From: Podospora anserina
Lineage: Eukaryota
Assembly (NCBI GenBank): GCA_017654855.1
Contig: CM030335.1
Span: 1,550,001-1,614,000 of the forward strand
DNA length: 64,000 nt
Reading direction: 5' to 3'
The notes below the pieces were generated by a model. The model did not search any database and was not told the DNA's origin. It worked only from the letters and a program-made list of their open reading frames with translations. This document shows positions 1 through 64,000 of the stretch, piece by piece. Positions within the stretch are counted from its first letter, which is position 1; each line of letters starts with the position of its first letter. The translations under genes were made by a program, and so were the position numbers.

Positions 1-462
1 TATCTTATCGACCACCCTAAATCTGCTCGAATATTGAGATAGCTGCATAAATTTGGGAGGGCAGGCGACCGGAGAAGAGGCACCAGAAGAAGAGGCTGAA
101 CAAAAGGTTTAACAAGGTCAAGCTCAACTAGGTAAACTGCGGTCCCCCTGTCTGGTCGAAGGCTCGGTAGAACTCCAGGAGAGCCGCCTCTTAAGGCGCT
201 TTAGGGGCCAGTCCAAGATGTTTATTTAGTCACACTGGACAAGGCAGCTTTTTTTCTTTCTTCAGTTCACATCGTGGTGGCATACAGAGGTCGCCAAGTA
301 GGTGCTGGCAGTGTGTATCTAAATGGGTAGCCAGCGCATGGCTTCCAATTTGTGTGAACAGGTAACCTGAGAGTTCTGAGAGATATTACCCCAGTGAGTT
401 CGTGAGAACTTCCGGTATAGTCCAATGTAAAGGCAGGTTACAAAAGAGCAACATCAAGGGAT

Positions 463-1683
463 CTATTTCTCAACAAGACTAGGTAACCGATTGGAGTTTG
501 CCCCCCCTGATGAAAGGTTGTCGTCAAGGCCCTTGCAAACGACAGCGTTCTTAGACTGACGATTGAAAGAACACCTCCCGTGGTTTTTGTTGTACTGGCA
601 GCCTGCACAGGCAATACCAACCTGCGAGTCCACAACACACTCAGTAAATGGCCCAGCCTTGTTCTTACAACGGCCACAGCCCTCTTGGACAATTTGTCCG
701 CTGGTCTGGACAACCAAAGCTATCATATTCGACCGATCGTTCCAATTATAGACACGTTTCTTTTCGGACTTGGGCATGGTTGTCCGCAAGCGAGCTGGTC
801 GTCGATACTGCCCAGTATCCAGTTAGCAAGCAGATTCTTCTTCATTCCGTATGTGGTTATTATGACTTGCCGGCTTTTCTAACATCCTTCTTATCACATA
901 GGACACTGCCCCCTGTGACTGATTGATGCGCCAGAGATGCCCAACCTCTTGCTCGTCAAGGATAGCAACCTTGTCTTGCTCCATCTCTGTGTCAGAGTCC
1001 TCCTGGGGACTGGTCAACACAAGAGTGGACGAAGAGGTTTCTTGTTGGCTCGACGACCCCCTCTGCATGGCACAAGATTCCGAAGGCTGTGGGAAGGCCC
1101 TTGGCTCTGAGGCCTAGATGAGGGTAAAAGGTCAGAGAAATCGCTCCGCGAACCCTGATGTGAAGGGCAAGTTTGAGGATGGAGGACTAGATGTACGTAC
1201 CAAGTTCTGATCCGAGTCCAACAGCCCATCTCGCCCCTCTCTCTGTGTTGGCGCTATAGTCTCCGCACGCATGGCTGGCATGGGTCGGCTGTCCCCGGCA
1301 GTCCCTTCATTGTGTTCTACCTCATCATTGGTGGCAATGAGAGGCAAAGGAATGTTGAGGCTGCTGCCAACCTCAGCAAGAGAAGGCTGTATCCGACCAA
1401 GGCCTTCGAGTCCAGACTCTTTCGAAAATCTCTTTGCACTGTGGCTCATCCTGCTGTGATAACGTTCTACGATGGTTAGACCGTCGTTCCTCAGGTTCCT
1501 CTCGGTTGTCGACGCAAGCTCCAGTTCTTCCTCCACGCTGCCTAGTTCCCGTTCCACGCTGACCAGTTCTCCTTCCGTGCTAGCCAGTTGTGCCTCCAAA
1601 CTTTTCTTTTGTGCCTCCAGACGTTTCTTTTGGTCTTTCAGACTTTACTTCTGTGATTTTGCCATGCTCTGCTGTCGATTCAT
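463..1683 (-). pseudogene. DUF3716-like Cys-cluster protein with N-terminal coiled coil; in-frame TAA near 5' end (pseudogene or downstream start)
   Basis: Exons ~1683-1201, 1113-871, 807-463 splice in frame. Introns are 1200-1114 (GTACGT..CTGAC..TAG) and 870-808 (GCAAGT..GCTAAC..CAG). C-terminal motif GCGRCKNKAGPFTECVV..ACAGCQY..RCSF. Heptad repeats QKKRLEA/QKKSLEA. TAA at 1647-1645. The 5' end is uncertain. Confidence 0.6.
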
Positions 1684-2761
1684 TTCCTCGCAGCCATCTC
1701 AAATAGACCGGCCCTCTCTCCTTCCTCTCTCCATCTAATTGTGGGACTTCCCTCAGAGTAACTGTGATATTTTCTCAGCCCATCGTGCGTCATGTTGTGC
1801 TCGGCGTTTCTGGATCGTGGGCTCGCCTCTTTCTTGCTTGATGTTCTGGAATCCATGGGGAGAGGAAGCGATAGCGATAGGTTGGTAATGCTTGGTCCCA
1901 AGCTCGTGAAGAATGGGGATGAATGAACAAGATATAAACTCGTGCGTCCTCGTCCACGTCAGCTTTGACTCTTTTGCTGCCTCCTTACCAACCTAGGTAG
2001 GTATGCAGGATCCCACCACCTTGCCCTTCTGAACGAACCATCGGCGTTGTCAGAGTTCCCGAGTGCCTCCGCCGACAATATCTCTCATGGCGGGCTTCAT
2101 GCATTGGTGCGGCTTGGAACCGGGCCGCGAGGGAAGCCGGCGAGATATGCCAAGCCGGTCTGTTGTGCACACTTCAGGCAGCGGTAAGATTTCATGGGAA
2201 ATAGCCATCATGGGCGTCAGTCCAAAGATGATAGCTCAAGTCTCTTGTCCACGTCATCTTGTCCGGTGCGGTGTGCCCGTCTTGCGCGGTGCGTGATAGA
2301 ACACACCTGCTAGCTGCTGGCTGCCGGCTGGTTGTGCCATTGGTCAACGCGGCAGTGTCTTCATAGCAAACAATGCAATACGAGGCGGAGATCCATCTTA
2401 GTCCCCCAATGTAGCAGTCAGCAGATGGTGATCCAAGTCTCTCCTTGTCCTAGTTACATGCTTCAGTCGGCGGACAGAATGCGGCTGCCTGGCTGAACCT
2501 TTTACGTGTTACCCGACGAAGGCGATGGTGTTTCGATTGAAAATACTGAACACAGAGAGGCTGTTGGAAAGACGAAGAAAGGGTATAGATGAATAGGGAA
2601 TAAACGGCCTCCATGGGTCGCTCAGCGGCATCGAACTCAATTTGTGCAGCTTTGCAAAGATCCTTTTCACACCCCACACTCCACACCCAACCACCACGCG
2701 GGTTTGGCTACACACCCCTCCACCTCCCCCCTCCACAAAAAAGAAGAACAGAAAAAGCGGT

Positions 2762-2786
2762 CCCCGGCGTGCCCCGGCGTGCCCCG
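2762..2786. repeat. 10-bp tandem repeat (CCCCGGCGTG x2.5) between the divergent DUF3716-like genes
   Basis: ccccggcgtgccccggcgtgccccg read directly. Confidence 0.7.
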
Positions 2787-3070
2787 CCTCGGACGGGTGG
2801 CAGCACTTATCGAGCCGCCGGGAGCCCGCCGTTTGCTTGGACCCACATGGCTGGAATTGAACGAATGGGCGCTGCAGTTCGATGTAGCTCACCCAACCCT
2901 GTTGAGACAGCGCCAGCTTTGCAAGCTGAAGACGCATCAACGAAACGACGAATGCTGCGGCCCTGATGACTTGTTGAAGTTTTCCCTGCTCCTGCCTGGT
3001 CCTACTTGTCCGCGACTGCCTGTTTCACAAGCCTTCTGTCAAACTTCTTTGATCGCCCACTATGAACAAC

Positions 3071-4991
3071 ATGTCCATCAAGCAAGAGGCGGACGATGGC
3101 TCCAACGATAGACTGGCCATCTTGGAGAACCAGTATATTGAGTAGTACAAGAGACGGCGCCCACAGAGCCTCGAAAAGGCCTCACATGACGTTGCTGTCC
3201 AAATCAAGCCTATGTACGATCGTCTGAAGATGGCAACCCCGAAAGCCGAGAAAGATGCCGAGGAGGTGGGTTCCTGGGACAAGGAGCTGAGGGAAGTCAA
3301 AGAGAAGATCGTGCGGCTTGACGAAGAGAAAGCCCGGGCGATGAACTACAAGAAGACAGTTGAGCAGAAAAGAACACGGCTGCTCTACAGTATTGCCGAT
3401 TCACAAGCGCTTATGGAATCAGGAAGTCGTGCCATGAACAGCTGCATTGCGGACCAGTACGCAATTGAGATGAGCACCCAGCCCAGCAGCGCAAATGGCG
3501 GGGCCCGAGTTGTGGTCGACATTGACTGCCTCTCTTTGGAGGACTTCACGCCGCGGGTCAAGTCCCACGTGGCCTACATGGACTTCTGTACGGACATGGT
3601 GCTGAGGCCTGTTGACTTGGGCACCGCTAAAGCGGAGGCGTCCCGTGCTGGCACACCATCGCCGACACCCGACTACAACATCAGCGTTCCCGGACAGTGC
3701 ACGAGCACTGCGAGACCGAGAACCGGCGCTGAACCGCCCTCTGGTGAGGAATCGTTGCGCCAAGTGTCGCAGCTGACTTTGAATCTTTTGTGCCCCAATA
3801 GCTTCAGTCCAGAGCAGAGACCTGCCGACCTCACCACCGCAGCAGCGGAGGCGCCCCCCGCTGGTACATCGTCGCAAAGTTCAAAAAGCAATTCCAGCGT
3901 CGCCAAGCAGAGCACCAGCACAATTGGACGTAGCAACGAACACTCCATACCAGCCTCCGCCCCTCGCAACCTTAACATCGAATCTTTTTCGCTTCCAGTG
4001 AGTACTATTGCCCCCAGTTCGGGATTGTGATCACCAACTGATCTTCTGCTCACTCCAGACATTGCGGTTTCCGCCCCGAGTGAATGGTTCGCCATTCACG
4101 ATCATCAGATACGGGAATCGCATGGTCCTGGTGCATCTGGCTCTGGGGAAAATTTGAGATCAGCCAAAAGAATGATGACGGGACTACGGCGTTCCATCTC
4201 TCCGAGTCTTCCCAGTCTCCTATTAGCCCAGGGTGTCTCTGAGCATGAGAGTGGCTCGGAGTCTGAACATGTAAGCGCAGTTGGCTCTTCTTCTTTTAGA
4301 CCACTGTCTAGCGGCCGTCTTTGGCAGGGACCTTTGTTCCCATTTCTGCTGCCTGTATTCCATGTCTTTCCTCTTTGCTGCTAGGTTGAAATGCCACCCG
4401 TCTTCCTTCTGCCGTATAGCAAAACTGCTTAGGTATTTGGCACCCCACTGACCGTTCTTCTACCCCTTTGCAGGGCCCCACCGAGGAAAATTCCCCCCCT
4501 AACTGCCACCATTGTTGCCGCCACTGCAACCAATCCCAGGTTTGAGCATGATAAGGGTGGAAAGGTGTCGTATATAGGCGAGAAGGCACTTCGTGGGATT
4601 TACCATGGCTGCATCAAGAAGAGTGCGGTGATGAAGGAGATCTTCTCTCAACAGGTATGCCCGCTCGAACCCAAAGCAATTTGTTCCAGACACCTGGCTA
4701 ACAAGAAAGCAGTTCATCAGGCCAGCTAAGGTGAGGACGAAAACCGTCGTGGGGGTGGGCGTGAAGAGGGACCACCGTGGCAACCCCATGTACAACTGGC
4801 AGCCACATGCCAACTGTGAAGCTGCCCTCGCACATTCTCGCGGTGATATTTCTCCAGAGCCCTGCGATCGGTGCAGGGAGGGTCAAGGCCGGTTCGCCGA
4901 GTGTGTGGTGATGCCGGGCAAGTTCAAAGGTGCCTGTGCGAATTGTCGGTGGGCGGCAAAAGATTCGTCGTGTTATTTCCGAAGGCAGTAG
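3071..4991 (+). CDS. DUF3716-like Cys-cluster protein with N-terminal coiled coil; one in-frame TAG at codon 25
   Basis: ATG 3071 MSIKQEADDG..QYIE*YKRRRP is in frame with ORF 3212-4030. The last intron is 4655-4712 (GTATGC..GCTAAC..CAG). The final exon has PCDRCREGQGRFAECVV..GACANCRW..SCYF. Middle exon structure (about 3740-4470) is not resolved. Confidence 0.6.
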
Positions 4992-7900
4992 TAGGGAATG
5001 GCAGATTTAGATGCTAGGTCCCCAGCTGGATGGTTTCTTTGGTCTGCGACTCTCAGTTTTGTTTAATGTTATCGAGGTCGATTGTCCTGGCAAGCAAGGC
5101 TGCATCGCGCTGTGAATTCTCGACGTTGTGATTGGCTCAAGATATCCAGCCTTGTAAGTGGTTGTCTTGGCGACAGCCGAGGCTCCAGTTCCTACGGTTT
5201 TTGACAAGGCTCCCAGACCATTATTGTACCGTTCCTCTGCTCTCACTGTCAGTTATTTTTGTTTATTCGGCTTGACTAGATGGGAGATTTATGCTTGTAT
5301 TGGCGGCGCAAAGGCAATAGAAGCCTTGCGGTGACGTTGTTACGCAATAGAGCTCTGAAACAGTGCTCAAGCAAAGTTGTTGGCCCATTGCGCAAAATGA
5401 TACTGTTTGGCTATCTATGTTGCCTGCAAAGTAAAGAACTGGCCTTGACGAACTGAAAAGATGACACAACATGTAGCCGTGAATTATCCCGTACAGGAGT
5501 GAGAGTTACATGTGGTGTCTCATCAACCACATCACCATTTTCGCCCTCAACTAAAGCTTTTGCATATAACTTTCTCAAATACCATGCACCGGAAACTTGA
5601 GTATGGAGGCGGGGCTTGCATTTGCGCGCAGACAACAACATCAACACCATATAAATGGAGGGGTCCTATCACGCTCGAGCGTACATTTGTACTGCAAATT
5701 GAATGAGACAAAACCCTGGGTTTCGGCAGTTGTGGTTGGAAATGTGGTCGATGACGTGGTCGACGATGTGGGGCGGATATTGGAGTTTCCCGGCCCCCAT
5801 TGCCTTCAATTTCTCCATCAATATCATGCTGTCGGATTATGAGGAGAGTTGCGGGTCGTTTTAGTTTCTGGTTGTCCATTTTAAGCTGATACAATTGTCA
5901 TGTTTAAGGGCACATCGTTTCTTGGAGGTTTGAACAACGTGTGCGCCTACCAGCTCTCATGCCTTTGCTTCCAGCTTGGTACCCACAGCATCCACAGTAC
6001 CTGAAAACACAAGACCTGTCTGGGATCCCCTTGACGTGTAGTCGAATGGCATTTCCCTTGCCGCATCGGAGCTGCTGCACATTGCCATATATCACCCACC
6101 AATCCTGGAGAAGGGCAGCGCGGATTAAGCCTTGGTTTCACTACAACCAATGGTTTGCCCAACATGATAGACGTTGGCAATTTTTGGACAGATGAGAAAC
6201 GGCTGTTGCGTTCTTCTTACTGCTCGCAATCATGTCCCCTGATTGTCCTAGGAGACAGACCTCACACCCGGTAGGCTGATAGCATTATCTCCATCTTCGT
6301 GTTTGGCCACCTGCTAGCATCTCAATGCCCAGTTCGGGTTTGACTCTCTCCAACAGGACGTCCAACGGGACTCACCATATGCAGGCTTCCCTATCAAACC
6401 CAACTAGTTCTCCGCTCTTAGGTTTGGGCTGAGACAGATCTGGATTTCACGACGGTGAATGAACATGGTGACGTGCTAAACGGCAGCACTCCATCTTTGG
6501 TAGAAAATGACCGCCTCTCGCAAGTAAAACTATCAACTGCAACCCCCAAATTGGTCAACAGCTATTGCTTCGCACCAGCAGTTACACTCCCTGCTCTTGA
6601 AGTGCCTTGCTTGCAAACGATACAGCCAAAAGCTTATGTCTGTGTTCGAGGTTCCTACACTGTGTTGACACCGGCATATACTTACCACCGTTCTAGATTC
6701 TATAGGATGGAAACCCCAACTCGCGAACCAGAACAGAGTATCCCTGGGGCTCCTAAGAGAAAGACACCAGATCTGATGGCGGTGTCGCCGGTTCGTTGTG
6801 CCTTTTCGGAGCCACAAACAAATGCGAGTAAGTGTCATACTCTCAGCTTCGTTCGTAATAATCTTCTTGGTGTTCATACATATGTCCTCGCCAAGTAGAT
6901 TCCTGGACTGACTCCTGCGCAGCACCAACAACTGAGATTCCTTCGTACGACTGACCGCCCATGGTAGGCGGAGAGGAGACGGTGGGCGGGCAGGAGACGG
7001 CGGGCGGTGAGAAGAGCCCCTAACAGGGACAACAGCGCGGACTGGAAGAACAGGGCGATCGATGAGAGGAAGATCAATGGGGAGGATGAGATGAACCGGG
7101 AGAAGGAAATACCCTGACTGTATCGCATCCTTCTTTGCTTGTATAGGTAACCAAATCAGCTGTAGGCCAATACAGCATGGACGTGATGCACACAACGCGA
7201 GACGCTCTCCCCCCACGTGGATATGCACATCATTTGACTCGAAACATAATATATGGTGGTGATCCATCATATTTCCTCCGTCATCACGCACGCGACCCAA
7301 GGGCACCGGGCCATGCGTGATGCGTGCCGGGTTTCGGGTGGACAGGTTCCAGCAACTTGACGGCATGGCGTAAATTATCCCAAGCACGCCGGGTTCCCTT
7401 CACGCAGGCGGTTATATAATTGTACCCAGACTATTTCAATTTTCTCGAGGACGGTCGGTTGAAGTTGTCGACTTCGGAGTAGGCGCTTGCGAATTCTCGG
7501 GGTGACCGCCGCGCCAATTTTGTTGGCGGACCTGCGGTTTTGGAGGCCGCCGGGACGCTTCGTCTCTGTCGCGCGGCAACTGAGTATTAGAGATGTACGT
7601 ATTCGAAAGCCTAGGCGCGGAGCTGGATTTCGGCAGTGTTACGAGCAGGCAGAGTGTTGCGCCGGCGGAGGGGCGCGCGCGGAGGGGCGCGGGGGTTGTC
7701 GAGCGGGATTTCGGCAGCGGCACGAGAACGCCGCGGGCAGCGGGGGTTGTCTGGATAGAACGGGAGTTTCTTAGGGTTAGCAGGTACTGGCTAACAGATA
7801 GTCTCAGCAGGAGTGTAGTTCTGGTAGGCTAGTGTTGTCGGCAGTGGCCTTTCGGATGCCCCTTGCTGAGCTGGACGCAAGGCTGAGCGAAGCTGCGCCA

Positions 7901-9209
7901 TTGCTTTCATCTCGATTGAAGGCGAGAAGATTGTAAAAGTGAGGTCCCTTTGGGTAGACAGAACATCGCAACTGTCGTCGTTTCATCCGCGGTGTGCATC
8001 GCGGTGTGCCGGGATTCGAAGGCAGTGCGCTTGCGTGGTGTCTCCGGCGGCCGGGCCTGTTGTCGTAGATGTCACTGGGCGCGCTGGCGCCCAGTGCGCT
8101 GTGGCAGCTGCGTCAGGTGAGAGGGACGCTTGGTGTGAAAAGGCCATTTTTCAGGGCGCCCCATCAGGCGCACACTCTGGCATAGCTTCAGCTGCGGGGT
8201 ACCTGATGGATGGAAAATGCGAAGACGACTTTTTAAACATTGGATATATGTGGTTGCACTCCATGCAATCACCAAACTAAGGACTAGAACCAACAATCGG
8301 CATAAATCATGCATCTACCAGCGACCGAGTTGCATTGGGAAGTAAATCATCGTCCCTCCATCCTCATCCGCGTGCCCCTGACACGGGTTAAGGTTGTATC
8401 AATGGAGAAGTCATTATTCTTCTGTGACAGGAACATCACACCCTGGCTTCAACAACCCGTCTCAACAGACAATATCACTTCTCACCGGCACTGAAACACA
8501 TAGGAAGTGCCATACAAATCGATGAACATACTACGTAACTGGCTTATTTATTTTCAATAAAGCCCTTAAAACCCTGTGTTACCGCTGTGCAGCCCCGAGT
8601 TGGGATTAGGGTTGTATATGAGTCCTGAGCGACGCCATTCTATCACTCGCCTCCATGAACAAACCACCCTCACCGCATTTTGTCTAATACAGAATGCAGT
8701 GAAATCCTTTGCTCAGAAATGCAGGCTTTAATGGTATATTTGTCTCTTGATTGTTGTCTATGGGCCAATGGAGGGCATATTTGCACGCGCGCCACCACCT
8801 GCAAGAGCCTCATTGCCAGGGTTTTATTTGCGATGGCTCCTATTGCCCGGCCTTGAATTTCCAGGCCAACTCCCACGCTTTCAACTAACTGCGTGCAAGT
8901 AGGTGTGGCTGGGAGTGGTAATGTGGTTGATGAAGTGCAAGTCAGGATGTATATAACCCTAACCCCCCGGGGGAAACACACAGCTATAATTTCTCCAGTA
9001 GAAAGACAGGTGGCTTACGTTTAATTTGTGGGTGGTTCAAATGGCCTGTTCGATTGCCCGCAGGTTGATTGAAGACGGCGAAGTTGGTGATCGTGCGTGA
9101 CGGTGGAGTGTAGCACAGGCATGTGACAAGTAGTACAGCTGGGCACTGTCGGATGAAGAATATACACAAGATGGCTTGGTTTTCCCAATTCTCGATGCGA
9201 ATAAAGCCA

Positions 9210-10719
9210 TCACCTCCCCTCCTCCCGCAACGCCTTCACCACCTCCTCACCGCCTCGGATCCCGCTCCTGACAGCCCCATCCATATACCCCTTCCAAACC
9301 AAACTGGTCTCCGTGCCCACAAAGTGTACCCTCCGCCACGGCTCCCTCAGCGGATTGACCGTCACCTCCCCTAACACAGTCAACACCCCCGGACCCATCA
9401 CTGCAGTCGGCGCGCCATCCGCATACTGGTTCCTCTTCCAGGCAATCTCATGCACCTGAATCGGCTCCGGCACCTTCGCCCCTTTCAACACCCCCGACCC
9501 CTCAAACACCTGCTTAAACTGCGCCCAAACCTTCTCCCTCCTGACCTTTTGGGCGTACTTGGACAGCTCCCTTGCAGGATCACCCACGATGAAGCAAGTG
9601 ATGGACCACTGGTTGTCCTCCGGCACGGAAGTCTCCCTCGTAAAAGAGACATGCCCAGAAAGCGGTGCCTCAAATGTCCCAGAGAGCCCGGCCTCACGCC
9701 ACCATGGAATAGCCCAGACATATATGATCTTGCCGTACGCGCCGATGGCTGTACCCTCTGACAGGATGGATTTGGATGGCGGCAGCGCGGGGGAGAAGGA
9801 AATGGTCGGGTATAGAGCGCTTGGCAGAGAGACCACCGCGCGCGCGGCCCTGAATGTCTTGTTGGCGGTCGTGACAACTTCCACACCGGCCGCAGACTGG
9901 CTAACGGATTTGACAACGCTGGTGAGGTGGATGGACCCGGAGGGCAGCTGGGCGGCGAGATATTTGGAGATTGTCTGCATGCCTTTGTTGGCGCGGAGAT
10001 ATTGGCCACCGTCGGGGCCATCAGAGACGAGGTTGAGAATTCCGGTTCCGCTCTTGAAGTAGTTGATCATGAACAGCGCGCTGACCTCGTCACCTTCCAC
10101 CCCTAGGAGAGCACGCGCCAGGTAGGTAGCGATGATGGGTGTCGAAGGAGACTCCAGGAGCTCTTTGCAGTACTCTGCAAAAGTCAGGCTGTCGAGCCGT
10201 TTGGCGTCGGGCCCGGTGATGGGATCTTCCAGGTTGGAAGCATCAGTCACTTTTCGCAGAGCGCCAAAGAGGACAGCAAAGGCTGCGGCTTCTTCTTCGT
10301 CAACCTAGGTTTGTGTCAGAACAAGCACGGCGACAGTCGGTTGGACTGCATGTGTTCGGGGCGCTTACGAAGAGTTGACCGAAAGGAACAGAGATATAGC
10401 TGCCGTCTTCAATCTGCCGAAGGGTGTTGCCCTCATCCAATTGCTTTTCAGGTTTCAGGCCAGCCTCGAGGAATAACTTGTAGATCTCGGATTGACTGCT
10501 ATCGTTGATCCAGGCAGCGCCAAGGTCATTGACGCCTTTGCCCTGGCTAGAGGATTGCACCGACAGCGTCTTGCCGCCCACACGATCAAGAGCCTCCAGA
10601 ACAATAACGGAGAAACCTGCATGTTGGACCTTGACAGCTGTTTGAAGACCGCTGAGCCCGGCGCCAACAACTATCACATCGTACTGTTTGTGGTTGGTGA
10701 GCTGAATCTGGTCGGACAT
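9210..10719 (-). CDS. Flavin-containing amine oxidase (monoamine oxidase family)
   Basis: DVIVVGAGLSGL dinucleotide-binding motif, EALDRVGGKT, DLGAAWIND, C-terminal HFVGTET..GYMDGAVRSG. Intron 10368-10305 joins the two ORFs in frame. Confidence 0.92.
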
Positions 10720-11259
10720 TGCGAAAGAACAAATGGCGTAGAGACTTCAACAAGAGAAAATCGTGTTGAAGCTTGAAGAATCTCGAGGCCATACTGTTTC
10801 CATGTCGTTATTTAAATGGTAAGCCCTTCGGAGGAGACTCAGTAATCGCCTGCATAATGCCAATGTCTTGCGATGCGAGGCGGCCGAAGATGCGACGCCG
10901 AGATACAACCAACAGACAATTGTCCACTTGGTGTCATCCTCCCTCGTGTCAGCCAGGGAAGCCTGACCTGGATGGTTGAAAGGCCGAGCGATAACAGTTC
11001 TCACGCTCACCCGCGGCCTGCGAGCTTTTGGAGTGACCGTGTCTGGAAAGGCATGTCGAAGGAAAGGAAAGATCCAAGTTTTCTAGCCAAGACAACCAAT
11101 ACAGATCCATCGGCACCCGCGGCGGCCGTGGGCACCCTCTCGCAGGTGCTCATGCATGGGCGTTACACCAGATGTGCCCAAGGGGCAAAGCACATGGACT
11201 TCATACAGCCTTTTGGATGCGAGCAAAACGTTGAATGATCAGTTCATTCGAGGACAGCC

Positions 11260-12345
11260 TCACCTAAACCACCAGTTTACACTCCCGTTCAGATCGCCTT
11301 TGTAATCCACGCTTTTCACGCTGTGCCACCATCCTTTGGGAATGAAAAGCGAATCCCCCTGAGATACAACAACCTCCATCATCTCCTCTGGTGCTTCCTC
11401 GGTCCAGACCTTTGTTGTCAGCAAGGTCCTCTCTTCGCCTTGCATCATTTCGTCCCCGCGAATGGTTGAGCTCCCCGTCTGTCCCAGTTCTGCTTGAACC
11501 TTGCGGAATAGACTCTTGCCGAGGCCTGGTGGTAGAAGCCTGATCACTTTTCCTCCATAGATCTGACAGAAGTAATTCGGATTTGGATCACAGTGCCATG
11601 GTGTGTAGGTTGGCTCTAACCCGAGCCAAATACTGGAACCATACACGTCGCCCTTGCCCGCTTTGAGAACAATCTCTGGCGTCGCCACATCGTCTTGGAG
11701 AGTGGCCGGCAAGTCAGATATCGGAGCCTGTGCGATGTAGAGCTGAGTGACGCGCTGGAATGAAACCTTGACAGCATTGTAGCGCAGCGCAGCAGACATG
11801 AGGGAAATTGGTGCCTCGAAGCGGAGGAAGCGGTGGTGTTCGTCGTACTCATCGCCCAATTGTTGTTTGATGTCATGAAGGTAAGACGAAAGCCACAGAT
11901 GGGGCCAACCTGTTTGTGTATTGGCCATCCAGCTGATGAACCGGTCCACATTGTCGCCATCGAAGCCTCTGGGACGCCATGTGGGAACCGTGAGCTCATA
12001 CGGGACCATTTTAACGTCGAATGGATGAGTAAAATGCTCGGAAAGAGCTACAGCTGTCTTGTTTATTGTCCTGGGCACTGGGTGGAATTCGAACCACTTT
12101 GTCATGGCTTGCGAAGGCTCTTGCTGCCCTTTGATGAGCAGAGGCTCATTCTTCTCCATGGCTTGCTTCCGAAATTCTTCCACCCCGATGGGCCCCTGGA
12201 TCTGACGCGCAGCACATAGTGATCTGCTTGAGGCTGGTAGAAAAGACGTCCTGCGAGACCTTGTGAAAGGCAGCCGGGGAATTTGGTGAAGTGTACAGCG
12301 CATGGTCAGCGACTGAGAATGAAGAGCTGACTTGGTCTTCATCAT
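11260..12345 (-). CDS. JmjC/cupin-like 2-oxoglutarate Fe(II) oxygenase with possible mitochondrial presequence
   Basis: TPWHCDPNPNYFCQIYGGK (HxD) and LFIPKGWWHSV (distal His). Arg/Ser-rich, acid-free N-terminus. Start may be 12303. Confidence 0.85.
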   Translation of the reverse strand: MMKTKSALHSQSLTMRCTLHQIPRLPFTRSRRTSFLPASSRSLCAARQIQGPIGVEEFRKQAMEKNEPLLIKGQQEPSQAMTKWFEFHPVPRTINKTAVALSEHFTHPFDVKMVPYELTVPTWRPRGFDGDNVDRFISWMANTQTGWPHLWLSSYLHDIKQQLGDEYDEHHRFLRFEAPISLMSAALRYNAVKVSFQRVTQLYIAQAPISDLPATLQDDVATPEIVLKAGKGDVYGSSIWLGLEPTYTPWHCDPNPNYFCQIYGGKVIRLLPPGLGKSLFRKVQAELGQTGSSTIRGDEMMQGEERTLLTTKVWTEEAPEEMMEVVVSQGDSLFIPKGWWHSVKSVDYKGDLNGSVNWWFR

Positions 12346-12793
12346 TTGCTAGCAGGCTGGCATCAGATTGGCGACCTGCGATTGGATGGAGGGGCTGGAG
12401 CGAGAGAAACGCGGTGGCACGTGACCGCTTACCGACCTCTTGGGACTGACACCTCGCCTTTCAGGCCGCAATCAGCGCGGGGCTATTGCGAAGGTGGGGC
12501 CCACAGAAGGGCCCAAGGCTTCCTATCGGAAATGAGGCTTTGACGACTTCTGAAGCAACCACAAGCAAGCATCGTCCCACCGCTCCCTGCAGCATCCCAG
12601 CCCAAACCGACGCGCAACAGCATAGTCAATAATGATCAGAACATAGAATATCTCGAGATCAACTCGCCCAACGTCCTCCCGCGACGAGACTACCACCTCA
12701 AACAATACCTCTCTCAGTCACCAGGACAGAGCTGTCTGCGCGCGCAAAGCAGTTTCTGATCAAGTAATTCCTAGCAAGCGAAAACACACCAAC

Positions 12794-13878
12794 ATGTCGA
12801 CCTCTTCAGGATCACCAGAGTCCTGGATCTCTTCCTTTTGCTCCCTCCTCGGCCACGAATACTTTGCCGAAGTGTCAGAGGACTTTATCGAAGATGACTT
12901 CAACCTCACTGGTCTTCAAAGCCAGGTGACTATGTACAAGGAGGCGCTGGAGGTGGGTAAAATGTTTGACTATTGTTACTTTGAGCTGTAGGAGCCATGC
13001 TAATCAGGCGCGTGTTTCACCAGATGATTCTCGATGTTGAACCAGAAGACGATGAGGATGACGAGGACGAGGAAGAGGAGGACGAGGAGGACATTTCAGG
13101 AGATGGACGAGATGGTCTTGCCGGTCGCCATGAACGCCGACACCACAGCCGCATAGCTAGCGACCTATCGGTCATTGAGTCCTCGGCCGAGATGCTCTAC
13201 GGCCTCATCCACCAGCGGTATATCTGTTCCAGGGCCGGCATCCAGCAAATGTCGGAAAAGTACGAGCTCAGTCACTTCGGAGTATGCCCCCGGACGAACT
13301 GCAACCAGACGAGAACGCTGCCAGTTGGCCTCTCGGATACGCCTGGTGAGGACACGGTCAAGCTCTTCTGCCCATCGTGTCTCGACGTCTATGTACCCCC
13401 TAACAGCCGATTCCAAACGGTCGATGGCGCCTTCTTTGGCCGCACCTTTGGCGCTCTCTTTCTTCTCACCTTCCCAGATTACGACTTGACAAAGTCAGGA
13501 GGCGAGCAGCTTGCGAACCTTACTCGGACTGACGAGTCGCTAAACATCAATGGCATGTGGGCGCGGAATATTGCGCCTGGTCTGGGCAAAGGCAGGGTCT
13601 ACGAGCCAAAGATTTATGGTTTCAGAGTTTCGGAACTGGCACGCTCCGGGCCACGAATGCAATGGCTGCGGAAAAAGCCAGAGGATATCACGGTGCTGGA
13701 CGAAGCCCGTCACTTTGCTGAAGAGGATGGTGACTCGGATGACGATGACGAGAACATGAACATGAGTGGGAGACCGGTGACCAGGAGACGTCGAGCAGGA
13801 AATGCGAGGGTGAAGAGACAAGGGCAAAATGGGAGCCCCATGGCCACCGAGGCCAATGGCGCCGAATCGGAACTCTAG
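12794..13878 (+). CDS. ckb1: Casein kinase II regulatory subunit beta-1
   Basis: SWISSFCSLLGHEYFAEVSEDFIEDDFNLTGL, acidic loop, zinc ribbon CPRTNC..LFCPSC, DGAFFG, YEPKIYGF. Intron 12953-13023. Confidence 0.96.
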
Positions 13879-15510
13879 TTGGTTGGCATAACATGGCATA
13901 AGCATAAATCTTGAGCGAACGTTTTGTTTCTCTTCTTTCTGTTGCGAATCTGGAGTGCAGTTCTTGTAACAAAACTGGCGTCGGCCATACAAGCAAGCAT
14001 TCAAGCATGGTTAGGAGTTGTGCTCGGCTATTTCCCATCGTGAGACTGGGAAACGAGGTCTGTTGGCGGCCAGCAGATTGTAGACAGCGTTGGATGCTGG
14101 ATGGTTAGTTTGTTTTGGGATGTAATGAGAGTATTAGGCAATAATAGACAATTGAAGGCAATTATTTCTACAAGAGGGAAGGTCTGAATGTAATTCTTGG
14201 GGTTTGCTAGTGCTGGTAGTTGTTGTTATCTGCTTGCATGTATACTCCATAGGTCCTATCAGATATTTATCTTTTATGAACAAGTGCGTAAGTCGAAGTC
14301 AACTTTGATCCGCTGAGTAAGCGGAAATTCGGCATTTTTGTGGCTTGACCCCTTGCAATGTGTGGCTCAACTGCACCAAAATCAAGCATTCATCTGCCGC
14401 TCCAGCTGTGGCTTGTTTCCCCACATTCGCTTGACAGTTCGGGGTTGTGGGGCCGACAAAGCCAAACCATACTTTTTCTCCACCGCACCTCATCCCCAAC
14501 CCTCTGGCTCCGCTCGCCCTGAGCCATTGATCTGCCGCTGTTTCCTGCAGTATTGGATACACTGCATGCCAATGAGTCACTCGCCGTATGGCCTCGTCAT
14601 GTCAAGCTTGTTGAAAGCTTCCACGAAGGGCGGAGGCCGAGCAATGGCATGTCATCCCTCATCCCACATCAGACCCCCATTGCTGATCAAGAGCTCTAGC
14701 CAGGTCCATGGTGGGGTCAGCCCTTCGTTACATTGGCAGGGATGGCGAGGAACACGGCACCACGGGAGGGAAATCCAGCTTCACGCTCACCAATGATATT
14801 TCCGGCGCAAAACATCAACACAAGTTGCCACCCCACTCACATGTTCGCTCCCGCTTGTCAATGCCCGTCCAACACCGACAACACCACACAACACTGTGTG
14901 TCTCTCGGGCCAAGGCCACGCGGGCTCAACGGCCCAACAGGCAGCGAGAAACAACAACATGGACTGCATGAGTGGAAGAAAGGTCGACTAACGTGGACTT
15001 GATAAACATCTCCTCCCCCACCTCCCGACGTTGAGCTGCCTAACTCGGGATCCTACGCCCTCGTGGCCCTCCCCCATTTAGTGGGTGGGTACTATTCCTG
15101 CAGGTTCTCTTGAGCCCCAAAAGAACCTTGTCCGTTTCATCGGATAACGAGCCGTCAGTGTTGCAGTTGGAGCTCAGTAGCATTCAATGGTCAAGCTCGA
15201 TTGGTAATTATTAATGATGGGATGGGTGCCAAGCGCCCATTAGTCTCCTTTTTTCTTCCCTTCCTTGGACAGATTCTTTCGAGAAGCTTTTTCCCAAACT
15301 GTCACGCTGCTTGTGGCAGACTGTCCCTCCTTTGTTAACGTTGTTCTCTCTCTGTTACTTCTCCAACTTCTCCATTTCGAAAACCTACGCACCTGCCCAG
15401 CAAACTCTTCAAGGGTCACCGCTTCGTAAACTGTCCACCTCCAGGCCCTAGGTCTGGGGGGATTCAGTTCGCTGAGTTTTACTATTGCCACCGGAAACTT
15501 TTTTCCCAAG

Positions 15511-18500
15511 ATGTCGACGGAGCCGGGAACTGGAAAGGAGGCTATCGTGGAGGCCGTTGTGACGGAGAAGGCACGGCCATCTCCATCATCTGCTTCGTCC
15601 AGGACACAGAATGGAGCGGACCTCGTCGAACAGGCACGGCGCAACAACCCCAATGGCACCACTCGCGCCATTGGCGGTGTCTCTGTTGAGCAGGCGGTGT
15701 CGGACTTTGCTCAGCTTCAACGGGAACTGTCGCATATGTCACGCGTCAGTCGTTCGTGCAGTCACGCCGATGCCGAGAAGGGCAACGCCCAAAACCAGAC
15801 CTCTTCAGAGACCTTTGAGCAGTTTGACCTGGAGGCGGCCCTCAGAGGTGACCTGGATGCCGAAAGAGAGGCCGGTATTCGTCCCAAGCACATTGGGGTT
15901 TACTGGGACGATTTGACGGTCAAGGGTATCGGAGGCCAGACCAACTACGTCAAAACGTTCCCTGATGCCTTCACCGACTTTTTCGACATCATCTCACCGG
16001 TGAGGAAGCTGCTGGGTTTTGAGGAGAAAGGAGTGGAGGCCACCTTGTTGGACGGGTTCAGGGGCTTTTGTAAACCGGGAGAGATGGTACTGGTGCTTGG
16101 CAAGCCTGGATCTGGGTGTACGACCTTCCTCAAGACGATCGCCAACCAGCGTTATGGCTACACGTCAATCACCGGTGAGGTCCTCTACGGCCCTTTTGCC
16201 GTCGACGAATTTGGTCCTTATCGTGGAGAGGCTGTTTACAACGAGGAGGATGATGTTCACCACCCGACTCTCACCGTGGAGCAGACGCTCGGGTTTGCCC
16301 TTGATGTCAAGACCCCAGGCAAACTGCCTGCTGGCATCACCAAGCAGGAATTCAAGGACAAGGTTGTGACCATGCTCTTGAAGATGTTCAACATTGAACA
16401 CACCCGCAAGACAATTGTTGGCAACTCGTTTATCCGTGGTGTTTCAGGCGGCGAAAGGAAGCGCGTTTCCATTGCCGAAATGCTCACTACCAATGCCTGC
16501 ATTCTCTCTTGGGACAACAGCACCCGCGGCCTCGACGCCTCTACGGCTCTCGACTTCGTCAAATCCCTCCGCATTCAGACCGACCTGTACAAGACAAGCA
16601 CATTTGTCTCCCTTTACCAGGCATCGGAGAACATTTACAGCCTCTTTGACAAGGTCTTGGTTATCGACGGGGGCAAGCAGGTGTACTTTGGTCCCGCAAA
16701 AGATGCACGGTTGTACTTCGAGGGTCTCGGCTTCCTCCCCCGTCCCCGCCAGACCACCCCTGATTATGTGACGGGCTGCACCGACGCATTCGAGCGCGAG
16801 TACCAGGATGGCCGTTCACCTGAGAATGCCCCTTACGACTCTCTCACCCTGAAAGCTGCCTTCAAGTCCTCCAAGTACGCCCAGGACCTCGAGCAAGAAA
16901 TGCTGTCCTACAAAGAAAGCCTCGCTCGCGAGACTGACAAACACGAAGACTTCCGCGTTGCTGTCCGCGACCAGAAGCGTCGTGGTGCCTCGAAGCGCTC
17001 CGCCTACAGCGTCGGCTTTCATCAGCAAGTCTGGGCACTGATGAAGAGGCAGTTTCTTCTCAAGCAGCAAGATGTCCTGGCTCTCATTTTGTCCTGGCTC
17101 CGTAACATTATCATTGGCATTGTTCTCGGTACTCTCTATCTTAATCTCGGCAAGACGTCTGCCAGCGCCTTCTCCAAGGGTGGCTTGATGTTTATTTCCC
17201 TTTTACATAACGCCTTCCAGTCGTTTTCCGAGCTGGCGGGTACGATGTTGGGCAGAGCCGTGGTGAACAAACACCGGGCGTATGCCTTTCACCGGCCGTC
17301 AGCGCTGTGGATTGCGAATATTCTTGTCGATCAGGTCTTCGCTAGCACGCAAGTCTTCGTCTTTTCGGTGATTGTCTACTTCATGACGAATCTTAGCCGG
17401 AGTGCTGGGGGGTTCTTCGTGTTCTATCTCATGTTGCTGAGCGGCAACATTGCCATGACGCTGTTTTTCCGTGTGATCGGGTGTCTAAGCCCGGATTTCG
17501 ACTATGCGGTCAAGTTTGCAACCGTTGGAATTACGTTGATGATTACGACCAGTGGCTATTTGATCCAGTGGCAGAGTGGTAAGTCCTGACACAAGAACCG
17601 TGGGATGAGAGAGGACGTGGTGCTAATACTCTGACAGAACAAGTCTGGCTCCGGTGGATTTACTACATCAACGTCCTTGGTCTGATCTTCAGTTCCTTGA
17701 TGGAAAACGAGTTTTCGCGGATTGATATGACATGTACAGCCGAGAGTTTGATACCGTCGGGTCCTGGGTACGATGATATCAACCATCAGGTCTGCACGCT
17801 GCCTGGCTCCACGCCCGGTACGCTCGAGCTGTCCGGTTCATCCTACATTGATCAAGGTTTCTCCTATACGCCCGGTTTGCTGTGGCGCAACTGGGGTATT
17901 GTCCTTGTTTTGATGGCCTTCTTTCTCTTCGTGAATATTGTGGCTGGCGAATATGTACGCTTCGGCATGGGTGGCAATCAAGCCAAGGTCTTTCAGAAGC
18001 CCAACGCAGAGCGGAAGAAGTTGAACGAGGAACTGATGGCCAAGAAGGAAGAGCGACGCAAAGCCAGGGCTGAGCAGTCAGATTCGGAGCTCAAGATCAA
18101 TTCGGAAAGCGTCCTAACGTGGGAAGGATTGTGTTATGATGTGCCGGTGCCTGGCGGAACAAGACGACTGCTCGATAACGTCTATGGGTATGTCAAGCCG
18201 GGTCAACTTACCGCTCTCATGGGGGCATCGGGTGCTGGCAAGACAACCCTCTTGGATGTGTTGGCTGCGAGGAAGAACATTGGTGTTATTCACGGCGATA
18301 TCTTGGTTGATGGCGTGAAGCCAGGCAAAGAGTTCCAGCGCAGCACATCGTACGCCGAGCAGCTTGATGTCCACGACCCGACCCAGACTGTCCGCGAAGC
18401 CCTTCGGTTCTCGGCCGACTTACGCCAGCCCTTCGAGACCCCCCGTGAGGAGAAGTACACATACGTGGAGGAGATCATTGCTCTGTTAGAAATGGAGACG

Positions 18501-20074
18501 TTTGCGGATGCGATTATTGGATCACCCGAGGCTGGTCTTACCGTTGAGCAGCGCAAGAGAGTAACCATCGGCGTTGAGCTTGCGGCCAAGCCTGAGCTGC
18601 TTTTGTTTCTCGACGAGCCGACCTCTGGCCTTGATTCCCAAAGTGCCTTCAATATTGTTCGTTTCCTTCGCAAACTGGCTGCCGCTGGCCAGGCGATTCT
18701 GTGTACTATCCACCAGCCGAATGCCGCCCTATTTGAGAACTTTGATCGTCTCCTCCTTCTCAAGAGCGGCGGTCGCTGCGTGTACTTTGGGGATATTGGA
18801 AAAGACGCCCACGTACTGCGCGACTATCTGCGGCGGCACGGAGCCGAAGCCAAGCCCACCGACAATGTTGCGGAGTTTATGCTCGAAGCCATCGGCGCCG
18901 GCTCTGCGCCCCGAATCGGCTCGCGCGACTGGGCCGACATCTGGGTTGACTCCCCTGAGCTCGCCAACGTCAAAGACACCATCTCCCAGCTCAAGGAATC
19001 CCGCATTGCCTCGGCCACCGCAGCACAAAAGGACCCCTCCCTCGAGCGTGAGTATGCCTCCCCTCTATCCCACCAGCTCCGCGTCGTGGTCAAGCGCGCC
19101 AACCTCGCCCACTGGCGCACACCAAACTATCTCTTCACCCGCGTCTTCAACCACGTCATCATCGCGCTGATCACCGGCCTCACCTTCCTCTCCCTCACCT
19201 CCTCCCGGCAATCCCTCCAATACCGCGTCTTCGTCATGTTCCAAATCACCGTCCTCCCCGCCCTGATCATCGGCCAGATCGAAGTCATGTACCACCTCAA
19301 GCGCGTCCTCTTCTTCCGGGAACAATCCTCAAAGATGTACTCATCCTTCGTCTTCGCCTCCTCCCTCCTCATCGCGGAAATCCCCTACTCCATCCTCTGC
19401 GCCGTCCTCTTCTTCTTACCACTGTACTACCTCCCTGGCCTGCAGCCCGAGCCAGTAAGAGCAGGGTACCAATTCCTCATGATCCTTATCACGGAGTTTT
19501 TCTCTGTCACCATGGGCCAGGCTCTTTCTGCACTGACACCAAGCTTGTTCATCTCCTCCCAATTCGACCCCTTCATCTTTGTAACCTTTGCCCTCTTCTG
19601 CGGCGTCACCATCCCGCCGCCTCAAATGCCTGCCGGGTATAGGACCTGGCTCTATGAACTCAACCCCTTCACCCGTCTGATTGGAGGAACAGTCGTCACT
19701 GCTCTCCACGACCTCCCCGTTATTTGTCTCCCCGAAGAGCTCAACAACTTCACTGCGCCTATCGGTCAGACTTGCTCCGAGTACATGAGCAATTTCTTCA
19801 GCAGGGGCGGCTCGGGATATTTAGTTGGCGGCGGCAACAACACAAGCGACTGCAGCTACTGCGCCTTTGAGGTGGGCAACGAGTTCTTTGAGCCGTTGGG
19901 TTTCTCGTACGACTACAGGTGGAGGGATCTGGGGATCTTTATTGGGTTTATTGGGAGTAACATGGTTATTCTCTTCTTGGCGGTAAGTTGCCTTGGCTTT
20001 TTTTTTTGGTCAAAGAAACACATGCTGACCAGAGTGTTGTGCAGAGTCGATTCCTAAACTTCAATAAGCGGTAA
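15511..20074 (+). CDS. Full-size ABCG/PDR-family transporter (SNQ2/Bfr1-like)
   Basis: NBD1 GKPGSGCTT and VSGGERKRVS; NBD2 GASGAGKTT, LTVEQRKRVT, LFLDEPTSGLD; NBD-TMD-NBD-TMD order. Introns 17579-17637 and 19983-20044; ends SRFLNFNKR*. Confidence 0.95.
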
Positions 20075-20544
20075 AGTGTACCTGTGACATGAACGAGGTA
20101 TGATTGAGTCCAATTTCGAAATAACTAAACTGGCACGGCTGTGGAAGATGTGACGAGCCTGATGCGATGGATTCATGAAGAAAAGTATACATTTCCAGTA
20201 TTACATAGTAATCTTTTCGATACCTCTTTGTTGTATATAGATGGATAGATAAACACGGGACATCAAAATTGCACAAGACATAAACTGTGTCACACAGCAC
20301 CTGTTGAGGATGATCTGATCCACGACTACATTGTGATAGGATGTAATTCTCATTCCACCAAGCCTTGACTACACTAAAAGCAAGGATACAAAAAGCGCAA
20401 AGGGAAAAGAAAAAAAAAGAAAACAACACCGGTGGGAATCAACGTCTGCAAAAGAACCGTGATCATGACCCATAAAACCTAGTCCCAGTCCCATGCCATG
20501 ACTTCATTCTCATCTCGTCATTGTCTACTCTCCTTCAACCCCCT

Positions 20545-21439
20545 CTAGTGAATGACCTTGGACTCCCCAGTACCAGCCGGCGCAGTGGGTTTAGTCTCAC
20601 TCTCCACCGCCGCCGCATTGGCAGGAGCACCACCAGGAACCTCCTCATTAGACTTGGCCGCGCCACCAGTAAACCGGCCAAAGACCTTATCAAGCCCCGA
20701 CGCAGCATAGGCATTCCCGCCGTGCTCGGCCTTCTTCAGGTCCGCCAGCCGTCTCGCCTCGGCGTGGATATCTTGAACCTGCTTGGAGCTGGTGGTGTAA
20801 AAGTCAACCAGCTTCTTGCCGGTGGGGCTCTGGGTAGCCTTCTCAAAGTACGACGCGAGGCCAGTGAGGAGAGAGTTGGCTCTAGCGGTCAAGCCGTAGC
20901 TAGCATCGGCAGCCTTGGCCTTGTCTGTGGCGTGGGTGCGCTCATCGAGCTGCTTGACGGTGTTGACAAACTTGTTGGTGACGCCGTGCTTCTCGTCGAG
21001 CTGAATGGCTGTTTCGAGACCGGTATCGGCGACGAGGTAGCCATGAGCGAGGATCTCAGCGAGGACGCGGGCGCGGGGCTTCTCTTCTTGTGTCAGGCCA
21101 TCGTCGGGGGAACGATCGGTGGTGGAGTCATCGGGATGGGCATCGTCCGAGGAGGAGCCGCCGGTGACGGAGATTTTGTTGGTGCCGAGCGTGGTGTGGT
21201 TGAGGAGGAGAGCAGTGCGGGCGGCGGTCTCCTTCTCAAAGTTTACGGTCGCGGACTTGGTCTCGCCCTCGGAGGTGACCTCGATGGAGTTGATCTTGCC
21301 GCTGGGAGGTGCGTTAGCAGAGCGAACGAGTGATGGGGCAGGGAAGAAGGCAGATTTCTTACCAGAAGCTAAAGAAGTCCTTGATCTCCTTGTCCTCGGT
21401 GTTGGAGGCAATATTCTTGACATAAACAGTGGTCGCCAT
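20545..21439 (-). CDS. vip1: Vip1-like RRM-domain protein
   Basis: Spliced N-terminus MATTVYVKNIASNTEDKEIKDFFSF|CGKI (intron 21362-21302), then FEKETAARTALLL, QEEKPRARVLAEILAHGY, VQDIHAEARRLA. Confidence 0.85.
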
Positions 21440-22185
21440 TTTGAATGTTGTCTGTTGGGTAGATAGCGTAACGGTGCGGGGTTGAGCTATCAGGTTGTTG
21501 GGGTGATGCAGATGTTTAGTATTGGTGTTCTGGAAAAAGTAAACACGAGTAAGTCGTCAGATGTGAAGATGAATTGGAGAAAGTCTGGGAGGCCAACCGT
21601 TTTGTTAAATGCTTATTTGAGGTGATAAGATGAAGTGGCAGAGAGCTGGAACAAGCTCGAAGGTCTGAAGGAGGGGCATGTCGTCATCGGCTGATCGAGG
21701 GGCATTGCGTGTGGCTGTGTGGCAGTTCGCCAATCAACCGAACACCCCACCAGCGGCCAGCTGCTGGACTGTGGCTGATGGAGCTTGCGTTGTGGACTGA
21801 CGTGCCCAGGGACGACGACCCTTGGTGTCTGATGACGTTCTTGACATGTGAAAGCTGGCCGCATTGCTGCAAAGATGCCACCACAGACTATCGCTGCTAA
21901 AGTTGACTCTATTTCGCCAACCTGTGCTATGTATCAGTACAGGGTGTTTGAGTCCTGCTCAAGTGAGCAACACTCAGCCTGTACGTAACAAACTGCAGTT
22001 AATTAGGGAGGATAACTGGCGGAATTTGTCACTGTCTTACTGGAGAGTCATTGACGCACGGACCATATACAGTCTCGTTGGTATTCGTGATGATTTGAAG
22101 AAATGGTGGAACACAATTATGCTAATACTAATTCCCAACGCCAGTCATGTCCGAGCCATGTATCATACAAGAAGCCATTCAACAA

Positions 22186-22466
22186 TTACTGTGACTCTCC
22201 CATCTTAGTATTCTTGGCAAACTTCTTGGTGACCTCGTCGTCCATTGGACCCTTGGGGTTGGAGCTCAAGTTCTGGAGCACTGTTAGCTTGTTGCTGCTA
22301 GTGCCATCCATAACAGCTTTCTTATTATACATACCTCGAGACCACTCTTGTTGATTTGCTCCTTGTTAGAAGCATCATCAGTGCCCTTGCCGCTGGCTGG
22401 GGGGTCATTGAGCTGTCTTCCGGACTGCTCCTCAGGAGGAGGGGACTGGGCAGCGCGTTCAGACAT
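22186..22466 (-). CDS. Small (about 72 aa) hydrophilic fungal hypothetical protein
   Basis: MSERAAQSPPPEEQSGRQL..GLE|NLSSNPKGPMDDEVTKKF; intron 22334-22273 (GTATGT..GCTAAC..CAG). Confidence 0.8.
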
Positions 22467-23192
22467 GTTGAAGGTTTGGTGGTTGTTGTAAGAGTTGTGA
22501 TGGAAGGATTGGCTGTCCTGAAGAATTTGTAGAGAAGGGTGTTTTGAGGTGCGTTGTTTGTGTCAAGGAAAAGCTGGGTCAAAGTGAAGCAGAGCTTCTT
22601 ATACACACAGAAAGATCCGTAACTGACATCAGCACCTCCATCGGGGAACTGCCGGCTGCTCAAAGTCAACTTCATCATCCCGTCTCTCAAACACCATTAC
22701 ATCATATGCCCCCGCCAAATGCAGGTGGCTTTCCAGAGCCCCGCTTTTTATGTCGAGGGCTTGGCTTGGTGGGGCGCCAACTGAACCTGTCGGAAGTGCT
22801 GCAGTTAGCGATCAGGGAGCCTCTGTTGCTCATGGCAGTGTTTGTGAAGTGGTTCCATTAGTTTTGCTCTGACTACAGCTGATATACTCATTTCCTACAG
22901 CATGTACTAGGTGTTTATAGCTCAAAAACAATGGGAGTGTTGACAAAGAGCCGGGACGAGCGAGACAGCTCACCGCCTGGGCACCTCAGTTCGGTTCAAG
23001 CACAGACCCAATTACAGCACGTGTCGCCTGTGGGGAGTTGTTCCAGCACTCAGACGACACCGCGCCATTCTCCCGGCGAAAGCGTGTAAAGTGGTTTCGT
23101 GACATGCTGCCTGAGTGTTTGACCCGGAAGCTGCTTGCGACTTCCTCAGCATACAAAACGTGCCATAAACAAAGGGTTCCAATCACATTGCA

Positions 23193-24414
23193 ATGCCCGA
23201 CCTCAACTCCGTACCGCCTTCACCCCATTTCCTCTCGCGTCGTGCATCACAGCAGATGCCACCACTGCCAGCCCCCAGTTCGCTGATTCTGCCGTCAAAC
23301 CAAGCCGCCGTACACAACCCAAACAGCACATCCACTCCGGTACTGCCATCACCGCAATTCCCACCGCCCATCAGTCAATTGCCCGGCAGCACCATGACGA
23401 CTGGCGACAACACTGGCGTTGGCTCCGGCCCCGGGCCAACTCGACATCCCCGGCCCCCAACTGCCGCAGAACTCCATTCCGAACTTGAGAAGGAGCAGGA
23501 GGCTCGAGTATGTTGCACCCTCAGAGACCGTCGGTACAGAATCGTGTCTAACCGATATTCATCTGCAGATCAACCGGCTTACCCGTGAACTCGCTGCCCT
23601 CAGGGCTCTCCACAACGAATCTGTCGTCTCCAATGCATCCTCGACCAGCGCTACCGGCACCGAGCCAGGCGATCCCCGTTCCGGTCGACACATTCGCACA
23701 CTCTCCAACACCAGCACGCGAAGCAATATGGGTTCAGTCTCGACCACATCCATGGCCGGAATCTCGTCCCCCGCGCCTGTCCGTTCGAGTCCTTACCCGA
23801 CCACTGCCCTGGGCGGTGTTGCACTCTCCCGCCAAGGCAGTACCACTTCCCGCCGTAGTAGGGCTGGGTCACCAGCTCCTCTGGTGTACGGCTCCAGTTA
23901 TTCCAACGAGCCGACTTTGGCCAACTATTTCTCTTCCAGGGTCCCACACGTGAGCAGCAGTACCTCTGTGCTCGCCACCCCTGGCTCCACAAGCGACCTC
24001 TCGCCCGGTCTAATCCCGGCCACAGACCGTTATCAGGAGACGGCTTTCTACCGCGAGCAGCTCGAGGCCACCAAGCGAGAGAATGATGAGCTGAAGAAGA
24101 GAGTCCGCGAGCTCGAGAGAATGGTTCGGGCCCGGAGAGGAAGTGATGTCAGTGGCTCGGGAGCCACACCCGGTGCAGGTGCCTCACGCAGGGTTAGAAG
24201 TGATAGTGTCAGCACGACAACAAGTGTTGCTGCCAGCGTAGCCACCAGTGCGACCGGAGCGGGTGGTATTAGTGTGGCTGCCCAGAGACGGCCGAGGATC
24301 ACAAGTGCTACCAGCGGGCAGGGTGATGGTGGTGCCTTGGAGCAGGAAGTCCGAGTTGGGGAGAGTGCGTCGAGCTCCGGGTTGCAAAGGGGGGTGGATT
24401 TTCCTGCGAGGTAA
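23193..24414 (+). CDS. Ser/Thr-rich fungal hypothetical protein with two coiled coils
   Basis: ELEKEQEAR|INRLTREL joined across intron ~23508-23568; second coil LEATKRENDELKKRVRELE. The 3' end is uncertain (possible further intron at 24411). Confidence 0.8.
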
Positions 24415-24819
24415 TTCACCTACCAGGTAACTAACGTCGCTTCCTGTGATCCGGAGATGTCTATCTGGACTTTTACATTATCAACCGACAGCTCTTCGAG
24501 ATGCGTGTCTCCTTTGTCGGGAAGAGCAGTACGCTTGAGTCAGCAGACGATGGGGCGTTTTGGTGTTTTGAGTGCTTTTCATAGAAGGGTAGGTAGGCGA
24601 GACTTGATAACCATCTTCTCTCACGCCACAAGCGTACCAATGGCACAAAATTTTACTCCCCTTGGGAGACAGCAGTTTCATGCATACTTTTCTTGGTCCT
24701 GTGAGGTCTGTAGACATCAACTGAGAGTACCAGGTATTGACAAAGTTCAGGGGGCCCAAGGTCAAAAACGACAAAAAGCTCGTGTCACTCATGAAGTGGA
24801 GTCCAGCACGAGAGATGAT

Positions 24820-24920
24820 CGACCATGCTGGGACTCGAACCCAGAACCTTTACCAGCTGGAGATTTAACTTCGAGAAATTGAAACCGGAAAGTAACGCGC
24901 TACCATTGCGCTACACGGCC
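24820..24920 (-). tRNA. tRNA-Arg(CCG) with 29-nt intron at the canonical 37/38 position
   Basis: GGCCGTGTAGCGCAATGGTAGCGCG-TTACT-TT-CCG-G-[intron 24884-24856]-T-GGTAA-AGGTT-CTGGG-TTCGAGT-CCCAG-CATGGTC-G. All four stems pair (with G-U). T-runs lie downstream. Confidence 0.93.
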
Positions 24921-25642
24921 TGTGATAATTTGGTGGAGCTTATATTGGTGGTTACATTTATCATGGTGATTTCCAGTCTCTTACCCCTTGCTAGGGTAGG
25001 GTGCATCAGTGGTATTGCAGACTACAGATTCACAGCTACAATGCATGTTAAATTATACCATAAATATTTTTTGGTCACTGCAGAGTTGCGAAAATCATCA
25101 AATTCATTGAGCAGCAATGATGAGTCAATGGCATTGTGACAGGATGCCGAGAGCATGGATTCATTCCTTTGAGAAATTAAGGATTTTGCACTACGTCGGA
25201 TTTGAACGATTGGCGATAACTATACAATGTCAAAACATCGTACGCAGCCAGTTCTCAGCCAGACATCACCCTCCTTATTGGCACGCCTATTGTGTTTAGG
25301 TAATTCCCGCCGGCTTCACCCGATGCCCCCCCCCTGAGCAGCCAAGGGAACTTTCAAACATCACTTGATTTGGAAAAAAAAATCTCATGCGAAGGCTAGC
25401 AAGCATTCCAACCTGGAGCTTGATGGTAGTCATCTTATACTGCAGAAGTATCATCCCCCTTTTGAGTGTCTACCAGCACTGACTCGTTAAATCCAGTCCA
25501 GGGGCCCGTTATTGCTATCAAATATTTAAATCCCCTCATCCGCAAACTACAACACACACCACACTCATCTCGTCACTACCCTCAGGTCCTCAAACTCTAG
25601 CATTTTTCCAAGAACCACACATCACCATACCAACCTGTCAAA

Positions 25643-26535
25643 ATGCCATACTTCCCCTCCCCCACCCCTGGCCCCTCGGTCTCAATCTACTACATCGACG
25701 AATCCCCCCCTTCATCAACCCCAACCCACACCTGCCTCCTGATCCCAGGAATTACCTGCGACCTATCCGACTGGTCCTGGCAAGTCCCCTTCCTCCTCTC
25801 CAAAGGCTTCCGGGTCATCACCCCTGACCCCCGCGGACAAGGCCGCTCCTCCGCTCCCCCTACCGCTGTCGATGAAGGGATTTACACGCCCGAGAATCTG
25901 TCCTCCGATTTATCCGCTCTGCTCGCCCACCTTGACATCACCTCCAACGTCATCGTCATCGGTCACTCGTTGGGAACCTGCACGTCAGTCCACCTCGCTG
26001 CTACCAACCCAGACCTGGTGGTAGGGTTAGTCCTACTAGACCCCCTGCATTCCATGTCCTCCGCCACGTGTGACGAGCTGTTCTCCGACCCAGCAACAAC
26101 GATGCAAAACTTGATGGTGAGCTTTGCGGCTAAAGGGCTGGTTCCTATTCCACCGCTGGGGCCGGAGTGGGATTGGCATACGACTTGGATTCAGAGGAGG
26201 GGGATGGTAAGTCTCTTGTAACCCAGAGACAAAAGGGTCAACGCTGACATGAGTGGAAACAGGCGATGGACCCAAGCAGTATTGGTGCGATGACATATGC
26301 CTGCTGGACGAACAAGAATGGACTGGGCAGGAAGGAGGTGGCGATGGAGTTGTCCAAGGGGGCCAAGGCGAAGAGGCTGACGCTGGGGTGTAGTGAGTAT
26401 TGGGTTGGGACGGACAGGGAGATGGGGGTTGAGACGGTGACCGTGGAGGGGGTTGGGCATTGGTTTCATCATGTGAAGGCGCAGGAGACGAATAAAATTT
26501 TGGAGGGGTGGTTGGAGAGGGAGGGGTTTTGCTGA
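25643..26535 (+). CDS. Alpha/beta hydrolase
   Basis: DPRGQGRS, nucleophile elbow GHSLG, GLVLLD, C-terminal GVGHWFH. Intron 26207-26262. Confidence 0.9.
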
Positions 26536-26808
26536 TTGTTTTAAAGAGGATGATGGGATGTGGTTTAGATGGGGGTTGTATGATAGTGTAAGATGATCTC
26601 TGCTCATGACACGTACTGGAATGAATCACAATCGAATGCGTTAAAGACGGAAGGAACGGTGGATAAGCACGGAAGGAACAACGCAAGAAGATGGAAAGAG
26701 CGGTACAGGAAGACAGGATGCTGTCAAAAGAACGCTATATATTGCTGCTAATTACACACTCCTCCACTGTCCCAAACAAAAGCTAACATCCAACGAGATG
26801 AAGAAAAA

Positions 26809-28507
26809 CTAATCCTGGTGGTCATTCAGTTGTCCCCTTTCGATAGCCTGAATGAAAGCCGCATGGTTCCTCCACGTCTCACAAACCGAGCGAACCTCGA
26901 CCGCAGCTTCCAAGATTGCCTTGCGGATCACAAACTTTTGCTCTTCCATCTCCTTGTCAAAATCGTCATCCAAATCGCCGTTCAACTCCCCCAAATCATC
27001 CTCCACAGCATTGTTCATCGAGACCTCGATACCCTCGTCGAAAATCTCATCCTCGCCAATATCTGTCTCATCATCCTTCATCTCCTCATCAGAGTTAGCT
27101 TCATCCTGGTCTTCATCGTCCGGCCTATCAGAGTTATCAGACTCGCCGGAGTCGTCAGAGTCGTCCGATTCATCAGAGTCACCAGCACCATCATCAGGAT
27201 CCTCAGACTCTCTGCCGTCCGCCATCTCCTCATCACTACCTTCCTCCCCTTTCTCATCACCCTCTTTCTCCTCTTGCTCCACCTTCCACAAACCCCCCAG
27301 CGCCTCCACCACAGCCTTATCATACCCCAACCCCGTCAAAGGATGCAAAACCCCCATCAACCTCCCCACAACCTCCTTCACACGCGCCTTATCCTCCATG
27401 ACACCTTGTATCGCTTCCCTCCTGATCCACCCCCTAACCTCAATCATACACCGATACAAAGGCAGCATCTCCACCCTCGTCATGCCATCCCCCCCCTTCA
27501 TCCTCACATTGCCAGCCTCGGCGAGATATTTGACTGCTTTGTCCAGCTTTTTAGCCGCCACGAAAAGCCAGAGATGCATTGTATTCAGAGCATCGTATAC
27601 CGCTTTGATCTTCTCGAGCCAATGTTCGAGCAGAGTCCACGGCTTCTTGTGTTCGAGGATCTGGATGTTGGCCAGGGTGAGGGATCTGGTGCAGTGCCGA
27701 CAGATGTGGATGACGAGCTTTTTGAAGCGGCCGGTAATGAAGACGTGGGCGGTGTAGAGGCTGTACGCGAGGTGGAGCTTGGGGAGGATGTTCAGCTCGA
27801 GGGTTTGGGCTTCGGCTAGGTTGGCCATGGAGGCGGAGAGAGTGGTTATATTTTGTTTAGTGAAGGCTGAGGATAGGAGCTTGGAGGCGTGCTGAGAGAG
27901 GGTGGATGTTGCGGCGTACCAGGAAGTGTGGTGGCATGGTGTGGGAGGGTTTTCGTCGGGGGTAGTCCAGGGCGAGGGGTCGGTGCAAGAGAGGCGGAGG
28001 TGAGGGTGGCAGGTTGGTTGGCGGCTGTCGGTGGGGAGGGAATTGTTGTTGTCGGGCCAGATGATGGACAAGGGGTTGGTGGCTTCGGGGCAAGTGTATT
28101 GCTTGTGGGTTTTGACTGTAGGAACTGTGGGAATGCCGAACAGTTTCTTTTTCTTGCGTAGCTTGGAGGGGGTGGGTGATTTGTAGTGAGGAGAGTCGCA
28201 AGAAAATGCCACTTTCTTGGGGGAGGGTTTGGGAGGAGAGGGGGTCCTGAGGATGGTGTTAGTTTTTGTGATCGTGGTATATGTGAAGATGAGGGATACG
28301 AGATGGGTGATGGATAACATACGAATCGTCAGGAAAGAGGGGGAGTTGGTCGAAGAAAGCCTTGATGTGAAAGCTGAGGGCGTCGGATTTCGAGTTGTCT
28401 CGGATCATGCCCGTTAAGTCGAGCTTGTCGAAGAGAGCCCGGTCCTCCTCTGCTAGGACTTCGATCAGGATCGTTGAGCGCGGGATCGATGAAATATTCA
28501 CACGCAT
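26809..28507 (-). CDS. Orphan-like hypothetical protein with long acidic (D/E/S) tract near the C-terminus
   Basis: ATG 28507 MRVNISSIPR..; intron 28322-28247 (GTATGT..ACTAAC..CAG) joins it to the 503-aa ORF. No family recognised. Confidence 0.7.
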
Positions 28508-29408
28508 CTTGGCGAATATATCGAGGATTGTTTGTGTTGTGTGAAGGTGCTGTGTGAAGAGTCGGGGGATTGTTCGTTGCTGGTATTTGGCGCGGTTGTT
28601 GTTGTTGTGTTGTTGCAGACCAGTTTCTGCTGGCAGGGCAGGACAAGATCTTAAGAGGAGAGACAGCTGGCTATTCAGAACAAGAGTGAATAGGCCTGGT
28701 GGGGGGGCAGTAGGTATTGTTTCTCCTGTCACTTGCTCCGAAGCTTGGGCCACGTCGACTGCAGTCGTTGCGACGATGGCCTGGCCAGGTGAATATTTTC
28801 TTGCGCTTGACATCGCAAGCCACATTTGATTTCCACCATCTGGGAGCAGGTCGATTGGAATTCTCTTTTGCTTGACAAACTCTTCGAGAATGTGATTTAC
28901 GGTAGGTAGCTTAAGCCGATAGAGGGTTCAAGCACAGGGTGTTGAGTGACACGATGGTATTAACTCGACACGACAGGCCCGTTGAACAATTTACTTTTCA
29001 GATTCTTCGACTCCTTTTAAACTCTGTTTTCAATGCTGATAGCTTGTAAAGCCTGAAGTATCTAATTATCAGCTCTTGTAAGGCTGCACTTAATCAAACC
29101 CAGAGTGGGTTTCAGACCTACCGGCGCCGACCTGTGGGACTGGGGGTTAAGTGCAGCGGTTACACTCTCAATATCAACCAAAAATGGCCGGGAAAATGTA
29201 CCTAGCCGATACAAGTCTCGTGTGCGGAAGTCGCAACGCTGTGGGCATCTCTTGTCGTGCCTGCCTTGTGCGCAATGATCTGATGCCCAATCTTCCACAG
29301 GCAACCCATCTCTGCCCCACCTTCAACAGAAACTCTTGTGACAAAACACCTCAACTCTACAACTCTTGTGTCTTGTCAACTCCTTCCACTCTTCCAAACA
29401 CTTTCACC

Positions 29409-30699
29409 ATGGAGGATCAATACCAGTCCGGCCATCAAGAGGTCATTCCATGCCTTTTGAGCGACTACGATGACGATGTGAAGGCCCATCGCGAAAGCTT
29501 CCAGGCGTTCATGACAAGACAGGCCGAGGAGCACTGGGCGGCCGAAATCAGCTCTCTGGATATCGAAGGGTCCGCCGACAGAATCACCACTGTTATCGAG
29601 CAGGAAGTCAACAGACTCGCCAAGAAGCTCGATGTGATCGCAACGGCTATGGCTGCTGAGACCGACGGTGCCCAGGCAAACCGACTGCTCGCCATGATTC
29701 CAACCAAGTTGAACCTGATGGCCAAGCTTGAGGACTTGGCCTTCTCTCGGCTTCAGCCAGTTGAGGGATCGGCTGAGCGGCCACTGGCCATTGAGGACAT
29801 ATCTCCGTCAACTTCACAGGGCTCAACCCAGTGTGAGATTTCGGGGCGGCTAGATGGCTACGACCGAGTAAGTCTACCAGTCAGTACCTCGGTTATTTAC
29901 CCAGGTCTAATTATCTGGACAGCCTGTCAGCCAGACTCCCATTAAGAAACGCAGCGATAGCCCGATCAAGATTGAATCACCTACCCCGACCAAGCGTCGC
30001 CGAGTCAATTTCTCAGAGGACGGGGCATCCCGGGTGTCTGAGCCTACACCAGCCCTGTCCCATGCTCTGCGTACTTCCTCCCCTTCGTTGCCGCAAGCCC
30101 TCCTCAGCAAAGGTGGAAACTCTGGTTCGGGACATCAGGATCCATCACCATCACCTTTGCTACCCCAATCAAAGATTGCGCCTGCTCACCATGCAACACC
30201 TTCCAATCAGCGATACGACCTTTCGAAGGCCGCCCCACCATCTGCGAAGAAGAAGCCAGCACAAACCAAGAAACCAGCCCAGGCTTCAAAGCCTTGTCAC
30301 GGAAAACCACTCTGCATATCTAGAGCTAGCCTTCACGAGGTTCAGCACCGCGAGTGGATTTTCAATTTTCAGAGCTCCGGCTGGTGCGTTCTTCGTTGTG
30401 GCCGTTTCAACTGTCTTAACCAAGGTCCGGGTATGTTGACTCGTCTCAGAAAACATTTTGAGAAAGGGTGTCCTGTTGCTGGCCATCCGCTCGGCACTGA
30501 CTAGGAGTTGGTGGAGCGCTTTGGATACCAAGGTATGTGAGACTGGTCATGACCATTTCCTGTTGATTTACTAACTTGGTATTGCTTCACAGTCACTGGA
30601 GGCATTTTTGATACAGGCTCGGTTCAGCAGATCAGCGCGTGGGTGAACAATAGCAACGACGTAATCAGATACACAAATATGAACACATCAGAGAAGTAG
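29409..30699 (+). CDS. Hypothetical protein (helical N-terminus, S/P/K linker, Cys/His C-terminal domain) with in-frame TAG at 30502
   Basis: Intron 29868-29922 is in frame. After the TAG, coding-like ELVERFGYQ continues across a canonical intron (30533-30592) to TAG 30697-30699. Confidence 0.7.
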
Positions 30700-31719
30700 G
30701 GATACCTTCATGGTGGTGATTGTTTGCAATACCGCGAGAGTGGCCTTGAGCTTTTAGATATATTATCGGATTATACTGGTTTTTGCAGGACGATGAAAGC
30801 TTTTGTTTTGTTTTCAATCTTCATGTATCAGGGCTAGTTATTGCCGGAGACTCTATGTTGTATGGATGCCTATTGAGCTATGCATGTATCACACGCTGTA
30901 AGACAGCCCGTAACCATTTGGCTTTTTAATAGGATAGAGCAATGAACACAAGGTAGTCCGGATCTTGAGAAGAGCGAGCACGTTGATCGCTACGACATGA
31001 GCTCCTCTTGCCATAATTATGCATCAAGAGCGTCCAAACAACAGTAATATGGAGTTTCACCAAGCATTAAAGTACTTGGCAGCCATAAGCCTTGAAACGC
31101 AGAAGCGACTCTGTTGTCTATTGTATGTCCCGTTTGTTGAGTTGCGATACCTAACGTGGGTTCCGATTGGCTCGTTGGGACGTCGAAAGGAGACTCGCGT
31201 GTATGCGGTAGTACAAGAGAGTGGCGCTAGACGGGTACCCGCTGTATCTGCAGCCTTATCATGGTAGCGGAATATTGTTATAGCGGTAGATGAAAGCGAT
31301 GGTTTGTAATACAAGGCAAACTTGTCGTGAACAACCTATGAGGCACTCGCCCAAAGCTCGAGCTGACCGGCCATGGTTCGGAATCGAAACGAGTGAGTTT
31401 GCAAATTCATGAGAGCAAACAACAGCTCAGATTCGTGCTGCGGGTGTCTCTCTGTTCCAGTCTGCCAACCGGTGGTCCTCTGGTAAGCTCAAACACTAGC
31501 CTTGGCGACATGGAGTGAGGGCTGTACAAGTAAACAAGGAACCAAACGATCGGATGGTGCCCAAGAGGGGGTTCTCACCTGCGACCTCCCGTATCCCCTA
31601 GGATCAACCGCCGGAAAAACGCCATCAGGGCAGAAACCAACATCGATTTCCTCATCCAACGTGCCTTCGAGGAAGCGGCCTCTACTATACGCACTAGTCT
31701 CATCGCCAAATTCACACAG

Positions 31720-32673
31720 ATGATCTACAAACAACTTCCCCATCTCATCGCCAGCCATCTTGGGCCTTGCCTCACCGACTATGAGGCTGAGATCCAGGAG
31801 CTTGGGTCTCGTTTTGTCTCCATACCCGGTGTGCCTTCTGTTCAGGATGGCGAGCGTGGGGGCCTGAAAGACCGATTCAAGGAGGTTCTTCGCAAGGTGG
31901 GAAGCGACATCCCCCGCGGGTATCGGACATCAACGGGTGCGGTAGATGGTTGGCTGGGGAAAAGACATTGGGTAGGAGGAAACCAAGGCTCCTGGTGTCG
32001 GGGTACGCTCGAACATCGCAAGGGCGGGTGGGAAGACCGGCGAAACGAGTTGGACGGCCTCCTACACGTCACGCAAGAGAGGTAGGGAAGTATTTGGAAC
32101 CTCATGGTGAACCTGAGGTTGAGGTTGTTGGGGAAGAGACAATTGAGGCCATTGTCGACAGTTACGTCAAACCCTCGGGCCGGATGAAGGAGATGGCGAA
32201 AATGAAGGTACGTTTTAAGTTGTTGTCTTAGCCCCGGCAATCAATCTAGAAGTGAAGCTGATGACTTTGCAGTCTGTTAGACCTTTGGTGGATTCATTGC
32301 CCGCCTGAGCCAGGCCGGGAGGGGCAGTGGCACGGTCTTCAAAACTGTGAAGCTGTTCTCATGCAAGAGCCGGGGGACCGTTGCCCGGCAGCCCTGTGAC
32401 ACTTGCCGCCGTGGGAGCGGGCCGTTTATCGAATGCGTTACTGTGCCGGGCACTGACTCATGCGCTGGGTGCTGGTACCAATGTCGTGCCAAGTATTGCT
32501 CATTCAAACCCAAGTACCTAGGCGCCTCCAAGACAGCTCTCCTCTACCATACACCTCGGCCTTTGACCAGAGGTATGATAGGCCAGGTGCTGCATCATTC
32601 CCGCCGCTTAGTTAGAAGAAGGTTTCGTTTGGATAGATACGGTTTCAAATTGCAAGTACATGTAGACAATTGA
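31720..32673 (+). pseudogene. Third DUF3716-like gene, frameshifted
   Basis: PCDTCRRGSGPFIECVTVPGTDSCAGCWYQCRAKYCSF. Intron donor at 32208 in the paralogous position. The NCEAVLMQ segment matching the paralog's NCEAALAH is in another frame. Upstream ORFs 31720 and 31950 are out of frame with each other. Confidence 0.65.
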
Positions 32674-32743
32674 CAGTTACATTATCAGTCTTCTGGCACC
32701 AAGGTACCACGGTCGAACTAAGTACTGCATCAGTGTGACCACA

Positions 32744-34193
32744 TCACCTTCTCAAGTGAACCTCCAACAACCCCAATGCCCCCTTATCATGCACCTTTCG
32801 AATCTCATACCTTTCATCCGCTTCCTTCAACAACTTCTCAAACTCCTGTTTTGTCCTCTGCTTAGCGCCAAAGCTCACCAACATCACCATATCGGCCTGC
32901 CTCATTTCCCTCTCCCAATACCTCGGGACTGTCCCCGGCTCAGGCAGCACAATATCGTTGATCAACAGTGGTGTGCCCTCTGGTGAACCCTCAAGCCCAG
33001 GAACCACCGATCTGAACATTCTGACAACGTCGTGATCTGCCCAGTTGTGGGTGCACTGCCGGATGAGGTATGCCGAAGCGCCTTTGTATGGCTGAGGCTC
33101 GAAGAAGCTTGCCCGAGAGAAGGACACGCGGTTACGGACATCGTCGGTGAGGAGGCGTTGGCCTTGGGCGAGCATATCGTCGGATTCATCCTGGACGATG
33201 AAGTTGAGATGGGGGAAGGTCTGTGAAGGTTAGCAAACATTGGGGGAGTCATGTTTTAGGGAAAGGGGACTTACTCGAGCGAGAATGATAGCGACATGGC
33301 CGCTTCCACCGCCGACATCTACCACGTTGCCCTTGATGCTTCCCCAGTTGAAGTTATCACGCAATTCGGTGACGCTGTTTTCCACTGTGATTCGATGGTC
33401 AGATACGTTCACTCTTTGTCCAGGATAACAAGCCGAGCAGAAACTTACTCTTCCTCCACCCAGCCATTGCCTTCGCAAACCTCCCAGCATGTTCCGGGTG
33501 CTTGGAATAATACCTAAAAATCGGCACCCCATGTCTGGCGTAAAACGGGCAATGCACACTGTCAGACTCATTGGGAGTCGCCTTCAGAGCAACACTCGAC
33601 TCGGCCGCTGCCTTGAGCATCTCGTCAAACCTTTCATGCCGCTAGAGTCAACGACCAACCAACCACCCAAACGGAAGGAAAAGGCAGATGACTCACGAAT
33701 AATGCACCATAGACCTAACCTCATCATCCTGCTGCAGCGCATAAGAGAACGAATTATGCGAGAAATACCCCTTCCTCGTCTCCTGAAAGAACCGATGAGT
33801 TATCAACAACCTCACCACCCTTCCTGTCCTGTCGGTGTCCAAGCCTGCCTTTTTTGCGAGTTCCTCCACGAAGATTTCCCCCTCGGCTGGGATAAGCGTG
33901 AAGAAGTCAAAGTCGAGGGCGATTTGGAATGCGGCGATTTCGTAGCCCCGCATGAGGAAGTGGCGGTAGAAGAGCGCTGGTCCGTCGACGAGACGCTGGA
34001 GGTCTTCTAGGAGGGTGCGGAGGCTGCCTTGGAGCTCGCGGTAGTCTGCCTTGTTGGGGGGTGAGGCGGAGGAGGGGGAGAAGGTGGAGGCGGGGAGGTT
34101 GTTGGATTGGAGGTAGGCGGTGATTTCTTTGGTTTTTGAGAGGATGCCCTCGGCCAGGGCGAGGATGGAGACGTTTTCGGCGGTGTCGGACAT
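32744..34193 (-). CDS. SAM-dependent O-methyltransferase (secondary metabolism)
   Basis: VVDVGGGSGH SAM motif, FFEPQPYKGASAYLIRQCTHNW, N-terminal dimerisation region. Multi-exon (introns near 33696, 33448, 33274). Confidence 0.93.
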
Positions 34194-34416
34194 GGTGGAG
34201 GTTTGGTACCTAGAGTGGGATGTGGTTGCTGTCGATGTATGGTGATGGTGGTTGGTGAGCTGTCAAGTGTGTGGTGGTGACGGTGGTGGGATGGTCAAAG
34301 ATCAAGGTTTTTGAAGGATTGGAAGTGTCACAATCGCGATTGATCCTCGGCCGAGTTCGTGAGCATAATCTGGGTGATGACCTTGATCTCATGCATTGAG
34401 CGTACAAAGCAGATGT

Positions 34417-34430
34417 CCGAGAAATCTCGG
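34417..34430. promoter_or_regulatory. CCGA-N6-TCGG element upstream of O-methyltransferase
   Basis: CCGAGAAATCTCGG, 224 bp from ATG 34193. Confidence 0.75.
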
Positions 34431-34597
34431 TCTGACCACCACAGGTTGCATTTCCGCAGCAGAATGGCCCACTTGCGGATCATCGGCCAAAGTTCTCTGC
34501 ACCGATATTGCACGGTGCGGTCTCAACGCATAGGGGATGCGTTATTGTCCGTCGACTCTACAGTAGACATACAATCTTCAAATCAGGAGGGCCTCGG

Positions 34598-34611
34598 CCG
34601 AAGGACGTCGG
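34598..34611. promoter_or_regulatory. CCGA-N6-TCGG element upstream of PKS
   Basis: CCGAAGGACGTCGG, about 209 bp from ATG 34820. Confidence 0.75.
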
Positions 34612-34819
34612 AGCAGTTGAGATCACTGCTATCAACAGACGCTAAAGGACTCGATGGTGTATGATTGCCAGCTTGAGGACACCAGAGATTCACCGAGATA
34701 CATATCTTGTGATTGTGCCTAGAATTTTGGAGATCCAGAATAGAACCATTGTACCCAAGCGGAAGATTACTATCTCAAAACGAATGTCAACAGAGCGTAG
34801 ATAGTCTCAACACTAAGCT

Positions 34820-37800
34820 ATGTCCTCCTCATCTATTTTCGAAGGCCCACATGAGCCTGTAGCTATCATCGGCATGGGTAAGCTGCAATCTCATCAGTCC
34901 TTTCTGGACTGGCCATGTAATACTAACATTTCTCACAGGCTGCCGGTGGGCCGGTGACATTCGTGACCCTTCAGGGCTATGGGACCTTCTGAAGAACAAA
35001 CGCGACGGCTGGCGCGAATTCAACCACCCTAGATTCTCTGCCAAGGGCTTCTACCACCCCAACAAAGAGCGCCCAGGATCCATGAGAACACCCGGTGCGT
35101 TTCTCATGGACGAAGATGCTCGCCTATTTGATCATTCCTTCTTCGGCATCACCGGGCGAGAAGCCGAAACCCTCGACCCGTCTCAACGGAAGCTGCTCGA
35201 AGTGGTGTACGAGGCTCTCGAGAACGGAGGGGAGACTTGGGAGAGTATTTCAGGATCACGAACCGGGGTGTATATCGGCAACTTCGCCCTCGATCACATC
35301 CTCATCCAGGCGCGGGATTGGGAGAGCCCAAAGTCATACGCTGCCACGGGAGCGGACACGAGTATTCTCGCCAATCGTATCAGTTACATCTTCAACCTTC
35401 ATGGTCCGAGGTATGCACTGGTCTTCCTAGAAATCAACGTTAGTCGGGTAATCAGGGGCTAATGGTTACCACAGTCTGGCCACAAACACCGCCTGCTCAT
35501 CCTCCATGTATGCCCTGCACATGGCCGTCAGTGCGATCCGCAGCGGTGACTGTGACGGCGCCATAGTCGCGGCAGCCAACTGGATATCCGATCCCAGCAT
35601 GCAGTTTGTGCTCGACAAGCTCGGCGCACTCTCGCCCACGGCGCGATGTCACACGTTCGACGCCTCTGCAGACGGTTACGCCCGTGGGGAGGGCTACGCC
35701 GCTCTATATCTCAAGAAATCCATCATAGCCGTGGTAGACTCGTTGCCAATTCGAGCCATGATTCGAGGCACCGCCATCAACGCCAACGGCCGGACAGGAG
35801 GCATCACCCGACCCAGCATAGCCGGACAGGAAGACGTCATTCGCGAGGCCTACAAACACGCCGGCGGCCTCCCCTTCTCAGACACGACATTCTTCGAGTG
35901 CCATGGCACGGGCACGCAAGCCGGCGACCCAATCGAAGTGACGGCCGTCGGCAACGTCTTTGCTTCCTCTCGATCAGACGCCCCGGAAGACCGGCTCCTC
36001 ATCGGCTCCATCAAGCCAAACCTTGGCCACACGGAAGGTGCAAGTGCCATCGCCTCGGTTATGAAGGTGGTTCTTTCCCTCGAAGCAGGCCAAATCCCAC
36101 CAACCTTTGGGATCGAGCAACTGAACCCGAGCATCGACTTTGCGGGAGCCAAAGTCGAAGTTGTCAAAGATGGCACGATACCCTGGCCGGAAGGAAAGCT
36201 CCGGCGCGCCAGCGTAAATTCCTTCGGGTTCGGCGGGGCCAACGGGCACTGTATTATCGACCACGTCAATGTGGTTCTCCCCGACTACATCAAGCCCGGA
36301 ATCTCTGGGGCCGGCACCTCAGCCAACGGCCATACCGCCAACGGGTATTCCAACGGGAAGGCCCACGAGGGCAACAACGGAGTGGTGACGCCACCTGCTG
36401 ACCACTCCCCTCTCACGACTAAACCGACAAAGACGACGAAGGCGGACGCCACCACGCGTGACCTCGTGCTTCTCCCGTTCTCGGCCCATACCGAGCAATC
36501 CCTCAAGTCGAATACTGCCGCCCTCTCTCGCGTCATCCACCAGTGGCCCCTTGCAGACATCGCCTACACCCTGAGCTCCAAACGATCACGTTTCCAGCAG
36601 CGTTCATTCCGCATCGTCGCCAAGAGCGATATCCAAACCGGGCTCGCCACAGACCGTCGCATCCTAACAAGCCCCCTGCGGCCAGCAAACATCGGATATG
36701 TTTTCACGGGTCAGGGCGCACAGTGGCATGCCATGGGCGCCCAGCTATTCGAGTACGCCGTCTTTCGCGCGGCGATCACCCACCTGGACCGGGTGATGGA
36801 TGCACTACCATCCCGGTCCACGTGGAAGATTTCCGATGTCCTGTCCGGCAACTGCGAGCCCGATCTCGTGCTGTCACCCCAAGTGTCCCAAGTGGCCTGT
36901 ACCGCCGTTCAGATCGGGCTCGTCGATTTGCTTGCATCGTGGTCTATCGCGCCTGCCGCAGTGGTTGGCCACTCCTCTGGCGAAATGGCAGCGGCGTATG
37001 CGTCGGGGTATATCACAGCTGCCGAAGCTATTACTGCTGCCTACTTTCGCGGTTTGGCCGTGTCGCAGAATAAGGCAAAGGGCGCCATGTTGGCTGTGGG
37101 TGTTGGGATGGATGCCGCGATGGAATACCTGGACGGAAAGGAAGACCGCATTAAGATCGCGGCGATCAACTCGCCCGGCAGCGTCACGCTGTCTGGTGAC
37201 GAGGATGCCATCGAGTCCCTGTCGGCCTCGCTCAATGAGGAAGGCGTGTTCAACCGTGTCCTTCGAACCGGCGGAAATGCCTACCATTCACATCACATGG
37301 TGGCACTGGGCGGGCAATACAACGACATGCTGTCAAAGGGACTTGAGCACATCGACAATATCGGACTGGTTGACAAGGCCCAGAGATACCCTCTCATCCG
37401 CTGGGTGTCGTCGGTGACCCCTGATGAGGCCATGGCTTTTGAGGTTGGTGCTTCGTACTGGAGAGCAAACCTTGAATCACCCGTCCGCTTCTCCGAGGCT
37501 GTCAGCGGGATGATGAGCTTGGAGGGTGACCAAGCCGTTGATATCTTGGTGGAGCTCGGCCCGCACCCGGCACTGAAGAGCCCGGTGGACCAGATATTGA
37601 AGAGTATCGGCAAGTCTGCACCACATGTCGCATCACTGAAGAGAGGAGAAGACAGCCGGGAGTCTGTGCTCCAGCTCGCCGGCACCCTGTTTAGCCTGAA
37701 TGCCGAAGTCGACTTGGTTGCAGTAAACGCAGTCGATGACGGCTTGCACGAGGGCCGGTGGAGTCTCGCGCACGGCTGTACGGCAGTCGATCTCCCCCCT

Positions 37801-40800
37801 TACCAGTACACATATGGACCGGTCAATTACTATGAGAGCCGGCTTAGCAAGGAATATCGACTTCGACAAGTCCTTAGGCACGACCTCATAGGCGCCCGGC
37901 TGCCCGGCGCCAGTAAGCTACGGCCTCAATGGCGGAATATTCTTCGACTTAAGGATGTGCCCTGGTTGGGCGACCACCGCTTGATTCCTGACGCCGTCTT
38001 CCCTGCGGCGGGCTTCATTGCTATGGGAATAGAGGCCGCCACGCAGGTGTACCACGAGCTCCCCAAGGCGTATGAGATCACGGGGTACTCGCTCCGCAAG
38101 GTTGACATCGAGACCGCCCTGCGGCTTCCCGAAGATGATCGTGGTGTTGATATCATCCTCAGCTTGGAACTGGCAGACACGGACGCAACGGTCAAATCGC
38201 CTGGCTGGTCCCGTTTCACCGTCAGTTCGGTATCCAGGGATTCCGATGAGTGGACGGAGCACTGCACAGGTCTCGTCAAAGTCGAGATCTCGGAGAAGCC
38301 TGCGGTGGCCAGCAAGATGGGCTCTTTAATGGACCCCCGATTCCCCGGCACACGTGCGTGGTACAACAAGTTCACCGAGATTGGCATCGGCTATGGTCCA
38401 ACTTTCCAGCCTCTCTCCGATATCCGGGCAGACCCCAACCAGAATTTAGCCCAAGCAACCGTGGCGCTGAACACAACGGACAACACGATCGAAGGAGGAG
38501 AGTCAAGCTATTCGCTCCATCCGGCGGCCCTCGACGGCACCTTCCAGCTAGGTCTCATTGCCTGCTACGGTGGCCAATTGGAACGTGCATACACTGCCTT
38601 CGTGCCTGTCCACCTTTCAAGCATGTATCTGAAAGCAGGACTCAGCCCGCATACACCCGCAACAGCCATAGCCCACGGTCAGACCCAAGGCCTGCGCGGT
38701 GCCTACATCAAGCTGCAAATGACTGACGAAAGCGGCAACGTTGTCCTGGACGTCGACACGCTGCGCTGTCTTAGTTTCAAGGAGTCCAAGTCGGACGAGT
38801 ACACCATGCAGTCCAAGAAGGCCCTGAGCAGCCCTTTCACCAGGCTCACCTGGAAGCCCGACATCCGTACTCTTAACAACGACCAGATCCGGGCACTGTT
38901 CCCCCCCCCACAGGAAAATAACCAAGGTGCCGCAAGCCTCGAGGTGGTCGACATGATCTGCTGCCTGGTCGTGGCGGACATCTACGAGGTATTCATCAAA
39001 AGCGCAACCAGCGTACCCCAGCCCAAAGGTGAACTCCGCCACTGGGTCTCTTGGCTGAAGTGGTGCGTCGAGGAAGACAATCGGGAGAATATGGTCGAAG
39101 CCAAGAGTCTTCCTGCCGACCAGCGTCACCAGCTGCTTAAGAAGCTGTACGTTGAGGCCGGTGATCGGCCCGAGGCACAGGCGGCTCGGAGACTGCACGA
39201 GAACATGGGTGAAATCCTCGCGGAGCGCAAGACAGGTATTGACGTCCTCGTGCCGGATGGACTCCTCACGGCGCTGTACGAGACAGGCCATGTCATTGTG
39301 GGCTCATACCCGCAGCTACGTAATGTCCTCGACTGCCTCGGCCATGCCAATCCCAATATGCGTATTTTAGAGGTCGGCGCAGGCACTGGCGCAGGCACAC
39401 GAGTAGCTATGGGGGCGCTGACAAGGTCGAACGGCATTAAGCGGTACGCTGATTACACGTTTACTGATATCTCGGCTGGTTTCTTGACGGCCGCTCAGGA
39501 GTTCATGTCAGGCTATCGTGATGTGAACTACGCTGTTTTGGATATCGGGGAGGATCCGCTCGCCAATGGGTTTGAGCCGGTCTACGATGTGGTCTTTGCA
39601 TGTGAGGCTATCCACGCCACGGCCAGTATGGATGTAACTCTCGAAAACTGCCGGAGGTTGTTGAAGCCGGGAGGCAGGTTAGTGCTGGTGGAGAGCACGC
39701 GTATGAGAGTGCTGCTGGGGCTGCTGTACGGTACTCTCACGGGTTATTGGCTGGGGGTTGGTGACGGTCGTACTGAGGGACCTTTCATGGACCTGGAGAC
39801 CTGGGACAGGCGATTGAGGAAGGCCGGCTTCTCGGGCACGGAGCTGGCCCTTGATGACTACAACCGCCCCCATAACACGACCTCCATCCTCGTTTCCACC
39901 CGTGTCGAAGAGTCTTACGTGGTCACCAACAAAGACACAGAGGCAAAGGAAGGTCCGGCCGTCGTGATCCATCTTTTGCACGGAGCCAATGGCCCGTCGC
40001 CGCTCTTGGAGCAAGTCTCCAGTGAGTTTGAGCGTTGTGGCGTCAAAGCTGTGGCGTCTTCGATCAATGAAGCGTCCGAAACAGTACAGCCCAACGCCCG
40101 CACCGTGGTATTCCTCAACGACGAGAATGACCTCTTTGACACTGAAAACGCCAGCCTTCTCAACTCGTTCCAGCATCTTGCCCGAAACACCAAGAGCATG
40201 GTCTGGTTGACGTCGAGTGGAATTGCCAAAGGTCGGGACCCTCGGGCCGCCTTCATGATTGGCCTTCTCCGAACCATCGCGACTGAGAACCCGGCCGGCC
40301 GTTTCCTCTCCATTGACATTGATGCGGAGACTTTCGGAGAACAGGATGATACTCTCATTCGCAACATCGTCAAATCCGAGCTAGCCCTGCAGAATGAGGA
40401 TGCCTCTGATGAAGAAGGCAGCAAGGACCGAGAGTTTGTCTGGCAGGACGGCTGTATGTGGGTGAGCCGGGTGGTCCCTGACACAGAGCTCGGCGTGTAT
40501 ATCGACCTAAGCAAAACACCTACGAGCAGAGGCTCTCAGATGGTTCCCATTGGCAGTCAGGGTCCTGTTCGTGCGGCATTCGAGACCCCCGGCATCCTTA
40601 CTTCGCTATACTTCCGAGCCTATACAGAGCTCTTGCAACCCATCCCAGCGGACTACGTTGACGTTCAAGTGGCAGCTGTGGGTGTGAACTGGAAGGATTT
40701 GGGCCTCACGTCAGGTCGATTTGACGCAACTGGCAGCAACCTGTCGTCAGAATACGCCGGCGTTGTGACCAAGATCGGTGCCGCAGTGGATGGTCTGTCT

Positions 40801-42807
40801 GTTGGGGATCGTGTCTATGGTGTCGGCAGAGGCCAGTTTGGAAACTACACGAGAGTTCCTGCCGCATTTGCACAAAAGCTCGAGCCAGGAGACATTCTCA
40901 CCGAGATGGCTACGATGCCACTGGTGTACATGACAGCCATCTATGCCTTTGACTATGTGGCACGGCTTAGAAAAGGCCAGAAGGTGTTGCTACAGTCTGC
41001 CACAGGCGGGCTGGGCTTGGCGGCTATTCAGGTTGCGCGGGCTCGGGGTGCCGATGTATTCGCTACTGTTGGCAATGCTGACAAGGTCTCCTTCCTTGTT
41101 GACACTGTGGGTATCCCGGCAGATCACATCTTTTCCTCTCGGGACCCTACGGCGCTATCTAATGCTGCCAAAGCAACCGGCAGGGGCGGCTTTGATGTTA
41201 TTCTCAGTACGGTTGTCGGAGGAGATTTCCTGTGCGAATCCCTTAAAGCGCTGGCTCCCATGGGACATCTTGTCGACGTTGGTCGGCTCGACGTACTTGA
41301 AGCCAAGGACATTGGCTTGGAGCACTTCCAGAGGAACGCCACTCTGACCTCGTTCGATCTTAATGTCCTCCTGGACAATGATCCAGAGCTTGGACGCGAG
41401 TTGATGCAGACAGTCAATGACCTTTATCGATGGAACGTTATTGCGCCGATTCACCCCTTTGCCGTTCACGATGTGTCGGAGCTCGACCGAGTCTTGGTGG
41501 GCCTGTCCAGGGGCACGCACATTGGAAAACTGGTGGTGTCATTCGAGAATCCAGCCTCTCTGATCAAGCTTGTCCAAGAGCCGCCAGCAGCGAAGTTCGA
41601 CTCTGAGGCACGCTATGTTGTCACAGGAGGTCTGGGCGGGCTTGGCCGAGCCATTATCAAGTGGATGGTCAGTCGTGGCGCTCGTGACTTTGTGGTACTT
41701 TCTAGGCGTGGTATCAACACCCCTGCTGCAAAATTACTGGTAAAGGATCTTGAGTCGCAAGGCGTTCGTGTCGAGGCAGCGGTCTGTGATGTGAGCAAGC
41801 GAGAGAATGTCGTGAAAGCGGTCCACAACGCTGCATCGGGCGACCGGGCTGTCAAAGGAGTGATCCATGCAGCCATGTCATTGACAGATCTCTCGTTCGA
41901 CAAGCTGACCATTGATCAATGGCGAGATGGGTTTGCTGCAAAGGCTTTGGGTACCCTCAACCTGCACGAAGCCACTCTTTCGTTACCTTTGGACTTTTTC
42001 GTCATGATCACGTCGACCGAGTCCATCTGGGCACCACCAACTCAAGCGGCATATATCGCTGCAAACAGCTTTCAGGACTATTTTGCCCGCTACCGTCGAC
42101 GGCTCGGCCTTCCCGCGTCCACAGTATCGTATGGGTTGGTGGCTGATGTCAAGTCGGACTTCCTTCACAACTCAGTTGGCACAGATGACATGTACGTACG
42201 TAACAAGACCATGACAATCACAGAGCATCAGGTCCTCGCCCAGCTGGAGCCGGCCTTCTTGCCTGTGGAGACAACTTGCTGGGTTGGGCAGGATCAGGAC
42301 CCGTTGTCAGAGGCCAATATCTTGACATGTCTCGATCCGGTCGGGTTGGCTGAATTGGCGTCGATGAACGATCTTATCCCACGCTGGTATCGCGACGGGC
42401 GCGTGTCGGTTATCATGCAGGCAATGAAGGACGCGCAACGACAAGCGAGCGGGGCAGATGCGGCTCAGGATGGCGCTGGCGGAGCAGGCAAGTCGGCTGT
42501 GGCCCGACTGCGGTCGTCATTCTCGGAGGGAATCAAAGGAGGAGCTGGCGCCCGGGCCATTACGGTCGCGCTCGTGACCGAAGGCGTGATACAGACTGTT
42601 GCTGGGATGTTGTTTATTGATGCGTCAACAGTGGACCCTGCCAAGAGTATTGCCGAGCATGGCGTTGACAGCCTCATTGCGGCTGAACTGCGGAGCTGGT
42701 TCCACCAGGCGTTGAAGACGAACCTCAAGATGGGGGAACTGCTGGACGCACAGACGAGTATCAAGACACTGGCTGAGAATATTGTAGATGCGGCGTTGAA
42801 GGAGTAG
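34820..42807 (+). CDS. Highly reducing iterative type I PKS (KS-AT-DH-cMT-ER-KR-ACP)
   Basis: EPVAIIGMG|CRW; KS NTACSSS, ECHGTGT, GHTEG; AT GHSSGE and AYHS; DH WLGDHRLIPDAVFP; MT LEVGAGTG; ER QSATGGLG; KR TGGLGGLG and YIAAN; ACP GVDSL. Introns 34878-34938 and 35411-35474. Confidence 0.97.
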
Positions 42808-42865
42808 GTTGAGCATTCATGTCATTACTTTTCGCAGCGTTAGATAGACAGATGAAGTCGTTGAA

Positions 42866-42902
42866 GCAACTCCTGATGCAACTCCTGATACAGCCCTGAT
42901 GC
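42866..42902. repeat. 12-bp tandem repeat (GCAACTCCTGAT x2 plus a degenerate copy) downstream of PKS
   Basis: gcaactcctgat gcaactcctgat acagccctgat gc read directly. Confidence 0.7.
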
Positions 42903-43033
42903 GATCCCAAATGTGAACTCCTAACCTGCTTCCAATGCTCAGGCGGTAGCCATCAGAGACTGTCGTCTCGATAAGAACTGCGGCGGGTTCACGTGTTCAT
43001 CCCAAGCTCGGGCACTCGCAGAACTGGCGTCGG

Positions 43034-43047
43034 CCGAAGTTCCTCGG
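43034..43047. promoter_or_regulatory. CCGA-N6-TCGG element upstream of SnoaL-like gene
   Basis: CCGAAGTTCCTCGG, about 221 bp from ATG 43268. Confidence 0.75.
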
Positions 43048-43267
43048 GTGCTCCCGTGCCAAGGCCGGTGATCGACAGGCTTATCCTTCCGCACTTGATC
43101 CGAGGCAGGGTGACGCCAAGGCCCTAACACCGATATGGCTTATCCCCGGTAAGTCCGGCAATGCCATCATAAACCACAACGTCCACCACCATCGACAGCA
43201 ACGCTTGCTTTTCATCTTGACACATCCTGCAAACTCTCAACAGAAACGCAATTGCGATATCTCCAAA

Positions 43268-43969
43268 ATGGCCGGTTCATATGACGCTGCCACTTACTTG
43301 CTCGACAAGGAAAACATCCGCGACACTGTGATCCGCATGGTGAGTTGCCAGTGGGTACTCTTTGTCCGGGCAGTGGGAGTTGCTGATGTTCCTTCCCGCA
43401 ACAGATGTTCGCCTTTGACGACGCCGCCACTGAAACATTGATCAATGATGTTTATGCGCCTGTCATCGAGCTCAGCTACGACAAGCTGTTGCTCGGTGAT
43501 GAGTTTCATCAGAAGAAGATCTCCAGTGAGGAGTGGGCTAAAAGTCTGGAGCATATGCATGACAAGTTTGATACGACGGAGCATATTATTCAGTGAGTTT
43601 TCCCATCGCCACGCATAGATGAAGCTGATGATTCCATCGCAGGAACGTTTTGATTGAGCTACCGCAGCCGGGGGGTGGGGTGCAGAGGCCAAAAAATGTC
43701 AAGGCGAGGGCTATCGCTCATGGGATCTTCTACAAGAGGGATGGGGGGGAGGGGAGGCCGTGTGTTATGGCTTTGAGGAATGGGGTGAGTCAGTTTCTGT
43801 CAGTGTTGAAGTTGCTTGAGTTCGTTAGGTGGCTGACTTTGTGACACGGTAGGGCTCGTACAAGCTGGAGCTGGTCAGGATTGAGGAGAAGGAGGAGAAG
43901 GGGGAGAATCCGTGGCGGATTAGTGGGTTGGATGTCACGCTTGACTGGCAGGATAGGCCTAGTTCTTGA
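43268..43969 (+). CDS. Small SnoaL/NTF2-like protein (putative cyclase or dehydratase)
   Basis: Four exons splice to MAGSYDAATYLLDKENIRDTVIRM|MFAFD..TEHIIQ|NVLIELPQP..ALRNG|GSYKLELVR..NPWRISGLDVTLDW. The pattern resembles SnoaL_4/scytalone-dehydratase-like folds (recognised by eye). Confidence 0.75.
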
Positions 43970-44345
43970 GGGCCAAATCAATCGTTGTCTCTTTAGCCAG
44001 CCTCGGCATCTTCTACCTGTGTCTAAAGTACTTTCCGTGGAAAGAAAATGTTTGGCTGGATGATGAGGTCCGTGTTTGTCTGAGAGAAATGCTAGAGGTA
44101 CACGACCTTTTCTTTCGAGACGTGAATTACCCACAGTCTGGTTGGGGTTAGGGGAAGGGATGGGGTAGGAATAGGGATAGGGTATATCATCTGGTGAATA
44201 TCGGGCCTTGCGATGGGTTAGCGTTAAAGCCGCGATGGTTCTCATGGGGCGATGCGCGTTTGAAAAAGGGTAACACTAGACTTTTTCCTGTGTTCCAGCC
44301 CCGAAACGGACTCCTGCTACCTATCTAGACCGTGCCTCCGTCTAC

Positions 44346-46116
44346 CTAGCTCTCCAATGGAACTATGGGGTTGTAATATGCAAACTTATTTAGGGGATCG
44401 TACTGTGCCTTGAGGGCACGTAGTTTCTCCAACCGCCACGGTTCATAGCCGTACATGGACTCCAGCGACTCGTGGCCCGCGGCATAGTTGACGTATGTCG
44501 TGGGCTTCCGCCATTCACCTTCGCCTGCGTTCCACAGATCCTCTGTTTCCCGAGCCCACTGGAAGGCAAAGTCCTCCAGGCCCGAGTTTGGTGGAGGCAT
44601 GGCGTCGAAGTACCTGCGGTGAAATGTCAATACCGTGGTACAGCGGCAGGAACTGTTTCACTCACATCAGAAGATTATCGTCACGCAATGGAAAAGCAGA
44701 GTCCTCCGGCTTGCCCCTCAAAACACCCTCAACGGCATAACCTTCATGGACTAGCTTGGTGCCTGACAGCAACGGCTCCTTGGCGACCTTCTTGTTATAC
44801 AGGTCATAGAGCTGCCGCTGTACAGTGACGTTGTAGACTTGAAGGCCGGCTGTGCCTGTGATATGGACCTTGCTCGGCGCGCACAGATCTGATTCCAGTC
44901 CGCTGATCAAGATGTCTGAGATGGAGGTGAATGGCACATCGCCTTCATCCACCGCCACGGGGCCGAGGGCATCGAACGGTGACAGATCCGCTGCGGCATC
45001 CTCTTTGGAGCCTCCGTAGATGAATGTCCAGAATATTGTGGCCTGAAGAACTGTTAGTGGTAGGCGGCGGTACCTGTGCTGGCCATTATCTCACCTCAGT
45101 AGTGCTCACGCTCGGCTCCATGGTGTAAACACCAAACGCCCCTCCCCACGTCGGCGAAAGGCTACCGTTTGCATGGAACTTATTCAGCTCCTCGAAGAGC
45201 GGCTCAACGTGTTTGCCTGTGAAGACGTAGTTCCTGTAGTAGTAAGACGGGACCGTGACCGGGTAAATCTTCATATCAAAACTGGTGACAATGCCAAAGT
45301 TGTGACCGGCGCCTCTCATCGCCCACCACAAGTCGGGATAGGATGTTTCGCTAACCATGATGGCTGTTCCATTGGCGAGCACAACGTTCAGGCCGATCAG
45401 GTTGTCGGCTATGAGGCCATGGACGCCCTGCTGCACACCGTGACCGCCTCCCAATGCTGGTCCGACCATGCCGACGCAGGAGCAACTTCCAGTTGCTGAG
45501 AGGAGGAGGAACATTGTTAATTTCTAAATAGTCGTTGATTATCAAGGCTAGGAAACTCACTTGTGACATAGCCCTCCTTCCAAAGGACGTCAATCGTCTC
45601 ATAATTCCGCGCCCCAGCCTGGAGCTTAACCGTCATCGCATCCTTGTTGATGGAGATGTCTGTCAGACTTCTCACGTCGATCTGGATGCCGTTGAACCTT
45701 CCAACAGTTGACGTTAATGAGTGCCCGCGATTGACAACAAAGAAGTTGATACCATGCTCATTTGCATATTTCACCTAGTTCAAACTGTTGGTTATCTCGC
45801 TCTGAGTGGATAGGCAGGGACCGCTTACAATCGTCGGGATATCGTTCTCTACCCCGGGTTGAACAACAACCTGCACCTGCGGCACCGCGAAATCTTGATA
45901 TCGCTCGGTAGCGTCCGGCCAACGGGAGTCATCTGGCCCAAAAATACTGGCATTCTTGGAAAGCAAAGGGCCGAGCCCTTGCTGGACAGACCCAGACGGC
46001 AAGGGGCTCTGTCTTGGAACTGGCATCTGAGCGTAGTCCTTTGGGTTGGTATACGCCGCAGCGAGGGCTTGGGTGAGGGCGATGCCAAGTGCAACAAAAC
46101 AATAGAGCGACGGCAT
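44346..46116 (-). CDS. Secreted FAD-linked oxidoreductase (berberine-bridge/VAO family)
   Basis: Signal peptide, VNRGHSL (covalent FAD His), CSCVGMVGPALGGGHG, DLWWAMRGAGHNFGIVT, BBE tail YVNYA..YG..LEKLRALKAQYDPLNKF. Five exons. Confidence 0.93.
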
Positions 46117-46354
46117 CGTTGTGAAGAAACAATGCTTGGGCAGATTAGGAGAAGTCTATGGGGGTCCAGAATTGAACGGGCTGATCAAGATGGTGAGATG
46201 CATGTAGATGTAGTTACCGACAGGATGGATTCACGACTTTCAGATCCCGCCGTGGCGGCGGTGTGCGGAACACCGGAAGTGTCCATGGTAGTATTATCCA
46301 TCGCAGAAGATCGGGTTTGGATTGGGCGTGTTGTTGGTATGGTACGATTTCGCC

Positions 46355-46368
46355 CCGAAATATCTCGG
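46355..46368. promoter_or_regulatory. CCGA-N6-TCGG element upstream of FAD oxidase
   Basis: CCGAAATATCTCGG, 239 bp from ATG 46116. Confidence 0.75.
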
Positions 46369-46888
46369 CTTTCAACCGAGTAAGCACCAACCAGCTTCTG
46401 TTGGTAACGTCAAAGTCTTGGAACGTTCTTAACTCCACCTAGCTCCGACCAGCTGGTCCAGATTCTTCAAAGTGTCATAGGAAAAGGTCAAGGTGATTGC
46501 TATTTGAAAGTGAAACTGCAACATATTCGTTACCAGAGAGGTGGCAAAGAAGATACAAATAACGTCAAAAATGCCCAAGTGAAGCGAATTGAGAAAGTTG
46601 TTCTAAAGGGATTGCCGGTACTTGAAAGTTGGTTGATTAGAAATCGATGACTTTCGATGTGGGATGGCTTCCTTTTGCAGAAACCTTGGTTAGTAATGAA
46701 GCTTTTCCACAATTGTTGGTTGGTCGGCGGTTCCAGGTAACAGCACATATAAAACCAAGATCTGGAACGGCGGAGAAACGCACATTGCTGTTATGAGGTA
46801 TGATGTCAAGATCATAGTAGGTATTCATATGTTTCACTTGAGCAAAACTCCAATTCTCCCAAACAGAAGGCCAACGCCCCTATCCAAT

Positions 46889-48717
46889 CTACCAGAAATT
46901 CACCTTGCGCAACCTGACATAAACCTTCTGCGGCTGTCTCGAAATTCCATCAAACCCAGCATAACCCCCCAAAGCCTCTGGAATCTCCAACAACTCAAAA
47001 TTCCAAACCACCAACGCCATAATCGTTCTAATCTCCAGATGCGCCAGCTTCCTCCCCCAGCATTGTCTGATACCCATGCCGAATCCCAGCTGCGGTCCCG
47101 CGCCTGCATCAAACTCCACACTCCCATCCTCCTTGGTGACAAGCCAGCGCTCAGGCTCAAACAGCTTCAGATCCTTGGACTCATCCCAATGAGGCCGTCT
47201 CTTCGCCGCCTTGGACGTCGGGCTACGAGCATTCTCGTTTATAGGCAGCGAAGGGGAGAGGTATCCAGGTCCGGCATTGACCATAAAGACCTGGCATCCT
47301 TTAGGGATCTTGTAGCCCAGAATTTCGGTGTCTTCCGTAGCCTCTCTTGTCATGCTGAATGGTGTCAGGCGCAGCGTCTCCTCGATGACCGCCTCAAGGT
47401 AAGGAATTCTCGCTCGGCGAAGTTCTTCAAAGGTGGGGAAGCGTTTTTCTGCAACAGCCTCTGGAAAAGCAGAGTACAGTGCATCGCGGAGTTTAGACTG
47501 GGCTTCGGGGTAGCCAGTCAAATACTTGGTAACCCACCCCATTGATCCCCCTGTGGTATGATGACCGGCGATCATGTCTGCAAAAATCTAGCAGAGGATT
47601 TCCGTTAGCACAACCTGTTTTTTTGGCTACTTGATGCGGCCACGCTCACCTCATCGACCATGATGTGACTGTTCAACAGAGGCTCACGCCCTTGTTTCTC
47701 AGCTGCAATCTTCTCCCGCATCAGATGGTGCTCCAGAGCTGTCTTGACCTCGCCCGCTTCAAAATTCCGAATCGCCACGTCGAGCTGCTTGGGGACGACT
47801 TGTTCCTTTTGTGAGAAGATCTTCCGGAACCATGGCTGTTGGCTCCACCACCAGAAACTGAGTTTGGGCGCCCAGGCAATTGTGGTCTTTTCCAAGACAT
47901 CAGGTGCGTGATGGACAGCGGCGAGGAATGGCGAGATTGGAGTCTCAGGAAAGATCACAGGCTCGTCCTTGCTGGCTGGGGGGATTTGCGAGGGCCTCAT
48001 GTTGGATATCGTCTCCAACTGAGGGTCCGTTGCCGAGTCTGGAATATTTCCGCCGAAGGCGTAGTGAACCATGGTGTCGAGGGCAGCGTGGTAGTAATCC
48101 GACCGCACAGAAAACGGTCTCCCGTCGGCAAGCTTCATCTTTGCCTCGAAAAGCTTGACGAGCTTCAACCCCTCGCTGTGAAGAAAAGGACCCATGAAGC
48201 TGTTCAGGAAGTTTGGTGCCATCAAGTCTTGCTTGAGGTGGCGGCGGGCTCGGAAGGTGGGGTCGTTGGTCTTGTACCTCGCATTCCAATCACCCAAAGC
48301 GAGGAGCCCGTCGATCAAGAACTGAGGCTTCTCAAACTCGGTGCGGCGCATTAAAATGTCCTGAGCTTCGTGGAAATCGCCCACCAGGATCCATGGCTTG
48401 GAAAACGGACGGATGAAGACTTGGCAGATGGGTTCACCCATTCGTTCGACCTGATGGGCTAGCCACATGCTAAACTCTCCCGTGACGCTGATTTCCCTGC
48501 TCATGGCAGGTGCGTCACCGAACAACGACTTTGTAGCTTCCGTGTTGAACGGAATGCCGGGGAGCGGTTTGGGAAGCAGCCATTGGTACAGCAAATAAGA
48601 ACCAAGGACTGTGAGCGAAACAGCCAGCCAGAGTGTGGCTGTTGGCGACAGGAAGCTAGTAAGCGTCGTATAGATGTTCAGAAGAGCCATATTGTAGGAG
48701 TTTGCATTGAAGGGCAC
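46889..48717 (-). CDS. Cytochrome P450 monooxygenase
   Basis: N-terminal TM plus PKPLPGIP, I-helix AGHHTT, EETLR, PERW, heme motif FGMGIRQCWG. Intron 47649-47588. Start may be 48690. Confidence 0.95.
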
Positions 48718-48983
48718 TGTTAGGGGACGGTTGTTTTGAGCCTAATACAAATGCTTCCATACGCAATGGGGAAAGATGAGCAGAAGTCCCAACCCATGAT
48801 GGCAGCAGTGAAGGTGGTTTCCCGCCAGGCTCGGCGTCAGCACCGATGGCCCCCACCGGGACCGGAAACCATGCTACGTCGGCCGATTCATTTCTGTGTT
48901 ACAACCAGCTTTGCCTGAGCGGGCCCGCTCGAAAATGCTGAGGCCCGGGCACGCACGAGAGTGAGTTTGAGGGTCAGTCTGAG

Positions 48984-48997
48984 CCGAGAAATGTCGG
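48984..48997. promoter_or_regulatory. CCGA-N6-TCGG element upstream of P450
   Basis: CCGAGAAATGTCGG, 267 bp from ATG 48717, immediately followed by the variant CCGATATCTACCGG. Confidence 0.75.
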
Positions 48998-49585
48998 CCG
49001 ATATCTACCGGTCGGAAGGTACCGGCTCGACTGTTCGGAGGGAACGGATGTATAGCTTTCAGAGAGAGTAGCACTGAGCCAGAAAAGTGATTATCGTCCA
49101 CCCAACTATTTGTAGGTGCTCAGATGAGGACTACACTAGGAGACGAGGGAGCTGTGCATGAGTGTGAGGCATATTATTGTGCGTGCACATATGAATCATG
49201 TCTGCTCATTTGTGTTGCATAACCTGCGGAATGCTGCCTCCTTTATAGCTTCATCAATGGCCAAGGGGCACTTTCGTTTCTACATATCACATATGTTAAT
49301 CCATGTGTATAATACCTTATCATTTTCACTATGCCATTTCTCTATGGAGAGCATCGAGCGGCCCAACGCTGCCTGTCTTCATTCTATAATGTAGTAGGTA
49401 AATAGGTAAGGCAGGCAACAGGCACAACAATACCATTATTGCTATGACATGGGGAAAAGACAGTATATATTTGCTATTCCAGGATCATCAGTTGAGAGCA
49501 GCTTCGTAAGTTTGACATGACCCTATTTCCCAACACCCTACGCCTGTCTTGTGTTCATGCAATATTCACGTATAAATCCATATCC

Positions 49586-51805
49586 TCAAAACCAACTAAA
49601 TACACTCATATCAGTTGTCGGTGTATTCTCAGCCAAGAACTCTACTTCGGCATAGTCTGGCGTCTGTAGGCAATTCCACGCCTCCGACAGCTGAAGTGCG
49701 GGATCAGTGACGACGATTGGGTCGGTATCCAGTCTCATTAGTGTGTTGGCCTCGCTAACCGTGGTATCACTGATCTTCTCTAACTTTCCAAGAAGGCGTG
49801 TGAGCGTTCTTGCGCCCACCTCAGCCATGTGGTTCATATCGGCAAGAGTTTGTAGTCGGCCCAGCGCACTCCTTACAGCCTGGATGCACTCGTCCTTAGC
49901 AACGTCAGTGACGCCTACTCCGAAGGGATCTGAGGACTTAGTCATGCTGGTAGTGGACCCCCTTCGGAGTGTGGTCTCTGCTTTTGGTGGGAAGTTTCCG
50001 TCGGAGCAGAGACACAAAAGGACCACTGCAGCCTCAAAGGTTGGGATGATGAGACTCGCATGGCGTGTGTGTGAGCCACCCATCATCAGATGGAGGGCAG
50101 AGACACCTTCAAGTAAGTTTAGTGCTATGACGGCCAGCGCTCGCTTGTGGGATGAGAGCAATATCTGCTTGTAGGCTGGGAGTTGCTGAATCGAGTTGGG
50201 CTCCTGAAATAGCGCAGGGCGGAAGTTGTGGCAAAGCGACTCCAAGATGGCCATATGAAACATCTGACGCTGTAACGGTAAGGTTGGAAGACGGGCATCC
50301 CACTTGTCGCATGTGTCAGGGTAGAGAGCAAAGACAGGTGGTATTTCGGGAAGAAACTCGCTGCAGAACTTCTCGTATCGTTCCTCTGCAGCAATGGGGT
50401 CGTATTCAGTCGCGTTCCCGGAACCATGAGTCCGCCAGAAGTTGGCTAGCTGTGCCTCGAGCACGCGCTCGGTGAACAGGTCAGGAGCATCAGCTTGAGG
50501 GACGTCGTCGAGGCCAAGCACAAGGTGCATTCGAGGCATGGTGTCAGGGTTCAGTGCGTCTGGTAAGAAAGGGATTTGATCCAGACGTTTAGATAGCACA
50601 CTGTCCCAGACATAAAGATTGCAAAATGTCCTCCGTCTCATTTCCTTTTCGAGCTCGTCCATGTTGGGGCTGTAAAAACCTGATGTGGCATCAACATGCA
50701 GCCCAATCCTCTGTGCTACTCGAACAGCGCAACTTAGCGCTTCCCAGTGCGCATTTGTTCGGCCCTGGCACAGGGACCTCAGCCCAGCAAAAGCGACGTG
50801 CTGAACCCGTATAAGAGACCCGCGTGCGTCGAGGCGTGAGCAGATTGGTGTGAGTGCATCGGCCACTCTATCACAGGACTTACGGATGTCAGCCAGCGGC
50901 ACTCCCCTGATGCTGTCGATAGTACAGGTCGGCGAAGGGAGGAACTGAGAGGCATAGGAACATATCCTGAGAACCAGCACTGCAAACTCGATACCGTAGG
51001 CAGTCGATGTCCGCTCCATTTCCCACCATTTCTGATAATGTGAAAGAAACCAAGGCGGATATATGAGCTGATCCATCCTGGGTTGAAGCCTTGTCAGCTA
51101 CTCTTTTGTTGAATAGGTAACGTGGTTGGACAAATTGCATCGGCAGAACTTACCAGCTAACCTCCGCGATGAAATACCGTACCAGAAAGTCGAGGATGGA
51201 CCGATTAGGCATTGAAGCGAACAGCCTTTGGGCTATGATCGCCGTTTCTTCTGGCACTGGCGCGGGCTCGCTGCTGTGCCCCGTTGCATCGTCATCTGCC
51301 CCTAGCTGTGAGGCGTGGTAAGCGTGAGAAAAGACGTCTGACTCGGACGCAACTTACCTTTCTCACCAAAGCAATCGTGTTGGATTTGCTATTCTCAAAA
51401 TACCCGAAAACCTCCGCAAGGGATGTCGGTTCTCTCCCCTCTTTGAGACCCCCCCAGTTGATCGTGTCCTGGACTGAAGATGAAGCAGAGGGCCTCCTTT
51501 CAGCCTGAGCCTCCTGTTGGCTATCATCTGTTTGAATTTCGTCATCATGAAGGTGGTCCTTCTGGGTTTGGGGTGGACTGGGTGGTAATGTAGCTTGAGA
51601 AGGGTTGTAGGCGCATTGTTCGGGGCGTCGACGGCGGCTGCAATGGTTACATGGATACTGCCGGTTGCACTGTGACGGGATAGCATGTCAGTGAGGGACG
51701 TGATGCCAAGATTCCCTGGTATGTGCAATTGCAACCAACCTTCTGTTTCCTGGTGTAACAAGGGATACATGATGAAACCACCCGTTTTCTCTGGCTTGAT
51801 TGCAT
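49586..51805 (-). CDS. Zn(II)2Cys6 transcription factor with fungal-specific middle domain
   Basis: Spliced SCIPCYTRKQK|CNRQYPCNHCSRRRRPEQC; AQRIGLH..EKEMRRRTFCNLYVWD. Start may be 51877. Confidence 0.92.
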
Positions 51806-53826
51806 TATCGATTCGGCGTTCAGGGTGCTGAAAGAGGTATCAACTTCACCAAGGTCCAGACTCGGTTTCCCCAGCATCCACTCGTGGGCTACCTATTCAC
51901 TTTAAGTGCGAGCAGAGCCGACTTTGTCAAGTGGGAGAAGATATCCCACGCCTCTGAGCCGCATTGTGGGATAGCTGTGTGGAGCTGTACGTTGGCAACG
52001 ATCAATCCTGAGTACCACTAAGCACCACCAATTGAAGCTGCATTTCTTCATCGTCTTGCGTATCCCGATACGTGATCCCGCATGCCGCATATTGTATTGC
52101 ATCATCAGCCCTCCAAGTACCGGAATTGGGAGCCGTTGAACGGTAAAGGGAAGGCCCGCTTCGCGCCACCGCCAGAATACTGAGTGTTTCGATATCCGGC
52201 TTCCGACTGGACTACGCCTCATCCACACAGCCCTTACTGCAAAGTGCGGAACAAAAAGCTCAAACACGTGTTCGTCGTCGGAAGAATGGAAAATTCCGTG
52301 GTTGATGAAAAGCCCCCCAAAATAGGCAGCATGCTCTACCTAGGTAAGCACAGTCCACAGGCCTTTTGCGTCAGATGAGAGTGACTTGAGGATAGTTCAA
52401 AGAAGTTTCCATTGATGTTTGGGCCCTTGACCCTACGCTGCAGTCCGAGGTCTCTAGTTCTGTCCCCGAGATGGCGCGTCAGTGTAATGCCACTCATTGG
52501 GCTGGCACGGATTCCTATCAGTGGAAACCTTGCCCTGTTTATCCCATGCCGGCCATCAGTCATCAGTACGCTTTGTACCTATGTCAACGGAACCAATATT
52601 CTACCTATGTGGGGGTCATCCTGCCGTTCTTGTCCGGAGAATTGCCTAGTTTAGACAAGGTCCGCAGACGGATTCCTTTTGGTTGAGCCCACAGGATACC
52701 CAACTCATTCGACGATCTCGATCCAAAACCACAGTCCCCTTCAAACAGCCGCATGGAACAGAAAGAAGCTTAGCTGTGCCATGCCCATGCGCTCGCCACC
52801 GACAATCTGCATAGGGCTCAAGTTGATGTGGTGCGGTATCCTGATTTAGTCCGGGTCCGAAGGTAGCACAGCGTATCACGACTCCACATGCCACGACATA
52901 GCTCTTTGAGAATCGCACCTTATCGGTTATCAGAGAGAACTTTTCATAAGGATCAAGTGTTGCATATCTGAACAATAGCCTGCCATCGGCGCGCAGTTTA
53001 CTTCCCACATGGGTATTCAGTTCGCCGGACATGTACCCTGATAATGTTGTAGTTAGGTAGGTCAGCACTTACCCGTACTGTGTGATACTATAGTGATTGT
53101 ATGAGCAATTATGCATGTCAGCTTGCCATCCACCGGGACCCTGACTGCGATTCGCCCGGGTTCTTGTCGATCGTCCCGTGGTCTTCAGCAGCTGAATATT
53201 TACCGACATAATATATTATGGCTTCGCCCCCTTGAATGCTCGGGCCTTCTACTCAGTCCTTGGGTGTTACCTACTCATGGATGCCCGTGGAAGGGCTACA
53301 GAAGGTTATGCAAGGTCCATACACACATAAACAACATGCAAACAAAAGGTGGTGGTCAGTACTTCGGTCGTTACCTGCGCGCTTTGCTGGTCCATGCCTA
53401 CCATTGAGCAGTCATAGTTATCGAAGATTAATGAACCTAAAAGCTATCCCTTATTACATGTTGCGAGTAATCACATATCGAGGAACCACTTAGCACTGAG
53501 CTGTCAATCGAAATCCTTATCTGGGTCCGGGTTCAGTTCTTTATCTGTCGTTACATGTCCGGAATCCCTTATGTCCGGATTAATAATGGACAATTTGCGT
53601 TTCGGACTTTAGGGCTACTTGCCTTGTTGCGAACGACTGGAACTTTGTTTTGCTCTGTCAGAGATCGTCCCATTCCTTGCCAATTTCGTTGAATGAGATG
53701 CAACAGAGTAATATCCTTGAGAAGCGATTGGCCCTCTGCTCAGACCAACACTCATATCACTCACCTAATCTTGCAGACCATGAAGCCTTACTGGCAGAAG
53801 ATAGCATCCTGCCATCGCAGCCTCAG

Positions 53827-53840
53827 CCGAGATTTTTCGG
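53827..53840. promoter_or_regulatory. CCGA-N6-TCGG element upstream of MFS transporter
   Basis: CCGAGATTTTTCGG, about 198 bp from ATG 54038. Confidence 0.75.
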
Positions 53841-54037
53841 CCCTTGAAGCCAACATAAATCAGAAACAGTTTCCATTTCCTGCTTTGTGGCCCCTGATGC
53901 CTTTGTGTTGGTGGTTCACCGCTTCTTTCTATGCATGATTACTACGCGTCGTTCCTTAACAAGGAAAGGTGAAGTCCCAATCAGCTCGCCGTTCGTTTCG
54001 ACTTGCCACTATCCGTCTCCCTACCCTACCACACCTC

Positions 54038-56183
54038 ATGGACGATCCAACTCCCGCCAACAACACGGAAATTGCTGCTTTGGGTGATGGGAGAGATATG
54101 GAGAAAGTGGAGAAATCCTCCCCGTCTCGTTCCTCGTCCCCTCAGCAAGCTTTGACTGCAGAAGATGAGCCGCAACGAAAAATAACCGGTGCCCGCGTGT
54201 GTTTACCTACATGACCCTGGTCGCAGCTGCTGGCAAGACGTCACCGTACTGACAATTGGGCAGTGGGCAGCTTTTGTTATCAGCACCTTGACGGCTATCT
54301 TCGTCTACTCGTTGGACAACACTATCGTTGCCAACATCATTCCGGTACACATTTCACCATTGTGTTCCCATAAACCACCCCCTACTGACTCGTGATCGTG
54401 AAAAGGTCGTTGTTAACGATCTCAACGGAGTTGACAAGCTACCATGGCTGTCCGTCGGGTAAGCACGAGTCCGATTTCCGGCACCATTTCCTGATCCGAA
54501 GGCTGATGGTACCCCAAAAACGACAGATTCATGATCGGGGGGATGGCAACTATCCTCCCATTCGGAAGACTTTACACAATGTATGATTCCAAATGGGTTT
54601 ACATCATATCTTTTGTCTTCTTCCTCGCCGGATCGGCACTTTGCGGCGCAGCACCAAACATTGATGCTGAAATCATTGGTCGTGTCATGGCCGGTGCCGG
54701 TGGGAACGGGATGTATGTCGGTCTTCAGGTGCTCATGTCTATGCATACTACGGATAAGGAGCGTCCCACATACCTTAGCTACGTGTAAGTATGCGCTGCT
54801 CAATGGCCTTATTTGCTATCATCCATATTGATATGGTCGACTGGCGCATTTAGCGGAGGCACCTGGGGCGTAGGAACCGTTTGTGGTCCAGCTGTCGGAG
54901 GCGCCTTCTCGTTGTACAACTGGCGATGGGGGTTCTACATCAATCTCCTTTTCGGGGCTATCCTTCTGCCAACTTATCTCATCGTCATCCCCTCGGCCAA
55001 CCCGTTGCCGAATAAAAAGCAGTCTGAAAAGCTCGCTCTCATGGACTGGGTTGGCGTCATCATCAGCATTGGCGCCATGGCAACCATCGTCATGGCTATC
55101 AATCTAGGCGGAGTGCAATTCCCCTGGAACAGTGGCTCGATCGTCGCATTATTCGTCGTCAGTGGTGTTCTTTGGATCGCATTCGCTCTCCAGCAGTCGT
55201 TTTGTCTCTTCACGACGGAGCATAAACGTCTGTTTCCTGTGCCCATGCTAAAGCAGAAGATGCCGGTATTGCTTTTCATTGCCTGCGCTGGCGGCTCTGC
55301 GGCTTGCTACATGTCTACATACTGGATTCCCATCTACTTCCAGTTTTCCAAGGGAGACTCAGCAATCTATACGGCTCTTCGACTGCTGCCGTTCATCCTC
55401 GCGCTTATCACGATAATGCCCGTGAGTGGACACCTGATAAGCAGATGGGGTTGGTATAAACCTTGGTTCGTGGGAGGAAGTGCTTTGACTCTTATCACAG
55501 CTGCACTCATGGGTAAGTTCCAGCCATCTGTGACGTTCCTTTGACCAAGGCTTTGGTGCCTAACGCGACATCTAGCCCACTACATCAATGGGGGCACACC
55601 GGTTGGTGCCTTTTATGTCATCGAGCTGTTCTTGGCCTTTGGAATTGGCGCCTATGCACAAAATGCATTTGCCGTCGTTCAGTCAGTTGTCGCCCCCAAA
55701 GACGCACCCTCTGGGCTCGCCCTCATGCTCGTTGGTAAGCTTCATCATCATACAAACCTTTCTGATTACTTTGCCCTTCATGACTGACATTATTGTAGGG
55801 CAACTGACGGGCATCACGTTTGGTCTCTCCATCAGTGGTGCCGTATTCATCAACACAGCAACAAGCGGACTTCATGATGCGCTACCACAGATTCCCGTCG
55901 AGGAGTTGTCGCATGTCGTTGCTGGAGCTAGCAACCAGGTCTTTGAGTCATTGTCACTCGAGCAACGATCACGCGCCCTCGAGATTATTGTCCAGTCCTG
56001 GAATAAGACTTTCATCTGTGTTTACGTCGCTGCTGCAGCCAGTTTAATTTCGTCGGTTTTCTTCAAGGTAAGCAAGCACTTGAAGGCAGTCTGGGGAGAA
56101 GTCATGAGACACAAGAGCTGACTCAAAACTACTTCGTCCAGAACACCAAAGCCAATGTCAACACCGCCGCTGTGGTTCTATGA
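54038..56183 (+). CDS. MFS drug:H+ antiporter (DHA2-like, toxin efflux type)
   Basis: SLDNTIVANIIP, KLPWLSVG, GSALCGAAPN, IGRVMAGAGG, GPAVGGAF, WRWGFYINL. Multi-exon; ends NTKANVNTAAVVL*. Confidence 0.92.
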
Positions 56184-56681
56184 GCGGGTGTGGGAGAAGA
56201 ACGTGAGCATTGGGCGACCAGAAGTCAGTCCTGGGCTTCAAGTTGAATCTGTCGAGGATTGTGGTCAGAAAAGAAGGTGCACAGATGGGTTGTTCCGTAT
56301 TGCCACCAAAACACTGTTGTGTGGTATGATTTTACAGTGCTACAGGAAAAGCAATTTGTGTTTGAAACTTAGACTGCTTAATAGAATTATCGTCCTTGGA
56401 CTCCCTGAACCCTGAGCCCCTGAATCACTTGTACCAAGCCGCTAATTCCAAGGCTGGCCCCCCTTTCCAGCGTCCCAGTTGCCAAAGACGAGATGATTTT
56501 GCGAATTACAAGTGTATTGTAGCATACGTCAAGAACCAGGGGGATTGATTGTGACTGATTCAGAGATAATCGACCTCACACACATAAAGAAGAGTGGATG
56601 TCCACAAACAACGCGCCTTCAGCCTGCCACAACGATGATTTTCCACCGCTTTCCCATGGGCTATCTCATTCTCCCCTAGAC

Positions 56682-57674
56682 TTAATACTCAAACTTCTGC
56701 CCAACCAACTCCTCAGTCAGCCTCCAGCACCTATCCACCTCCCCCTTATCATACACCGCATGTCTCGCAACAGGTTCCACAACCTCCCCATTCTGCAAGT
56801 ACGCCGGCCCTCGCCCTGCCAAATCCGGATCCAGCGCAGCAATAAGAGGCGTAGCACCAATCTGCTCATACGTCTTGAACCGCGGCTCATCCCCAACAGT
56901 GAAGCTAAACTCCTGACCTGTGTTGCGCTTGGTGGTGGGCAAAACATCACTGTAATCATCCATCACCAAGTGTGACCCAAGTTTAGTATCAAGATTAGAC
57001 CCCGGGTGGCAAGCAAAAGCCACCACACCGTGGTCCTTCAGCCGGTCTGTCAAACCATACGCAAACAGGATCTGCGCTGTCTTGGCCTGGCCGTAACCTG
57101 TCCAGATGTCGTAGGTTTTGCCGTTGGAGAAGGAGACGTCGTCAAAGCGGACAGGGGAGATTTGGTACCCTACGCTGGTGAGGTTGATGACGCGGGCTCC
57201 GTAGGGGCTCTTGGCACCGGTGAGAAGGGCGGGGGTGAGAAGGTTCGTCAGGAGGAAGTGTCCGACGTGGTTGACGGACATTTGCATTTCTATGCCTTGC
57301 TTGTCGAGGGTGTATTTCTTGAGGGCCATGTTTCCGGCGCTGTTGATGAGGACGTCGATTTTGGATTTAGTAGCTGTCAGGATTTCCTGTGCCGCGCGGC
57401 GGACTGAGTCATGGTTGGAGAGGTCGAGTTGGATAAATGTAGCTTTGATTGATGGGTCTTGTTTCCGGATGGCTGTGATCACCGGGTGGACGTTTTCAGC
57501 GGTGCGGGAGGCGATCAGAAGGTGAGCTGGTGATGCTTTGGCGAGTTCGATGGCGATTGAGCTCCCGATACTGGGTTGGCCGGCGCCAGTGATGACGAAG
57601 GTGCGTCCTTTGACTTGGGGAGCAAAGGCTGCAACGGCTTGCTCGCTGGTGACAGTGCCAGCAAAGACAGTCAT
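56682..57674 (-). CDS. Short-chain dehydrogenase/reductase
   Basis: VITGAGQPSIG, LDLS, DVLINSAG, NHVGHFLLTNLL, catalytic YGQAK, HPG. Confidence 0.93.
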   Translation of the reverse strand: MTVFAGTVTSEQAVAAFAPQVKGRTFVITGAGQPSIGSSIAIELAKASPAHLLIASRTAENVHPVITAIRKQDPSIKATFIQLDLSNHDSVRRAAQEILTATKSKIDVLINSAGNMALKKYTLDKQGIEMQMSVNHVGHFLLTNLLTPALLTGAKSPYGARVINLTSVGYQISPVRFDDVSFSNGKTYDIWTGYGQAKTAQILFAYGLTDRLKDHGVVAFACHPGSNLDTKLGSHLVMDDYSDVLPTTKRNTGQEFSFTVGDEPRFKTYEQIGATPLIAALDPDLAGRGPAYLQNGEVVEPVARHAVYDKGEVDRCWRLTEELVGQKFEY

Positions 57675-57907
57675 GCTGAGAGATACAAGTTAAGGGCGGG
57701 TTCCAGGTTTGCTGTAGTAATTCTGTGCCACAGAACGCTAGGGGTTGCAAACTAGAGACATATTACATATCTGTGGTTTAAAACCGCAGGCCATTCTGGA
57801 ATCCGGCAATAAAGGCCATGCCTGCATTGCCGGATGCCTTGATGTGGCGAAACCACTGTTGGGTGCCTGTAGAATTGATGCTGTGCATCACTGAACCGAA
57901 TGTTGGA

Positions 57908-57921
57908 CCGAAACTATTCGG
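57908..57921. promoter_or_regulatory. CCGA-N6-TCGG element upstream of SDR
   Basis: CCGAAACTATTCGG, 234 bp from ATG 57674. Confidence 0.75.
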
Positions 57922-58135
57922 CTTTCCTTCATTGTACCTGACCGTTACCTAGCTTCCTGGCCTTTCAAAGCTGGGACGTGTCTGAGTAAAGCTTGGGTAG
58001 CAGATAATGAAGGCTCGGACAACATAATCTCAACCGGGCACTTGGATGGTATCTACCTATTTCCGTAGGTATCTGTCTAGATTGATTAGGCAATAGTACC
58101 TTAGCAATTCCACATACATATACTCTTCCTACGGC

Positions 58136-59343
58136 CTAAAGGCCAGATATCTTGCCTTTTGAAGAAATGTTATTACCTAAATCCGGCAAGCCTCTCTCTT
58201 GCAGTAACTTTGCATTCCAGCTTGAAAACATATTCATTACATCAATACCTAGCCTAGCCCCATTCTCCAGTTGACAACAGTGTTTGAAAGTGAAGTTGAC
58301 ACCACAAAAAGAGTGTGGCCGGCCATTTACTGCAATCATTTCCCTCAGTGCTTGACCTGGGAGGCTCAGACCCAGGTTTCCCTTCCCCCTCTTGAGCACT
58401 TGGCTCAGCCGGCAACTCAACCACCAGGTTCTCGTATTTCTTTCCAGCAAGCTCATGTGCTGGGTAATATTTGTTCGCGACCAGCTCATGGGCTGGGCTC
58501 TTGTTAGCCGCAGTTCATGTGTTGGTAACGAAACAAGGATAGTGTTGGTGAGTTTAGCGACATCATGAGTCTCGACATCCTCGCCAGAGATGTCCGCCTG
58601 CTTAGTTTTATTCTGCCGGATCATGGAAAGCCTAGTTGTCAAGATTGCCAGTACAATGAGTACAGCAGAGCCAAGTCCGACTCCTACCCTAATTCCTGTT
58701 TTCGCAGTCTGGGAAAGTTCGTTGCTGCTGTCAAGAGCCTCGTTTGCCAATGTTTCCGGCGCTGTGACTGTCCCTATTGTGGATGTCGTAGGCGTCATGG
58801 AAGATGCATCTGGGTGTGGATTGTCTTGGATATAAAACATTCCACTGTCACTTTTCCAGTTCGGGTCGTTAGATCGACGGAGCCGAAGTCTAAATTCCCG
58901 GCTGTCGAGGAGAATTGAGTTGTTGATATTGTCATGGTCCCCGATGTCCCACCACTCCTGGACGAGAAGGTCGGATGAATAGTAGATGTCCTCTACCAAC
59001 GTAAACTTTCAGCGACAGTTTGAACACCGGTTCTGGTCAACAATGACGTACTGAGCAAAGTGCCAATCAGGTCCGATCCTGAGTCCCAAGGTCCAGGTCG
59101 TAAGTGCCAAATTTCAATCGTCAAGGAATCGGAGTATGCCATCCCAACGCTCCATTCAATAAGAATATTACTGCCGAGAGCAAAGCGTTGCGAAATCCCA
59201 GTCAAATCATCGAAAGGTGGATTGATCCAGGTCACGCCCAGTGGTTCAACAGCCGACACCACATGCTGCACTAGAAATGCCAGGCTACCCGCCTGTTGAA
59301 TTGGTTTGAAGAGCCGGACTCTCATGACTTTTTTTGGAAACAT
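58136..59343 (-). CDS. Single-pass type I membrane protein (paralog A); cytoplasmic tail probably frameshifted
   Basis: Signal-like N-terminus, WINPP, S/T-rich stalk, TM AKTGIRVGVGLGSAVLIVLAIL. Intron ~59051-58994. HEL/ELPA repeats continue in another frame after about 58510. Confidence 0.7.
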
Positions 59344-59898
59344 AAAGGGTTTACTTCGAGGATATAGGGAAAAGAGAAGAACCGGATGACGGAGCGATCA
59401 AGTTCACCGACGCGGGCTCCGACAATATAAGGTAGGTTGTAAAACCCTCCCTCTTTGCTTCTGAAGACCTGTTGGAAGGACCTGTACAACGGCACACGTG
59501 TAGGCGCAAGGGATCAAACAAGTGATGGAAAGTTGTGACACAATGTGTGTATGATGACAGAGTCCAATAAGAGTTTTTGAACAGGTCGCACATTTTGGCG
59601 ACTTTCTGACACTTGTCACACTTTGAAGTGGGCACATGTGCCGTGTGGCTCAGCGGGCTATCAAATTGGTCTTTCCATCAAGGGACTCGACATGACAGCA
59701 CTGCATACCTGTACCCTTTCGACTGACAGGCTTTACCGCCCCTGGGTTGTTCGCTCTTCTCCTCGACAAATCCCACTTAGTCTGTGTATTATTTGGGTGT
59801 ATACCTAGCTACAGCCTTCCAACCCCTATGTGTTACATGTCACCAAAACCCAAAAACGCGACCATTGATTCGACCGTCACCCTTCAAGATACCCGATT

Positions 59899-60814
59899 TC
59901 AGTTCCCCGCCTCCACCGACGTAGGCTGAGTAGCCAACTCAGCCGCGTTGCTATGACCATTAACGCTGTGCACAACGAAAGGGCTTGAGTAAAGCGGTGG
60001 TTTGCCAACATCATGAACCATTTCCTCATTCGGACCGCTGGCGAAATCCGCCTTGCTGTCTCTGCCCCGCCGCTTCAAGACAAATCTTGTCAGAAGAACA
60101 GACAAAGTTATCAGCAGCAGGGACCCAAGCCCAACTCCAACGCCGATACCGATCTTCGCTGTGTGAGGCAGATCGCCGTTGTTGACTGGGGTAGAGGGAT
60201 TAGACGTCGGGAAGACTGTACTGGATATCGTCGGTTGTGTCAACGTCGAAAATGTCTCTGTTGACGTCGCCGATGTCATCAGGGATGTTTGGGCTACGTC
60301 CTCCAAGATAAACGCCCGGCTCCAAAGCGAGCCATTCTCGTAACCGTACTTTTCGATCATGATATCGGCATGGTTACCGGGGGGCGGATCAGTAATAACC
60401 AGCACGAAGCGTGGGTTGTTGGCAATGACTTTGCTGTCGATGCTGTCACCCTCTCCGATGACCCACTGGAGCGTCTGTTGGTTCTGTGCGTCTTCTGAAA
60501 GCTGAAAGGTCAAAAGACTTTCTCCTGCCATCATCATGGGCTTTTATGAGTGGTAGGTACTCACGAGCTAGAATGCCAATAACATCACCATCCCTCTTCT
60601 GCGTCCACTGCCGAACTTCGAGCGTGATTTTCCGGAGCCCAGCCGCTACCTAGGTGACCTGGATCTTTTGCCCGATGACATAGTGTTCTTGCAGATCTTG
60701 CGACTCATACGGTGGGTTGGTGAAGCGGTCGGCCCGTGCAAGCGATGTATATAGTACCCAAAAGATAATAAACGAGACTCCCCCTGGCACACCAAATGGG
60801 ATAGCGACGTCCAT
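59899..60814 (-). CDS. Single-pass type I membrane protein (paralog B) with in-frame TAG at 60652-60650
   Basis: Signal peptide, FTNPP, GQKIQVT*VAAGLRKITLEVRQW, intron 60564-60495, S/T stalk, TM AKIGIGVGVGLGSLLLITLSVLL. Confidence 0.7.
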
Positions 60815-61475
60815 CTTGGAGCTACCCAGAAGGAAAAAGAGCAAAGAGCGGTAGAACAGATTGCCTGGTGGGACTGGGTTTAATATTGGTTAAATCTGGG
60901 TCCATCTTTGGCTCGGCGCTCAGCAATACACAACAGCATGGCAGTGAAGCTCTTCACAGCCAGACCAGCAGAGAGGAAGAAGATATTGAATGCTGACTTC
61001 TATCCCTGTCACGGTCTAGGCCCCGTATCATCCCGCGAAAAAAGCTCCGAAAAGCTCCCAGAGATTGAAGTGGCGCTCCAAAAAAAGAATCAGACCCAAT
61101 GAACAGGTGATACAATGAAGGTAGTCGACCTCCCGATACATCTGTTGTGATACACCGGGATGCAACACGAAGACCGAGTATCAGCAAAGATCCCGGGAAA
61201 CCCCCTGTTCTGTGTCTACCTTCAGCTGGTTGCCTTGAACCTCGAGAAAGGGTGGACTACCATCTAATCACGGATTCTGTTTCATATATCGTGTTCGCAT
61301 TTTCATGAAATTTACTTGTCGATGACAATCCCTCAATCACTTCCATCAGCTTGGTATAAAACAACAAATGATAGGGAATCTGTGAGAACCTTTCAAAATC
61401 TCTCCACATTACCCCCTTCAGCACAATACAGGATGTAGGTATACAAGAAGATCAATAGATGTTATCTCCAGTGGC

Positions 61476-63011
61476 TCATGGAGAGCGAGCCATGTTGCCC
61501 TCCGACATGTTCTTGTCCATCATATGGCCCATGGACACATAGCGCGACAGCCAGCTGACTTCACGAGCCTTGTGGCCATTGCAACCCTTACATCCTTTGC
61601 GAGCCTGCTCAAGACCGATCATGCCGGCGCTGACACCGTTCTTCTGACCAGCGGTGGCAGCAAGGCCAGTCCAGCTCAAACGCTTGCTACCCTTCTTGGT
61701 CTGAGAGGCGGCATAGTAGTTGGACATGGCAGCAATCTCCCGTTTCTCGGCGCAGTCGCGATCGATCATCATGTTGCTGTCCATGCAGCTAGGAGTGCCC
61801 GAGGAAGCACCCATCGACATTTGGGCAGAGAACATCATCATCATGTAGTCCTCCATCATCAGGCCGGAGCACATCATCTGCATGTTCATGGCGTCTTGGC
61901 TCATCTTGCCCATAGACATAGCCTTCTTGTTGTCCATGATGAAGACGCCACCGCAGAAACGACCGCTCATGTTTTGGCGCACGCTCTCAAGAACACCCAT
62001 TTGAGCGAAAGGATCAGTCGTCATGGCGAAGTGCTCCATGTGAACTCCCTTGCGGTCATTCATCATCATGTCCATTGACTGGTGGTGGGCAGGCTCGCTA
62101 TCCATGGTGGATTCACCACGGGGCATCATGAACTCGCAGGCAGCGGCACCGAAGGAGTAGATCTCGAGCTTGCACATCTTCTCAGCGGGCAGGTCGGAGC
62201 AGAGCTGAGCCATGGCCTGGGAGACGAGGACGGCACTATCGTTGTGGCAAAGGACGACGCAGCGGTGCATAGAGTCGTCGAGGAGAGCAGTGCGCATCTG
62301 GGCGTAGAGGTTTCTGCGGACTTGGCTGGGCATCACCATGCAACGCTGGAGCATCATGCACATCATGTCGAAAGGCATACCCCAGGTGGGCATGCAGATG
62401 CACATCATGGGACGGTTAAACATGCGAGAGAGCATAGGAAGGGCTTGCTGATGGCAGTGGCGAGAGCTTGTGTCGGTTAGTTGTGGTCTCTAAACACACC
62501 AGGCAAAGAATGAGAGGACAAACCTCATACCCATCCCGCCCATGAACATCCACTTCTCATTGTCCATCTCCGGGCCCATCATCCAACCCTCAGACTCCAT
62601 GGGGCACATGTGCATCTGCTCTCTGCCGTTGAGCATCCAGCACATGCCCATGACCATCAAGGCACAGGTGCACATCCACATGGCGAACATGGCACCAGGC
62701 ATCATCATCCAGAGCGGGACAGCCATAACCATCATGCACATCTCCATGCACGTGAGCATGGTGTGTATCATCATGTCTCCCATGTCGGCCCAGGACATAT
62801 GCTTGCGCTGGGTGAGCATGGCCCAGCACATGTTGGGCATCATTCGCATCATCTGCATTATTTCCTGCCACATCATTGACCACATTGGCTGCTGAGATCG
62901 AGGGGTGGTACCGCAGGCGCCATCGCAAAGTGGTGGGATGTAGGTGACGGGGGTAGCCATCATCGACTTCATGGCGGCGGGCTTCATGTTCTTGTTGGCC
63001 ATCATGGGCAT
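61476..63011 (-). CDS. Extremely Met/Cys-rich protein with degenerate alpha/beta-hydrolase-like domain
   Basis: ATG 63011; intron 62523-62467 (GTTTGT..ACTAAC..AAG) gives about 492 aa. Motifs YIPPL, NEKWMF, FNRP, VVLCHNDSA, KLEIYSFGAAA, EHFA..DPFAQMGVL, VSWLSRY. C-ending codons dominate. Confidence 0.88.
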
Positions 63012-64000
63012 GATGTTGGGGTATGAACCCGTTGTTGGTGAAACCGCAAGAGATTCAGGTGGCGAGAATTGGCGCATGACCTTAAGGGCGAGTAAAACGA
63101 ATGTGGTGTAAGGAGCGTGGTGGTGAGGCAACGAACATGATGGCGCAATCTGTGATGATCGACTCGTTATAACTTTGAGGCAACGCGTCTTGGTGATTTG
63201 TGCCACTTGTTTTTTCCTCCATTCCAAACAGTGAATTCCCTGAGCCGTGCAGCCGTCGCAAGAGAGACGGACTGATACCGACCACCTGGCATTCCAGGGT
63301 AGCCAGCATCTGGCGGGCAAGCAACGTTAGCAAAAATGTAGGCAATTTCCAGTCTGCTTGTTCCAAGTTCCTAGCGTGTTGACTTATCAGCAGTCGCGTA
63401 CCTTTCCTGAGAAAGACGAGGCGCGTCTGGACCCGACAGAGCAGACCAAGCCAAGTAAGGGAGAGAATGCGGGGGTAAAATTGTTCAATAGGTCAAGATA
63501 AGTAAAATATGAGCCAACTTTATCTGCTCTTGGAACAATGACAGACATTCCGTTGTGCAGAGCTGACATCCTTTTTGATCACAGTAACTGTGGTCAGACC
63601 CCCACGTCGACCACACTGTCAAAGAAGTTGCATGTTTCCAAAGTCGGTCGTCCCAGAGCCGTTCCTTCCTCTACTTCACAGTCGACACGTCTCCCTTCTT
63701 GCCCAAAGTGACACACACGGGACTTGACAACTTCCGAGCCGGAGACACTGACCCAGAGTCTCCACCGACCTCTGGAGGGGTTTCTTCTGTAAGTCTCCCA
63801 CCCCTAGGGACATCATCCCGCCCTCCCCCTCACGGCGCCTGAACTCATCAAGACGAGTCTTTCAGGCCCGTGCTCGCTCGTCACAGAGAAGTAGGTGATA
63901 GCTTCAACCATTACCGGAAACCGTTCTTGGATGTCACCAGCTAATTACTGAAGTTTGTGAACACCGCGGGGATTTTCTCCCCTTCTGCGCGATCCCATCG

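What the first reader, a model, noticed from the sequence alone, without database searches (positions are those of the whole stretch)
34347..57921. One perfect CCGA-N6-TCGG element ~200-290 bp upstream of all seven non-TF cluster genes
Seen: exact matches at 34417 (OMT), 34598 (PKS), 43034 (SnoaL-like), 46355 (FAD oxidase), 48984 (P450), 53827 (MFS) and 57908 (SDR), at nearly constant distance from each ATG. An 8-base pattern is expected about once per 65 kb. CCG-N8-CGG variants occur at 34502 and 48998. Established: Zn2Cys6 dimers bind spaced CGG triplets. Inference: this is the everted-repeat site of the cluster TF (49586-51805). It sets the cluster limits at OMT and SDR. I noticed no copy near the TF start or the flanking genes (scan not exhaustive), which suggests no direct autoregulation.
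Basis: partly seen in the sequence, partly recalled or inferred. Interest (0 to 1): 0.8.

Follow-up and report, generated by a model that had tools for sequence, protein, structure and literature searches.

The report
Shared promoter motif of a polyketide cluster
A 14-base palindromic DNA motif sits about 200-300 bases upstream of each of the seven non-regulator genes in a fungal (Podospora) polyketide gene cluster and recurs in related clusters, so it is very probably the docking site of the cluster's own zinc-cluster regulator: a clean new example of a well-known kind of control.

Summary
CCGA-N6-TCGG occurs exactly 7 times in the 64 kb window, at the stated coordinates (about 1 expected). 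All 7 lie in the cluster's 5.4 kb of intergenic DNA (0.04 expected), 197-293 bp upstream of the ATGs of the OMT, HR-PKS, SnoaL-like, FAD-oxidase, P450, MFS and SDR genes. An unbiased count of all 4-N(0-14)-4 dyads returns it as the only dyad shared by all 7 promoters; shuffles reach at most 4. Two metagenome contigs carry orthologous clusters with 44-79% protein identity. There the exact motif lies upstream of 4 of 5 examinable non-TF genes, and again not at the TF gene. Spliced RNA contigs show the cluster is transcribed. Three genes' transcript contigs end 177-204 bp short of the motif. The in-cluster factor has all six cysteines of a Zn2Cys6 domain, nearly invariant in the 14 aligned orthologues, and its orthologues sit beside the PKS/P450 orthologues in many fungi. 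Binding by this factor is inferred, not shown. The verdict is a real cis-regulatory element and a new member of a known kind (as with AflR, GliZ, TerR). Interest is moderate.

The parts
34417..34430 (.). Exact motif copy CCGAGAAATCTCGG, 223 bp upstream of the OMT ATG in the divergent OMT-PKS intergenic region
34502..34515 (.). Imperfect copy CCGATATTGCACGG (CCG-N8-CGG, 1 mismatch) between the two perfect OMT/PKS copies
34598..34611 (.). Exact motif copy CCGAAGGACGTCGG, 208 bp upstream of the PKS ATG
43034..43047 (.). Exact motif copy, 220 bp upstream of the SnoaL-like ATG and 177-191 bp upstream of the 5' ends of RNA contigs (43224, 43238)
46355..46368 (.). Exact motif copy CCGAAATATCTCGG, 238 bp upstream of the FAD-oxidase ATG. 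The same 14-mer lies upstream of the SnoaL-like gene in L001
48984..48997 (.). Exact motif copy, 293 bp upstream of the P450 ATG and 198-204 bp upstream of RNA contig ends at 48786 and 48780
48998..49011 (.). Imperfect copy CCGATATCTACCGG abutting the perfect P450 copy. A tandem arrangement of an imperfect and a perfect copy is also seen upstream of the P450 in L002
53827..53840 (.). Exact motif copy, 197 bp upstream of the MFS ATG and about 2 kb upstream of the divergent TF ATG
57908..57921 (.). Exact motif copy, 233 bp upstream of the SDR ATG and 179 bp upstream of an RNA contig end at 57729
32744..34193 (-). O-methyltransferase gene (4 exons, 421 aa model)
   Evidence: Methyltransf_2, 44 bits
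34820..42807 (+). Highly reducing PKS (KS-AT-DH-CMeT-ER-KR-ACP), 99% identical to a Podospora pseudocomata PKS
43268..43969 (+). SnoaL-like small protein gene with 3 introns, all seen as RNA joints
44346..46116 (-). FAD-linked (FAD_binding_4) oxidase gene, 515 aa model; its 4 introns are seen as RNA joints
46889..48690 (-). Cytochrome P450 gene, 579 aa; its intron is seen as an RNA joint in 4 of 4 runs
49586..51805 (-). Zn2Cys6-type transcription factor gene. Exon 1 (51805-51740) carries Cys1-3 and exon 2 carries Cys4-6. It has a Fungal_trans domain and no motif copy in its own proximal promoter
54038..56183 (+). MFS transporter gene, 559 aa, 7 introns; all seven appear as RNA joints, each in at least 3 of the 4 runs laid
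56682..57674 (-). Short-chain dehydrogenase/reductase gene, single exon, 330 aa

Best explanation
CCGA-N6-TCGG is the upstream activating element of this HR-PKS cluster. It is an everted pair of CGG triplets 8 bp apart, and its inner bases extend the palindrome towards CCGAGAWWTCTCGG. Each of the seven non-regulator genes carries one perfect copy about 200-300 bp upstream of its ATG, which for three genes is about 180-200 bp upstream of the transcript 5' ends. Two promoters carry an extra imperfect copy. The most likely binder is the Zn2Cys6 factor encoded inside the cluster (49586-51805). Two of its zinc-cluster domains would each read one TCGG half-site on the same face of the helix, since the half-site centres are 11 bp apart, and this would switch the seven genes on together. 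Shown here: the element exists, is enriched, is positioned and is conserved; the genes are transcribed; the TF has the six-cysteine domain and travels with the cluster. Inferred: that this TF is the binder, that it binds as a homodimer, and that it activates.
For: (1) Enrichment. There are 7 copies in the window against 1.04 expected. All 7 lie in the cluster's 5446 bp of intergenic DNA, where 0.041 are expected, and none in the other 40,268 bp. (2) Unbiased discovery. It is the only 4-N(0-14)-4 dyad present in 7 of 7 promoter segments; shuffled sets reach at most 4. (3) Position. The gaps to the ATG are 197-293 bp. RNA contig 5' ends for the SnoaL-like, P450 and SDR genes lie 177-204 bp downstream of the motif, so the motif is upstream of those transcripts. 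(4) Conservation without alignable flanks. Metagenome loci L001 and L002 hold orthologous genes at 44-79% protein identity. The exact motif lies 225 bp upstream of the L001 P450, 195 bp upstream of the L001 SnoaL-like gene, 427 bp upstream of the L002 P450 and 198 bp upstream of the L002 FAD oxidase. L001 has 3 copies against 0.048 expected (0 of 500 shuffles reach this). L002 has 2 against 0.29 expected (14 of 500 shuffles reach this). The surrounding promoter DNA is largely unalignable, except for the tandem imperfect-plus-perfect block upstream of the P450 in the window and L002. (5) The TF. Its cysteine spacing is CX2CX6CX5CX2CX8C. The domain is nearly invariant in 14 orthologues, including lichen-forming and non-lichenised fungi. 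TF orthologues carry locus tags next to those of the PKS/P450 orthologues in many genomes, for example DL769_009053/54, E0Z10_g9991/9993/9994, CHGG_10649/50 and Q9188_003100/02/05. L002 keeps the TF next to the P450. (6) Family logic. Zinc-cluster proteins read CGG triplets as inverted, direct or everted repeats with factor-specific spacing (PMC10954478, introduction passage). (7) As with the proposed GliZ site, the TF's own promoter lacks the motif, both in the window and in L002 (PMC4006717 passages).
Against: There is no binding or TF-dependence data of any kind. The L002 SDR promoter has no exact or 1-mismatch copy, so conservation is 4 of 5 examinable non-TF promoters. The L002 P450 copy sits at 427 bp, outside the 197-293 bp band. 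In run X1 an RNA contig joined to the FAD-oxidase transcript extends to 46671, across the motif at 46355. That copy can therefore lie inside transcribed DNA, possibly through read-through from the upstream P450 gene. Pfam's Zn_clus model scores below its cut-off in 2 of 6 TF orthologues tested (20.9 and 19.7 bits against 21) and gives no hit in the other 4. One exact copy in L001 (position 991) lies inside the P450 coding sequence, so exact matches unrelated to promoters do occur. An 8-base pattern should occur by chance about once per 65 kb, so the motif alone cannot define a genome-wide regulon. No genome is held for this window, so its frequency elsewhere could not be measured.
Confidence: 0.7

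Rival explanations
1. The element is functional, but another factor reads it, for example a zinc-cluster protein encoded outside the cluster or a heterodimer. The in-cluster TF would then act through a different, less obvious site or through protein-protein contacts.
For: Nothing links the TF to the motif except co-location and co-conservation. A review states that Sol4, the regulator of the similar solanapyrone cluster, lacks the typical DNA-binding domain yet controls the whole cluster (PMC6891577 passage). Pfam Zn_clus is below its cut-off in the TF orthologues.
Against: The TF has all six cysteines, and the domain is almost invariant in the 14 orthologues aligned. That is hard to explain if it does not bind DNA. 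The motif is absent from the 40 kb of non-cluster DNA in the window, so no broader regulon is visible here. The motif persists where the TF persists (L002).
Confidence: 0.17
2. The TF binds the half-sites as two independent monomers, as TerR and AlcR do, rather than as a pre-formed homodimer. The fixed spacing would then reflect cooperative contacts on the DNA.
For: TerR lacks a coiled coil, is a monomer in solution, and binds paired CGG half-sites (PMC4360782 passages). I saw no heptad-type segment in the variable, proline- and acid-rich stretch after the zinc cluster in alignment A5 (read by eye, no coiled-coil program was run).
Against: The spacing is exactly N6 in all 11 promoter copies, and the inner bases are also palindromic. 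This is what a symmetric dimer predicts. Isolated half-sites are not enriched: CCGA occurs 232 times and TCGG 274 times in the window.
Confidence: 0.25
3. The copies are chance matches, or leftovers of duplicated promoter DNA or a small repeat element, and have no regulatory role.
For: The looser versions are not enriched.
Against: 0 of 100 and 0 of 2000 shuffles reach 7 copies. Unbiased dyad counting singles the motif out. The flanks of the copies share no similarity, so they are not repeat copies. The motif recurs at about the same distance in loci whose promoters are otherwise unalignable.
Confidence: 0.02

Closest known systems
Proposed GliZ site TCGG-N3-CCGA of the gliotoxin cluster (Aspergillus fumigatus)
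   Same: [quoted passage not shown] It was predicted from sequence and not experimentally proven (PMC4006717 passages). Here too the regulator's own promoter lacks the site.
   Different: The orientation is opposite (TCGG...CCGA inverted there, CCGA...TCGG everted here) and the spacer differs (3 against 6). In this cluster the transporter gene does carry the motif.
TerR site TCGGHHWYHCGGH of the terrein cluster (Aspergillus terreus)
   Same: It is the motif of an in-cluster Zn2Cys6 activator, found by motif search in the cluster's intergenic regions and then verified by SPR and promoter mutation. At least one high-affinity site lies in every promoter needed for the product. The bidirectional promoter carries several copies. 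The TF has no coiled coil (PMC4360782 abstract and passages).
   Different: The TerR site is a direct repeat with a 5-bp spacer bound by monomers. This site is a strict palindromic everted repeat with an 8-bp gap between the CGG triplets. TerR binding is experimentally shown; binding here is not.
Yeast everted-repeat binders Leu3 (CCG-N4-CGG) and Pdr3 (CCGCGG)
   Same: They share the same everted orientation of CGG triplets, read by Zn2Cys6 homodimers (PMC10954478 introduction passage).
   Different: The spacing here is 8 bp. My full-text search for the strings CCGAN6TCGG, CCGA-N6-TCGG, CCGN8CGG, CCG-N8-CGG and CCGANNNNNNTCGG found 0 papers. From recall only, and from no call: the UaY and Ppr1 sites are TCGG-N6-CCGA, that is, the same half-site and spacer length in the opposite (inverted) orientation.
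Solanapyrone (sol1-sol6) cluster of Alternaria solani and Ascochyta rabiei with its regulator Sol4
   Same: It is an HR-PKS cluster of six genes that includes a Zn2Cys6-family regulator controlling the whole cluster (PMC6891577 passages). Submitters named PKS homologues that are 52-63% identical to this PKS 'Prosolanapyrone synthase' (P0133, P0192). The OMT, P450, FAD-oxidase and dehydrogenase complement matches what I recall of sol2, sol6, sol5 and sol3. The review passages I saw name only the roles of sol1, sol4 and sol5.
   Different: No Sol protein was compared directly. This cluster has two extra genes (SnoaL-like and MFS). Sol4 is described as lacking the typical DNA-binding domain, whereas this TF has all six cysteines. 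The Sol4 paper itself (PMC4621316) is not held, so I do not know whether a sol promoter motif is in print.

Membership tests
Zn2Cys6 (Gal4-type) zinc-cluster binding site | Two CGG triplets in a fixed relative orientation and at a fixed spacing | tested here: met
   All 7 window copies and all 4 promoter copies in L001 and L002 are CCG-N8-CGG with A/T flanking the triplets on the inside. The definition of orientations comes from PMC10954478.
Zn2Cys6 (Gal4-type) zinc-cluster binding site | A Zn2Cys6 protein physically binds it | not testable with these tools
   No DNA-protein tool or binding data were available. Complex prediction takes no DNA and was unavailable in any case.
Zn2Cys6 transcription factor (the candidate binder) | Six cysteines spaced CX2CX6CX5-12CX2CX6-8C near the N-terminus | tested here: met
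   The spacing CX2CX6CX5CX2CX8C is read from exons 1 and 2. The cysteines are invariant or nearly invariant in the 14 orthologues of alignment A5.
Zn2Cys6 transcription factor (the candidate binder) | Match to Pfam Zn_clus (PF00172) above the gathering score | tested here: not met
   Of 6 orthologues tested, 2 score 20.9 and 19.7 bits against a cut-off of 21, and 4 have no hit at E <= 0.01. Fungal_trans (PF04082) is met in 6 of 6. The window's own spliced protein could not be submitted.
Zn2Cys6 transcription factor (the candidate binder) | Coiled-coil dimerisation element next to the zinc cluster | tested here: inconclusive
   The AlphaFold2 model of orthologue P0241 has pLDDT below 50 over residues 1-139. 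The homodimer job could not be run.
Pathway-specific regulon of a fungal biosynthetic cluster (AflR / GliZ / TerR type) | TF gene inside the cluster, with its motif in most or all cluster promoters and rare elsewhere | tested here: met
   7 of 7 non-TF promoters carry the motif, and there are 0 copies in the 40,268 bp outside the cluster.
Pathway-specific regulon of a fungal biosynthetic cluster (AflR / GliZ / TerR type) | Motif retained in orthologous clusters | tested here: met
   4 of 5 examinable non-TF promoters in L001 and L002 carry an exact copy. The L002 SDR promoter does not. L003 has only about 106 bp upstream and cannot be judged.
Pathway-specific regulon of a fungal biosynthetic cluster (AflR / GliZ / TerR type) | Expression of the cluster genes depends on the TF | not testable with these tools
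   The only evidence is that spliced transcripts of the cluster genes and of the TF are present together in the runs laid.
Solanapyrone-type (sol) cluster | HR-PKS orthologous to Sol1, plus an OMT, P450, FAD oxidase, dehydrogenase and regulator | tested here: inconclusive
   The enzyme classes are present by Pfam. The only link to Sol1 is the submitters' names on homologues that are 52-63% identical. No Sol sequence was available for comparison.
Solanapyrone-type (sol) cluster | Regulator of the Sol4 type, without the typical DNA-binding domain | tested here: not met
   This TF has the six-cysteine domain. The description of Sol4 comes from a review passage only.

The most novel reading that the evidence does not exclude
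The TF and its everted CCG-N8-CGG site (extended form about CCGAGAWWTCTCGG) form an ancient, portable regulatory module. It has stayed with this solanapyrone-like cluster across distantly related ascomycetes, both lichen-forming and non-lichenised. It would be the first defined site for a divergent subfamily of zinc-cluster regulators that standard domain models miss. Their zinc cluster is split by an intron after the third cysteine and scores below the Pfam cut-off. If Sol4-type regulators 'without a DNA-binding domain' belong to the same subfamily, their apparent lack of a domain could come from gene models or domain detection rather than biology.
Probability: 0.3. Interest if true: 0.6.

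Novelty: new member of a known kind. Interest (0 to 1): 0.45.

Why it matters
The element gives a sequence-level definition of one cluster's regulon: seven genes, bounded by the OMT and SDR genes. It also supplies a ready target for EMSA or DAP-seq, promoter mutagenesis and synthetic activation of a cluster family found in many fungi (Sordariales, Xylariales, lichen-forming fungi, Aspergillus, Penicillium, Fusarium). No product has been assigned in Podospora, as far as my searches show. It adds an everted, 8-bp-spaced CGG pair to the catalogue of zinc-cluster sites. The principle of an in-cluster Zn2Cys6 factor with a shared promoter motif is textbook, so a specialist would find it tidy and useful rather than surprising.

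Tried and rejected
- **Whole-genome frequency of the motif:** no genome is held for this window.
- **Earlier notes of this scan:** nothing by place, words or sequence.
- **Literature on the cluster in Podospora:** a listing of 25 papers and passages of PMC9864250 gave nothing on this locus. A six-term cluster search found 0 papers. The motif-string search found 0 papers. The Sol4 paper is not held by DOI or by PMC id.
- **RNA runs:** no listed holder is on record as RNA. The four runs laid proved to be RNA through their spliced joints. Contig depths differ greatly between genes and runs, but they are not normalised, and I draw no co-expression conclusion from them. No transcript ends could be read for the OMT, PKS, MFS or TF genes, because the stretch laid starts at 38101 and the listing was cut.
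- **Promoter alignments:** MAFFT alignments of orthologous promoters mostly did not place the motif copies in the same columns, so they serve only to show that the flanks have diverged.
- **ESM Atlas** with the 62-aa SnoaL-like exon: no usable hit.
- **AlphaFold2 model of TF orthologue P0241:** mean pLDDT 51.8, and below 50 over residues 1-139, so it is unusable for the DNA-binding or dimerisation question.
- **Complex prediction** for a TF N-terminal homodimer: the queue was full repeatedly, and the tool was then declared unavailable. Nothing was folded.
- **Pfam on exon pieces:** pieces of the OMT, the SnoaL-like gene and some flanking ORFs gave no hits at first. This was resolved for the OMT and for the SnoaL-like gene through its homologues.

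Full report
**Observation.** A scan of the window for CCGA-N6-TCGG returns exactly seven matches, at 34417, 34598, 43034, 46355, 48984, 53827 and 57908. Dinucleotide-preserving shuffles of the window give a mean of 1.04 and never more than 4. Looser versions of the pattern are not enriched. CCG-N8-CGG occurs 18 times against 14.75 expected. The pattern with up to one mismatch occurs 26 times against 25.4 expected. The signal therefore lies in the full eight specified bases. All seven copies fall in the 5446 bp of intergenic DNA inside the cluster, where 2000 shuffles give a mean of 0.041 and a maximum of 2. The 40,268 bp outside 34194-57925 hold none.

CCGA-N6-TCGG is the only dyad present in all seven. 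In 150 shuffled sets the best dyad reached 3 (100 sets) or 4 (50 sets) (the same result with overlapping 500-bp promoters).

**Genes and organism.** Pfam on exon-sized ORFs gives the following:
- a highly reducing PKS (KS-AT-DH-CMeT-ER-KR-ACP);
- an FAD_binding_4 oxidase;
- a P450;
- a Fungal_trans transcription factor;
- an MFS transporter;
- a short-chain dehydrogenase.

The last exon of the leftmost gene matches the O-methyltransferase domain at 44 bits. The small gene has no Pfam hit on its own exons. Its database homologues, one of them 98% identical over the matched part, match SnoaL_4. I built gene models from splice-site rules.

Introns of the SnoaL-like, FAD-oxidase, P450 and MFS genes were then confirmed by GT..AG joints in RNA contigs. 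The P450 and PKS are 99% identical to proteins of Podospora species, so the window comes from a Podospora genome. The ORFs tested in the flanks carry no biosynthetic domain near the cluster: DUF3716 on the left and nothing on the right. Further left lie an alpha/beta hydrolase, a PDR-type ABC transporter, CK2-beta, a JmjC protein and an amine oxidase.

**Position.** The gap between the motif and the ATG is 223, 208, 220, 238, 293, 197 and 233 bp for the OMT, PKS, SnoaL-like, FAD-oxidase, P450, MFS and SDR genes. The OMT and PKS genes share a 626-bp divergent region with two perfect copies and one imperfect copy (34502) between them. The P450 copy abuts a second imperfect copy (48998). The flanks of the seven copies share no similarity, so they are not copies of a repeat. 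Within the spacer the bases lean towards a longer palindrome, about CCGAGAWWTCTCGG (position counts).

**Transcription.** Four public runs, coded X1, X3, X9 and X11, were laid on 38101-58100. Their contigs skip the predicted introns:
- SnoaL-like intron 1 in 4 of 4 runs;
- the P450 intron in 4 of 4 runs;
- the four FAD-oxidase introns in 3 of 4 runs;
- the seven MFS introns, each in 3 or 4 of 4 runs.

The runs therefore hold RNA, and the cluster, TF included, is transcribed in them. Contig 5' ends lie at these positions:
- 43224 and 43238 for the SnoaL-like gene;
- 48751, 48780 (followed by adapter sequence) and 48786 for the P450;
- 57729 for the SDR.

The longest of these place the motif 177-204 bp upstream of the transcripts. 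One contig in X1 continues from the FAD-oxidase gene up to 46671, across the copy at 46355. This may be read-through from the P450 gene upstream on the same strand, but contigs cannot settle that. The depths are not normalised, and I draw no co-expression claim from them.

**Conservation.** Fungal genomes are not held, but a scan of metagenome contigs with an alignment of P450 orthologues gave three loci. L002 (21 kb) carries SDR, TF, P450, FAD-oxidase and PKS orthologues at 44-79% identity, in a different order and orientation. L001 (6 kb) carries the P450, a partial FAD-oxidase piece and the SnoaL-like gene. L003 has only the P450, with about 106 bp upstream. Exact copies of the motif lie:
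- 225 bp upstream of the L001 P450 (ATG fixed at 696);
- 195 bp upstream of the L001 SnoaL-like gene;
- 427 bp upstream of the L002 P450;
- 198 bp upstream of the L002 FAD oxidase.

Shuffles expect 0.048 copies in L001 (3 seen; 0 of 500 shuffles reach this) and 0.29 in L002 (2 seen; 14 of 500 shuffles reach this). The third L001 copy lies inside the P450 coding sequence. The L002 SDR promoter has no exact or 1-mismatch copy. The L002 TF promoter has none either, as in the window. So 4 of 5 examinable non-TF promoters keep the motif, while the surrounding promoter DNA is mostly unalignable. The exception is the P450 promoter, where the window and L002 share a block of an imperfect copy directly followed by a perfect one.

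**The factor.** Exon 1 of the TF gene (51805-51740) encodes the first three cysteines and exon 2 the other three, with spacing CX2CX6CX5CX2CX8C. In an alignment of 14 orthologues, spanning lichen-forming and non-lichenised fungi, this stretch is almost invariant while the following roughly 60 residues are variable. Pfam's Zn_clus model nevertheless scores just under its cut-off in 2 of 6 orthologues and gives no hit in the other 4; Fungal_trans is found in all 6.

Locus tags and shared contig lengths show TF orthologues lying next to PKS and P450 orthologues in many genomes. I could not test dimerisation.

**Mechanism.** Zinc-cluster proteins read pairs of CGG triplets as inverted, direct or everted repeats, and the spacing sets the specificity. 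Leu3 (CCG-N4-CGG) and Pdr3 (CCGCGG) are the everted examples (PMC10954478, introduction passage). The present element is an everted pair 8 bp apart, with half-site centres 11 bp apart on one face of the helix. The exact spacing in 11 of 11 promoter copies and the palindromic inner bases point to a symmetric dimer. Cooperative binding of two monomers, as in TerR (PMC4360782 passages), is the main mechanistic alternative.

I put 0.7 on the in-cluster TF being the binder and about 0.9 on the element being a real cis-regulatory site of the cluster. Binding, activation and dimerisation are inferred.

**Comparison with what is known.** The closest parallels are these:
- The proposed, unproven GliZ site TCGG-N3-CCGA is found at every gli gene except gliZ and gliA (PMC4006717 passages).
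- The experimentally verified TerR site is TCGGHHWYHCGGH.
- The cluster itself resembles the six-gene solanapyrone cluster. Submitters named PKS homologues 52-63% identical to this one 'Prosolanapyrone synthase'. A review describes sol1-sol6 with a Zn2Cys6-family regulator, Sol4, that controls the whole cluster but lacks the typical DNA-binding domain (PMC6891577 passages).

I compared no Sol protein directly. The Sol4 paper is not held, so I cannot say whether a sol promoter motif is already described. A full-text search for five spellings of the present motif found no paper.

**Verdict.** This is a new member of a known kind, a pathway-specific zinc-cluster site, with an orientation and spacing that I did not find in print. 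Its practical value is that it defines and could help activate a widely distributed cluster family. Interest: 0.45.

Noticed in passing
window 45827-46671: In run X1 one RNA contig (2020 letters) joined to the FAD-oxidase exons continues 555 bp upstream of that gene's ATG, across the motif at 46355. It stops about 150-180 bp short of the apparent 3' end of the P450 transcript (46822-46855). This may be read-through from the P450 gene or a second, distal start.
   Followed up: partly
L001 2614-3421: Directly downstream of the P450, L001 holds only a piece matching residues 273-496 of the FAD oxidase, with no N-terminal half. This looks like a truncated or decayed copy in that organism.
   Followed up: no
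L002 4180-4420: A strongly A+T-rich, low-complexity stretch lies between the SDR and TF orthologues. The SDR promoter beside it is the one examinable promoter that lacks the motif.
   Followed up: no
window 51740-51805 and 51295-51669 (TF exons 1-2); proteins P0241-P0264: The zinc-cluster domain is split by an intron after the third cysteine, and it scores below Pfam's Zn_clus cut-off in the orthologues tested. A gene model that missed the 66-nt first exon would look like a regulator 'without a DNA-binding domain', which is how a review describes Sol4. Whether the two are related was not tested.
   Followed up: partly
window 48984-49011 and L002 9546-9573: In both loci the P450 promoter has an imperfect copy directly abutting the perfect copy. 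This is the only part of the promoter that MAFFT aligns between the two loci.
   Followed up: partly
window 51806-53826: The 2 kb between the divergent TF and MFS genes has no Pfam-recognisable ORF. It also shows almost no RNA contig depth between 52108 and 53441 in the four runs.
   Followed up: partly
window 15430-20057: A PDR-type ABC transporter (ABC_trans_N, two ABC2_membrane domains, PDR_CDR) lies about 13 kb to the left of the cluster. It has no motif copy in front of it, so the motif does not tie it to the cluster.
   Followed up: partly
window 42537, 44544, 44934, 55250: The RNA contigs differ from the window at four single bases (A>G, T>C, G>A, A>G), each in two or more of the four runs laid. 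These look like strain differences rather than RNA editing, but no DNA run of the same strain was laid to check.
   Followed up: no

Follow-up and report, generated by a model that had tools for sequence, protein, structure and literature searches.

The stretch of Podospora anserina DNA analysed here (64,000 nucleotides of CM030335.1, called the window below) contains a minus-strand gene with two coding exons (63077-62524 and 62466-61476) and a product that is extremely rich in sulfur. Read from the ATG at 63077, the product has 514 residues, including 101 Met (19.6%) and 25 Cys (4.9%), so that 126 of the 514 residues carry sulfur. An earlier sequence-only reading of this DNA had started the protein at the ATG at 63011, and its counts from there were reproduced exactly: 492 residues, 100 Met (20.3%) and 25 Cys (5.1%), with 47 of the Met among residues 1–162. 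The in-frame ATG 22 codons before it, at 63077, is nevertheless the likely start because orthologues begin at the matching place in the alignment; a start could be assigned at 11 of 12 orthologue loci. Against a background Met frequency of 2.3%, the binomial tail for the Met content is about 1e-60, and the second-highest Met content among the 72 open reading frames of at least 150 residues in the window is 4.0%. The frame was described earlier as intact, spliced and biased in its codons. This holds, with a GC3s of 0.71 and an intron (62467-62523) that is bridged by contigs in all four runs examined, from four studies. The runs represent 4 of the 24 listed and are presumed to be RNA; none of the listed runs is recorded as such. 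The parts of the gene are as follows.

62524..63077, minus strand: coding exon 1, residues 1-185, with the N-terminal tail, helix 65-93, the hydrophobic hairpin and the first core strand
62467..62523, minus strand: 57-nt intron, GT..AG, with the branch point CTAAC, absent from the contigs of 4/4 runs
61476..62466, minus strand: coding exon 2, residues 185-514 and the stop, with the alpha/beta-hydrolase core and the C-terminal part
61280..61475, minus strand: 3' untranslated region, its extent reached by 3/4 runs
63310..63401, minus strand: 92-nt intron inside a long 5' leader, seen in 1/4 runs
63082..63309, minus strand: long leader with four upstream ATGs, three of which share one stop 5 nt before the main ATG

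The peptide encoded by the upstream frame in the leader is not conserved among orthologues, and the long leader form may be a poorly translated isoform lying over a shorter, TATA-driven one. At position 63229, the window has C and the contigs of all three covering runs have G, which is either a strain difference or an assembly error. The gene is most likely Pa_4_3770, judging from sequence matches and gene order: its homologue cluster includes a member tagged QC761_403770, and the order of genes here agrees with that of the published beta-glucosidase Pa_4_3750 and the efflux pump Pa_4_3790. The best named match is a Podospora comata protein that is 98% identical. In a literature search, Pa_4_3770 was not named in the main text of any paper found.

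The sequence-only reading had described the protein as being built on a dead alpha/beta-hydrolase scaffold, and both the fold and the loss of catalysis are borne out. The predicted structure (pLDDT 81.6, pTM 0.84) recovered the alpha/beta-hydrolase fold, with a best VIA-align Z of 11.5 and an rmsd of 3.8 over 219 residues (Obc1), and nearly all titles among the top 50 matches listed were hydrolases of this fold. Foldseek returned only weak hydrolase matches, the best with an E of 3e-3 and none at 1e-3, and Pfam and PDB sequence searches with the protein or its alignment gave nothing significant. The curated cut-off of Pfam DUF676 (PF05057) was not reached; weak matches to it were found for 2 of the 99 dead-branch rows (best E 0.026) and 2 of the 70 rows of the triad-intact paralogue (best E 0.0026). 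The atlas clusters bear the DUF676 name automatically, and there is no common Pfam family. A profile search collected 936 relatives, many of which have HSQGG, Asp and GH..HYL. The motifs quoted earlier (VVLCHNDSA, KLEIYSFGAAA, EHFA..D..GVL) are all present, and three segments of the core can be placed against the catalytic triad.

62232..62264, minus strand: nucleophile elbow HNDSA, HSQGG in triad-intact paralogues, with Ser changed to Asn260 (alignment)
61995..62042, minus strand: EHF..D motif with the retained Asp336, invariant in 99/99 rows; the role as the catalytic acid is suggested by its position (alignment)
61842..61934, minus strand: Met-rich loop at the position of the paralogues' catalytic His (GH..HYL), with the His absent (alignment)

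Thus, the nucleophile Ser is lost, as HNDS had suggested, and the catalytic His is gone as well. The His motif GH..HYL occurs in 67 of 72 HSQG proteins and in 0 of 127 proteins of the dead set, in which many members read HNLG or HNTG at the elbow. According to the alignments and the model, the protein is a member of the alpha/beta-hydrolase fold and is not predicted to be an enzyme. The dead branch consists of Sordariomycete and Leotiomycete proteins, mostly with 1–6% Met. Since most members have this ordinary content, the loss of catalysis predates the sulfur load; the branch is old and mostly Met-normal, and catalysis was, by this comparison, not lost for sulfur loading.

The same genome contains a paralogue with an intact triad and approximately 2% Met (L002:757-2577; C6 near 3751984), which is probably Pa_5_8620. 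Over the hairpin and core, it aligns with the target at an hhalign probability of 99.6% (E 2e-24), and the predicted secondary-structure elements of the two proteins come in the same order. The listed Neurospora crassa orthologue of Pa_5_8620 is NCU06117. The paralogue belongs to the unnamed Pezizomycotina HSQGG hairpin hydrolases, which are automatically named “DUF676 domain-containing” and are homologous to the target; they keep Ser-Asp-His and approximately 2% Met and, unlike the target, have neither the four conserved Cys nor the excess of TEA sites described below. According to the sequence comparison, the target arose by duplication from an active hydrolase and the Ser was lost afterwards. 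A model of the target in complex with the paralogue scored 0.67, and the best of three controls scored 0.00. Contacts agreed to at least 63% and the pLDDT of the partner was 67 or more; the interface between the two homologous chains is pseudo-symmetric. Of 78 solved pairs, 51 passed the threshold score, as did 2 of 108 mismatched ones (39 of 65 and 2 of 126 in eukaryotes); alignments were unused, zinc was included and unscored, and close relatives such as these lie outside the calibration of the tool. Because the modelled interface joins equivalent helices of both chains, the score may reflect a homodimer of the family and not a specific pair. The modelled interface is more conserved than the rest (0.74 vs 0.65, p 0.04) and has fewer Met (4/38 vs 82/414).

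Outside the triad, the notable segments are a hydrophobic hairpin, the helix before it and several conserved Cys.

62628..62792, minus strand: helix-Pro-helix hydrophobic hairpin, residues 96-150, with 19 Met and 5 Cys among its 55 residues; the active paralogue has a homologous hairpin
62799..62885, minus strand: helix 65-93, with 10 Met in 29 (model and alignment)
62910..62942, minus strand: YIPP..DGxCG motif with Cys55, conserved in 30/31 covering rows (alignment)
61950..61961, minus strand: RFCG with Cys356, 99/99 rows (alignment)
61569..61598, minus strand: CxxCxGH, with Cys477 in 95/96, Cys480 in 92/98 and His483 in 71/98 rows (alignment)

Of the membrane or lipid-droplet location proposed earlier, the membrane-type hairpin itself is present; the hairpin is a probable membrane or lipid-body anchor, and hydropathy is what suggests this placement. 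The CxxCxGH motif is without a counterpart in all 72 HSQG proteins and, in the alignment, makes a candidate metal or redox site. Met density is highest in the hairpin (35%), the preceding helix (34%) and the loop of the lost His (30%), and Met is scarce in the segments with conserved Cys (0/21 and 4/80).

The Met residues are laid over the protein with little regard to site. At the positions of the Met sites, the commonest residues of eight outgroup proteins are Leu (28%), Met (17%), Val (10%), Ile (8%), Ala (7%) and Ser (6%). The outgroup residue is hydrophobic at about two thirds of the sites. Together, Leu, Ile, Val and Phe are down to 12.5%, while a sum that includes Met stays at 27–34%. 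The sites are interchangeable: of the 86, just 2 are Met in 90% or more of the 99 homologues, and 33 are Met in fewer than 30%. Core Met content follows loop and tail Met content (rho 0.79) and core Cys content (rho 0.80) across 94 rows, which are related and include only two supported independent pairs. The earlier statement that the sequence is no simple repeat agrees with the Met-Met spacings of 1–4, which equal those of local shuffles. Spacings of 2 and 3 were observed 23 and 21 times, against 21.9 and 22.0 in shuffles, so there is no excess of the MXM/MXXM (Mets-type) pattern; spacing 5 is slightly raised (31 vs 22, p 0.014, one of seven tests). Taken together, this is a property of the bulk sulfur content, superimposed on a core that is conserved.

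Among 99 homologues, the Met share ranges from 1.5% to 25%. It is 18–20% in named Podosporaceae, 15–21% in Rhypophila, Lasiosphaeris, Schizothecium and two further Podospora lineages, 3–10% in named Chaetomiaceae, and 4–6% in Colletotrichum and Coniochaeta. On a tree made from columns poor in Met, seven changes are needed for the 21 high-Met rows of 96, and a single clade of these 21 rows is rejected (p-AU 1e-4). This tree leaves out three gappy rows, the high-Met cut-off was chosen after the values had been seen, and the changes are counted without a direction of gain or loss. High-Met lineages share new Met columns approximately 2–6 times above expectation. Low-Met lineages match the outgroups in 67 of 170 cases at Met columns and in 49 of 122 at control columns, which is no excess. 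In lower-Met orthologues, GTG is used for Val at Met columns in 31 of 89 cases, compared with 32 of 197 elsewhere (p 0.0007), and ACG for Thr in 17 of 38, compared with 48 of 198 (p 0.016); Leu codons show no difference there. The excess of GTG and ACG indicates that Met erosion occurs, and Met loading appears, from these comparisons, to wax and wane within Sordariales.

A second origin is seen at the loci L111 and L083, which have 10–18% Met per exon among Leotiomycete-like proteins with 1–7%; placing them in one clade with Podospora is rejected (p-AU 6e-77). On the present trees, the loading arose after catalytic loss and at least twice, in Sordariales and in a Leotiomycete-like lineage. It is found only in the copies that appear catalytically dead: Met reaches at least 8% in 0 of 183 triad-intact proteins and in 61 of 150 proteins without the motifs (338 examined, the rows being related), and the highest value in a triad-intact protein is 6.1%. 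No dead-branch member was found by word-limited searches in Neurospora and Sordaria, where it was possibly lost; both have the active paralogue. As a separate observation, two fungi of the HGTG branch (L111:7865-9700, L117, L119, L083), which share 65% nucleotide identity over one stretch, carry the independently Met-loaded copy, and the C-terminal tail encoded at L083:630-1190 consists of repeated C-x-H-x6-C-x-x-C units, metallothionein-like, up to the contig end.

Several trivial sources of the Met load were considered. A genome-wide Met shift was rejected, since the paralogue used as a control does not follow the target (rho 0.12 in 28 taxa, where it keeps 1.3–3.6% Met) and the neighbours of L111 have at most 4.4% Met. 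CpG deamination or RIP as a source of ATG and TGY codons was rejected as well, as there is no TpG or RIP signature. Compared with nine control open reading frames, GTG, CTG and ATG out of frame are less frequent here, and mutation bias as the source of the load is excluded. It might be argued that constraint was simply relaxed after catalytic loss, or that mutation was biased, and that the Met content has no function. The coming and going of Met would suit this, as would the GTG and ACG traces of recent loss in lower-Met orthologues. However, dN/dS in divergent pairs is approximately 0.1–0.35, well below 1, which indicates purifying selection; the Met content of neighbouring genes and of paralogues is normal, and in many dead members it has stayed at 1–4%. 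In addition, Met has a single codon, so drift cannot bring it to 20%. A functionless load is consequently very improbable. The proposal of a pseudo-enzyme selected for sulfur can be divided at this point. Selection on sulfur content is borne out because of the purifying selection, the lack of mutation bias, the paralogue control and the second origin; sulfur loading as the cause of catalytic loss is not.

A family of Met-rich genes in the P. anserina genome was also considered and rejected, as no comparable open reading frame was found in a pattern screen with a sensitivity of 65–70% at best. Four Met-triplet patterns gave 349 places; two earlier Met patterns had also been screened, the second of which was swamped by microsatellites. 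Twenty regions picked by eye contained no open reading frame above 9.4% Met, and the 118 frames of at least 200 residues in 20 further stretches reached at most 8.6%. The simulated sensitivity was 65–70% for a gene with 20% Met and 33–38% for one with 15%, and the screen is not equivalent to a rank within the proteome. A separate side observation is a Gly/Met low-complexity tail with 22 Met in 100 residues on an RNA-binding-like frame (L006, C1 near 6446324).

The upstream region of the gene contains the following elements.

63220..63225, plus strand: CATTCC, AbaA/TEA-type site (motif match)
63290..63295, plus strand: CATTCC, AbaA/TEA-type site (motif match)
63546..63551, plus strand: CATTCC, AbaA/TEA-type site (motif match)
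63464-63469, minus strand: CATTCT, fourth AbaA/TEA-type site (motif match)
63167..63171, minus strand: TATAA approximately 94 nt before the start, a putative promoter element
63184..63189, minus strand: GACGCG, a CGCG-core element, CGCGTC being the second-ranked shared 6-mer

The CGCG-core element is presumably MCB/StuA-like, and TATAW lies at -94 to -128 in five of eight orthologue groups. CATTCC is the top 6-mer in the 500 nt upstream of these eight groups (19 observed, 2.2 expected); with flanking A/T, it occurs 18 times against 1.1 expected and a maximum of 6 in 2000 shuffles. The motif was found after looking and was not set beforehand. It recurs on both strands in distant dead-branch loci. 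There are 3.2 TEA-type sites per 600 nt in 12 non-HSQG loci and 1.0 in 20 HSQG loci (p 9e-5), a comparison that covers 32 of 80 given loci and in which 4 of the 12 non-HSQG loci are close kin. CATTCY is given as the AbaA site in PMC7531577 and PMC3769392. The genome has one TEA-domain gene (L123:1-1500, C1 near 1589679), with five CATTCY in the 1.5 kb before the domain, as self-regulation predicts. We infer from these motifs that dead-branch genes may be under AbaA/TEA control. Against such control, 22 of 25 TEA sites in the eight groups face one way and contain ATG. The leader (63082-63428), with its intron and four upstream ATGs, overlaps TEA sites, and three or four of the RNA contigs cross the sites, including the two proximal ones; the sites therefore lie inside at least some transcripts. 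With the generally known motifs, no site for CYS-3, Cbf1 or Met31, no copper element and no AP-1 site was found in 1 kb upstream. A FarA-type CCGAGG was set aside, since it occurs close to the gene in 6 of 11 upstream regions as a flank of a TEA site and is absent from the window.

Published expression data are available for Pa_4_3770. During mycelial ageing, it is expressed flatly at 166–285 tags per million from days 6 to 14, with an increase of only 1.19-fold with age (PMC3869774). It differs by at most 1.4-fold between mating-type strains (PMC3125171) and changes by at most 1.45-fold in the incompatibility reaction, in which Pa_5_8620 is induced 4.55-fold; no N. crassa orthologue is listed for it (PMC3689799). 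It is absent from the list of putative GRISEA targets, on which its neighbour Pa_4_3760 is present (PMC3869774). The gene name is absent from the small supplementary files of PMC3495915, PMC5349155 and PMC6709928 and from that of PMC8699231, an absence without bearing on copper, paraquat, the sexual stage or mitochondria.

What might the sulfur be for? Our preferred reading, a tentative one that could well be wrong, is a pseudo-enzyme under developmental control, anchored to membranes, that came to serve secondarily as a bulk store of sulfur. It has an old and a new layer. In the old layer, a duplicate of a hairpin-anchored alpha/beta-hydrolase lost Ser and His, as the alignments indicate, and would have come under an AbaA/TEA-type promoter, whose sites are observed and whose control is suggested by them. 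The duplicate would have been kept as a folded, membrane-anchored, non-catalytic protein that, according to the model, probably forms a homodimer or pairs with the active paralogue. In the new layer, selection in some lineages put Met into every tolerant position, and Cys into some, throughout the hairpin, core, loops and tails; such filling would be tolerated because no active site is needed. A bulk reserve would be the simplest use of loading that ignores the site. It would be laid down on ER or lipid-body membranes in spore-forming cells or spores, and proteolysis at germination would release the sulfur, with oxidant scavenging as a side benefit. A reserve is favoured because buried, loop and Cys sites would all count, the promoter points to development, and stores made from dead enzymes have precedents. 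Its weak point is abundance. Tags of the gene make up approximately 0.02% of the total; if protein follows mRNA, its share of the protein Met in the mycelium would be well under 1%, which is too little for a mycelial store; this modest and flat expression argues against storage in the mycelium and is not what a spore-only gene predicts. No sulfur-control site of the CYS-3, Cbf1 or Met31 type lies in the 1 kb upstream.

The Met-dense hairpin, the helix before it and the lost-His loop could instead form a membrane oxidant sink or redox switch, in which Met facing lipid and at the surface would be oxidised to the sulfoxide and restored by Msr enzymes, so that lipids close by are protected, or in which the fold would loosen and free a partner hydrolase under oxidative stress. 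Such a role would be workable at modest abundance, the conserved CxxC could act as a thiol switch, and the accumulation of Met in the respiratory chain is described as an antioxidant adaptation in PMC10967345. The same paper states, for animals only, that Cys is avoided in oxidative settings, whereas here Cys rises with Met (PMC10967345). This parallel rise weakens a pure sink for reactive oxygen species, as modest, flat mycelial expression weakens storage. Moreover, the roughly two thirds of Met sites facing outgroup hydrophobics are in many cases probably buried, the 1 kb upstream has no AP-1-type site, and the transcript hardly responds to age (1.19-fold) or incompatibility (at most 1.45-fold). 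We consider this role somewhat unlikely. A joint rise of Met and Cys at buried and loop sites alike, at modest abundance, would be expected of a sensor of sulfur cost: with 126 sulfur residues, efficient translation would require charged Met and Cys tRNAs, and the amount of protein would report sulfur status and gate a partner hydrolase or a developmental step. This would also cover why only the non-catalytic partner is loaded and why the modelled interface is conserved and Met-poor. However, most dead-branch members have an ordinary Met content, no Neurospora orthologue was found in word-limited searches though the active paralogue is kept there, and Met shortage also limits initiation on all mRNAs, so that a sensor seems unlikely. 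The same low probability attaches to a broader version, a folded protein serving as a sulfur gauge whose synthesis, or stability towards oxidation, would be set by its 25% Met and Cys; by dimerising with the active paralogue under AbaA, it would tie a lipid-hydrolase or sporulation step to sulfur, having been tuned up independently in two fungal classes.

Thioethers and thiols could also bind Cu(I), Ag(I), Zn or Cd in a soft-metal buffer. The four conserved Cys and the His are specific to the dead branch, and the independently loaded L083 protein ends in the metallothionein-like repeats. On the other side, there is no MXM/MXXM excess, His makes up only 2.5%, core Met could not easily reach a metal, and the 1 kb upstream has no copper-response element of the generally known type; the gene is also off the putative GRISEA list of PMC3869774. 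We therefore regard a metal buffer as improbable. Of the three uses named in the sequence-only reading (storage, oxidant sink and copper or silver binding), the last has the least support in this gene.

The earlier statement that no characterised fungal protein is like this one stands: in the literature searched, which excludes most subscription papers, there was no description of a fungal protein with a whole folded domain loaded with sulfur. Fungi are known for sparing sulfur in their proteins. By analogy, the target perhaps works as ABHD5 does, or as a Met-rich store or scavenger would, but it is not a member of any of these groups. ABHD5/CGI-58, a pseudo-enzyme of lipid droplets, is a duplicate of an alpha/beta-hydrolase with an inactive Ser position and is a membrane regulator, as the target may be (bioRxiv 2025.05.06.652485; PMC10014278). 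The two are likened by description, with no sequence link found, and the target is also without the His. The change in ABHD5 is reportedly from Ser to Asn; in the dead branch, HNLG or HNTG stands at this place in many members. The lipase under ABHD5 control is of the patatin type and unrelated, and ABHD5 itself is not known to be rich in Met. Known Met-rich stores include maize delta-zeins, 2S albumins and insect Met-rich hexamerins, and fly yolk proteins derive from dead lipases. With approximately 20% Met, plus its Cys, the target resembles seed sulfur stores, and a dead enzyme turned into a store has a precedent; however, storage proteins have unrelated sequences, are secreted or packed into protein bodies and are very abundant, whereas the target has a membrane hairpin and modest mycelial expression. 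Bacterial MrpX, which works with MsrPQ, and the mitochondrial respiratory-chain proteins show site-blind Met enrichment, partly in membrane helices, as the target does. In contrast to MrpX-type scavengers, the target gains Cys, is a folded pseudo-enzyme of 514 residues instead of a short peptide, and has no reductase gene among its scanned neighbours. Mets-motif copper proteins (the Ctr1 ectodomain and the like) are thioether-rich as well, but the Met of the target is spread through a folded core, and nothing points to regulation by copper.

Met has taken the place of about half of the large aliphatic residues while the fold was preserved; this happened at least twice, and only in dead copies. 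On a single scaffold, it amounts to a natural series of Met contents from 2% to 25%, for which the active paralogue with its normal Met content is a control. The fungus is a tractable model, so allele swaps could directly test whether Met in proteins serves for storage, as an antioxidant or as a sensor. In addition, the gene itself is an unstudied candidate target of AbaA, and it may form an enzyme and pseudo-enzyme pair with the paralogue.

The scanned neighbours encode an SDR, an MFS transporter, small membrane proteins and a GH3 protein. There is no methionine sulfoxide reductase gene among them, which is weak evidence in fungi. A sulfur gene cluster was looked for and rejected; one small membrane-protein gene is shared as a neighbour at 4 of 21 orthologue loci. 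This gene (L042:4499-5377) lies approximately 5 kb upstream and also adjoins the orthologue in four metagenome loci; two of the four metagenome copies have a short Met-rich stretch. Two similar small genes for Ser/Thr-rich single-pass membrane proteins lie in tandem on the minus strand at window positions 58136-59008 and 59899-60543, one with a weak Mid2 match (E 0.048). A highly reducing PKS with a methyltransferase domain occupies 35452-42807 and is followed by a fungal transcription factor (49586-51097), an MFS efflux pump (approximately 54800-56200) and an SDR (56682-57689), so that the stretch just downstream of the gene (35452-57689) is a possible secondary-metabolite cluster. Finally, a gene for a PDR-type ABC transporter, in two long frames, is found at 15430-20057 of the window.
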